DNA of 64,000 nucleotides from NCBI GenBank assembly GCA_002633005.1, contig NMRA01000126.1, forward strand, positions 264,979 to 328,978, given 5' to 3'. Positions 1 through 64,000 of the stretch are shown piece by piece. A program made the translations under genes and the position numbers. Source of the stretch: Phoronis australis (taxonomy: Eukaryota; Animalia; Phoronida). The notes under the pieces are model-generated. The model was not told the origin of the DNA and did no database searches. It was given only the letters and a program-made list of their open reading frames with translations. Each line of letters begins with the position of its first letter. The stretch's first letter is position 1.

Positions 1-119
1 GGAATTTCCGCAGAAAGGCCCACCCGACGAAATGCCCATGCCCATAAAATTTTATTTGATGTTAGTACTTCGGGTTTCAAGCGTTCAGACATTGGGTCGT
101 TTATTTCGAAAATTGCAAG

Positions 120-770
120 AGATGCAAATGGGTCCTGGGATACATCGTCAAGGTTTGAATTAGTCCATGATAAACGGATCAAATTTAGTTGCGCATGCTG
201 ATAGTCTTTTGAATGGACTTGGTAACCTCAGAGGGCTTAGTGCCAACTGAGCTGCGAAACGACATGCTGGCATTGTAGACGCGTACAAGCTCATTGACAC
301 AACAGTTGACGAAGTGCAAGTGTTGGGAACAAACGTCGCAGATGTCTGGGAAGAATGGTTCCAAGAGGAGCAAACCATTGGATCCGATGTACAGATTCCT
401 CGGCAGTCTAGACAACAGAAAGATAGGACCAACGTTCCTGGAGAAACACCCACTAGGTAATAAGTTATAATTCTACACAATTTGTAATAATGACGGTTTC
501 TTATACTTGTGTACAATGGAAACGAAATAGAAATTATTTTTGGACATGCCAAATTTACCCCGTACAGCAGAGGGTCTACGAGCGCACAGAAACTGATTCT
601 GGTTTGTATTTCCACTTGAGTGTATCTGCTTCATATCTAAAATCTATTTCACGTAGTGCGTAGTTAAATCTGCACTCAATAATTGTTTCGTTTCTTCCAG
701 TGAGTACTACAGAACGGTGCGAAAACCCTTCCTAGACAACCTGTCGCAACAATTGACCACCAGATGTGTA
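120..770 (+). pseudogene. Degenerate hAT-superfamily transposase fragment (THAP12/PRKRIR- or ZMYM1-like) with a retained intron
   Basis: Translates LRGLSAN*...IVDAYKLIDTTVDEV...WEEWFQE...IPRQSRQQKDRTNVPGETPT, then across a phase-2 GT-AG intron (457-700) SEYYRTVRKPFLDNLSQQLTTRC. This matches the hAT 'PR..RQ..R.N.P..TP.EYYR....PFLD.L..QL..RF' motif. Stops and frameshifts are present. Confidence 0.75.
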
Positions 771-3412
771 AACTACACGTATGAGCAACCACTGGGAATT
801 AAAAAGTCTCTAGAGAGAAGTTTTAAATTCAATTTTTTTGCAAAGTACGCTTTAGGTCTCGCGACGGACCAGGCCACCTTGATTTGTGTAGATATCGAGT
901 TTCAGTTCTGGTCCCTCGGCGAACTAGTCTTGTGATGTTTTTTAGCAAAGTGTGCTTTGTAAAGCTATATATCTTAGCCAGTACTGTTTGGTCCCGCGAC
1001 AGATCAACTATTTTTATAGGGATAATAAGCACAGGTGTTTTTTTGGTCTCTAGACGGACCAGGCCAGAGTTTTTGTGTACTCTCAGTGTACATCTGGTCC
1101 CTCTGCGAACTGCTCCTGTACACTGATCTTTTCACCACGGTGTACAGAATGTTTTGGTTTCGTGAAACTGAATTCAGATGATTTGTTTCCTGATACATTT
1201 GACGTTTTTCAATTGTTGTCAACGTAATTCAGCTTAATAAAGTGATACTTAATTGTTTATTCTCGCTTTTTATAATAGACTATGAGCTGAGCACCATCGT
1301 TTGCCAGTTTTTCTCGTAACGAGACAGAACACATGTTTATTTCCGGACTAACAGTACAGGTCTTCGTTCTTAAACAGCTTGAGGCTGTTGAGATCACCTG
1401 ATATTCAAGTTTTTACGCCCCGTCGGTGGTCCTTATGCTCTTGAATATTTGGTAGTTTTCAAAACCCCTGTATACACACCACACTTTTTCGTATGCTAAA
1501 AAGGTGTGTGTAAGCAGATGTTCCAACAAAATGTTTTGCTGGTGGTGTGACTCATACCCAGATGTGCACAAATATGGTTTCACGAAACTTATGAGCCAAG
1601 TTCATGTGACGAAATCGAGAAGGGTTAACTTTTTAATTATCTTAAGAAAACTCCAGGGACATGTTAAGTGCCAGAAACGTACCAGGATGCATGGAAATTT
1701 CACTGTTTGGCTACAAAAACATCTTTTGCACAGACTGCATGACGGCTCATCACCCCTCATGTTATCAGTTAAAAGCTCAATGTTCATCTTCTCCTCCCTA
1801 TCCCGTAAAGTTTCAATTTCAAAAAGTACGGGAAGAACGCAACTACAAACTCAATTCATAGATTTCTGATAGTTGTAATTTTTCGGTGAAAGTTAGGATA
1901 GGCAGTGTCGGATAAAGGATGGGAACCCTGACAATTTGAGCCACCCCTCTCCCAGTCACCACAATTTTCACCCCCCCNNNNNNNTATTACTGATTGACAA
2001 AATTTGATACAGATATGTACCCTGTGATTACGAGGTAGGGCCAACGGCGGGGCGAAGGTTGTAGGCGTCCGAGGCCAACAATACCAAAATGGTCCCATGG
2101 TATGTCTTTCAAAGCAGACATTTGTGTCTGCATCTATTGTAAAATTATGCTGTGAAACCCGTGAAGTCATCTAGAAGTATTTCAAATAAGGCAGTCCTTA
2201 ACCATGTGGTTGCAGGTTGTAGTCTTGCTATTATACTATGTAAATTTTATTGAAGGCATAACATTTTGAAAATTTAGAGGTGATGAAGGACGACGCAACC
2301 AAGAAGAACCACGACCCCGACACCTGTTACACCAACGCACAGTAATTGATAAAACATATCAAAAGTGCATTGTTTAATCGCTCGATATAACACAATCATC
2401 AAATCAGAAAAAAAAACATCTGGAATATTTCGAGAACGGTAAGTCGTAACGAGAAACCAACAATGCCACACACAAGATTTGAGAGGTTTCGGTCAAAGGA
2501 TTGCAGAACTAGAGCTAACCAATTGTTTTAAAAAGGCTAAACGGGACTAGCGAAATAAAATAAACACGTTTGTTTAACAACTCGATGTATTTGTAAGACT
2601 TTTACATCGAATTTTGATGATTTATTGGTGTAAAACGATGAATTGAAGCGATAAGCTGACACCAGTAAGCGTGTTGTGAACTGCTGAACAGACTGCATTC
2701 GAACCTCTGACGTCATTGGTTAATTTCAACACCTCTGTCTGCATGCCGTCAGGTGTCAGGTAAAAGACCTGTACTTGTTGTTATCGAGTGGAACTAATTG
2801 ATAAAAAATGATACAAAATAGGTTGTTTTTGGATGGTACCTGTAGGTTTTACTGAAAACATAGCATTTTTCTTTGATGTCCACGATGTAAGGTTTCTTGA
2901 AAATATAGCATTTTTGTTTGCTGGTCACGTCAGAAAATAAGAAGATTTTCAACAAGCGTAATTTGTAGCAATGAAGAATCAGTAATTGATGCTTTTTCAG
3001 AACACAGCCGAAATATCCTCTACTGACGCTCTTTCTGCGGGATGGAGGCGAGTTTTCCGAAATCTACCGTAATTTGAACGACGAGGTTTTATATGTTGAA
3101 GCATTTACCATAGGCACAAGAAGTTGGAATTCGTGGGCGAGCACAACCCCCATTCGTGATGTTGGGAGGGTGTGCAGTAACAACCACGGATCGGATGCCC
3201 ATTGAGAGCAAAATCTGAAACGTGGGATTAATGCATACGGCTAGTTGCCATGTTGTTATGATAAAACACCTAAGTATGAGAAAATTATTATTTTCGTTTG
3301 AAGTATACAGATTCAATGCTTGCAGTGAAAATTTAGATGCGTTGGACATAGAGTCAGACAAAGAGATTTTGTGAAACAATGACATTTTGTATAGCATCGT
3401 TCAATGACTTAC

Positions 3413-3619
3413 AAGTGCAGTTGACTTCGTCCTCCCCTTCATAGCAGTCTTCCTTCTGATCACAGACGGCGCTGCGGTTAATACAGAGATAACGTACCGG
3501 GCACTGATACTCATAGTCTTCGCACTTGGGAGGTGGAGGCGGTCTAACTAATCGTAATATCTGGTTAAGTGGTGGCCTTACACGTCCGACAGGTGTTTTC
3601 GTTGTTGTTGTTATCGGAT
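3413..3619 (-). CDS. LDLa module exon A1 (as A2 but PVRY instead of PVHY)
   Basis: ttgcag|AT ... ACT T|gtaagt; 207 nt, phase 1-1. It ends in a donor, so the gene continues downstream. Confidence 0.9.
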
Positions 3620-6600
3620 CTGCAATATCATGAAAACAAAAAAATCTTCTTGTCTTCAACTGTTGCTTATAATATAGTTTGAATTTTGATGATGCAGGTA
3701 TTACAATACATCACGTAACTGATTCCACGTCCGAGTCAGCACCCAGGTTGGTGACGCTCCGTCAAACTTAATTTCATTCATCCCTAATATGTTAGCCAGT
3801 CTGCCAGACGCACCGTTGTCCCGCTTCAGCTATATAACAGAGTATATGAGCTAAGATTTGAAACACTCCTCTAAACCTTTCCATCGCTCTGACGGTTTTC
3901 TGTAACTTGCCTGAGACATTTGTTCATTACTCATACAGTGTTCTTGCAAGAGTAAGGAATATTCTCCTTTCCACTATGTGCCAAAATCGACAGACAAGTT
4001 TAGAAACTTGTCTGCGGAAGCAGCTCCTAGTTGTGAGGAAATTGGATTGAAGGTTTTCCTCCTAAAAAATCACAAAGCTCCACTTAATGTCATAAGCGAG
4101 CTTTGCAGAAACATGTGCAGTGAACTACAAATTTAGAAGAGATAAAGGATGACGAAACCAAGAACACCAACAAGCACGACCATGACGCCTTCTACACCAT
4201 CGGACAGTAACTGATGGATAGATTACAACTGTATTCAGGAATCAGTCGATAAAACAGGCATCAAATCAGGAAAAAACATTTCGAATAACTCGAGAACCGT
4301 AAGTTGTAGCGAGAAACCAACAATGCTTTGAAGATAGCCCGGGAGGAGATCTACTTATCCCATACGCATTGAATCATTCAGTCGAGTGCAATTTGGCCAT
4401 GTGATATTGTTTTCCGTATTCTCCTCCCACAATACTTCAACAGTGCCCTCTGACATGGAAAGTTGAAAAGGTAGGTCAATGTCGACTCGACGTCGTTAGC
4501 GGAATTGACCAATAAACTTTCCCAAAATAGTTCAAAGTAGTACGATTGCAGCAATATAAATAACACTAAACATGCAATCATGTCCCAAACGTAACATTTG
4601 AAACAAAACTGTTAATTATATGACACTTTTGTCTCAGTTTTTATATGCAAAATATTATATCGTCTGCAACTCAGGCGCCGATTCCTCGGTAACTACAATA
4701 TCAAATATAGTAGTTATTTAACTATTTTCAGGAAATTTTTAAAGTCCAGTGCACCATTACCGTTTTTTTCGTCTTTGTTATCTCTTTTCATGTAATAAAT
4801 CGTTACATCTAAAACTGCTTCTTTTACTAGAGAAAACCTGTAACCTAACGAGCCCACAACCCAACCGTTGAGCTATTGACAAGATAAATATTGTGCATAA
4901 ATCTAATGTCGATCAGACGAATAGTGGGAAAGGTCTTTCGCAATGCTGATAGCGTTTGAAAAGATCTATTCATATACCCGACTTTCAGACACCTCCGTCA
5001 AGGGACGATGGCAGACATTTGTGTCGCTTTCTATATTGTTGTATGGTTATACTGAAAATGGGTGGCTAAAGAAAGATTATGCTGTGCAAGTGGTGTAATG
5101 ATCTAGAAGTAGTTCCAATAAAGTAGTCCTTAACCATGTGCTATCACGTTGGAGCCTTGTTTTAATGACTGTAAGTTTTATTGAAAACACGGCATTTTTG
5201 CTTGCTGGTCACGTCAGAAAATAAGAAGATTTTCAACAAGTGTAATTTGTATCAACGAAAAATCAGTTATTGATGCTTTTTCAGAACACATCCGAAATAT
5301 CCTCTACTAACGCTCTCTCTGCGGGATGGAGGCGAGTTTTCCGAATAATTTGAATGACGAGATTTATATGTTGAAGCATCTACCATAGGCACAAGAAGTT
5401 GGAATTCGTGGGCTGGGCAAGCACAACCCCCATTCGTGATGTTGGGAGGGTGTGCAGTCACAACCACGGATGCTCATGGAGAGCAAAATCTGAAACGTGG
5501 GATTAATGACTACTACGGTTAGTTGCCATATGGCTATGATAAAACACATAACTATGAGAAAATTATCATTTTCGTTTGAAATATGCAGATTGACTCCTTG
5601 CAGTGCAACTGTGGCTGCTTTGGCCATAGAGTCGGACAAAGAGATTTTGTGAAACAATGACATTTTGTATAGCATCGTACAATGACTTACAAGTGCAGTT
5701 GACTTCGTCCTCCCCTTCATAGCAGTCTTCCTTCTGATCACAGACGGCGCTGCGGTTAATACAGAGATAATGTACCGGGCACTGATACTCATAGTCTTCG
5801 CACTTGGGAGGTGGAGGCGGTCTAACTAATCGTAATATCTGGTTAAGTGGTGGCCTTACACGTCCGACAGGTGTTTTCGTTGTTGTTGTTATCGGATCTG
5901 CAAAATCATGAACACAAAAAATCTTCTTGTCTTCAATTGTTGTTTCTAATATAGTTCGAATTTTGATGATGCAGGTATTGAAGCTCAAATTACAAAACAT
6001 CATGTAACTGATTCCACGTCCGAGTCAGTACCCAGGTTGACGCTCCGTCAAACTTAATTTCACCTTAACCATGTGCTTTCACGTTGGAGCCTTGTTTTAA
6101 TGACTGTAAGTTTTACTGCCGGAAAACATAGCATTTTTGTTTGCTGCTCACGTCAGAAAATAAGAAGATTTTCAACAAGCGTAATTTGTATCAACGAAAA
6201 ATCAGTTATTGATGCTTTTTCAGAACACATCCGAAATATCCTCTACTAACGCTCTCTCTGCGGGATGGAGGCGAGTTTTCCGAATAATTTGAATGACGAG
6301 TTTTATATGTTGAAGCATCTACCATAGGCACAAGAAGTTGGAATTCGTGGGCGAGCACAACCCCCATTCGTGATGTTGGGAGGGTGTGCAGTCACAACCA
6401 CGGATGCTCATGGAGACCAAAATCTGAAACGTGGGATTAATGCCTACTAGGGCTAGTTGCCATATTGCTATGAGAAAACACCAAACTATGAGAAATTATT
6501 ATTTTCGTCTAAACTCTGCATATTGACTGTTTGCAGTGCAACTTTGGCTGCGTTGGCCATAGAGTCGGACAAAGAGATTTTGTGAGACAATGTTATTTTG

Positions 6601-9600
6601 TATAGCCTCGTTCAATGACTTACAAGTGCAGTTCACTTCGTCCTCCCCTTCAAAGCAGTCTTCCTTCTGATCACAGACTGCGCTGCGGTTAATACAGAGA
6701 TAACGTTCCGGGCACTCATACTCATAGTCTTCGCACTTGGGAGGTGGCGGCTGTTTAAAAATTCGCGTTAACTGGGAAGGTACTCGTCGTAGACTTGAAA
6801 CAGGTGCTGTCGTTGTTGTTGTTATCGGATCTGCAATATCATGAACATAACAAATCTTCTTGTCCTCAACTGTTGCTTCTAATACAGTTTGAATTTTAAT
6901 CATGCAGGTATTAAAGTTCAAATTGCAATCATCATGTAACTGATTCCACATCTGGGTCTGTACCCATGTTGATGACACTCCCTCAAACATAAATTTCATT
7001 CATGCCACAATATGTTAGCCAATCCGCTTTAACTATATAAGAGGATATATGAGCTAAAATTTAAAACACTGTTCCTAAACCTTTCCTCCGCTCTGAGGGT
7101 TTTCTCAGTGTAGCCTGCGACCAGCTACGACCCCCTTGACCCAGTCTACACAAGCTCGACTCGATCTGAACATAGAACAAGCGCTGACTTGCAGGACCAA
7201 TGAGTCAGGCCGTGAGCTCGGCTGTTTTTTCTTTGCTTTTTTCAATTAAGAGAGTCGATTCGGCTAGTTTAAAAGCTAAACACGAAAAAAACAACTCTTC
7301 CAAATCAAATCAAAGACTAACAACTTTACAAATGTCGTGCCCGGCAGAGTGTTATCGTCTCGTCTGCTCTTCAATGAATGGCAGACTCGAGCTTTTTAGG
7401 AGAGTGCGAGGAACCGACGAATATGTAATTTCATCAGTAAACACAGTTTGAAAAACAAACGCAATCTAGTAAAACCTTTGACCCATACGATGGAACATAC
7501 TAAAAGCATAAGCTGTACTTGATGAAAAGTTGTTTGGGGGCGACCCATTTATTTCTTGAACTGAGTTACTAAACGAGATGATTCAAAGTGCAAACATTTC
7601 ATCGTCAGCCTTCGTAATCAATTTTTGTAACAGATCAGTCTGTCAAAAGTGATGCAACGGCGTCGGACTATGAGTCTGAAGCAAGGTTTCAAATCGTGCG
7701 CCATACCAAAAAGGTGGAAGATATCTATTATGTGTACACGTAACATGGCCTGTAGATTTGCCTAAAAACGCGAATTAATCAAATTCCCACTGAGATGTAT
7801 TTCATGCGTATCACAGGCGTAAGACAAGTTACGTTGCAACACGTAAAGCTCCTTAATGCAAGGTTATCGTAGAAGAGGTGGTTTCGTTTCTTGTTTTGTT
7901 CTTATGCTTCTGGGGGTGGTTTTTTGATTCTATTTATTTTTTGACGCGTTATCATACTTCAATGCACTTCGTAACACCACTAATTTTGAACACCATGGAG
8001 CGAATGGGTTTCATTAATTGCTTCAAAAGGAAGACTGCCCGCCACTAAATAATTTATTAGCGAGATTGATGCTTGATGACTTCGGCTTGACGTAAACAAT
8101 GCTGGGTGTGATTTTTAGGCAGTCGAACTAATACTCACTATTATCCACAAATTTCCCTGCGCAATTCGTAGATACTGTCTGACAACATAATCCTAATAAA
8201 GGCAATTCACCTTCTTCTAAACGGTGGTAGAGCTCACTGCAACACTGGTATACTGGTTGTAAACAAAATACCGATATGCATTTGTGATCAACAATGTCCA
8301 GGGCGATACCTGCGTCACAAGCTAGTTTATGGACAAGACAAGAAGAACGTGGGATGGTGAAATAAAAATAATTTATTACGACAAAATAGTGGTACAAAGT
8401 AGAAGATTATAAAATAATATATACAACAGGCCAAATAATAATAGTCTCTGTAAGGATGACCAATAAAACGCCCAAGGCAGAGAAACTATTATCAGAGTAG
8501 GGAGGTAGGGGTGTACATCATGAACACTGCAGAAAGATTTAATTCAAATATCTGTGCTGCTGACACAAAGGAATGACACAGAAAACATGCAAATATACAA
8601 TTAACAGACATTCTTAATGAAAAATTACAATCATCAGCTTATATGAAGCGTGAGTTGCACCAAACTGGTGGCACATGACAGAAAATACCAATAGGAAGGC
8701 TGGAAATAGGTGTCCTGGGAGGATGCAGGTATATAGACCCACACAAAGAAATTGGTGGACCGGTCTGAAAGGTAGAAAAAAAGTGTCAGACAAGTCTATA
8801 TTTTCACCACATAAATTATAAGGAGTAAAATAAAATTTAAGATCGACATATGTCCTAAAAATAAATAAACGTGCGTCACAAGCTAGTCTTCAGAGGAGAG
8901 GTGGATTGGCAAAATAAGGGTCAATTATTGTGACAAAATAACGGTACTAAGTATAAGGATGAAAAATAATGAATATATAATAACTAAAATGATAATAATT
9001 CGTAGAAAGATAACCAATAAAAAATAATGCAAGAGAAGTTGTAAGATAGGTTGTGCCTATCTACAAAAACGCATGGAAAAGGAAAGGGGGGAAACAGATA
9101 TTTGTGAGGGGCTACTTTCAGTTTGCTGCCAACCAGATATCCAATCGTCACTCCAGCTCCAAAGCCAGCAGTGAGTTACGTTTACGCATCCTAAATGCTA
9201 TGAAACAGAAGTAATTTTATACCTCACATTACGTGCTCTGTAGAACTACAGCGACTTGCGGCAAAACATTACAATACAGCCTTAGCCGGTCTAACATTTT
9301 AACCATAGACCACGCGAGTTTACCAATGCCCTAGCATATAGAGGGATACAAAAACAGGAAAACCTTTCTTATAACAAAATCATAAAAAATGTTCTTTTAG
9401 TGATTGAGCAGTCCCCATGTCGTCACTGCTTAATCAGTGGCCCTTATCTTGAGCGGGACCCCTAAGCTGTTAACCGGCACTGACAATATAAATACATGGA
9501 AATGACACGTAAAAAAAGAAAAATGCTTCTTCCAAACAGCACCCCTTTTGTTTACTTACGGGTGCAGTCCTCTTCGTCATCTCCATTATGGCAATCCCTG

Positions 9601-12600
9601 ACCTGGTCACAGATGGCGTTGCGGTTAATACATAAATAATCGTCCCTGCATGAATACTCATAGTCTTTACAACTGGGAGGTGGTGGTACTACAAATCCAA
9701 ACGGTGGCATCCACTCACTTGGGGCTGAGGTTGTTGTGTGATCTGTAACATTATGACACAATGTATTTCTTGTTCAAAAATGCAACATTTATTAACAAAA
9801 TTTTCAGCCAAAATTTGCTTTGTCTTTGTCTTTCGCTTCTAATTGCCCACATGCGCACTTTGTAAATTTCGGTTCTTAACTACGATTCCTTCCTTGACGA
9901 AGAGACTCAGTCATTTCAAACCATTTTACAGTCACAAGCTGGTTTCAACGGTGCCAAATAAAACTAACACGGTAGTCGTTGTGTCTCCCTCCAGCAGATC
10001 TATGGATGAAAATTTGATACATAATACGATAATAAAAGTTTAAAAAACTTTTATTAGCTCTACTTGCAAGTTCCTCATAAGCCGTATAACCAAATTTGAA
10101 AATATCATATCATACTGACTGGACTTCACTCGTGACTTTCGATGAAGATTTAATGAAAAGAGAGTTTTTTCAAGACCAATCCCGTTGAAACACTATGAGA
10201 ATTTATATTATGAAAGCCTCATGCAAGGCCATCCTTGAACCACTCTTTTTGTTACACATTTTGGTATTTTACTCTAGATTTGATTCCGTGCTTCTGGTCT
10301 TGGTCTTGGCTTTCGTTATTTTGCCTTGATGACGAATGAACGTACATAACTTCACACATAAAAGCAAGCTCTACGTGTTGAATATCATGTACTGAATGGA
10401 CGTCATTGATCACTTGAACGGGGAGATCGTAAGCCCGTAAGTGGAATTATTCACAAGGGTGAAGTTCTGGGACTTCAGGAAAGTCCCACATTTAGGTTTA
10501 TCGGACATCCTAACCTAGTATAAGTATTGAGTCCTCCCCAGTCGTCACAGTTTAACGGCTCCTATCTTGCGCGGCACCCCTAAGTTGTATACCGACACTG
10601 CTAATATAAATACATGGAAATGACACGAAAAAAAGAAAAATGCTTCTTCCAAACAGCACCCCTTTTGTTTACTTACGGGTGCAGTCCTCTTCGTCATCTC
10701 CATTATGGCAATCCCTGACCTGGTCACAGATGGCGTTGCGGTTAATACATAAATAATCGTCCCTGCATGAATACTCATAGTCTTTACAACTGGGAGGTGG
10801 TGGTACTACAAATCCAAACGGTGGCATCCACTTACTTGGGGCTGAGGTTGTTGTGTGATCTGTAACATTATGACACAATGTATTTCTTGTTCAAAAATGC
10901 AACATTTATTAACAAAATTTTCAGCCAAAATTTGCTTTGTCTTTGTCTTTCGCTTCTAATTGCCCACATGCGCACTTTGTAAATTTCGGTTCTTAACTAC
11001 GATTCCTTCCTTGACGAAGAGACTCAGTCATTTCAAACCATTTTACAGTCACAAGCTGGTTTCAACGGTGCCAAATAAAACTAACACGGTAGTCGTTGTG
11101 TCTCCCTCCAGCAGATCTATGGATGAAAATTTGATACATAATACGATAATAAAAGTTTAAAAAACTTTTATTAGCTCTACTTGCAAGTTCCTCATAAGCC
11201 GTATAACCAAATTTGAAAATATCATATCATACTGACTGGACTTCACTCGTGACTTTCGATGAAGATTTAATGAAAAGAGAGTTTTTTCAAGACCAATCCC
11301 GTTGAAACACTATGAGAATTTATATTATGAAAGCCTCATGCAAGGCCATCGTTGAACCACTCTTTTTGTTTCACATTTTGGTATTTTACTCTAGATTTGA
11401 TTCCGTGCTTCTGGTCTTGGTCTTGGCTTTCGTTATTTTGCCTTGATGACGAGTGAAGGTACATAACTTCACACATAAAAGCAAGCTCAAAGTGTTGAGC
11501 ATCATGTACTGAATGGACGTCATTGATTACTTGAACGGGAAGATTGTAAGCCCGTAAGAGGAATTATTCACAAGGGTGAAGTTCGGGGACTTCAGGAAAG
11601 TCCCACATTTAGGTTTATCGGACATCCTAACCTAGTATAAGTATTGAGTGCTCCCCAGTCGTCACAGTTTAACGGCTCCTATCTTGCGCGGCACCCCCAA
11701 GTTGTATACCGGCACTGATAATATAAATACATGGAAATGACACGTAAACAAGAAAAATGCTTCTTCCAAACAGCACCCCTTTTGTTTACTTACGGGTGCA
11801 GTCCTCTTCGTCATCTCCATTATGGCAATCCCTGACCTGGTCACAGATGGCGTTGCGGTTAATACATAAATAATCGTCCCTGCATGAATACTCATAGTCT
11901 TTACAACTGGGAGGTGGTGGTACTACAAATCCAAACGGTGGCATCCACTCACTTGGGGCTGAGGTTGTTGTGTGATCTATAACGTTATGACAGAATGAAT
12001 TTCTTGTTCAAAAATGCAACATTTACTGTATGCAGTAAAACTAACAAATTTTCTGCCAACGTTTTCATCTAATTGTCTTTGTCTTTCGCTACTAACTGCC
12101 CACGTTATGAAAGAACGAACTTCTTGTCCAAAATTGCAAGTACTGTACAGCAGTAAAATAGCACAATTTTCAGTAAAAGTTCTCTGGCTGCTGACTGCCC
12201 TCATGAGTATAGTTTTGTTAGTTTCGGTTGTTGAAGTTACTTCTTAAGCTTTGACTTCCCGGATCAAAACACTCGTCAAATAGTTAGCTGAAATCATTAA
12301 CCAGCCAAAAAGTTAACCAGTCAAATAGAGTGTCAAATAAAATTGTCAGATGTTGTGTCTTTATCCACCGGATCTGGATTATAATTTTAGATACAACAGT
12401 ACTAGTTTAATATTAATCATTCGAAGGAAACGCAAGGTATCTTAAGCCTTTATAACCAATTATCGTATCATGTTGACCGAACTTACCTCAAGCATTTCCA
12501 TGTGAAGATTTAACAACAAGCTAATATACATTTTCAAAATCTCAAGCGGGACTATCTTTCGCATAATTGCAGTGTCTTACCCTCGTTTTGTGTGGATGCT

Positions 12601-15600
12601 TTCGGTTTTGGTTTTGATTGGCAAGATGCTTTCAGTACATGTAGTCATTCATGGTAGCAACAGAGAACGTTCTGTGAACACCACAGACCGACTGAAATTT
12701 AGTGGTTGCTTCACCGACGGGAGGGTTGACCGCCACTAACTGGACATATTCAAGAACTTGATGTTTGTGCCTTTGTCTTGTCGTAAACAAAGTCTCGTTT
12801 GACTTGAAGGAATGCAGCTTAAATTCAACTTTTTCAAACAGCCTCCGGTCGTCACCGTGACCATTTTCCATCGTAAATAGTGTTTGACAACACAACTATA
12901 TGTGAGTTAATGTATATTACCAGGAAGGCACTACCTTCCTGCTATTACTTATGTACAGGTAAATCACCGTTTTATAAACGTCAATGGAGCTTTGTAAGAC
13001 AAGTATTAGGATGAAAACAAAATGCCGAAGTTTATTATAAGATTAGGACAGATTATGAAATCATGAACTCATACTTCGGAGTCAACAATATCCCGGATAG
13101 ACCGCTCATACCTTCACATTGACCGTTACTATTGTAAAGAGGGACTTGAATTCTTTTTGAAAACGTTTTGTTCAGTAATGCAGAACTCATCGTGATGATT
13201 GGAAATTCCCTCTTGCAAAACGTTTGGCCAGGCAACATGCCTTTACGGTAGTACCCGAGCCTTGCAAGACCTTCCTAATAATATTTAAGACGCTCGGTTC
13301 CATCCATGTTTTAAACGTCTAACTAGAACCTTTTTTGTTTAATAAATTGTCTAATACCGAGGGTAGCACCTACGTCTATTATTGATGTTTATGTTTATTT
13401 TCCATATTGTGCTATATACCTTTGTTGCTTTATTCTTTCATCTTTGTTGATGGTTATCATTTGTGCTCTTTAATTTGCATTTTGGTCATGTTTTATGTGC
13501 TCTATGTTTTCATTTATTTTATTAAATCTTTGTTCGGACCACAATGGAAATAATTCTCTGCCTGTGCACTATCAGTGTTTTCCACTTGTACTTTTATTTA
13601 CTTTCATTTGTCTTGTGTTTTTTTCTTGTATTTTCTGTACTTGTGTGAACTAAGCAGAAGTCATCATCATCAGTAACAGGTATTTCGATGAACTGCAGAA
13701 AAACGGTAGGTTTAATGACAACTTTTCGCTTAAATTAACTGAGCAATGTTGCCGTTTGATTGTTTCAAGTCCTTATCTCAAAAGGCATTCTAGTTCAAAA
13801 ACTTAGAAATATGTACCAAATTAAGTTATATGTAACATAGCATAATGTTCACATCCTTTCTGTTATCAAACTAAAAGCCTTTTTAGCACACTTTTGTACC
13901 TCGGCCGAGATCGGAAAATCATCGACTATTCCCGTCTATTTCCGTGACCTGATTTCCTGTGTGTCAGTTCAGCCTCCCGTTCAGTAACGCTAGGACCTCG
14001 CTAAAACGCAAGACTTCGCGAGATTACGAGAGATATTGCCGTGCATTTTAAATGAGAACACGTGACTTTGACTAGGTTTTAGCTAGGTCCTAGCGTAGGT
14101 CCTAGCGTCTACTGAACGCACGCCAGGAACGGTTCCTGAATGCCAGCCACGCTGTCCTTGAAAACGTGTTGACTGGACATCACCGTGACCGTAAATCCGT
14201 TCTTACTTTGTTCGGTGATTTTTGATTCCCATTTTGGTTCTTTTTATATAAACCTGATTATTTATTGTCCTAGTTTTACCTGTTCTTTGCATATGACGAA
14301 TAGTATAATCATAAGTTTGAAGTACCGTCGCAAAGTTTCCGGCGTACTAGCCAACGCTCGGATACTGAGGTCAGCCCTGACTCATCGCGAGGGCAGGCCT
14401 ACGTCAAATTAGCAACACTAACCGTTTAGGTAATAAATTAGACAAAAAAAGTTTCTTGATCAACAAATGACTTATCTTTATCGCCATATCTTGAAACTGA
14501 TGCAAAGTACCAGCCTGAAGTGACTACCCGGACGCCGTGTGAGCGCAGTGCTTGGCAGCAAATCGGCACCGGCTTTATTGTCTTAAGAAATTTGTAACAG
14601 CTTAATTAGCACATCAAAGAAAGTCAGTCGGCCGCAGAGGAGCAGCCACAATCTCAGTGTCTGATTTACCCAGAGGGAAAAATGAGTTCATTCTCCCCTA
14701 CACTTGACACATTTACTCCTAGAATTGACATGGTTACACCAACCACTGAAACTTTCTTTCTCAGAGATACATGCAGTGATGGGCCGGTGAGCCTAGGCCC
14801 GGGTGTCAGGCACCAAATCACAGGCCTGCGACCAACATTTTTAAGGGAGAGTTCGAATTGCTCATTTTCTTTGACGGGAGGTCGAATTTCAAAAGTTTGT
14901 ACCTTAATTGCCATGCAGCGCAGACGTTCTAATTTCTCTAGTAAGCCGGTTGTCCACGTCAGCCCGAATCTCCAGTCGACAATTTTGGGTCTCAGTTGTT
15001 TGCTTCTTGGTCAACCCCTGCTCTCTTGCAAATTTAGTCTTTACACAGAACCCATTGCCGTGTAGGCCTACGCTGATGTCAAAACTTTGATACTGTATCT
15101 TTGCAAATACCGGGATATATCACGTTAGCAGACATTTGGCGCGTGAGTTAAAAAACACTACATGTACAGGCATTCAGAGTTCATCAGTGAACGGGACGAG
15201 ACGTCTACTTATAAATCTGCAAACAAAATCTGGAATATCATTCTGGGATTGAGGAATTATCGATGACTAAACTATGATGTGAAATGAACCTGACAGGGAA
15301 GCAAACTGTTTTTTTTTAATTTTCCTCGTCTTTAGGAAACCGTACAAACCGTTGCTCACGCACTTCAAACAGGGCAACCCGCTCTTCACAGCTGCTTTTG
15401 ACACTTGTAATGAGTCGTCGACGTGGAATTAGGAATCGTAGTAAGGACTTTAAAAAATGGCGGTAATGAAGTGCTGTGATACGGCGGGTTAAGATGAAGA
15501 AGATTTAAAATGAAAACTATTGTCTTAAGCGCTGAAACATGGCATGAGGACTTAAATTTTCCAAAGATTTGCTGTTTCTCTCACTGGTTTTTCGCTATTT

Positions 15601-18600
15601 TCTTCTTTCGCTCGTGGAATAATTTGTCTGTGTCTCACATCCGCCGTATTTATTTTCGAGTACGATTTCAAGTTCACTGCCTAACGAAACTTGGAATTTG
15701 GAGCATATACTCGAAATTTTTACTCAAAATCGTACTCGAAATATAGATGAAATACACTTCATTTCTAGTATACTCGAAAATTGAGTACGTGCTCGAAATT
15801 TCGAGTACAGATTTTTCGAGTATGACATTGAATACACCAAAATTGAGTCTGTAGTTGAGTATGAAGTGTGAGTTTGAGTATGATTCGAGTCTTAGTACGG
15901 AGATTGGAGAACAGGCCCTGGTTTCGCGGTTAGTTCAAAATGGCGGTGTGATCTTCGTGTCGGAATCGTGAGTGACGCGTTTATTTAAACTTTCTTCGAC
16001 TACGCATTGTGTATTGGTTATGGGATAAGTACTGGGTGGTTCCTTATAATGTCTTCTAACCGTTTAATAAGGGTTAAAAACGTGTGCTTCTAGGACTTTA
16101 AGCTGAATCGCGTTTACCATCGTTAGTCAAATCATGTCGGACCAAAATGTCCTTTCTTGGACTGCTACGGCCCTTCTTCAGGTTGAAGTAAACAGTCATT
16201 TATAATGGACAGTAACAATGAAAAAAATTGAGCGTAAATATAAAGGAAGTATAGGTTATGTGGAAGACAAAAGTGTCTTATTCCATGTTCATTGAGATAT
16301 GCAAGGGAAAAATTGAATATTGATAAATTTACCAGCTTATTTGAGGTTTAATTTAAATAACTTTCTTGTTAATTTTTGTTCAGTTGCAGTGTTCCAGTAT
16401 TTCAACCTTATTATATACAAAGATGTAATGAAAATCGCTTGTGAAATTGTTTTATAAAGTTAAAAATATTGTCACATTTCAGATTTTAATCTTAAATGTT
16501 GTTTATAATAACTCAGACTAAAAACGATGTAACTGAGGTTACACTGCTCAAAGACAAATTAAAGATATTCTTTGGGGTACATTTTAGTTAAAATCCGTAC
16601 AAAATGAATTTTAACGCAAACCAGATTTATAAAACGTATTATCTAATGATGCCCTTTCAACATGATATCATATTTCAAAATAAACACAACATGGCATAGA
16701 CATTTTCGTAATCCTCGGCTACACTTGGGTGATACAATTCTCACACATCTGTACACATCCCTGGAAACACTGTGAAAAATACTTTGACGCTTTCTATGCA
16801 TTACCAAACACATTTTTATTGTCTGAATTTTCAGATTTAAGATAAAAACACCTTCGTTACTTGAGCTAAACCGTTTTAACGGTATTTTTGTGGATTCCGT
16901 ACTCTGGTTCTCGCGGTAGATGTATAACCTGACTGGATTTTGCTGGTAGAGACAGTATTTTTTTCTCAGAGTCAAATTTTCTTTTCAAAAATAGCCATCC
17001 ACAAGGAACTGACACAGGGATCGGATTTGTCCTTGAAGTGGTGCCGTAGTGGTTATCTTATTCTTGATAGTATTAAAGAGTGTTGACTGGATTTATTTTC
17101 TTGATTCCACTTATTTGGGGGAAAATCTTAGGCTAATTCAATGGTATGAATAAATGCATAGTGTTCTCATACTGTCAGTATGAAATTAGAATGACATGCT
17201 CTGGAGTTTCTGATAGCACAGGTTTTTTTCTTTGATAAAAGATATTGATGCGTTCTGCACTTAGAGTGGAATCGTATGAAAAGCAGACTTGGAAGAAGTC
17301 CTGGTGGCTCTTATGGATACGATATATCAGTTTTGTTGATAAAAATATTCATATTTGATATTCAAATTTATTGGAAACAGTAGATAAATAGTTTACCTTG
17401 AAACATATTGCTGTCATAAGATGAGACATTACCATCAGCAATCGCCATCTATGAATATTGGACAATACAGTATAGACTGCTAATTTTTGCACTGCGATCT
17501 ATACTCAAGTAAACAAACTAGAAATATTACCCAGACATGTCGCACGGATATCTTCGAAGCGCTTGAAGGGTTAATAACCGACTGATCGCAAACCGAAGAT
17601 GAAACCTCTCGCCATCGTATTCATAGACTTTACTATTCCGACCACTGTATTGTTGGAGACCTATCCTCTGACCATAGAAGTTGTGGCTTTGGTCTTCCAG
17701 CGTATACCTGTTGTCTAGTGTCTCTCGCTGATCAATGAGGTGATGAAATTTACTTTTAGGGTTCGCATATAGCCCGTAAAAAGAAATTTTGGTCTTAGTT
17801 TTGTATACGTTTTTAACCATGCATATCGTTTTCGAGCCAGGGTTCACTTTAATCACGGCGTAAATGGCCTCGGATTTCTTGTACAACCCTTTTAATTTGG
17901 CGCTAAGCTGTAGAATTTGTAATAAATCGAAATAAATGGGGTTAAAATTTGTTGCCAAAGACAATCAGCAAATGTTTGGAAATGCGACAAAAACTCTACT
18001 CTAGCCGTCAGATGTTTGGGGTACGACCTGTGTCTGATTTCGTTGCTGCGCCACCACCGGTTTAGTTTCCTAAAGTCTGATTAGCGATTATTTTTAGAAA
18101 AGTCAAGGGTTTTACATAACTGGATAAAACATTATTCGTGTCCATGTTTAACTTAACAAAAAATTCGTTTTAACTTGAATTATACCCGAATTGTTCGTCA
18201 ACCTCGGGTGCACCATTGCATTTTGCACGTCATCCTTCTACAAAATAGCGAGCATGTCTTCAATATCGAGTTTCGTAACGCAAGAGGCAAACGAGATATT
18301 TCGTGTGTTTTGCTCCAATAGATACGTACTACCGTTTACATAGCCTGTCGGAAGTCAGTCACCACAGGCCAGCCGGCTAGACTGAGTCGCCCTCACCAAA
18401 CACTCTGGTATTTTCGTAGCCTCAAATTTCACCTCGGAGGTAAAAGTTCTATACGCATGTGCGAACTTCAGTCATGCGACTAATCACTGCCTCATTTGAA
18501 AGATACACGATTCGCATCAAAAACCAACGAACAATGTGTCGTGGAATTCGGCAACATTTCGTAAGTCCACTGAAAAATAGCTGGACAACGGAAAACATTC

Positions 18601-21600
18601 AAATAATTTACTGCAAAGACGCTCCTATTGTAGAGTGAAATTGAACTCTAGTTCTGGAACAAATGTCACTTCAAAGCATGTAAGTAAAGAAAAATGCCGT
18701 TGCATACAGCGTGAGTAAAAATCCAATGAACTTTTCAATGACCCCGTCATTGTACTGCGATTGTGATTTGCCGAATGACAAAGGATCACAAGCGCAACTG
18801 GCTAAGTGCCTGGGAAACGATCCAAAAATGCATTGATAATCTTAGTTGATGGATAAATTTGAGTGAGGAAAGCAGCAGAATCAAAACCAAGTAAACAAAA
18901 GTAGGTGTAGGCACGTGGCATTGCTTTTGATGCCGGATATTACAAGACGAGAGCGCTCGGAGGAGCGACACTTGGCGAAATTAACCAAAAAAACACGTTA
19001 GAGATGACTAGAAAAGACGACGACAGAGATGATGACGAAGATGACAGCTATGACGACGATGGTGGCGATGATGGACAATGCAAGTTATGATATCATTCAT
19101 ATGATGAACGTAGAGATCAGAAATCACTAAGAAATAGGCTACAGTCTTGAGCAACACTTGGCGAAATTAACTGAAGAAAAGACGTCGGAGGTGATGACGA
19201 ATATGATGACGATGGTGATGAGGATGATCAACATCATAACATTCATATGGCGAACTTGGATGTCATAAAACAGTAATAAAGAGGCTACAGTCTTGTTCAA
19301 TAGAAGCTAAACCAACATCAATACAGCAAGAGCGCTCAACAAAGGAACAGCGCTATCAAATATCTCGAATAATTCAAAAAGTAGACGTCCTAGCGAAAAA
19401 TGGGAAACATATTCTGAAAGCCCCTTCAAAATTCTATCTAAAGTGATAGTATCGTTAAACTCCGTTAGTTTTTCGAAAAATTGAAATTTTGCGGGTTTTT
19501 TGAAATTCAAAGTCAAATAACTCGAACACGGTAAGTCTGAGAAAAAAATTGTTACAGTTCATTTGAAAGAGTATACCTCAGAGAATCTACATGCAAAGAT
19601 TCACGTCATTTTCTCTTCCCGTTTAAAATGGCACTCTGGCTCGACTGAAAATGGGTCAACATGCGCCAGATCCGCCATCTTGGAATCAACTTCCGGTTTT
19701 TTTAGAATTGGATAATAGCCGGCGACAAAAAACTAATATCTGAAAAATTTCAAAGCAATTGGTTACTTAAAGCGCCCTCTAGAGGACAAAACGTTTTTTT
19801 TCCGAAATCGAGGTGCGCATGTGCCATTGCCGATATTTCCGCCACTTTTGACCGGAAGTAAATGATTTCTAAAAGAGTTAGAGGAACTGGATTATTTCAT
19901 ATTTGTGCCGAGATTGAGCCCGATACGTCAAAAATTGCGGGTTCTATGAGCAGCTCAATCACAAATCGGAAACAAAATGGCCGCCATATCCGCCATCTTG
20001 GATCCGATCAGACCAAAAACATTAGGCTTCCAGCACTATTGGAGCTACACGTTGTGTGTAAATTTCGTGTGGATAGGACGAAAATTGCGACATGTAGAGT
20101 GCGAACAAAAAAAAAATGACGACAGCAACATACTTGGCGAAATTTATTTCGCCAAATAATGATGCCATGCGTCTGAACATGCGCGAATGTGGTAACTCTG
20201 AGGAGGTGACCCGTCGCCAATATTATGACTGACGGCCTAACTGACCAATCAGAACGCAGCGTTCTTGACACACCTTCGTCAAGCCGCCATTTTACCCGAC
20301 AAACAATACGTTGTCGTGCAAAACTTACTTAAGTCTATAGCTCAAGACATTGCGTGATAAGAATGGTGATACGGTGTTGATATGGCGTGTGTAATTCTGA
20401 CAGTCGTTATGCAGCTCGAGAATGAGAATATCCCGTCATTTTTTGGGCATCTCCTCAGCCGAAAAGTGATGTCGAAAGGTTTAAACTATGTATCAAACTG
20501 AACTTGTCAATGTTGCTTGATTACTCGAAGGTTAAACACATATGCATTAATTTTTGTTCCAAGATACACACTTTTCAGTTTGGTGGTTACAGTGTAGGCT
20601 TATCCGATTTTCACTCGTTTGGCGGCCTTTGTCTTGGCACCTGCTGGATCTCAGCACTATAGTCCATCGATAGTCCCTGGAAATTGTTTTTATATTTTTA
20701 CTATTTTTCAGTTATTTCGACCTATAGACATCGTTTTGTTTCGTAGCAGAGGTACATTTTTGTCATTCATATACCCAATAGCTGGCGTTCAACTGAACTT
20801 TTTTCCAAAACTGAGTGATTCGATCGGCACAGAGAGGGGCTCTGAATTACTGAACTCAAAGCCTTATCGAGCTGTTGTCACGAAAAAATAAAAAGTTGAA
20901 TAACTTTTTGATGAGAACCTCTAGTATACACTTCGCCAGTAGAATTACAGAGAGATCATTTTGAAGTTATTAAACATGATATTTAGATTTATGAAGCTTT
21001 AAAAAAGGAATTTGAGTAATTTTTGTAAATAGCCATTTTTGCCACCACACCAGACTTGTTATTTTTTGTTACCTGTAACAATACCGCAGTTTAATGATCA
21101 TGTTACGTTTAATAGTAACTTTTATGCAGTGAAACTACAAAAAATGCGAAGGTAAGCCTAACTTAAATGTCTTAATGGTGCAATTACGTGCATTAATTTG
21201 ACTTGGACACAGCCTTAGACCTACTGGAGCTAACTGCTTGCCTTGGACAAGATGAGTGTGCACTTGAGATATAAACCTGAGCTTTTTAATCGAAATATTT
21301 TGGTCGAAGATTAGAAAGCGTAAACAGTGTTATCGGCTCTACCTACTTTACTCGGGAAGTCCCACGGGCAGTTGTGACCTACTTTTCATTTGGCGGATTT
21401 TAGCAGACAACAGAATGAAAATATCGGTGAATCTTCTCTGATTTTGTTCGAAAGATCCTAAAATCTATGGCATCGTACAGATAATTAAACTTTAAGGTAC
21501 ATACCCAGCTTTACATGAACATATCGCTTCAGTGGCCTTGTCATTTGTCACGTTAAGGGGGCGGGGGTTCGTCGGGTTTTCGCTGGCTCCGAAATACTTT

Positions 21601-24600
21601 TCCTTGAACACTTATTTTTTCATCGTCGCCTTTGCAAACTCTCACATCGTAAGCATAGGATTCTTTGCTGAAAAGCATCGCCTGTTGTCTTTGTCGAAGC
21701 GCTTTCGGATAGTGCCAAAAACATTCATCGATTCCACCAGGAACGTCGTTTAGCGACAGTGTATTTGCCTCTGACATCTTGTTTGTTTGTCGAGTGTCAC
21801 GTGACTTTTCGCAAGGAGGCGGAGCTTGCGATAGGTCTAATTGGGATAATACTCGCTAGTGATGGCTTACGAAATGAATGTGTAGGCCTCTAGCTCCGTA
21901 AGGTGTTTGAAAGCAACCAGGGGGGCAAAACTTCCACGTCTACACATAGACTGTTGCAACAACCAACGTAACGATATTAGCGCGTCATGTTAGAGAGGTA
22001 ATTATTTTTTGGTACAAAATCCGCTGAAGTGCATGTAGCTCCCGGCTTTACGTTATTTTTCAAGAGCTTGAAAACATGTGATGGCAAACGATTAGATTGT
22101 GAGTTTACGTGGTTCTGCAATTCCTTTTGGATGACAAGGTAAGTACGTTTTCCTATTTTTCTAAACCGACTTCTGAATACCTTGAACTGGTTTGGTTGCT
22201 CAGAATGTATTTTACACCACGCGGATCTTTATTTTTGACAAAACTTTTTCGTTTTATATAAAGTAAGGTTGGTACATTACCCGCAACAAAAAAATGGTGT
22301 GGCTGAATTCCCGAAAACCTGAAACATTCCTTGCACAAACCATCCCACGGCATTCACGCCGTGCTGGCGTTACATTATTCAATGATCAAGCGATGCTTTC
22401 GCCTTTCACTCCAAACTACTGCAACCCAGAAATACACATTTCAGATCGGATTCCCTAATTTAAAACGCGGAATAAAATCCGGTATACGCCTACTCATGAC
22501 GTCTCCAAACTGAAGAGGGTGTATAAATTATGGTACAACGACTCACATGGGCAAATGTTCGGGCTTTCGTCTTCTCCTCCGGGGCAGTCGTTTTTTCGAT
22601 CACATACAGTGGTTTGGTTGATGCAGGTGCCGTCGTTTGGGCATTCAACTTGGTAATCAGCGCACTTGGAAGGTGGCGATAAAAACAGCGCAACGTCTGC
22701 TGCAGTTGTCGTTTCAGCCATTTTCCATGGTTTGGTTGTTTCTGCCAGAGCTGTAACATCACAGCATGAACTTTACTTTTCTCGTTAAAGCATAGTATTC
22801 ACACAGTCCTGGGTTCATAATAAAGTATTAAGTTACCGTCGTTAGCAAGGGCCGGGTTTCTTAAATAATTTTTAAGTGTTGGTAGACCCAATTTTTTTTA
22901 ATATTTTTGAAATCTTTTATGATCGCAGAATTTTTTGTGTACGACATTAATGTCCACATGTTTGTAATAATGTAATCATATGATTTACTGTTTTCTAAAA
23001 ACATTTATAAATCGTTGCAATATGCACAGTTGTAAGCATGGAGTTTTTCGAATGAATCTCACAAATTCTACTTTTTATTCTACAAGCAGCTACAAATCGT
23101 GATTTGCAGTTTTCTTTTAAGGCATTTTAGCCTGAGAACTCTGCTCTAAAAATTAAGACGTCAAAAACACTCGAAAACGGAATTCTTATTTTTTGACAGC
23201 CGTGCTCTTGGACTAAAAGACACAAGAAAATCACAGACGCGCTTCCGTAAGTAATGGAATAACGAAATAGAATTTGCAAGTTTCTTGCGGAATTTGCGGA
23301 AGCCTATAGGTGTCACAACACTCCCACAAACTCCCCACAGCACCCTCAAAATTCACAACCCCCCAGAAGCCACAACAACTCCAACAGTCACAACACCCCA
23401 GAAGTCAAAAATCAAGTCTAACTTCATTGTTTCATTTTCATTTTGTCACTTCTGTGTGTGCGTGCGTGCGGGCGTGCGTGCGTGCGTGCGTGCGTGTGTG
23501 TGTTATTGCTGTTTTCAGTTGTTTCTGTAATAATTAAATGATGCAATTTCCCATTCCTCTAACTAAAACAAAAAACGCCGTAGGACACTTTTGGGTGTTA
23601 CGTCTCCCGTTCGACAAAAACCGATTTTGTGTTTTGCGGCAAACATTTCACCCTTGCGTTTTGGCTTAGACCCACATGCACCGCTTTTTATCCGGAAATC
23701 CCGCTTTTCAATCCACGAGTTATCACTTTTTTCATTTACGAATGCTGACCGTGACAGTTATGCAACAGTTCAAAATAACATGGTCTCCTCATACACTGTT
23801 GACATGTATCAGGATCACTAATTTTCGATTTCTGAAGAAATGAGTTCATCTATAAGCTTCCGTGGAAAGTCTTACACCCCAACCAATGAAATGAGCTATT
23901 CACATTTCAAAGCTACACAACAGAAAAAAGCTTTATCAGCAAATTTCGAATAGTTAGAGTAATCAGTATATCACACTTTTGTAATAGTAAATGACACTGC
24001 ATCTTCATTTTTACTGAAGAATCTAATTGTATCAAACGGTAACAAAAGTCCAATTAATTTTTAAAGATTATAATTTTGGATGAATGCCTGACAAAATTCT
24101 TCCAAGCAACTGTGAGGGATTCATATTCTAAAATCTTTGTCTTTATAGGATAGAAATCTTTTCAATCATTGAAATTAGCTCCCTGCTGTTTTAACTATCA
24201 TTTATGTACCCTATCTGGTTCATTCACCCTGTTATTTTTCGCATCTTGTTAACACTTGTTGTTTTTACAAATAAAAAAATATTTTATAAACCTGTATGGA
24301 ATATGAAATGATAATCACTCATGAATTCAATTCTCTATCTTTTGCTTTTAGTACAATCAAAAATTGATAAAGGTCTTGACTGGGCAGATAAGTGCAAATT
24401 TGCACCAGAATCGTGCAAATGATGATACAAGCACCAAATTTTCCATGATGACTCATAATAGCATATTCAAGGGAACTCTCCGACTAGCCACCTAAAAATC
24501 CAAGATGACGGCCATTTTTCAAGATGGCCGCCATCCAGTGTTCGCGATAATGATTTTCCGGTAAATCGGTATCTACCCAACCGAATTTAGCGATCTTGGT

Positions 24601-27600
24601 GTCAAATATTATAGTTTTAGGTATGCTTAATTCATTTTGGAAACTGTGAACACTCTCAATTACACATATTGTCAGTATATAGGCAGTTATACACTTTAAT
24701 TCGGTCAATTTATATGATTTTGTCTGGTCGAATTCGGGTCATGCTACGTTTGTCTTTTATCAATAGCTGATTATATATTATGCATGGGTTGTACGGGTGT
24801 AGTGGTAGAGTTAGTACCTTTGTTTCAGCAGTCAGCCACATACCCTGGATGGACTTCTGGTACTAGTCCTCACCGCTATGCTAACTCTCACTTATGGCTC
24901 CAAGAAGTTGCTGGTGTGTAGCAACGGCCACACCCCGGGACACCGCGTCGGCTCGTGGGAAAAACTAGGTGAGAGTAACACACAAAAGCTGTGTGTGTGT
25001 GAGAACTAGAGCATGTCTACCTCTAAACATACAGAGCATGAAGATGACGGGCCATGACTTGAAGACAATGTGTGGTAAGTAATTTTCTGGCACTACCAGG
25101 GCACACTGGTGACAATTACTGTGAAACTCAGCATGGGGTTCAATGTCAGCTGAAGAGGAATCTTTATTAGATACACCTGTTTAGTGTCCCAAATGCTGCT
25201 TAATCTACCCCATCAGTTAAGCAGTCGCACTTGAATTGACAGGATGTGCCTGCGCAGGAAAGCCGAGCCAAGGATAATGGGGTTCATAGTTATCCGGATG
25301 GTGTACAGATCGGACGGGACTTAAATGGCGTTGGATGAACGATCGGGCTAGGAGTAGGGCAAAATGCATGAACCTAGTCGTATCCCATACAGTAAAGTGC
25401 CCGAGACACATGGTGGTAAAAGGGTAAATCCTCGACCCTGCGTACCATAAAATAACAATGGCTTCAAGTAAAACATTTTGGCGCACCAACTGGGACAAAT
25501 GTTGCCTTTGTCAAACGGAGATGAAGGAAGATCTCACGTCTCCACTTTCAAATCCTTTGAAACCGCAAGATGTCGGAACAGCCATTTGGGAGGAATATTC
25601 CTCGATTTCATTCTCTCAATGAATTGCCAATAAATCTGGATCCCGCAAGACTTGACGATGGCAGCGTGATAGAGAACACTTTGAGAAAGAACAATGATCA
25701 GTACCATTCCAGCAGCAGGCTGCTCTTCTGCAATACGAAGTTGCAGCGAGCTGAAAAAAGATCAGCAGCAATTGTAGCAGACATTAGTGACAATAGCAAC
25801 AACAGCAAAGTACCAAGAAGAATCATAGACCCCAAGACGACCGAATGCCTCTTGTGTGAGGAGGAAGGGGAAACCCTGAGACAAGCTATGACCTTGAAAT
25901 TGAACCACAAAATCAATGAATGCGCCAAGACTCTCAATGATGATAAGTTCCTGACAAAACTGAGTCCCGGAGACGCCATCGCACAGGAAGTAAAATATCA
26001 CCCAGCATGCTTGGTAGCTCTGTACAACAGAGACAGGGCATTTCTGAATACTCAAAGGCAGAAGAAAGAAGAAGGGACTCTCAAGCAAAGAATGTATATC
26101 TGATTGATTTTTCGGAACTCGTGACACACATTACTGAGGTGAAAACTGCAAGTGATGGTTCAGATCCACCGGTTTTCCGACTTGTAGACTTGTTTTGTCT
26201 GTACAGGAAGAAGCTGGAGCAGCTAGTTATCGAATTGCCCGACAAACATGCTACCCTACTGAAAGAACGGTTGCTGTTCCACATCCCAGAATTAGAAGCT
26301 CATCACCAAGGGCGGGATGTCCTTCTTGCCTTTAAGACAGAGGAGAAATTCTAGCACAAGCCAGCAAATATGGTGAAGCAATCCACTTGGCCAAGGCTGC
26401 TGTTATAATACGAAGTGACATGGTGAAGCATAAAAGACCATATCAACGGCACATTCTACGATGGATGTCTTCAAGATGCTGTGCCTGACTCACTTCTTCA
26501 ATTCGTATGCAAGATTGAACATGGAGCTGATATCAAGTCACAACTCCAACGTGGAGCAGTACAACTGCTTTGCACGAACCAAGAAAGGATCACAATTTAA
26601 CAGGCATGCCAAGGATCGGGAGACCCCCTTTGCCATGTATGTTGATTTGTCTGCTTTTGCCAAAACAAGGAAGGGTCAACTGATTGAGATGCTCCATTAG
26701 AACGGAATCAGCGTTTCCTACGACAGAGTCCTTGAAATCTCAGCCCAGGTTGGAGAGGTTGTTGTGGCACAGTACATTGAAGATGGAGTCGTCTGCCCAC
26801 CAGTCCTGAAAAAGCAAGTGTTCACGACTTCAGCGGTGGACAACATTGACCACAACCCGACTGCAACTACAGCTCAATATTTCTTCCATGGTATCAGTAT
26901 GTCCCTTTTTCAGCACCCAAGTTCTGAATACCATGGTGAAGAACGTGAAGCACTGAAACTCAATCGAGATAACAAGGTCAAGAAAGTCCCAGAGTTTCCT
27001 GACGATTTCACAAACGTTCGACCAGCTTACATCACAAAGAATCCCAATCCTCCTACAATTACAAGTCATATTTACCCAAAACCTGAGTCAATCAAGTCAC
27101 ATATGAAGGAAGATTACATGTGGTTGGAAAAGATAGGCTATCACTAACCGAGACCATTGGGGACGGGGTGAATGTGTCACGGGCAGCTCATCATGCTGCA
27201 CAGAACAGGAGCCAGTTATTCGAAGTGAGCATTACCTCACTAATGCATACGATTCGTCACCAGGCCCACTCGGTTGCCACCACCAAGCACTGCATGCATA
27301 AGATTCAAAACACAGTGGCTTTCCTGACATGGGATGTGTGTGATGTTACTGAAACCTTCAAGAAACTCTGTCCGGGAAATTTTTCAGACGATGACCTGCA
27401 GAATCTGGAGAACTTCGTTGTCCTAATGTATGACAGTTCCAGTGCAGCTAGTGGTGTCAACGAGACAAGGTTGGATCTATTTGCCCGCAAGCGATTTCAC
27501 CAACCAGAGATGCCTTGTCAGACGTGCTGCCTGCCAAAGTGGCATCATCTGGAGCAAGGCGACTGTCTTGAACCCACAAACCAACACTCCTGCTGACTGG

Positions 27601-30600
27601 GGTTGGATTCAGTGTGAAGAGTCATGGAAAATACACTGGATAACCCTTCCACCAATAGCTGCATGCTGCCAGGAATTGACTAAATACTGCAGTAAGAAAG
27701 GCTGTATCCAGAGGTGCAAATGTTTCCGAACAGGACTTTCTTGTACCGCTCTGTGTAGCTGTGCATGTGACCAGTAACGTCGTTGTAAACGAATTCAGTA
27801 AAGGAATGAATAATAGACAATAGATTCCGAACAATATATTATTGTGTGTTATTATTTTAGCATTAACGTGAAGTTCATGTTCGACTAAGTTTGTGATTTA
27901 TGATTCCCTCCATTTATTTTGTATTTGATGTGCGAGAGCATAGTTTTGTTTCTCGTTAATAAAATGAAATTTGATGTTGTAATTTTTTTGTTTATTTTAT
28001 TAGTAGTTGCCCACATGGTGTTAAAATGCTTCTGAAAATATCAAAAATGAATTCAGCATATCCAAAAACATACAATTTGACAACGTATTTACGAAAATCG
28101 GTTGGGCAGAGACACCAAAGGTGGCCTTTTTGAAAAATGGCCGCCATTTTGGATTTTTAAATGGCTAGTCGGGCAGATCTGTTGAGTATACCTTAGGATG
28201 TCACTATGCCAATTTTGGTGCTTGTATCATCAAATGCATGATTTTTCTACTATATGCCCAGCTATATGCAGTTCGCTTGAAAAACGACGGGGTTTAATTG
28301 CGAAAAGTTTTAGTGACAGTAAATTCCTCAGTAGCGCGAGATCGAGGTTGGCATTCCCGAGGTGCGTTTCATGAAAATGACGTAGTGTAAGACTTAAGAC
28401 AGAAATTTGGTCTTACCCTAGCACTTCACAATTGGTGAATAAAGGTTTAGCAAAGTAATAAAAGCGCATCACGGTCTAGAAATAATTCGTACAGATTATC
28501 TCAGTACCTCGCTTTTATGTGTATTCTCAAAGACTTAAAACGTTTGATCAAATGAGATTGAATCATTTTTCAGAAATTGTTGAGTGGAGCGTGAGACCAA
28601 ATTTCTGGCTTAAGTCGAAAGTCTCTTCATGAAACAGTCCCAGGGCTAGAGTTGTATGACTATCTAGTTCTCCATCACGCGAGTGCTCACACGATGGTCA
28701 TGCTCAACTCGCAACCGTTGGCTCGTGCATTAGTAGTCTCGTGTCATGACTCACGTGCGCAGTGCATTGGGTCTTCGTCTTCCCCTCCGGGGCAGTCGTT
28801 TTTCTGATCACAGATGGCAGTGTGGTTGATACAGGTGGTGTCGTTTGGGCATTCAACTTGGTAATATTCGCACCTGGAAGGTGGCAACAACAATAGCGCA
28901 ACATCGGGTGCATCATTTACAGGTGTTGTTGTTTCATCTGTTGCCGGTGTTCTGGTTGTTTTTGACTGAGCTGTAACATCACAAAGAAGTGCCTTAAATT
29001 TCTCGTTAAGGCATAGTACTCGTTCTGTCTTGGATATTTAAGGTCACTGGATACCATCGTTACCAAGGACCACATTTGTAAGTCTGGGTTCATTAACATA
29101 AATAGTCAATTAGCTTTGATTAGAAATTTACTTATATTCCACTTTTGTTAGCTTTAACGCGTACCATTGTCAGAGGTAGTCTGTCCCTTTTCTGATTTCA
29201 ACCCATCGCTTGACCCGATATTCGTTGTATTTGGGCCTATGGTAACCTTTATTTGCGATGCGGAAGGCACTGAAAAAAATCGTGGATGCTGTTACCGAGT
29301 TGGTTGCAAATATTCAAGTACATACAGATTATTATGTGGCGAAGTCGTTATCCCCCGTAATCTAGAGCCCGAGTGAATTTTGGAGAATTATCGCCCGGGG
29401 ATGTTAATTCTACAAAATTCACGAGAGCTCTAGATAAGGGGGATAACGACTGAGAACATGTAATAATTTATTTATACCACATACTGAACAAGAAACATTG
29501 CAAAGAATCGATCAACCTTTCTCAACTCCCCTCGGCTTTGTAACTACTTTCTATGTCAGAGGTCTGGGGTCAGAGGTCGTGACTTTTTAAGAAAAGCAAA
29601 ATAATATTTTTACTCAAAACCAATTGGACATTTAAACAAAATATAAATAAAGTGAATCTATAAATTAAGTTTTAGCAACTAGTGTAGCTTACTACATGTT
29701 TTATCACGCTAAGCTTCGACCGTGAAAATATCGTCTGCTAAAGTAAGTTACCATTGCTTACTGAGTATAATGCCCAAGTTAAAGAATACCGCCGACACGA
29801 TACCCGCATTCAAGTTGGAGATCGATGCTTTACAAGTGAGAGAAAACGAGATATAAATTTAACTGAATTAAAATATGGTTTTCATGGAAATTATGCGTCT
29901 AACTTTTCATAGCCTATAAATGTCGGTACAATGCCCTTTGTTGAACATGCAATTATTGCGCGTGCTCACTTCTAAGTATTCTATTTTCACGTTCGAAGGC
30001 GTCAGCTACTGAGTGGTGCAGTGTTAAAGTCGACGACTCGAAACTCTTGCGGAGCAGGTTCGAAATCTACATATCAAATGGGCCACATTGACATGAAAAA
30101 TTCATTTCGTGTGCAACATGAAGACACACATGCGCGGGCGTGGGCGTGCGCGGACGCGCACACACGCACAAAGATATTTCGAGAAATACTCTGAAACACG
30201 AGTGCCATAAATGCATTTTATTGGGAACTTATAGCATTTTGTGATGTCCAAGAATACTTTTGCAAGGCACAAAATTTAGGAAATGTGCCACTGTTGACTT
30301 TAATTGCAGAGAAACGGACAATAGATTTACTCAGACTGGCTCAGTCGTATCTCATGCACCACACAACGAACATTTTCATTAAACTGTAGTTGCATCCTAC
30401 GTTCAAATCAAACACTATTTCACATTATTTCCAACGCAGCAGTACAAACAGCTTTTGTAGTTGTTCTACCTTGGCGCATGAAATGTCCTCTCGACATTTG
30501 CCCTTTAGCTGTGTTCCGTAACTCAACTAAAAATTATTGTTCTCTGTAATGAGAGTTAACTTCAACACCTTTCTAATATTTACGCCCTGAAAAGCAATTA

Positions 30601-33600
30601 CAAAACTTTGAATTCCTGAAAATGAAAAACACTCTTAGTTCCAGTAAAACCAAATCTTGGTACTATTACATAGGCGGATTTAGGGGGAGGGCCAGGGAGC
30701 CCGCTCCCCCCCCCCGCTCCCCCTCCCTTGGCTGCCGCAAAAAAGTAAAACAGCAAGAGCGTAGGGAAATGTTGAGTTTATTAATTAACCCCGGTAATTA
30801 AAATTATACGGATGAAACAAGATTTAAATGTGTGCAGTTTTAGTGTTGGGGGGATGGCTCAGATCCAATTTCAAGTGTCAAATTCGGAACACGGCGCAAT
30901 CGTAACGGAACTATGGCTAAGGATTGGCTCTCTGCTCTCTCGCGATATCCCAGGCGACCGGCAGTGGCGCTGCGCATTACGACTCCGTTTCGGTCCTCTG
31001 CTCCACAGGCGTCCTCAGCTTCTGATCGTCCCCAATACACTACATATAATACTACAAGGTATGACACTCCCGACTAGAAATTCCACGGGTGCTTCACTTC
31101 AGCCGTCCATAGCAAACATAATACTCAATAAATTTACACAAAACAGGGGTTCAACAAACCATGAAGAATTGTTCTTTCTCCCAATACCATTCACGGTGTC
31201 CTGTTACGGCGACTTCGTAAGAAATTCGCAGTCAAAGAACAAAAATGTTCACAAAAACCCCCCACACACGTNGAGTTTTATGTTTGCTAGGGACGGCTGA
31301 AGTGAAGCACCCATGGAATTTCTAGTCGGGAGTGTCATACCTTGTAGTATTATATGTAGTGTATTGGGGACGATCAGAAGCTGAGGACGCCTGTGGTCTG
31401 CTCCACTGTGCAATGAAGAAAATTACTTCATTTTTTAAAGAAAATGGAACCTGAGTGACGATGAAAAAACAGAAGCTGCTGGTAAGATGTGGATTTTAAT
31501 CGAAGCCTGAGTGCATCACTCAAAAACTCATAATTCTCTCTTTGTCAAACCTTAACTTAATACGATTTCCAAAGCAATCCCGGGCGTCGTTATTGCCAAC
31601 ACGAAAAACGGATTTGGTCTTTTGGGCAATTGAAGACTATTTTAAATACAACAAATTCGTTATGAACCGATTGCACAAAATACAAAACGTGTAATAAGCA
31701 TTACAAAAAAGTAGGTTTCGCGCGTAAACGCTGTGGACCATAAACAAGAAGGTCTCTTAGTCACAAATGAGGAGCGAAATCCTGGTGGTGTAGTGGCAAA
31801 GCGCGCGAGCTATACCCACTAGGTCGTGAGTTCGAGTCTGTGGAATTTGCAAGTTTCTTGTTTTTTCCTTTTTTCTTGGATAATACTTCAGGAATCAAGG
31901 AAAATGCTTGATTTTTAGAGGAAACAACAGAAAATTTTCCGACCTCCCCCCCATTCGGTGGTGTGCTTACGGACAAAATGTTGCTCCCCCCTTGTGATAT
32001 CCTAGACCCGCCACTGCTATTAGACTATTTTATTATCTTGTTGGGACAGACCATAAACAACTGTGAATTCCGAACATCAACGTCTGTACCTAGACTATTT
32101 CAAGGTTTCTCAGAACCTCGGCTCGCGCAAAATCAATAAAAGTGTAAGTGGCAATGTGTTGGTCTTTAAAGATATTGGGCCAGGCTTAGCATTCCAGAAG
32201 TGAACAACAAAAGAGTGGATAAACTGACATTTCATTACCTTGTAGGCTTACTTACTTGAAAAGTACACACCAAGCCCTACAGTTACGGCGATTGCGGATG
32301 CGCAGACGATAAATAAAATGATTGCCAGCTTCTTAGGGTTACGGCCGTCATCGATGGCACGAATGCTATCTTTTTCGTCCACATGTTTTTCATCGTCTTC
32401 TCCAATGGTCACCTGTGGCCGGAAAAAGAAAGAAATGGCTATTTGTCTTGTTATTACATCTACATGTAATTGTACTTGTGACAGTGCTTATCATAACGGT
32501 GACTGCCACCATCACTTATTATCGTCATAATGGTTGTCGTCGTTCCCGTCGTTAGACAAGTCAGTGCTTTTCTGGCAATATTCTAACAGATGGCGTATAC
32601 GCGTATTTTTAAATGACCATGTACCTACATCCGAAATAATGCGTTTTGTTTTTTTTTTACGTTACTAACAAGAATACAATAGTTCATTCGAAATGATTGA
32701 CCATAAACTGCATTGTTCCACGGTGTATCTGTCGAAATGCATTCATCTGATGGGTGTCGATGACGTCTTAGTCTTCTATTTTCATCTCGTTGTCACAATC
32801 TTCCAGTCACGGAGTTGTTTATTGACGTGCACACAGACCACATGTACTCATCCGAAAGATTTCAACTCAGGCTCTCTGATTATTGTTATTTGCCTGTAGT
32901 TGGCGCACAATTCAGCCGTGTTTTCTTTTTAGCGAGTCGACGTCGCAACAACAACACGTATCGTTAGTTTCACTCGTTAGCATTTTTATAGTCCTAATAG
33001 ACTACATTCTCTGGCCACGCAGACAATTGATAACTTGCAAGTGCCACCTTAATTATGTTTTTATGGGGCTCTTTGGCTCGTTCTTTGTATTTTTTCTTGT
33101 AATAAGTTAATAGTGGCTTCAGTACAGGTCAACATTGAAAGTTTTTTTTTAAAGATTAGGTCACGATTCATTCGCATGTTATGGTCAATTTGCGCAACGC
33201 AGAGCGTCGATATTCATTCGCCCATCGTGTGCATCGCACATACCGCTAGATATTAGGGATGGTAATTATTGAAACATCCTTCTAAAGTGAGCAATGTCAG
33301 TAAACTTAAAATCGATCGCCTATAGGGGATGCAAACCAAGTCATGAGTGCTCTTCTAAGCAGGCACTTACCACCTTTTTATTGATGATTCTTTAGGACGT
33401 TTGTAGGATAGGGAGGTGGGCGAAAAAGAAAAGGCGCAAAAAATGAAGTGCCACTAAGGGCCGCAACATAGGACTAATCTAAAAGTGCAGTACTCTCGGT
33501 AAAAGATTGTTTTATTTGACACTGAACTTTCATGAACAACCATAAAGAAACTTCGTAGATATTAAAGCAAACGCTAACAAAATTGCCATTAAGCGATTCC

Positions 33601-36600
33601 GAAGAAGTTAGATTTGTCCCAAAACCCACGTTAGATGTACTCTTCTAAGAAGAAACACATGCCGAATTACCTGAAGATTCGTCAAAGCAACTGTGGTGAG
33701 CCACAGGTAAAAATAAATAGCCACAAGAATGAGCCATAGCCTTGCACATCCCAGAATTAAGACATGCCAAATTTATAACGATCCTTAGGCCGATAGAGAG
33801 GCAGGTGTCAACTCGAAAATTGTAAAATCAGTCACTAGGTGGCGCAGAATATGTCAATTCTATCCGTAAAGAAGAAGACAACGTCGTCACCTTAAATGCG
33901 AAGGCAACCTTTTTTCATGTCATTTTTAGCAAAAATAGGATTCGTTGATTATCCCAGACATATTTTTCACTTATTTACAGCTTTTCGTAATTTAATTAAT
34001 TACTCGTCGTCTACTCCGGAAGTGACGTTTTGGGAGGCAAGAATTTCGCGCCAATTTCTTTTCATACAGTCTGACTGTGAGAGCAGTCGAGTCAGTCACT
34101 GTTGAGGCGGACGAACTCAAAATTATTTTTATGGGTTTTGGCCATCTTGGATTTTAGCAGCATAGGTTACGAATTTAAAGGTGCTTAAACATTATTTTCA
34201 CAAACATTCTAACATTAAAATTCAGTGACACGTATCCTTACCTACCATTCTGTACAATCCAAAAGTTTACTCCACAATTTAATCACACAGATGTAACTTA
34301 TTGAGTGGTTAAAGTGCTCACAATGTACGTTGGACAACATGGCGGCTTTTGCTGAACTAGAAGGTATGTTCAACCGGCTACACTGTCATCGGTGAAGATT
34401 TAACCATAACACAATTGAGGACACGCTAATACAAAAAGCAGTTTTGTAAAATTTCCGGTGTTTGTGCCATAACTATTATGAATATTCTATTTATTTCAAT
34501 GGGAAGTGCCCATCCAGTTGACCTTGCACTCTGTTAAATATAGTTGAATTGTTTTGAAATCGTTTTTTGTTTGAAAGTCAACTTTTCTTCAAGGTATGAT
34601 TATGTGCCACAATAGAAAAATATTTTTCTAAATTTTTATGCATAAATTGTGCTTTTAGTTCATGTTTTTTAACTAGCTACTTTCTACTTCAGGAAGGATT
34701 ACATCAAAGCAACAAACAAATGAAAGTGGTTACATTTGGGTTATGAAGTTTGAAGCTTACTTGGCTCCTGCAGCCTCATACCTTCATATTTTTATTATTA
34801 TGCTTGTCAGTTTCTAGTTTAGGAGGAACAATTTTATGGTACTCAGTCGCCATGGTAACAATTATGTTTGCCCGCTTTCATACTTAACTTGATTCTGGTT
34901 TAGCCTTATTGCTGAAATTCTAAGTTTCCTATTGTGGCAAAAGGCTGTTAGGATCATTTTAGTTTAAAAATTTATTTGTCGTGAGATCACTTTGCTAGAT
35001 GTAAGCCTTAGTTACATGCAGAATGACAATTTGAAACCCGTGTAATATTTTTAAGAGATGTCATTTTTATCTCTTGTGGAAGTGTGACAACAAGTGACAA
35101 AATCAGTTTTGGGTGGAATCTATTGACCAATTACCATCCCGCAAAAATGACAAAACTCGGATTACCAGGGCACAATATCAGTTAGCAGCTGACGAGGGCA
35201 CAGGTTAGACATATGAACGGTTTCCAAAATGCTTAACCTGTCACTGGTGGGGCAGCACAGGTAAGAATCGTTCGAAAACATGCGTGTAAATGATATTAGT
35301 TTTTGGCCAAATTAGAAGTAAGAAGTGGAAAACAAAAGTGACGCTAGAGTGCAGCCTGTAAACGACGTTTCGATATGTATCAAAGTCATCCACAGGTACA
35401 CTAGTACACAGAAGACAAAATATTGTAACAGAATGTTGGATTAATATCGAAATAATGTCGTTTCAAACATGCTTGTGCCATCGTTTCCACGATGGAAACG
35501 TTTTGGCCAAATTTCTTGAAATTTCACCGAAGAAATCTAGTTATAGAAACTGCCACCAGCGAGCCAACAGTTGTGAGAATTATCTAAAAAGTGACGACGA
35601 CTGATTTGATCACCATAGAGACATATTTGCAAAAATTAATGAAGCCCCTTTATGAGGTTTACGAGATACAATTGCATACTGCCGTAGTCAGGCACTGTAA
35701 AATAGGCGATGGTATATCCTTTATATCGGCTGTTACTTGAAAATAAACAAAAAGTCCATTTTTTATCTTAGTCAGACGGAAAACTTATGGAAAATATTAT
35801 TGGAAATGACCAGCACCCCGCATACTGGCCCACAGAGCACCTCAAAATGGCTAAAAATCAAATACACAAAATTAGGCACAATTTACCGAAATTTGACACT
35901 CCAGTGAAGGTTAACGGAAACTCCTTTAAAAATGCGAAGACTGTCTTCTGATAGAGAGGTTTAGTTTCTACATAAACATGATAAAGATTTTTGCTTTCCC
36001 GTTCTTTTAAGCCGTTTCAAAACAATAACTGAACCTTTTGGAACCAAAAATGAGCTATTCTAGGCTAAAATATTCATAATGCTCTAACTTAAAAAATAAT
36101 GGCCTGAAAATTTTCAAATAAACGTTTTGAACATATTTCACCAGGATGTATGAACAAGCAGTTTTTTTAATATCTGAGTCGGTGCCCTAGAGACGACCTT
36201 TTGGTGATCTCGAGGGAATGACAGTTAAAACAACTCATGTTTGGAATATCACATTCTGAACTCTGCTGACTTTAAGTCGATCATTACTCATTTGTCTGAA
36301 AAGGACGCTCGCAAATGCACGTGTTAAATGTTTTATAAAACAATTTAATTAACATGAGTCCGTTCCGTAGATGCGAAAAATTCATGAAAATCACGCAAAA
36401 CCACACAAAATATTGCGCGTGAAGTAGAATTTATAATCTACCCTTGTATGGTGCTTTCTAGGGTACTCTAACAGTATGCGGCCACTGAAATGATTGGTCG
36501 GTGAGGTTGGAATGCTGACTTATGGCATAGAAATCACTAAGGTGTTCCGACCCATAAGCAAATATTTCTTCTAGCAAGTCCTTTGCCAATGTTTTGGATC

Positions 36601-39285
36601 TGTGAGCTCCATACTTAGTTCACAGCCTACCAACGGGTATCTAGAGAACAGCAGCTTGTGGTTGTGGTGTTTTGAAAGAACTAAAGGCAGAGGCGTGGCT
36701 TTCTGGATATACATTACGAATTAAACTTAAACGACGTTCTTGTTCATGTTTTATATTTCACAACAATTCAAAGCGCTAAAATAATTCGTTCCATTTATTA
36801 ACTCTTTATCTTAATGCAGTCTTCGAACATGATATTCGCTGTTCTGGATCTATTAGACTATACAGGTAGTCCTAACGATGCTTTACTTACGCAAGAAAAC
36901 GTGATTTTTTTAAATCCATGAGTGTTTAATTAAAACATTGAAACGCAGGCACGTCAAATTTTTGTGCCACTTAGCATCAACACAATACAACAGCAAACAA
37001 AAACCGGAAGGTAGCAGTATTTTTGAACATTCGCCTGTACAAGGAAGACAAGCTTATTCGCCATAATATTCGTTATTGTTTGCATTACATAAAAGCAAGC
37101 TTGTGTACCGAAACCTGGAACTTCGAACTTCGAACATGGTTCCAGGTTACTCCCATCGGAGTGGCGTTTAACTCCACTTAAAACCTTTCCCAATGCAGGT
37201 GAGTTGCGCAACTCCGCAGTTTACATCACGAGTTTTGGGGGGACTGCCATGGCTGTTAAGTTCGGAAGTAACCCTTTTCCATGTACCGAAACTCCGCAAA
37301 ACTGGGAGTTGCGACATGAATTGGAAAGCAACAAGAATCCTCAGAGAACTCACGTCATTTGGTTATTTTGGAATGAATGTTGTCGGAATCAACAATTGTA
37401 AGAGAGAACCACTAACGAACACAACGACATGATGATGATAGGCAAATATCGCAGGAGTAGATAGCATACCCACTGCCAACTACACTGTACTAGGCTAGCG
37501 TCGTTGTACAATGAAGGTTCAACCAGTCCTTCGTAAATTAACTATACTCTGCATAAACAGCGAAGTGCCAATCGGAGCGTTTCGAAAATAAAAGGATGTG
37601 CTGAACGAGACGACTTATGGGAGGCGCATTATTAAGTGAGAGCAAATCTGAACCTGATTTTGGCATAATTGTGTGTCGAAGGTTAATGAACAAAACTAAT
37701 TTGTTTGCATGACATCTTTAGCACGGCTGATAGAAACATTGACAGAAAGGTCCCCTTTTACTTGAAAATGTTACTTTGATCGCAAAAAATGTGGGACTCA
37801 CACGCCGATTTTTGAGTTCAAATTTTGAGTAACTACCCTTCAGAATGTAAAAGAAGTTCGAATCCTGCCTAACTGTAAACGTCTGGGACACAACGCATTT
37901 AAGGTGCTCCGAAGTTGGGCTAGGCAGTTGCACCGTCTGAGCTAAGCCATCCAAGCTAAGTAAAGTCGGGGAGGATCAACTTATATATAGATGTGACATT
38001 TGATTCAAATATGGGGATCCCGCGCCCAAAATTCTTCTCTCGCGTACGTTACTTCCCTCTCGCGGCTGTATCTTCTCCACTTTTCGCATTTCTCAGGCGA
38101 TATTTATTTGTTCGCAAATGGACCAACCCTGCTCCTGCGCATTTATCTCTGTCCGCGAAGGCTATTCTGTAATGCGACGAATGGCGTCGATGTGGTATTT
38201 TGTTGGACATTGTCCGGTTGCATGAACCCGTCGCAACATCTTCATTGTGAGCTAATCGTTTGCTCGAAAGATCCCCCAATTTGGCGAATTGGGCAAAAAG
38301 GTCCGCCTCAGTGAAACAAAAAGTCCGAGTAAACGAGACAAAAGTCCACAAAAATCACGGGAAGTAGGCGCGGATGCACGGTGCGTGGGCCTGAACCTAG
38401 TGGCCCCGTTTTTTAGTCCTCGTGGATTTCTGTAACTAAAGGGTCTGCATACCGAAAAGTTCGAGCCCCCTATAACTTTAGGCTGGGTGCGCGCATGCAT
38501 AGTCGACTCCTTCTTGGGACTGTTGCAACAGGACACAGTCGGTAACCAGACCTTGGAATGTTTTTTAATGAACTTGGGTTGTTATTTTTGCAATCATTGA
38601 ATTTACTTATTTCTGCACCGGTCTCTCCTTTCAGTAAAAATATCTACAAGAAACAAACGCGCTTTTTTAAGTTTCTTTTGAGACGATGCCCCGACTTCCC
38701 AGCAACGCGACTCACAAGATGTTAACATTTATTAAGATTCAAACTTTCTTTGCTCTCACAATGCTAGTTTCACAAAATTTAAGTAAAAAAACCTCCATAT
38801 GTGTTACAAGTATCCTCTGCTTCGTTGCTACCAAATAATTGTTAATATCTCTTGGCAAGCAAAACGGACATTTTGCATTCGGCTCAAAAGCCTAAAAACT
38901 TAAAACACAAATCATTCTAAAAACCAAATGGATTGAACCACATGCAGGTTATCCGCATCTAAGAAGGTTTCTGGTAAAAACTTTAACTTGGCCATAATTA
39001 GTTACTTGTATCTTACCAATGTATCACCCAGGATGATATAAAGAAGCTTTAATATTATACCTTCAACTTTTCCATGTCTACACCAGAGCTGCCGTCACCA
39101 CCACATTTCTCATCGTACCCAGTGGTGTTTTCAACTGAAATTGCTACGTCATCAAGTGTTTTTTCGTCATTTCCAACATCTGGATTCAAATGGTTGTCAG
39201 CTTCCCCTGTTTGAAGACTTTCGGCATCTCCATTACGAACATCGACGCTGGTACTGTCGACTGCGTCTTCGCCTGAGATTGTCAT
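3413..39285 (-). CDS. Multi-exon gene (3'-incomplete in window): type II single-pass membrane protein with tandem [Thr-rich linker + poly-Pro + LDLa] modules; LDLRAD1-like or corin/TMPRSS-stem-like architecture
   Basis: Ten GT-AG bounded exons join in one frame with no stops: 225+157+216+204+3x183+3x207 = 1972 nt. Splice phase is 0 between exons 1 and 2 and 1 at every later junction. Domain order is acidic N-terminus, hydrophobic anchor, then 8 LDLa modules. No stop-containing terminal exon was recognised. Confidence 0.85.
5691..5897 (-). CDS. LDLa module exon A2 (PITTTTKTPVGRVRPPLNQILRLVRPPPPPKCEDYEYQCPVHYLCINRSAVCDQKEDCYEGEDEVNCT)
   Basis: ttgcag|AT ... ACT T|gtaagt; 207 nt, phase 1-1. Confidence 0.9.
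6624..6830 (-). CDS. LDLa module exon A3 (PITTTTTAPVSSLRRVPSQLTRIFKQPPPPKCEDYEYECPERYLCINRSAVCDQKEDCFEGEDEVNCT)
   Basis: ttgcag|AT ... ACT T|gtaagt; 207 nt, phase 1-1. Confidence 0.9.
9560..9742 (-). CDS. LDLa module exon B1
   Basis: ttacag|AT ... ACC C|gtaagt; 183 nt, phase 1-1. Confidence 0.88.
10677..10859 (-). CDS. LDLa module exon B2 (E-to-K variant of B1/B3)
   Basis: ttacag|AT ... ACC C|gtaagt; 183 nt, phase 1-1; 1117 bp from both neighbours. Confidence 0.88.
11794..11976 (-). CDS. LDLa module exon B3 (HTTTSAPSEWMPPFGFVVPPPPSCKDYEYSCRDDYLCINRNAICDQVRDCHNGDDEEDCT)
   Basis: ttatag|AT ... ACC C|gtaagt; 183 nt, phase 1-1. Confidence 0.88.
13972..14123. mobile_element. Small MITE with terminal inverted repeats
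   Basis: cgttcagtaacgctaggacct ... aggtcctagcgtctactgaacg; the internal aaaacgcaagacttcgcgagat motif recurs near 45795. Confidence 0.55.
19325..20160 (+). mobile_element. Interspersed non-autonomous repeat ending in a short palindrome (Helitron/Helentron-like, tentative)
   Basis: Begins caagagcgctc and ends cttggcgaaatttatttcgccaa (hairpin). The end motifs recur, truncated, at ~18948-18983 and ~19151-19170. Confidence 0.4.
21505..21777 (-). pseudogene. Orphan first exon of a SWIM zinc-finger gene of the type carried by Kolobok-group transposons
   Basis: MSEANTLSLNDVP...VQGKVFRSQRKPDEPP, then a frameshift, LNVTNDKATEAICSCKAG|gtatgt. The 'V..KV.RSQRK...P' and 'A.CSC.AG' SWIM signature is interrupted by a donor; no next exon was recognised. 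Confidence 0.55.
22547..22750 (-). CDS. LDLa module exon C (LAETTKPWKMAETTTAADVALFLSPPSKCADYQVECPNDGTCINQTTVCDRKNDCPGGEDESPNICP)
   Basis: gatgttacag|CT ... CCA T|gtgagt; 204 nt, phase 1-1; paralogous to exon D including the upstream intron flank. Confidence 0.9.
23452..23502. repeat. (GT)/(GCGT)n microsatellite
   Basis: tgtgtgtgcgtgcgtgcgggcgtgcgtgcgtgcgtgcgtgcgtgtgtgtgt. Confidence 0.9.
24377..28264 (+). mobile_element. Academ-type (AcademX-like) DNA transposon, decayed and internally deleted, in the C-D intron
   Basis: Imperfect ~250-bp TIRs (ctgggca..gatgatacaagcaccaaa..ccgactagcca..aaaaatccaa.atg.cggccatttttcaa at both ends); right end ...gcccagCTA fits the Academ TAG...CTA termini. It contains a broken ORF with TNWDKCCLCQ, DAIAQEVKYHPAC, FTTSAVDNIDHNPTATTA..FHG and a terminal Cys-rich CXC finger. 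The superfamily is assigned from motif recall. Confidence 0.75.
25458..27777 (+). pseudogene. Frameshifted Academ-type transposase
   Basis: Consecutive ORF pieces 25570-26103, 26007-26354, 26461-26700, 26764-27147, 27120-27596 and 27430-27777 form one colinear protein from ATG 25458 (MASSKTFWRTNWDKCCLCQ) to CSKKGCIQRCKCFRTGLSCTALCSCACDQ*. Confidence 0.8.
28360..28641. mobile_element. MITE with terminal inverted repeats
   Basis: gtttcatgaa...gacttaagacagaaatttggtctta versus tgagaccaaatttctggcttaagtc...ttcatgaaac. Confidence 0.55.
28755..28970 (-). CDS. LDLa module exon D (QSKTTRTPATDETTTP...PPSRCEYYQVECPNDTTCINHTAICDQKNDCPGGEDEDPMHCA)
   Basis: gatgttacag|CT ... GCA C|gtgagt; 216 nt, phase 1-1; six-Cys LDLa spacing with DC..GEDE. 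Confidence 0.9.
29343..29451. repeat. ~109-bp imperfect palindrome
   Basis: agtcgttatcccccgtaatctagagcccgagtgaattttggagaatta / taattctacaaaattcacgagagctctagataagggggataacgact. Confidence 0.85.
30669..32016. mobile_element. Non-autonomous DNA transposon (cataggcggat...ccgccactg termini), host of a nested MITE
   Basis: Short G-rich TIRs; ctatta is duplicated on both flanks. An inverted partial second copy lies at 52253-53002. It contains a tRNA-like A/B-box segment at ~31782-31840. Confidence 0.7.
31003..31396. mobile_element. Young MITE with ~125-bp near-perfect TIRs and 6-bp TSD (TCTGCT)
   Basis: ccacaggcgtcctcagc... / ...gctgaggacgcctgtgg; tctgct at 30997-31002 and 31397-31402; the empty site is visible in the paralogous copy near 52870. 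Confidence 0.9.
32256..32412 (-). CDS. Coding exon 2: signal-anchor transmembrane exon (VTIGEDDEKHVDEKDSIRAIDDGRNPKK-LAIILFIVCASAIAVTVGLGVYF-S)
   Basis: Strong acceptor tttctttctttttccggccacag|GTG and donor TCA A|gtaagt; 157 nt, phase 0 to 1. A 23-residue hydrophobic stretch is preceded by RNPKK, so the positive-inside rule puts the N-terminus in the cytoplasm. Absent from the ORF track. Confidence 0.88.
39061..39285 (-). CDS. Coding exon 1: acidic cytoplasmic N-terminus (MTISGEDAVD...GVDMEKLK)
   Basis: ATG at 39285 has an in-frame TGA 12 codons upstream. The exon ends AAG|gtataa (phase 0), matching the phase-0 acceptor of the TM exon (...EKLK|VTIGEDD...). D/E-rich composition continues across the junction. 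Confidence 0.72.
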
Positions 39286-39328
39286 CTCACTTCTGCGTTC
39301 TGAGTTCTTGGCCAGGGATCACTTCGCT

Positions 39329-39363
39329 AATGACCCTGCTTACGACACAAGTGTGGTTTTATG
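39329..39363 (-). promoter_or_regulatory. Candidate core promoter of the LDLa gene (TATA-like CATAAAA plus Inr-like TCATT)
   Basis: Minus-strand CATAAAA begins 32 nt before the A of TCATT (39331), which lies 46 nt upstream of the ATG. Spacing fits TATA/Inr, but the motifs are short. Confidence 0.3.
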
Positions 39364-39905
39364 CAACGTGTTTGTCTGCTCTACTGGATCATACATCCTG
39401 CACGCGCATGAATAAGGAATCAAGAATCGTGCAAAAGGTCTTCGAGGATTTACGCAACCGAACAATAAATCCCGGGGTTCATACATGTGACTTCTGAGAC
39501 TGGGTACATGAATTAAAACTTCTATTTCATGAATAGTTTTGCAATCTCTCTCCCATACAAAAGTGGTGCACGCATGGTTAATCATATATGGCAGTATTTG
39601 ACTTTAATGCTGCAGACTCATCTGTATGTATTTGCTAGTGTACTAGTTTTTGTTTGTACATAAAATTCATTATCTTTAGATACAACGTAAGTACGCAGTT
39701 GTACTCCTAAATTGTTATAATCACTTGAGCTATTCCTTAAACTAACTAAGCAATAGATTAGCGCCCAACACAAATTAGGGGCCCTGCCTCGTAGCCAAAG
39801 AGGCCGGAAGATGTGGCTATTAGGAGTGGGGGTGGAAATTGTTTTGCCGGGTAGTGAAAGATTACGGCTATCGGGGAGATGGGAAAAGCTATAGATCTTG
39901 AGTAG

Positions 39906-41064
39906 GTGGAAACTGTAGTGTCTAAGGGAATTGGGACTACCAGAGCAGCTCAAGTTACTACGGCCCCTGAATTTTGTAATAGCTTAAGAACTCCCAGAAA
40001 CCTTAATCCGACAAACAATTTCTTCACGGAAATTGGCGATGGATGGCCTACCGCAGAACACAAGAATGAGGTGGTTTGTTATACGGACGGCTCTAAACTG
40101 GAAAATGGCCAGACAGGTGCTGGGGTCTATTTTCCAAGCCTTCCTGTTGCAGATGCAGAAAACTGGGTATCGCTAGGCAATCTTGCCACGGTGTTTCAGG
40201 CTGAGATCACTGCAGTTAATAGAGCTGCTCAACTGGCACAACAATATAACACTGAACTTGGCAATCGGCCAATTACCATCTTTTCAGATAGCCAGGCAGC
40301 AATAAAAGCCCTAAAGAAACTAAGGGTCAACTCTCGTTGGGTTAATGCTAGTATTAATGAGCTTAACAAGCTTGTAATTGAAAGAACAGTCAATATACGC
40401 TGGGTCAGGGCCCATGTGGGAATTGATGGTAATGAGAATGCAGACAGACTCGCAAAGATAGGAGCAAGTGTTCTGCATTTTGTGCCTGAACCTGCTATCC
40501 CGGTATCTTACGGATGTTGCAGGATGAGTATACGCAACTGGGTACATACCCAGTCAGCAGCCCAGTGGTCATCACTTAACTCCTGCAGAGAGACCAAGGA
40601 GAATTTTCCCAACGTGATCGAACCACAGGTTCAAAAAGCCTTCTGAGTCTAGATAGATTGGGTATAAGACATGTCATTCAAATTTTGACGGGCCACTGCA
40701 ACCTAGCCCGACACAGACACATTACTGGGCATATGGGGAGCCCTGTGTTTCCGCCTGAGTGTGGTACTGACGTAGAATCTCCTAAACACCTGGTAGAGTC
40801 TTGCCCAGCTTTTTATAGGCTAAGGAGCAACCTACTGGATGGCACTGTTACATGCCTACAACATATAGTGCATGGCTACAAATGGAAATGTCTGTCCGTT
40901 TTCCTATAGGAGACTGGCAGATTTGAAAACTTTCTTCACGAGGAGCCATAATTGGGCTCTCGTGCTTTTGCTCAGGTGTTTTGTGCAATGGGCCCAACCA
41001 TGAGGTCTCTGCACGTCTGATGCACCGCAAATGACATCAGACCACCTGCACTGTTTTTTTTTTA
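39906..41064 (+). mobile_element. 5'-truncated non-LTR retrotransposon 3' end: RNase H, Cys/His finger and structured 3' tail (LOA/I-group-like)
   Basis: YTDGSK..GAGVY, TVFQAEITA, IFSDSQAAIKAL and WVRAHVGIDGNENADRLAK are RNase H motifs with the acidic catalytic residues intact. They are followed, in a shifted frame, by ILTGHCNLARH...CG..VESPKHLVESCPA and a T-rich tail at 41054-41064. Confidence 0.85.
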
Positions 41065-41614
41065 ATCCGACATTCTTTGAAACGTCTAATTTAGGCCGCT
41101 TTTCACTCCCCCCCCGGCATGAACGATGGTTTATTGCGGCGCAGGTGTTAAACCAAATTCCTCCGTTAGCTGCGATAAATACATCACCGCGATATTGACA
41201 GTATCCAGCCGGCTGAGATCATTATAATTGGAAGACTGTGTTTGTGAACTGTTAATGACATGCATTGATTACATTTTATTGTCAACTTTTTAAGTTTGAT
41301 GCTGAAAACACGGCCTCAGTGCCGTATTATTCCTTAAGAAACTTAGGGTTCTGCATAAACCAGAATGCCCCTCGCTAGAGGGGCTTCAGCTTATAAGTGG
41401 TCCATGTTTGGGGTCCGGATGTTAAATAATAGTGAAACGGGGGTGCAATTTTGGCAGAAGGCAGATGTCGCGAACCGAAGGCAAATCTAATTGCCAGAGT
41501 CTACACAACATTTAAATCCAGGAGATCCTAAGTGTTATCCGCAATGCAGCAGTACCAGGTTACCGTTATCAACTCTTAACTACCAACGTTTTACGATCCA
41601 ACTATACTTGCACA

Positions 41615-41738
41615 TTGAAAGATTTTGGGGCTCAACAGTATCGAAGCCCAAGCCATCAAACATTGAGCTAGATCCAGATGGCGAAATGTGTTTCAACCCA
41701 ATCAAAATTTCAAAAGCATTCAATTCCCATTTCTCCGC
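41615..41738 (+). mobile_element. Short CR1/L2-group LINE ORF2 fragment
   Basis: KPKPSNIELDPDGEMCFNPIKISKAFNSHFSA resembles the '..I.L..DG....D...IA..FN.HFS' segment between endonuclease and RT. Confidence 0.5.
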
Positions 41739-42740
41739 AACAAGTTTACTCTGCAGTGAAAGGGACCGCATAACGAAGTTTCAGTAGCAGTAACCAGTAT
41801 GGACTGCAGGGTCAACATGAATGGCAAGATAAATCCAATCTGTGAAAGGCACATCAATAAGGTCAGCGAGGCAACACAGGGGCCAGCAATCAAGCCGTCA
41901 ATATTGTGTTGATTGAGGAGTGTGAGACTGGTGAGGCGACCCTTCTCAACGGTTTGGAGATTCGACCAGAATTTCACGGCGAGACATGCGAGGACGTTAA
42001 GCTGTGCGATTCTTTAACGCCAAAACAGCGTGAGGAAGTACTCCAACTCCTATCTGACTACAATCTTAACCAAATAACCTGTCGAGATTGACTTGACCAG
42101 CCATGTCATTGAGCTGACAACTCAACAGCCAGTGACAGTGACATCATGTCGGACGAAGGAACGGTAAGAGATGTTGAAGATGAGCATCGTTGAATCTTAC
42201 ACGTCAGCTTCAAAATCTCCTGCAGTGTTGGTGCCTAAGAAGGACCGTACAACGTCGTTTTGTGTTGATTGCTGGCGGCTAATGCACTGACCAGATTTGA
42301 TAAAGTGACCATGAGTAACGAAGCGATCATGGCTACGCTGTGTGTTCAACGTTTTTTCTCGAAGTTCGACTTCTGAAATGGTTACCAGCAGATTCCCATG
42401 GATGAGGAATGTAAAATAAAAACATCTTTTGTTACCCACTTTAGGATACTATTTTGCTTGGTGAACTCTACTGCCACATTCAACAGGATGATGCGAAGCA
42501 TGTTGGAGGATTCAGACAATATGCATCAGTATGTCGACGATGTACACTGTCACGTGGGAAGAACATCTCTATACACTGAAGGATTTGTTTCAGCAAGTAA
42601 GACAAGCAGGTTTGACTATAAGACTGTCGAAATACACCATCGGCTCAATTAGGAGGTGGAGTACGTGTCTTGGACATCTAATCGGAAAACAAAACAGATA
42701 GCTGTGGACAAGCAGAAGCTTGCGCATATTCAAGATGTAC
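41739..42740 (+). mobile_element. Decayed Ty3/Gypsy pol fragment (integrase C-terminus followed by RT)
   Basis: NKFTLQ*KGP...DCRVNMNGK...HIN; LTPKQREEVLQLLSDY; SPAVLVPKKD..FCVD; GYQQIPMDEECKIKTSFVT; LVNSTATFNRMM; YVDDV. Many frameshifts. Confidence 0.8.
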
Positions 42741-44171
42741 AAAATCCATTTATCGCTAATATTTAACTTCTAGACAATGTAAATATAGCCGCTGCTGCAG
42801 TCTTGCTGTAAAGTGGCACCAAAGGGGGCCTCTCGATTAAAGGCTTTGTCGTCAACAGGTGGCGTGGTGTACAATACCAAGTCGCTTTACCTTTCGATGG
42901 TTTGTTATAATATATTCCAGGACACTGAGCCGTCATCCCGGGTGTGTTATTTGACCACGTTTTGTTCGGAAAATTAAGATCAAGACAACTATTACTGAAA
43001 CAAAACGGCAAAATCGTTTCTTTGCTCTGTCTCAGTGATTGCGACCAATGCAGCAGCTTGTGGCTATTAGAAATGGTCACAGCTAATACATGAACATATT
43101 TGCCCAGTCGCTGGTAATTTGTCAGGTGTCAAGGATTCTAAATCCCGGTGCTATGACACTTAGCCTACCGAAACGATCGATTGTCATGATGTACGCATGC
43201 TTCAAACAATTAGTTAAAAATTATCCCTCCTTATAACCTTGACAAAATCTTTGCTTTTGTGGTGAAAATAATTAGATTCCGTACTACTGTCCGAGTGAAA
43301 TTCAAATTTATTTTAAGAAATCATGCCACGGCCAAGGCCCCGACAGAACTGCACTGAAGACGAAAATGTGCAACTTCTAACTTAAATTTGAGATTGGCGT
43401 CAATAAAGAATCCTTGCCAGCATAATCAAAAAACGTTTTGATACTGTTTGAAAGTCTCACATTCACTGGAGCAAACCCCTCATTTTCGTAGTCCGTCTTC
43501 ACAATGAAGTCTCATGTCTACTGGACACGAGCAGCGACATCTGTTAGAAGTAAAGCCCTTGGTCGACCGATTTGCTCATAGCAATGACAACAATGAAAAA
43601 ATGCCCACTTTAAGAAATTAATTCTGTAGCTTACGTGAGTTCTTCCAGGTTGACGCACTTCAATTAAGCCATTGTGGCGTTTCTAATTCTTCAAAATGCG
43701 TTGAAAAAATGCCCGATAACAGTTTGTGACAGCGGTGATGAATCACTCTCTGATTGGATTCTTTCAATCAGTAAGTGTGCCAATTTTCACCTTTTCACAT
43801 TGTATTGCACGCCCATGATAAATTCAGTGGTATTTCTGTAAAATCACACTCAGTTTAATTAATCACCTAAGAGAAAATCTATCTAGAGTACAAACGATGG
43901 AAAGAACTCACTTGGTACACGAAAGTGTTTCCATACGATTAACACTTTGCAACTCAACGTCTATAAAAGCGTAACGCTAGAAGTCGGCAAGTAGTAATGT
44001 AATTAAATTATATTTAAAAATTTTCAGCACTATTTAATGTACATTTCTAACTGGAAATTTCCCAATCGTCTGCTTGCTCTGCTATTTTAACCAATTACCA
44101 AAGATAAAGGGGTCCGCGATTTAGAGTTGAGCGCTTGTGGGCTTGCCTGGTAGAACACAATGAATTCAGGG

Positions 44172-44182
44172 TAATAATAATA

Positions 44183-44274
<92 letters not shown>
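44172..44274. repeat. (TAA)n-(ATG)n microsatellite running into an assembly gap
   Basis: About 30 perfect ATG units abut the Ns. Confidence 0.95.
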
Positions 44275-45025
44275 NNNNNNNNNNNNNNNNNNNNNNNNNN
44301 NNNNNNNNNNNNNNNNNNNNNNNNNNNNNNNNNNNNNNNNNNNNNNNNNNNNNNNNNNNNNNNNNNNNNNNNNNNNNNNNNNNNNNNNNNNNNNNNNNNN
44401 NNNNNNNNNNNNNNNNNNNNNNNNNNNNNNNNNNNNNNNNNNNNNNNNNNNNNNNNNNNNNNNNNNNNNNNNNNNNNNNNNNNNNNNNNNNNNNNNNNNN
44501 NNNNNNNNNNNNNNNNNNNNNNNNNNNNNNNNNNNNNNNNNNNNNNNNNNNNNNNNNNNNNNNNNNNNNNNNNNNNNNNNNNNNNNNNNNNNNNNNNNNN
44601 NNNNNNNNNNNNNNNNNNNNNNNNNNNNNNNNNNNNNNNNNNNNNNNNNNNNNNNNNNNNNNNNNNNNNNNNNNNNNNNNNNNNNNNNNNNNNNNNNNNN
44701 NNNNNNNNNNNNNNNNNNNNNNNNNNNNNNNNNNNNNNNNNNNNNNNNNNNNNNNNNNNNNNNNNNNNNNNNNNNNNNNNNNNNNNNNNNNNNNNNNNNN
44801 NNNNNNNNNNNNNNNNNNNNNNNNNNNNNNNNNNNNNNNNNNNNNNNNNNNNNNNNNNNNNNNNNNNNNNNNNNNNNNNNNNNNNNNNNNNNNNNNNNNN
44901 NNNNNNNNNNNNNNNNNNNNNNNNNNNNNNNNNNNNNNNNNNNNNNNNNNNNNNNNNNNNNNNNNNNNNNNNNNNNNNNNNNNNNNNNNNNNNNNNNNNN
45001 NNNNNNNNNNNNNNNNNNNNNNNNN
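44275..45025. other. Assembly gap (N run)
   Basis: 751 consecutive N. Confidence 0.99.
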
Positions 45026-47573
45026 CTGCCAAATGGAATCTGGGAGAATTTCAGGGGGCATCCCCCCCCCCCCTCTAAATCCGCCACTGGTTTTTTTCCT
45101 CCTTATCTCGGCTTCGCTTGTCATCCGAAGCCGGGGTGATCGGCGATAGCTATAATTTGCAGTCGTACTGGAATGGAGTTTTCATTGCAAATAAGTTGTA
45201 TACATTTTTTCTTTGTATCAAAATCAACTTGCAGTATGAATAGTGACCCTGTGGTGGATGTTATGAAAACGTGATTGGCCTTTGAAATTACCCGATCAGT
45301 ATTACAATTATCGGCATTCTAAATGCGCTCCAGAGTTGAGCACAGGACTAGTGGTTCTCAGGTGGATAACGCTGAATATTTTGGGAATGGCGTGATAGCA
45401 ACCTTTTGAAATTCTATGCGATATCTTTAGTAAAATATAGGCTTGCATACTTTTAACTCTCCCGTCCACTTAATCGAAAACATGGTGAATTGGTTTCTTT
45501 ACTCTGCCAGTTACATATTCAAGATGGTGGACGACAGTTTTACTCCTGTATCTATGGTGTTACTAACTGCGTTCAGAAAAGCAAGCTTTTGCGAACGTGC
45601 GGTTCTGTAAATAAGACGGCCCGCACGCAAGCTCTGTGCGTCCAAGACTAGTTGCACAAAATTTTAAGACCAAGAAATACTTGTTTTTTTTCAAATAAAA
45701 GTCTAAGGGTGTCGATCGTGGGTACACTGTCAATTGTGGGTACCCCCTTGCTAATAGGTTGTGTCGTGCGTTCCGTGCGCATGAGAACTTAATGAAAACG
45801 CAAGACTTCGCGAGATGTAACTCATGAGAAACACGTGATTACGGTACCTTCCTTCGCCACGAGATTCCTACGGAGCTCATTCCTGAGCCCGAAGTCTAAT
45901 CTTTTTACTCGAAATCAAACTTTCCGTTCTTCTTTAGTACAAACTCAAGATTATTGTCTATTATTCTGTACTCGAACATATGATTTACGCAGATGGGTCT
46001 CTTTTTCAAGGTTGCACTTGATAACCCCGAAATACCTGCTACAAATTCCAGATTTCGAGTTTATCCCTACAGCTTTAATACTGGAGTCATCAAGCGCAAA
46101 ATAGGATCACACGATGAACCGTGTAAACCATAATTTAGTTGAGCATAGAATTAGACAATTATTTTGAGTTCGTATTTGAGTAGAATGGAAAATACCAAAA
46201 ATATTTTCGACATTTGCTGTTATCCTTTTATACGTACTCAAGACGAGTTTTTTGTTGCCTTTATAGATAGGTTTGAACAGCTTTTGAAAAAACTCCGAAG
46301 GCAGATGAGCGCTGTTTTTCAGTAACGTAGAGGCTCATGTTTCAAATGAGTCGGGAGCAGTCGAGACCATTGGCCTGATACGTTGGTGATTAAATGTTCC
46401 GAGATGGGTCAGGACTTTCCCTGTAGTGAGCGTTATTGCCCTACATGCCTAGGTGCATTCTGCACTCCACCTGAGAACAACTGCTATCGAGCCGTCATCT
46501 CATCTGCAAATGTAAATGCTCATGTGCACTATTGCGTTGCTGTAAACTGCAATAATTCTGTTTCATTTTACATTTTTCCAAATCCATTTGTTTTTATAGT
46601 ATTCATGCTGCTGCTAAATCCTGTGTCAAAATGTGTGTACTCTATGCTGTGGCGTTTTTTAACTAAGCCTGGCTGAGAGGGATTGCCTAGGAACATTAGC
46701 AATCGAAAGGCAATATATGTATTGTAGCAAAGAAAATAATTTTAAGCTGAGAAAGCACAAATGGGTAGGGTATTTGGGTGTCTTTTCGCTGGGATGTGAA
46801 AATATAGCATACAAATATACACAGTAACTCGTGACGTAAACGGGTTATGGGCTGTTTGATTTTTGCTTGTGACGATGAAAAATACTTTGACTGTATCTGT
46901 TGAACTCGTTTCAATCATCTTGACATTCGTAATTCATAATTGTTACCACCGGCACTCCAAGGGCAGCAGTTGTGTTTTTATGTTTACGCGTATATGTGTA
47001 ATCGAAATTCAGAGCATTATAATACGTTCTTGAATACTACGAAGCTGTAAGCACCAATGAAAAATCGCGTGCATCTAACATTTGGTCGAGCAAACTTTGA
47101 ATCAGAAATCAGTTAGGTGACAGACGGGTAGGACTTGACGATAATGAAGTTATTTCTGTTATCAAGTCTGTAGAAAGAATATGAATACCAAATCTCGAAC
47201 ACACTTCACATACCCTCAAAGGCGAGTCAGTCAACGAAGAACAAGAAAGTAGAAGTATTTGGAGCAGTGAAGAGTGCTTTGTGAGACTTTGTTCCTACAG
47301 TGGATTAGACGATAATTTGTAAACACGGCTGCCACTCGCTGCGTTAATTTTTGCAAAGGGTATTCCTGTCTGTGTGGGCTCTGAGTATCACGAGCATGAT
47401 ATTTTCGATAAGATCAGACACACGCGACAGCACCTTCAAGTCAGCGACCTGCTTTCGTCCGAAATACTTTTATCCAATTATATTTACCCACGTCAGCTAC
47501 AGTGAAGATGAAGATAATCCCCTTGCGTTTCTATTTAAGACCAGCCTCATTAGATCATTTCTCACGTGGTTTT

Positions 47574-49534
47574 ACCGGCAGTCCAGAGTATTTAGCATAG
47601 CTGAACGAGGTATCAACTCCTGATCTCTGAAGCAATTAGAGTGCACCTCAATATGTATAGCAATGGATGTCTGCCGGTGTCTGTACTCTGAGTGTAGCCC
47701 ATGGAGACCTTATAAGGGGACCAACAATGAGCTACATTAGATATTCGAGGTACCGGCCAAAACTGATTTAAAAAGAACAATCGTGCCTCTCTGAACACCC
47801 ATGACGGACAAATTGCACTCTGGAAAGGGTCCGCCAGAAACCCAAATGAGTTAGCTCATAGCCTACATTCAAGGTACTACAAAAATTAATTCTACATTAT
47901 TCAATACTTGCAAGTGACCAAAAAATTCACTCTGGGTTGTGCCAACCAGAAACTCACAAAAATCTTTAAAAATACGGAATGCCAATGAAAATTCGAGCTA
48001 GATTAGATATTCGAGGTTCCGGCCAAAACGAATTTAGAACGAAGAACTGACCGAATGACCCAAGACAGAAAAATTGCACTCTCGGTGGTAGGGGTCCTCC
48101 AGAAACTCAAAAAGGACCCCAATGAGCGAGCTCATACATTCGAGGTACCACAAAAACAATTTCATATGATTCCATAAATGCCACTGATCACTAAATTGCC
48201 TATGACAGAATTCCACTCTGGGTTCTGAACGCCAGAAACCCCAGAAAAAATCTCAACCACGGTATGCTTCTGAAATTTTGAGCTAGATTGTATAGTTGGA
48301 GTACCCGTCAACACTAATTTAAACGAACAATCGTATCGCACTGAACACCACACGACCCGTCAGAAAAATTGCACTCTGGAAAGGATCCGCCAGAAACCCA
48401 AAATGAGCTTGTTTATACATTTGAAGTAGCACAAAAATGTCACTTCCATGTGGTTCACTACATTGCCACTGACCACTAAATGGCCTATGACAGACAAAAT
48501 ACTCTCTGGGCTGCGTTCGGCAGAAACCCCAAAAAATCTCAAACACGTCCTGCTGCTGGAAATATCTGTGCTACCTTTCCCAGATCCTTGTTAAAACTGA
48601 GTAGAGTTTCGTAGAAGCAAACATCTCCATAAGAAAGCTTTTGTGATCACGTGCTTTGCTTACCGTGCATGCGTGGCGATATGGTCGCAGTCTTGCGTTT
48701 TCTGGAATTTCCGTAATATTTTCGCCTGTACCAGAGACCGTATCGTCTTTGCCTAAACTGAACACAAGTGACAAATGGCCGATGGCACAAAGTAAGAATT
48801 TTGGAACCGCCTCATAAACCTCAAACTTTCGGATACCAGAGACTGCCAAAAAGTCTGACCATAGTACAATGGGTAATCGAAACTGTTTGCTGGAAAGACA
48901 CTTCAGTGACAAAACATGACCCCCAAATTTGCGCTAGATCGAGGAATTATAAAAATAATGTCCAGTGATGCCTTTCATTCCATTGGCGTGCTATTAAAAA
49001 TGGTCTTTAACCAAAATAAACTAGAGTTAAATAGCCATCACTGCACCTTGATAACAAAGCTATGAACACATAACCATGTAATAACGGACACCTTAAAATC
49101 ACTGGCATGTCGACGATGACATCATGCTTATATATGTTTAATGTACCGGTAGTTTCTTGTTAACTTTAATAATGTTTGCACGTTATATCGGACTATTGTC
49201 AGTTTTTGTGGTATCTCGAATGTTTGGACTAGCTCATTTTTTGGGGTCCTTTCTGGATTTCTGGCGGACCCTTTCCAGAGTGCAGTTTGTCTATCACGGG
49301 TCATTCGGTGTTCAGTGCGGCAAGATTGCTCGTTTTAAATCAGTTTTGGCTGGTACCTCGAATATCTAATTTAGCTCATTTTTGTCCCGTGCAAGGTTCC
49401 CAGGGTCACACCCAGAGAGCAGACAACGGCAGACATCCAATTGTGTACATAGTGAGGTGGACTGAACTCTAAGTGCTCCGGGGATCAGATGTTGGTAACT
49501 CGTTCAGCTATGCTAAGTGCTCCGGGCTGCCGGT
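47574..49534. mobile_element. Foldback-like non-autonomous element: ~330-bp inverted termini with ~280-bp subterminal tandem units
   Basis: accggcag..ttagcatagctgaacgag..gatgtctgccg..ttagatattcgaggtacc at 47574 onward is mirrored at 49200-49534. The unit gagcta.attagat..aattgcactct..ccagaaac occurs three times in 47725-48560 and once inverted. Confidence 0.75.
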
Positions 49535-50217
49535 CTACTACACCGGCGACTACAAATTTATGCCGTATCTGACACCGACTTAATAACTTGGGAGGCATAT
49601 ATGCATGATTTGCTCTAGTTTGTGATGATTTGTTGGATGTTAGGTTTCCAAAACATTTGCATGTACATATTTTGTACTCAAGTCATGTAGAATAAATGTT
49701 TTTGAATGTCTTGGTAGTGAACCCAGGGTTACAACTCCATTCAAAACTCAATTCGAAAACTTGTCCATTGCATCGCATGCTTGGAGTAAACTTGCGCACT
49801 TGCACTTGAATCCTGGAAAGTGGTTGGTTAAGTTTCTAGTCAGAGTTCGAATACTAGTTTCTAGGCTCTGTTTATACGTCAGTGAGTGCATCATTTTATA
49901 AGTTTTACAAATTAATGTTGTACTAACATCACAATAATTGACCAGCAAGTTAACTTGTCTTATTCTGATTGCATTTAAGTTTGTTGTTAAATTTTGGAGT
50001 CTTTATTTTATTGCAGTGTGTGGCTGATCTTTGGATAAAGACAGCTACCAAGACAGAATTTATAAACTGTAGCTCATGAACCTATAGCTATGAATTCACT
50101 TATCTCATAAATGCGCGTCTATAGTCACAAAACATGGTTTACTTTCCCAGGAAGTTAAGTGAGCGGAACCAGCTAATGAATTAACATTTAAATGGCGTGT
50201 GGTGTAACATAGAATTA

Positions 50218-50281
50218 TGTGTGTGCGCGCGTGCGTGCGTGTGTGCGTACGTGCGTGCGTGTGTGTGTGTGTGCGTGCGTG
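50218..50281. repeat. (GT)/(GCGT)n microsatellite
   Basis: Direct inspection. Confidence 0.9.
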
Positions 50282-52252
50282 ACTGTGTAAGGTAGCTTTG
50301 AATATGAAGGAAAATGAATAACTTTGTTTTCAAGTGTCACACTTTTCTAATTTCCATCTCGTATAACCAAATTGTACTTAGGGTTACTTTTTCTAAAATC
50401 TATTTGCGCTAAAGAGTGCATAGGATTTACTGTGGCTACGCCTTCAACAAAAAATAAGTTCGTGCTCTAAATTTATATTTTGAACAGTTGAAAATCATGA
50501 TAGGCAATCCTAGGCACTATTTCTATCCTGATGATTCCAGAAAAAAATCCAACAGTGCTTCCCAAAAATCATATTTGCGACCCTTGCCAAAAAACTGTCT
50601 CTTACCTGTTCTATGTTTAATTTTATGTTCTTGAGACTTTTGTTGTTGAACTAGTCATGTAACCACTTTTCCCATCAGGTGTAACTCGTGCTTTTTGAAA
50701 CGTCAGAGCACGATTACAAATTCTAGAAATTTAAGAAGACCTCAATATAATAAAGTGTAAATTAAATTCATACGCGCTCAAGCAAAACGTTCCCATACAT
50801 TTGATCTCGCTGAGCTCATCAAAACTGTGAGCTATGGTAATGCATGATTTTCCACTGAATTCGAACAGCAAATCGAAGTTCATATTTCAGAGTATTCTGC
50901 CCCTTGGTGACGGACCAGTCAGTGGAATACACAAACTCAACACCCGACTCAATTACAGCTGCTTTAAGTGCGCATAATAATTGCCTTTGCTGTGTTCGTA
51001 TACACGGACGAGTGCGATGCAGTGTCGCATTCTCAAACTAAAGTTTAATTGCGTTGACGTACACGTAGAAAGGAAAACAGTATTGGGGGGCACAAACCAA
51101 TTCAGCCCCCCCCCCCCCCCNAATTTGTTTACCGACTCCCACGCCCGCCGTAGTCGGGTGGGCAGCAAAACTTGAGTAACTGTGTTTAACAAAATTTCAC
51201 GGAAAGTGAGAATGATGCCTAAGGGCCTTGCGCATGCAGAAGGTTGGGAACTTTTCCATGTGATTCAATTGAGACGGGAAGCTTATGTCGTAGTTAACCA
51301 TCTATGTTGGCCCTAGGTCCAGTTTGGGAAAATTCGTTTTATTGTGTACATGCTTGGAGGTAAATTTCGGAAGGGCAAGGTTACATATTGCAGGTACAGT
51401 GTCTTTGGGGCTGTTTCAAAATACCTCGCTGACACGGTTAGCCCAGTTTCCGATGGCTGGGACAAGCAATACAGAGGCCGTCCCAAAAATCTACGCACAT
51501 TTCAGTATACTGTCGCGAGTTCGAATTCAGTTCCTGTTGATAAGATTTTGCACCGGGGCCTACTGTGTGACTACACTTAATTTGAAAGTGGGTGCTCTCT
51601 ATGCACAGGAATGACAAACAAACGAAGAGAACGGAAATTTATTGCTCATTACTACTGGAAACTATAAACCATTGAGGAAATACGTCTTCTCAAGTAAATG
51701 AGGATTCCGTTTCATTTTATTTAAAGATTTTTAAAATTCGTTTTGGATCTCCTGTTCGTGAATGTAAATAACTAATATTCTTCCTAAATCAATAAACAAT
51801 GCATTTATTTTCATTTGATTTGCGACACCCTGTAGAGCTGTCCAAATACCATCAATATCTTAGAGAGTTATTTTAATCGTCCTGTATAACTTGCTATTTG
51901 GGGATCGGATGATAGAGATTTTCTCAACTTCATCCTTCAGCTTGCAAGATTAGCATCTAATTGTCAAATCATGTATGAATTAGTCGATTTTCGTAACTAC
52001 ATAAAGTTAACGTTTAAGTCAGAAACCAACGAATTCGTTATTTGTTAAAACAGAATCTGAGTAATTCCTGAAGGTATGCTCTCTTTTATCATAGTTGTAT
52101 TATTCTCAAACAGATGAAAAGCTTCTTTCCCAGTGCACGCGGCCTAGTTCTATATTTTTCCTGAAGTTTCGGCTGTGTCACGTTTTCCCCGTGTGCAGGT
52201 TGTTACAGACCGGTGCTAATAGCTTTCGGTGCGACGAGTGACTCTCTATTGA

Positions 52253-53002
52253 CAGTGGCGGATCTAGGATATCACAAGGGGGGGCAACATTTTGTCCGGC
52301 TGTAAACATTTGCGCAAACNATTTTTCTGTTTTTACCTCTAAAAATCAAACATTTTCCTTGATTCCTGAAGTATTATCCAAGAAAAAAAGGCAAAAAAAA
52401 ACACGGAGAAAAAAAATAAAAAACATGGAGAACGTGTCAAACAGGAAAAACTGCAAGTACTAAAGACTCGAACTCACGACCTTGCGCATACTGCGCGCGT
52501 GCGTTACCACTACACCTTCAAACTAAAGAGACCTACTTGTTTATGGTCCACAGCGTTTGCGCGCGAAACCTACTTCTTTTTGTAATGCTTATTACACGTT
52601 TTGTGCCATCGATTCTTAACAGATTTGTCGTATTTAAAATAGTCTTCAAATGCCCAAAAGACCAAATCCGTTTTTCGTGTTGGCAATAATGACGGGATTG
52701 CTTTGGAAATCGTCTTAACATAAGGTTTGACAAAGAGAGTATTGCGAGTTTCTGAGTGATTCACTAAGGCTTCGATTAAAATTCACATCTCACCAGCAGC
52801 TTCTGTTTTTTCATCGTCACTCAGGTTCCATTTTCTTTAAAAAATGAAGTAAATTTTCTTCATTGCACAGTGGAGCAGACGACGGAAAGTGAGTCGTAGT
52901 GCGCAGCGCCACTGCCGGTCGCCTGGGATATCGCGGGAGAGCCTATACTTGGCCATAGTTCCGTTACGAATGCGCCATGTTCCGAATTTGACACTTGAAA
53001 TT
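52253..53002 (-). mobile_element. Partial inverted copy of the 30669-32016 element, lacking the nested MITE
   Basis: cagtggcggatctaggatatcacaagggggg is the reverse complement of 31985-32016; similarity continues through 31400-31760 and 30865-30990. Confidence 0.85.
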
Positions 53003-53562
53003 ACATCATCATTGTACTTAACTCAGGGGTCATGCCAATCAAACTGAATAACAACTAATAATACTGTCAGACTATATTCTGGCAGGCTACTGCAACAATA
53101 ATTTTGTCGAATATTGAAAAATGATGTAAATATATAGACTGGTGTCCCAGCGGTGCTTTTAGAAACATCCTAGTTTCCGAATCTTTTGAAGATTTTAATT
53201 AAAAGTAGTTTCCTGTACTTGTCCACTGAGTTCCAAGATTATGCCAATGGCTGAACCTTAAATTAATGACACAATGCTTTTTAACATAATAGGTTAAGGT
53301 AAAGAATAAATAACACGCTTTGCGATCTAATATTCGACCAATGGACACTGAGTAATTGGTAGAAAATGTCCGACACCGCAGTAAATACAAAATGTGCCGG
53401 TACTTAGTAATCAAGAATAGAACCCACAAACACTGAACCGCCACCAGTGACCGATACGGTGATGGAATGATTCTAAATAGATGAGTGGGGGTTTGTTATT
53501 ACGCGGAAACAATTTTAAACTGTGAACCATTAAATTTTGTTGATGGCCTTTATAATGTTATT

Positions 53563-53805
53563 AGAGGTGACAGTGTGGCCTGGTTGATAAGTGCCTGCTT
53601 TCATTACTCGAGGTCGTGGGTTCGAGTCACACCAGGTCACACTGCTAAACCCTTGAGCCAGGTTTCTAGCTCCTCAATTTGATTTTAACCATATATTAAT
53701 AAAGCATAAAAATATTTCCAGGTGATCAGTGCAATGGGCCCACATGCGAGGCCTGCGCACGTCTGGTATAACGTGTATCAGACCGCCTGCAATTATTTTT
53801 TTATG
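53563..53805 (+). mobile_element. Full-length tRNA-derived SINE with 13-bp TSD
   Basis: A box tggcctggttg and B box ggttcgagtc; the 3' tail is homologous to the LINE tail at 40973-41050. TSD ttataatgttatt lies at 53550-53562 and 53806-53818. Confidence 0.85.
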
Positions 53806-54267
53806 TTATAATGTTATTTAAGTCTATAATATAATATTGATGTGCGATAACTTCATTTGCCTAAAAATTTATTCAGAGCCGAAAGTGTCGGAATTTGAGC
53901 CAGTTCGTTATTGATCTGTTTATTTCAATCGTCAGTTGACCATGACATAAACGGCGAGTAAAGTGTTTTTTTGTTTTTTTTGAAACACGCCCAGCGCGTA
54001 CTCGAACCTGAAGCCCTAGCGATCGCAGTCAATCCCTTTGCTGGTGGAGCTTAATCCCATTCGATTACTAATAGACTGTATTTTAAGCGTACCACCCGTC
54101 GGCCTTGATTTCAGCAACTTATATTATGACAAACAATGGTGACAATCACTAAAACACAAAAGATTTCGTTATTTTGTAGTCTGATTAAAGCTTATAACTT
54201 CACTGTTTTTGTCCCCCACCAAATATCCCCGTGATAACGACAATGTCTGACGCAAGAAAACAATGCT

Positions 54268-54338
54268 TGCACTAGCCGGGAATCGAACCCGGGCCTCCCG
54301 CGTGGCAGGCGAGAATTCTACCACTGAACCACCAGTGC
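54268..54338 (-). tRNA. tRNA-Gly-GCC: tRNA-Gly (anticodon GCC)
   Basis: GCACTGGTGGTTCAGTGGTAGAATTCTCGCCTGCCACGCGGGAGGCCCGGGTTCGATTCCCGGCTAGTGCA: 71 nt, canonical cloverleaf, nearly identical to metazoan tRNA-Gly(GCC). A TTTT Pol III terminator follows at 54257-54260. Confidence 0.97.
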
Positions 54339-57300
54339 TCTCTGCCTCGCCGTCGTGAATTCACTTAACTATTTTATCACTTGCGCTATTCCTAAGCAGA
54401 ACAGTTGAATTCATTCCCAGTGGTCGCGGTCTCATGTTTTTTTTTCTGAAGTTTCTGTCGCTGCAACGAAAATTTTGCCGAATATTGGATAATGATGTAA
54501 ACGTATAGACTGGTGATCTGGCGATGTTTTCAGAAACATCTTATCTTCCGAATCTTTCGAAGACGGAACTCGAGTGTTTTCATCCTGCATGTACACTTTT
54601 CCAGTTCAAGAAAATAGCTGACTGTGAACTTAGAATTGATTCATTGCCTTTTAACAAATAGCAGTTAAGCTAGAAGGAAAAATAACACGCGGCTTTGTGA
54701 TCTAAGAGAATACTCGACCAATGGGCACTGAGATATTCAAGATAAAAAGGCGACTGGACGCCGGCCGCGACAACTCAGTTAAAGGCAGGTGACTTGTTCA
54801 AACCTGCCCCACTATAACACGTAGGCTTACCGCCATGCACCATGCAGTGACCGATACAGTGGTATGAATCTATGAGTGAGTGTGTTAATTATTAAGAAAC
54901 AAAAACTATGAGCCATTAAACTCTGTTGGTGGCCTTCATCAGATCAGTAAGGAAAGCTTTTATTTCATGGCAGGCGATAACATGATCCGCTTATAAATTT
55001 GTGGGTCCGGGAATTTGAGCCAGTTCATTATGGATTTGTGTTTTTGAATCTTTTGTTGCGTCAGTTGACCCGAGTAGGCGAGTAATGTGTTTTTTTCAAC
55101 AGATCCCATCGCGGCACTCGACTAACCTGAAGCTCTGTGCTCGGCGCACAGTCAAATGAATGACTCGGAGCAAGGTCGGTGTGTGGAGTGGTCATCCTAA
55201 GTTGCTGCGCCCGACTCCACCACTGAACCGTGAACACTAAACACACAAAATGAAAGATGTTCTGTACTTATTGACTAACAAATACTGAATCGTTACCTTT
55301 CTGGATATTTGGAAACGTAAAAAATGAATTCTCGCGTGTGGATTTTTGAATTTGTGCAATTTATCATGGCGCTGCAACACATGAGGCATTTTTTTTTTTT
55401 TTTTTTTAGTCAATATGAGGTTCGCAAATCCAAAATTCGAGATCCCTGCATCNTCCCCCCCCCCCCCCCGAAAGCAAAAACAAAAAAGAGATATTTGCTG
55501 GTTTCAGGATTCCCTAAAATTGAATTCTTGAATTTGAAAAATCCAGTTAATTAATATACTCTGGAATTAATGACAATTAAATGGGCAACAAGTGCGACAT
55601 ACGCACGCAAATATGTAGTTTAGGTAAAATTACGCACGTAAATAATAAATTTACGCTGTTAAGAGTTGATTTGTGCCGTTAAAGATTTGCGCTGCAAACG
55701 ATTAATTTACACCGTTAGCAACTGAGAGGAGCAGGCTGCCGGCGGATTGACGCGTGTGATACGGCCCAATAGTTCTATGACGGCATCACATAGATGTCGC
55801 TTATGAAGTATATTGTTTTGTTAACTTCACATTATAAAGAGCAGTTCTACGTTTTGACTTGTTCACAAAACAAAGCTGACGGATGTGCAAGCCAATATAG
55901 GCGAGTGAAGAAAGACGCAAGATTATAAACTACTTCAGTTAGAGTTATGTAATATAAACATCGCCAGAAAGAAGAATTTTTTACCAGTATAGCTATCTTA
56001 GACTTGACTAAAACTAACAATCGCTCACTAGCGCCGTAGCCTTGCCTTCCCCCGGGTAGCAGACAGTAGCCAGCTAGCAAGAAGACAAAATGTATAGTAG
56101 CCTATACAACTGTGTACCTAGACTTGCAGACACGTTACCCGTCTGTAAATTAACTTTGAGTCAAAGTTTGACTGTACGAAAAATTTAACTGCATTTAAGT
56201 ATACAGCTGTTCTTATGGACTGTTCAGAGCCTTCAAAAGGTGTGACCTCTTCGAGGTTAGGGATACCCCGCCCCCAGCCATAGGCAGTTACATCGCCCTG
56301 GATGCCGCAGGCCAACCGAGGGGCTACGTGTTGCCTACCCCGGCCACATCCTTTAAGATATATGGTGATTGCCTTTGTATCACGAGCCAAATACTAAATT
56401 CACAATTGTATATATATTTTGATGATAGTCTTCATATACATTACGGCGTTTTCCTGTTGCTTCCAACTTGTTCGATTCTATAGCCCAACAGCAAGTTGGG
56501 AAGATGACCCCTGTAGCCAATATCTTACACGACTGATTAACTCTATTCTGGCATTTGGCTGGAGGGCCAGCTCTCTTTTGTTCGATAATTGGTCTAATCT
56601 CCAATAAGATCGCATCTAGCCTGACTGGGCTGTGCTATTAAAAATAAAAGTTAAGTTATAACATATTTGAACATAAACCAATAGCGTTTCTGAAATCCTC
56701 GTCAAATGCTGATCATGTTTAGTTTTTGAATCGCCAAAATCGCCCAACTACAACTGAAGTTACGACAATCTATGATTCTTTCCGCACGTACCAATTCGCT
56801 CTGGGTTTGACTGTGTTCACAGGTAGTCTGTAGTAAGCCTTTTAGATAATTGGCCTGTCTGTTGTCATACCAGACAAAAGACTGTGCTTGGCAGTTAACA
56901 AAAGCTAGCTAGATGTTATCACACGGTCACATCCCTCTACGTCTGGTAAAGTCACTGAACGGGAAAACGCCGTCATGAGCTAGCTGGCTAATTAGGAATG
57001 AAACTGGTTCTCAAAATCAGGTACTGCTATATCCGACCAGTGTCCCAGCTGTAGGCATATTAATGAATGGCAACTACACTAAACTCGCTTTTTCATGAAT
57101 ATCACGAGGTTTGCAAAGGAGCGTTTTCTCACGGATGAGCACGAGCCGAAATATGTCTGGCACATGATGAAAGCTACCATTCCAACAAGTGCTGTGTCCA
57201 AAGCTCATGATTATTCTTCGTGAAAACAAGTAGATTATACCTGTTAATTTTTGGATGGCGTTTGATGTTCGACCTCTGTGACATTTTTTTCTTTGTTACA

Positions 57301-57619
57301 AATATTGAAGAAAACTGTTTATTTTTTAAACTTTTTGATTTAATGCTAGTTTTTAAAGTGTCTTTTAAAAAGGTGAGGTTCCAACACTTCGTCAAATTCT
57401 GACTATTATTGTCTCCTTGTACCGTAAATGAAACTTAGAATAACATATACTGTTTGCAGTGCAGCGTGGACGCATTTCAACGTTTTTGTTGCTCTTGTTC
57501 TAATCACAAGTGGTGTTTGCAAAATTATTTCAATTATTTCAGGCACATTTTTATGGACACACATATTTTTATGTGGGTGCATATTGCCGTCATCTCTGTC
57601 TTTCCTGGCGTCCTAGCGT

Positions 57620-59160
57620 ACACAGCTGTATCTCCTAAACCCCTAACAGGATCTTGGTGAGATTTGGCAGATGTGTTCCTACGAAGCTGAGGAGGTGTGT
57701 TCCCTTGTGTCAATTTTAGTTTTTTACCTTTACCTCTGTATCTTCCGGAGGTTCTCAACGGATTTTCATGAAACTTATCACATAGGTATCTATTGATAAT
57801 ATGACGCTATCCTTCCATTTTCAAATGGATTTGATGTATTTTGCGCCACCTAGTGGCCATTTTTACTGTTTTCGAGTCTGTTTTGTGGCGTCCGTCCCTT
57901 TCATCAACCAGATCGGTCTAAGATGATTGTGAAAATTGGCATGTATGTTGTTACTGTGAAGAGGGTGCCTGACGATGATTTTTTGACTACTGTGGCACTG
58001 CCTAGTGGCAGTTTTGTTTGATTTTGCACCTATGGCTGTATCTCGTAAACACTCTGCAGGACCTTTATTAAATTTAGCAAGTATTTTTATATGAAGTTGA
58101 CAAAAAACGATGACCACTTTCAGACGGGTCAGGCTACCGGTGTGCCCCCTAGTAGAAATTTTAGTTTTTTATATTTACCTCTGTATCATAAGCATCTTCA
58201 ACAGATTTTCATAAAATTTGGCAGAGGATTTACATAAAATTTAGCAGAAAGGCATTTATTAGTAAGATGACGCTTTCCTTCGAATTTTGGTATTTTACGC
58301 CACCTAGTAGTCATTTTTAATGTGTTTTGATGTTCGCCCCTCTGTCAATCAAACCACGTACTCTAAGGATGATTTTAGAAATTGACATATATGGTCCCAC
58401 TGTGAAGCAGATGGCTGACGGTGATTTTCCGACGACTTCGACTACTTTGGCACCTCCTAGTGGCAGGTCTGTTTTTGCACCCACAGCTGTATCTCCTAAA
58501 CCCACTGCAGGAGCTTCATTAAATTTAAGAAGTGTAATTATATGACGTTGACAACGAAAACACTGACTTTCAGACATATCCAACGATTGCTTTGTGCCCC
58601 CAAGTGGCAATTTCTTTTTTTTTTTCAGTTTTCCTCTTTTTTTCTGAAGTTCTGTGACAGATATTTATGAAACTTAATCAATAGCTTTCTATTAAAGAAA
58701 TGATGACATATTCCCATTTTCAGATGGATTTGACATATTTTGCGCCATCTAGTTGCATCTTAACTATTTTCGGTCTGTTTTTGACGGCCGCCCCACTAGC
58801 AACCAAACCGCTCTATTTATGTTCTTAGTGTTAAGAGGACAGTTGACAATGATTTTCTGATGACTTCGACTGCTGTGGCGCCTCCTAATGGCAATTTTTT
58901 TGCTTCCGTAGCTGTGTCTCCAAAACCCTCTAGAGGATCTTTGTTGAATTTAGCAAGTGAACTTATTTGTAGTTTACAACAGACGATGACTTTCAGATGG
59001 GTACTATAAACGCTGTGCCTGCTAGTGGCAATTTCATTTTTTCCATTTTCGTGTGTTTCTCTGATAGTTCCTTGACGGTAGCTTTATATTAAAGAAACGA
59101 TGACATGTTGCGGTTTTCGGATGGGTTCGACGTATTTTGCACCATCTAGTGGCCATTTTT
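57620..59160. repeat. Diverged satellite-like array: ~150-bp monomers in ~450-bp trimers
   Basis: gctgtatctcctaaac..cagga, gattttcatgaaactt and a GC-rich gcgcc.cctagtggc motif recur periodically. Confidence 0.8.
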
Positions 59161-62100
59161 AGGATGCAAATAAACATCTCTAGAAGCACACAGTTTGCGG
59201 TGCATTCGTGGGTGCATTTCAATGCCACGCGTTGCTCTTTTTCATGTTTGTGCAAATCTGTTTGATTTTTACAGGTCAGCCAGGATGTGCAGCGCTTGGA
59301 TCTACAGATTGTCTCAAACTGTAAACACAACTGTTGGCTGAATAATGGAGAATATCGACCTTTCTGAAGGTATAAGTTAATCATGACTAAAACTTCAGTC
59401 ACCAAAATATAACTAATCTGTTCCCACTGGGATGTCTTAGAATGTGTGGTGTGGACGGAGCCTCCTTAATGTATGGGTGTGACTAAATTGTGACTGATAT
59501 ATCTTTGTACTTCTGGTGTGACTGTAACTCACGTTACTACTACGTGGATGGTGTAACCAAATTATCTTTACCTCACATAAGTGTGACTATATTGTGACTA
59601 ATATTATATTTACTGTTCACAAACCCATGAGGTATGAACCAAGACTTGGTTTAAAGAACTGCTTGGAGGTTGAATGATTTCTAACTTGTCAAATATGTTG
59701 GCTGGGATAAACAAGTTTTCATTCCATGAACTGAAATCTTTAAATTATCATGTCAAGATTCTCACAAACGCTAGGAAACACTATATAGTGTGTATGTGCA
59801 GCAACCAGTTGTGTGCTGTATCAAGAATTATTTTAAGTGGAACATGCTCGTTAATTCCCAATGTCGAGTGATACGTGTTGACTATGACTGATTTTGAGTG
59901 TAAGCTTAGTTGTCCAAAGCATTACTAACAATCTTCATCTTTTTTAGGTACGGTGTGATGAAGAATTAAGCACTAATTTTTAAAGGAGAGCCCAGATTTG
60001 GAATAGGAATTTTATGTATATGTGATTTGATTGCCAGGGGGTTGGACTTAACTTTTTGACTCAAATATTAGAAAATGCATTCATGTAGTCACTGTATGCT
60101 GTGCAGTTAGATTGGGGTGAGCTTGAGTCTTTCTTAGAATTGCAGTGGGTTGGGGGGTCTCGTGAAATGTTCACAATTTAGGCATTTTGACGTGAATTCT
60201 GGTGCAATTTCCACTTGTTCTGGTACCTTAAACATTACCACATTACTGTGTCAAAAGTTCTCCACCATATTTGCAAAGTCCCAAATAAATGAGTGTCAAA
60301 TGACCCCCTCCCCAGTATTAAACAGAGAAGATGTTGACTTTTCCCCTTTTTACATCCAAATGGAAGAAAATAAAGCACTAAAGAAGACTGGCTCTTGCTC
60401 AGAAAATTCTGTTGATTGCTTAGAACACTGAGGTGTTGAAAGATAGAGTCAGTACAGATGTCACAGTTATCACCATTTCAATTCAGTCATTGTCTTATTT
60501 ATCACAATCCTAACTGTCATTAATTACGATTGTTATTCTCATCTTTTTGACAAGCTGCCAGACAACAGATTGCCTTCCCAATGTACAAAATGACCAGTGA
60601 ATTCTCTTCCAAACTTCAACATTATAATCTCACCTACCAGTCACTTCAGTGGTTGTCATTTGCTTAGTAAGGTCCTAAGTAGACTTGCCAAACACTTACC
60701 TTTCATTCACATGGTCTTAACATGGTCTTGCCTTTACATGAGATTGTCGTGCAGCAAAACAGTTGGAATCGCAGTTAAAGCAATCGAGAATCAAGGCCAA
60801 AATACCAGATATTTTCTTCTTTCAAAAATGTACGTTTATCATGATTTTGTCTTCCTAATTACTTATAAGTGAACAATGTAACTATATAATATTATCTTAT
60901 TTGTGTGATATATTTGATTGATCTGTTGATATAACTTGGTAGTGTAAACAAAACGATTGGCTATCACGTGTCAAATATGGTTGTTGTTTCATGTAATGGA
61001 ATGTTAAAAATGTCTAAACTGTTCCTAGTGCCCCTGAGACATCAAAGTTTGCGAACATATTTTGGAAGTAATCTACATTTTAGCATTATCCATTTGCTAT
61101 GTAATGGCACTAGAAATGTTTCTAACGCACAAAAAGAAGTTTTTTCCACCAGTTTTATTAATTCTTAATATTTACCCGATATTCATAAGTCATCTCGATC
61201 AGCCGTCCATTGTTGTAGCTCCAAAATCACAGTGGATGGTTATGAAATTTTACACAGTACATATTCGTACCGTGCATGTCACAGCATATTGAAGTTTTCC
61301 CATACCTTTCAACTACTGTAGCGCCTCTAGTGGCGTTTTCAGTTGTTATTCTTGCTTTGTATCTGCCTGCTTTCTTCACAGGACTTTCATGAAATTTGGC
61401 AAATGGGTTTCTATTAAGTCTATGTAAGACACTAGAAAATGGCCAAATTTGACCGGCTTTGGAACATCATATGTCAGAGATGACTCATCGCATCCATACG
61501 AGGCTTTCAGATATTCTGCTTTATGCGCTCTCTTCCAAAGTGTTTTCAGGAATTGTTTTTAAAATGTTCCACTTTTGTATGAGGGTCTATCAAAATAATG
61601 GACTTTAATCTGTAATTTTTATGAAAAAATAAAAGTTGCATAAAACTACAGATCTGTATAGTGCAGTGCCTCCTAGCGGCAATTCTAGTTGTTTTGGTGT
61701 CCTGCTTTCTCTGCCAAAAACACTTGAATGACTTTTGTGAACTTTGGTGCTGTCTTATTTCTTTACAGGTAAGACTACTCCCCCTAACTTTAAAACAATT
61801 TCTACTAATGCTACATCTTGTGTGGGTTACAAATTTTTGACACCCACCTTTAATGGTATCTATAAAAGTGATTAATTAGTTTTCATGGATCTCAATTTTT
61901 TGGATGACTTCCTTTGCACCTACTCTGGAGGCTATTTTAAGTTTACTAGTATTGCTGCCTTTAGTGTGACTTTCTGAAATAATGATTATCCCTTGTATCT
62001 GTACTGTATGCGATGTTGAAGGTGACCGCACATCAACTGCGTTTTGAGTTGCTCTTGTTGCTTTGATAAAGTGTCGTGTATCAGGAAATGGTGACAACTT

Positions 62101-64000
62101 CACCGAAGTAGCTCAGAAATGTACTTTTTTGTAATTAAATGCTCAAAATTACAAGGAAATGACGGAGATACCTTGTTTGAAATTCCCATGCAACTTTGTG
62201 AACGGAATGCATATTGAAGAATCATCAACAAGAGAGTTCTCAAAAACTGATGCTCTATTCCATGTCCCTCAAAAGTGACTTCCCCTGTAACTGTGTACTT
62301 GAAATCATGCCCCCCTTATTGGCTGCTCTTTGTCTTACTAACTGTGGTATTGTTTGATCATCCAGTCTTGTGCTTTCTGAGCAATAACTCTGAAAACCAA
62401 AATTCACATCCCCACTAAACTTTCCACTTGTTGTTCAAGTTTTGTAGAACCCCTTTGGTTTCCATGGAAATGACAGTAGGCCAGCTGGTAAATTGACAGC
62501 TAATTTACAGTAATTAATTAACTGCCAATTTCAGTTAGCATTTGATAGTTGGCTTCTGTCATCAACAGTGCCATGAAACCAGCAATTCCTGCACTTGACA
62601 AAATCAATGATTGTAACTAGTTGACAATATGCAAGAGTTGAAGTGAGATCCTTGCACTACACGTACTGGGTTGCATTCTGTAGACGTAAGACTTTCGCCA
62701 GTTAAGGTGGTCTAAATCTTGTGCTTTGCAACTACACAATCTCGCTTTTTGGGTGCTGTAATGTATTGCCTGTGGAGTGCAGCCCTGGTCTAGTACTCAT
62801 GGCATGGCAATGTATTGTGTCTGCAGTGATATTACATATTAGGGGAGTTGTTTTAGTTTAACTCAGAAAAATAGGGCTGTCCCAGATTACATGGTGGTAG
62901 AACTCTCCTTTGTCCTGGAGAAGAAAGCGCATGACCTCATTTTGGGAGTCAGGCACATTTTCGTATCTCTCATTGATGTCGGGATGGCGAAGAATTTCAC
63001 ATCACGCTTTTGCGGGTATTTCTCTAGTTATCAAACTTTCTCACCTCTGAGTTGTAATACTCTGTTGGTATTTGAAGGACGAATAAAGTAATGCCGCCCA
63101 GAAAAAATTGCAAAGAATCAAACAACAAATAACATGTGATAGTCCAATGGCATGAAAACAAGGTAGCAAATATGCCTGATAGATGTTCATGGCATTGTGG
63201 GTAAATACAGCGAGATTCGAGTGTCACTATGTAATCCTAGACGGTCCTATTGTCACGTCTTTTAAGTTGCCCTTAAAACAGCAAGGGTTTATACTGTGGT
63301 CTACGGTACATACCTGATTGCTAGACAAAATATTTTTAGTTTCCCTGTCATAACGACTAATTCCTTTTACCACACAACGGTGTGAAATAACTCATTATTT
63401 TGGCAAAATTATAACTGCAGAATGGCACTTTCTCCTTGTCAGCTTTTCAGTAATTTCCATCATTCTGGTTTTGAATTGCTTCCATGACTGAATTAAGCTT
63501 GCTCTCAGCTGTGATGGCAGGAAATCTGTATCAGTTTGTGATCACTAATCTGGTGACATGTATAACAGTATGTCTTGTTTCCGTTTAATGGAGTGCATGT
63601 GAATATATGCACAAAGATATATGTTTCAGAAATTTGGAAAAATTCAAGAGGGGATTGTCCTAAATATGTATGCCAGTTTCTTGTTCCAAGTTTTTATTCA
63701 ATCCAAACAGGGAACTATGGGAAATGTTTCAATTTCAATTGGGAGGATTTCATGTATGGCAAAAATTATTTACTAGTGGTGCTGATGGTCGTTTTTCAAA
63801 TGTGTTGTACTTGTGTTTGTTGTTGTCATGCAAGCATCCTGCGACATTACAGAAAACTTGGTTACGTGATATTGGAAGTTTGTTTGAGACACGTGATGTA
63901 TGGGTTTTACAATTCTTTAATTCTGTATGCCATTTTGTGATCTGTGCACGACATCGATATCCTGTTCTTGGCAGGTAGCTGTAACTGTGCTCATGACATT

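What the first reader, a model, noticed from the sequence alone, without database searches (positions are those of the whole stretch)
3413..39285. Type II membrane protein built from a modular array of one-exon mucin-linker + LDLa cassettes
Seen: acidic tail, signal anchor and at least 8 exons, each holding exactly one Thr-rich spacer, a Pro run and an LDLa domain. All are phase 1-1, and every possible skip junction (A/C/T + AT or CT) gives a sense codon. Known: LDLR-family clusters usually pack LDLa repeats with short linkers, and type II LDLa proteins are LDLRAD1 or the stems of corin/TMPRSS/enteropeptidase-type proteases. Inference: this is a lineage-specific, expandable beads-on-a-string surface receptor whose length and specificity can change by exon copy number and by cassette or mutually exclusive splicing. 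It is a candidate recognition molecule (gamete, immune or symbiont).
Basis: partly seen in the sequence, partly recalled or inferred. Interest (0 to 1): 0.8.

Follow-up and report, generated by a model that had tools for sequence, protein, structure and literature searches.

The report
Eight-bead LDLa surface protein, no protease
A transcribed invertebrate gene built by copying one exon into eight LDL-receptor-type modules ends without any enzyme domain and is predicted to be a membrane-anchored, multivalent tether for an extracellular partner; the same layout already occurs in nematode and frog proteins, and exon shuffling by splicing was not shown.

Summary
Eight minus-strand, phase 1-1 exons each encode a Thr/Pro spacer plus one LDLa domain, and joined to two 5' exons they give an open 657-aa frame. 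RNA reads mark module exon 8 exactly and show module-to-module splicing. No close relative was found among 1.84 billion representatives. The layout is not new: type II anchor plus LDLa only occurs in a nematode protein resembling EGG-1/2 and in a Xenopus TMPRSS2-like derivative. Phase 1-1 symmetry is the norm for extracellular modules. Strictly mutually exclusive splicing is contradicted, and skipping was not shown. All 8 modules keep the Ca2+ ligands but lack the Trp and DxDxD of LDLR-type lysine pockets. Hints of fast evolution: the M7 and M8 exons are homogenised, the M6 spacer is strongly diverged, and two RNA samples differ in module types. The anchor-to-module junctions were not tested by RNA. 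The scan noted phase-1 LDLa exon arrays before in other genomes (perlecans), not this gene.

The parts
39061..39285 (-). E1: predicted first coding exon, 75 codons, acidic cytoplasmic tail, phase 0 donor (two other in-frame GT donors at 39148 and 39082 are possible)
   Evidence: not tested by RNA
32256..32412 (-). E2: rest of the tail and predicted type II signal anchor (from residue 104); phase 0 acceptor, phase 1 donor
   Evidence: not tested by RNA
28755..28970 (-). M1: spacer + LDLa (class A), 216 nt, phase 1-1
   Evidence: not tested by RNA
22547..22750 (-). M2: spacer + LDLa (class A), 204 nt, phase 1-1
   Evidence: its bin had depth 0.37 in X2 and 0 in the other three runs
11794..11976 (-). 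M3: spacer + LDLa (class B), 183 nt; first of three 1117-bp tandem units
   Evidence: X4 contig with joint 11976 to 11794
10677..10859 (-). M4: class B, 182 of 183 nt identical to M3
9560..9742 (-). M5: class B, identical to M3
6624..6830 (-). M6: spacer + LDLa (class C), 207 nt; spacer strongly diverged from M7/M8
   Evidence: M6-type letters in X1 and X3 reads
5691..5897 (-). M7: class C, 206 of 207 nt identical to M8
   Evidence: M7-type letter in X1 and X2 reads
3413..3619 (-). M8: class C, last module
   Evidence: RNA coverage matches the exon ends; joint 3619 to 3413 in 10 (X1) and 3 (X2) reads
2756..2793 (-).
   Evidence: loose read ends in X2 match it best, 23 of 30 letters and the distal 14 of 14; one run only
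2621..2626 (-). AATAAA, candidate polyadenylation signal about 130 nt after the stop
   Evidence: cleavage site not shown

Best explanation
This is a transcribed 11-exon gene predicted to encode a 669-residue type II membrane glycoprotein whose eight LDLa modules likely act together as a non-enzymatic, multivalent tether for an extracellular coat or matrix partner. Shown by calls: eight intact module exons, splicing of class B to class B and class C to class C modules, a short terminal exon in one run, purifying selection on the LDLa domains, and no protease. Inferred: the acidic 103-residue tail is cytoplasmic and joined to the modules; each LDLa folds around Ca2+; the Thr/Pro spacers and N-glycan sequons hold the beads apart as an extended stalk. 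Binding likely does not use the LDL-receptor lysine pocket, and the class-specific hydrophobic or basic spacer segments may share in partner contact. The array likely grew from one ancestral exon by unequal crossing-over, with recent duplication and homogenisation, so module number would change mainly in the genome while splicing is mostly consecutive. It would work like C. elegans EGG-1/2 (a membrane anchor for a coat scaffold) without being shown to be its orthologue.
For: Gene model and Pfam. RNA: 22, 20 and 2 reads in X1-X3 on the M8 stretch. All but 2 lie within the exon, with first mates on +, which fits a minus-strand RNA in most stranded libraries. Terminal exon. LDLa dN is below dS between and within classes, e.g. 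M3/M6 0.29 vs 0.94 and M1/M2 0.18 vs 0.54. 8 of 8 modules keep the first and last Asp of the C4-C5 pentapeptide and the Asp-Glu pair; 0 of 8 have an aromatic residue at C4-2 or a central acid. PMC3304490 section 8 ties Ca2+ binding to the former and ligand binding to three or more acids there. The tail has no NPxY, YxxPhi or acidic dileucine motif. Common origin: signature CINxx[AT][IV]CD in 0 of 1966 foreign domains; for 5 of 6 distinct modules tested the best other-class module outscores every foreign domain. Duplicated units include intron flanks. Precedent: EGG-1/2 are single-pass LDL-repeat proteins anchored to the vitelline scaffold CBD-1.
Against: No partner, tissue or localisation is known. 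E1-E2-M1-M2-M3 and M5-M6 junctions were not seen in RNA: E1, E2 and M1 were never laid, and M2 had almost no coverage. The terminal exon rests on 8 loose ends in one run with agreement 0.72, and X1 did not show it. M6-8 have a third acid in the pentapeptide (position 4), so some basic-ligand binding remains possible. Lack of Trp and central acid is common among my hits (1034 of 1952 domains), so it says little about function. The tree neither shows nor rejects one clade for the modules (p-AU 0.17, 36 columns). Sample X2 lacked M6-type letters, which skipping could explain.
Confidence: 0.5

Rival explanations
1. The gene is the protease-less remnant of a type II transmembrane serine protease: the anchor and an LDLa stem exon were kept and amplified, the protease was lost, and the product would act as a decoy or scaffold for protease partners. 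This origin is compatible with the tether function.
For: Xenopus XP_031752392.1 (type II, 7 LDLa, Thr-rich spacers, LDLa-only in Pfam) is 35-47% identical to TMPRSS2-like XP_031752396.1, which has LDLa repeats, SRCR and trypsin. So this route to the same layout exists. The terminal exon shares 12 nt with the class C module start, as if the gene were cut short (weak: 6-12 of 300 shuffles score as high).
Against: No SEA, CUB, SRCR or trypsin-like exon was found in the window: 156 proteins, including such domains, gave 4 weak HSPs outside the modules. The N-terminal 135 residues match none of them (best E 0.83). The modules do not group with the Xenopus domains in a poorly resolved tree.
Confidence: 0.18
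2. One reading: a recognition receptor diversified by regulated cassette or mutually exclusive splicing of the modules, for gamete, immune or symbiont recognition.
For: Any skip keeps the frame. At site 3496, M6-type letters were in 6 of 12 X1 reads and 0 of 16 X2 reads (Fisher p 0.0025; 0.055 if halved for overlapping mates). X2 also had no depth over M3-5, while X4 showed class B only. The M6 spacer differs from M7 at 25 of 95 sites against 48 of 631 in flanking introns (nominal p 6e-7). Skipping of LDLa exons tunes ligand binding in ApoER2 (PMC7410921).
Against: Modules of one class are spliced to each other, so they are not mutually exclusive within a class. No skip junction was identified. 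M3-5 have identical LDLa domains and M7/M8 differ by one residue, so there are about 4-5 distinct modules. LDLa domains are under purifying selection, and spacer dN over dS is not significant (p 0.18). The sample differences can come from 3' bias, alleles or contig filtering.
Confidence: 0.15
3. The 5' model is wrong: the modules belong to a secreted matrix or coat protein (like sea-urchin SFE9 or proteoliaisin), or to separate transcripts, and E1/E2 belong elsewhere.
For: No RNA junction for E1, E2, M1 or M2 was obtained. The introns M1-M2 and M2-M3 are 6.0 and 10.6 kb and hold transposon-like sequence. Secreted LDLa-array coat proteins exist (10.1101/369504).
Against: Phases match at every junction and the frame is open. 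No other strong in-frame internal exon was found in 9 of 10 introns. No other signal-peptide exon was noticed, though none was searched for systematically. M1-2 share the signature of M3-8.
Confidence: 0.1
4. An LDLR-like endocytic receptor that captures basic protein ligands such as vitellogenin or lipoproteins.
For: Eight acidic LDLa repeats (net charge -6 to -9 each); the best solved relatives are LRP2, VLDLR and LDLR.
Against: Predicted type II topology; no EGF or beta-propeller exon; no canonical internalisation motif; 0 of 8 modules have the Trp or the DxDxD motif.
Confidence: 0.07

Closest known systems
C. elegans EGG-1/EGG-2 and a nematode look-alike (Nippostrongylus WKY14680.1, P0080)
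   Same: Single-pass protein with LDL-receptor repeats (PMC9936096, PMC8315475 passages). P0080 has an N-terminal anchor near residue 81, 8 LDLa motifs and no other Pfam domain; none of its 6 six-Cys domains has the aromatic residue or central acid. Type II topology and eight repeats for EGG-1/2 are recalled, not read; that P0080 is EGG-1/2-like is my inference.
   Different: Repeats are closely packed (median spacing 40 aa against 61-69 here), there is no sequence sign of orthology, and oocyte expression is untested here.
Xenopus tropicalis XP_031752392.1 (annotated 'very low-density lipoprotein receptor isoform X2'; P0053)
   Same: Anchor at residue 106, 7 LDLa repeats at median spacing 62 aa with Thr-rich spacers, LDLa-only, ends just after the last repeat. 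The nearest architectural match found.
   Different: Clearly related to a TMPRSS2-like protein; its domains lack this gene's signature, so the likeness is likely convergent. It is a predicted gene model of unknown function.
Type II transmembrane serine proteases (TMPRSS2, matriptase, corin, enteropeptidase, Nudel)
   Same: Type II anchor followed by LDLa modules.
   Different: No protease, SEA, CUB or SRCR domain found.
LDLR family (LDLR, VLDLR, ApoER2/LRP8, LRP1/2)
   Same: LDLa domain with its Ca2+ ligands; ApoER2 shows that LDLa exons can be skipped (PMC7410921).
   Different: Opposite predicted topology, no EGF/YWTD unit, no NPxY, no Trp/DxDxD pocket, long spacers.
Sea-urchin fertilisation-envelope LDLrA proteins (proteoliaisin, SFE1, SFE9)
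   Same: Tandem LDLa arrays used as structural coat proteins (10.1101/369504 passage).
   Different: Delivered from cortical granules rather than membrane-anchored; no relationship was tested.

Membership tests
LDLa domain (PF00057) | Score above Pfam cut-off, six cysteines | tested here: met
   8 of 8, 25.5-37.6 bits against 24.1; 6 Cys each
LDLa domain (PF00057) | Ca2+ ligands: first and last Asp of the C4-C5 pentapeptide, Asp-Glu between C5 and C6 | tested here: met
   8 of 8 (definition from PMC3304490 section 8)
LDLR family receptors | Type I topology, EGF-precursor/YWTD region, NPxY tail | tested here: not met
   One anchor at residue 104, none later, no NPxY; no EGF or propeller exon; stop 12 codons after M8
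LDLR family receptors | Lysine-binding pocket: Trp at C4-2 and DxDxD | tested here: not met
   Ala in 7 and Thr in 1; central residue Lys or Val in 8 of 8
Type II transmembrane serine proteases | N-terminal signal anchor | tested here: met
   Hydropathy and charge only; the junction to the modules is not shown by RNA
Type II transmembrane serine proteases | C-terminal trypsin-like domain | tested here: not met
   Terminal exon after M8 in run X2; no protease-like hit in the window. A minor longer isoform beyond the window is not excluded
EGG-1/EGG-2 | Single-pass protein whose ectodomain is LDLa repeats only | tested here: met
EGG-1/EGG-2 | Orthology by sequence | tested here: inconclusive
   Only the look-alike P0080 was compared: no N-terminal match, no signature, unresolved tree. 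C. elegans EGG-1/2 themselves were not in hand
EGG-1/EGG-2 | Oocyte-surface location and need in fertilisation | not testable with these tools
   Tissues of runs X1-X4 are not given
Mutually exclusive exon arrays (Dscam-like) | One exon of the array per transcript | tested here: not met
   Module-to-module joints: class C in 13 reads of two runs, class B in an X4 contig. Back-splicing could mimic such joints
LDLRAD1 | Orthology and repeat number | not tested
   Architecture recalled only; search listing gave nothing on it

The most novel reading that the evidence does not exclude
A fast-evolving, copy-number-polymorphic recognition protein of an invertebrate (likely a mollusc) surface, possibly the egg. 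Its LDLa beads are a conserved Ca2+ scaffold, specificity lies in class-specific spacer peptides that selection keeps distinct, gene conversion homogenises sister exons, and individuals or tissues display different module sets. It would be an independently evolved EGG-1/2 analogue showing the concerted repeat evolution recalled for gamete-recognition proteins such as abalone VERL.
Probability: 0.15. Interest if true: 0.7.

Novelty: new variant of a known kind. Interest (0 to 1): 0.35.

Why it matters
Only five egg-surface fertilisation molecules were listed in a 2023 review (PMC9936096), two of them LDLa-repeat proteins. An independently evolved type II LDLa array with signs of concerted evolution would be a testable candidate if it proves oocyte-specific. 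It would also show repeated convergence on this layout in nematodes, a frog and this animal. Without tissue data it is a lineage-specific modular surface protein of a common building style.

Tried and rejected
No whole genome is held, so paralogues and sequence left of the window could not be searched. The run search listed no RNA holder by index; the four runs came by species label. The 20-kb lay was dominated by repeat-derived reads, and 50 of 65 joints were not shown. Word-based protein searches found no close relative: M6 alone gave 38 candidates and 0 hits; the module alignment gave 64 hits, all but two annotated with LDLa and none close. The ESM Atlas gave only generic LDLa clusters, 0.87-0.91. 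The AlphaFold model of M6 was unusable (pLDDT 46.6), so no fold search was run. A search with the upstream RNase H frame to place the taxon gave at best 53% identity and no useful names. A tree of 56 domains was unresolved. Rejected: sense-codon junctions as evidence of selected skipping (they follow from the shared AT/CT start); degenerate extra modules in the window (none); a protease exon in the window; the P0068 hit at 31285-31467 (contains stops). An assembly artefact for M3-5 is unlikely: the two introns differ at 19 of 934 sites and a class B to class B joint is in X4; the exact copy number is unverified. No complex prediction was run, since no partner is proposed. Literature searches for a described mollusc or echinoderm protein of this layout listed none by title or abstract start; the library lacks most subscription papers. 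One search found no paper stating EGG-1 topology.
Full report
What is in the sequence. The window is animal genomic DNA of about 40% GC with assembly gaps. No genome is held for it. Earlier, unchecked notes on the same genome call it likely a mollusc; I could not test that. A tblastn with one module found 8 strong minus-strand hits. A DNA profile and a protein profile confirmed 8 and no degenerate ninth. The exons are M1 28970-28755, M2 22750-22547, M3 11976-11794, M4 10859-10677, M5 9742-9560, M6 6830-6624, M7 5897-5691 and M8 3619-3413. All have AG and GT(A/G)AGT ends in phase 1 and lengths divisible by three, and all pass the Pfam LDLa cut-off. With E1 (39285-39061) and E2 (32412-32256) they give 657 codons without a stop. 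E1 is the most acidic of 134 long frames in the window. E2 holds the only hydrophobic stretch, from residue 104, preceded by basic residues. This fits a type II anchor; it is a prediction from hydropathy.

RNA. Four runs were offered by species label, tissues unknown; about 18-19% of each raw-read run was read. On 2900-22899, most reads were repeat-derived. One 213-nt contig of X4 (RNA status a guess) covers M3 and loops from its end to its start exactly at 11794 and 11976. I read this as class B exons spliced to each other. On 3250-3800 at 80% likeness, 22, 20, 2 and 0 records were laid from X1-X4. Depth is confined to the M8 exon except for 2 opposite-strand X1 reads. The joint 3619 to 3413 appears in 10 X1 and 3 X2 reads. 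It cannot tell M6-M7 from M7-M8, M6-M8 or back-splicing. In X2, 8 reads run on past the M8 donor. Their 30-letter consensus (agreement 0.72) matches 2764-2793 best (23 of 30, the distal 14 exactly; next best 19 of 30, the M7 and M8 starts). Every letter is explained by that exon or by a module start. That exon has an AG acceptor, adds 12 codons and a stop, and is followed by AATAAA. The product is 669 aa, about 75 kDa, pI 4.4, with 9 extracellular N-glycan sequons. X1 did not show this junction. E1, E2 and M1 were never laid, and M2 had almost no coverage, so the link from anchor to modules is inferred from phase and order only.

How the array evolved. The modules form three classes: A (M1-2), B (M3-5) and C (M6-8). 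Duplications include intron flanks: 1117-bp units for class B and about 930-bp units for class C. The two class B introns differ at 19 of 934 sites, all in their first half. All 8 modules carry CINxx[AT][IV]CD, found in 0 of 1966 six-cysteine domains from 213 foreign proteins. For 5 of 6 distinct modules the best other-class module beats every foreign domain; M2 is matched or beaten by 3. A tree could neither show nor reject one clade (p-AU 0.17). LDLa dN is about a third of dS. M7 and M8 exons differ at 1 of 207 sites but their flanks at 47 of 614 (nominal p 2e-5), which suggests gene conversion. The M6 spacer differs from M7 at 25 of 95 sites against 48 of 631 in flanks (nominal p 6e-7), with dN 0.38 and dS 0.23 against M8, not significantly different (p 0.18). 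I chose these regions after seeing them and the tests treat sites as independent. All five M6-diagnostic letters were in 5-6 of 11-14 X1 reads and 0 of 12-16 X2 reads; p is 0.0025 on reads and 0.055 if halved for overlapping mates. In X1 nearly all boundary reads went module to module (10 joints; 1 of 22 reads only partly laid). More copies, alleles, skipping, circles or 3' bias could each explain these hints.

Likely mechanism. Every module keeps the Ca2+ ligands but none has the Trp or central Asp that PMC3304490 (passages and section 8) and PMC7609443 (passages) link to lysine-based ligand binding by LRP1. Class C has an extra acid at position 4. This loss is common in my hit set (1034 of 1952 domains, a set biased by my profile). 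The tail has no canonical endocytic motif. Spacers are 23-32 residues: a short Thr run, a class-specific hydrophobic (A, B) or basic (C) segment, and a Pro run. I infer an extended, glycosylated, multivalent stalk that tethers an extracellular partner, neither cutting it nor taking it up (confidence 0.5). The partner and tissue are unknown.

Relatives. A profile search of 1.84 billion representatives gave 4007 hits at E 0.001 or better. In the best 150, no single domain exceeded 39.6 bits, against 87-113 for this gene's own modules, which built the profile. So no close relative is among them. Word-based searches and the Atlas agreed. The layout recurs, though. Of 13 hits scanned with Pfam, 6 with an N-terminal hydrophobic stretch had LDLa only (P0037, P0047, P0053, P0063, P0080, P0099). 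P0053 is Xenopus XP_031752392.1, with Thr-rich spacers at 62-residue spacing and clear kinship to a TMPRSS2-like protein. P0080 is a nematode protein resembling EGG-1/2. Passages of PMC9936096, PMC8315475 and bioRxiv 10.1101/369504 describe EGG-1/2 as single-pass LDL-repeat oocyte proteins anchored by the vitelline scaffold CBD-1. Kadandale 2005 was seen only as a reference, and the type II, eight-repeat detail is recalled. PMC8001218 (passages) states that shuffled extracellular modules are class 1-1; it does not name LDLa, whose class 1-1 status is recalled. PMC7410921 (passages) shows LDLa exon skipping in ApoER2. No supplements were consulted.

Verdict. It is not a member of the LDLR family or of the type II serine proteases. 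It works most plausibly like EGG-1/2, without shown orthology. The splicing-diversification idea is unproven and its mutually exclusive form is contradicted within classes. It is a new variant of a known kind, interest 0.35. It would be worth more if copy-number polymorphism and oocyte expression are shown.

Noticed in passing
window 3537-3598 versus 6748-6809: Divergence island: all 25 spacer differences between M6 and M8 fall in 62 nt without indels, while the LDLa part differs at 5 of 112 sites.
   Followed up: partly
window 2778-2789: The terminal exon shares 12 nt with the start of class C modules and may be a decayed ninth module; weak (6-12 of 300 shuffles as high).
   Followed up: partly
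window 24409-28243: Likely decayed DNA transposon in the M1-M2 intron: inverted arms 24409-24532 and 28120-28243 (77%) around broken + strand frames at 25561-27774, the last Cys-rich; three frames had no Pfam hit. The transposon label is my inference.
   Followed up: partly
window 39906-40643: RNase H frame of a non-LTR retrotransposon fragment about 620 nt upstream of the E1 start codon (Pfam E 6e-17).
   Followed up: yes
window 31003-31396 and 31393-32024 versus 52245-52883: A 124-nt, 98% inverted repeat around a single N, next to a repeat element with a second, inverted copy 21 kb away.
   Followed up: no
window 47574-49534: Element with about 270-nt inverted ends and internal tandem units of about 270-290 nt.
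   Followed up: no
window 13970-14124, 18947-19574, 20222-21837: Intronic repeats with very high RNA depth, mostly on both strands, and many loose ends, i.e. repeat families transcribed elsewhere in the genome.
   Followed up: no
window 57621-59161: Degenerate tandem repeat with units of about 410-450 nt.
   Followed up: no
window 3558: A non-synonymous read variant (3 of 10 X2 reads) in the class C spacer that matches none of M6-8, likely an allele.
   Followed up: no
P0053 (XP_031752392.1): A Xenopus tropicalis model named 'VLDL receptor' looks like a protease-less TMPRSS2-like derivative with Thr-spaced LDLa repeats.
   Followed up: partly
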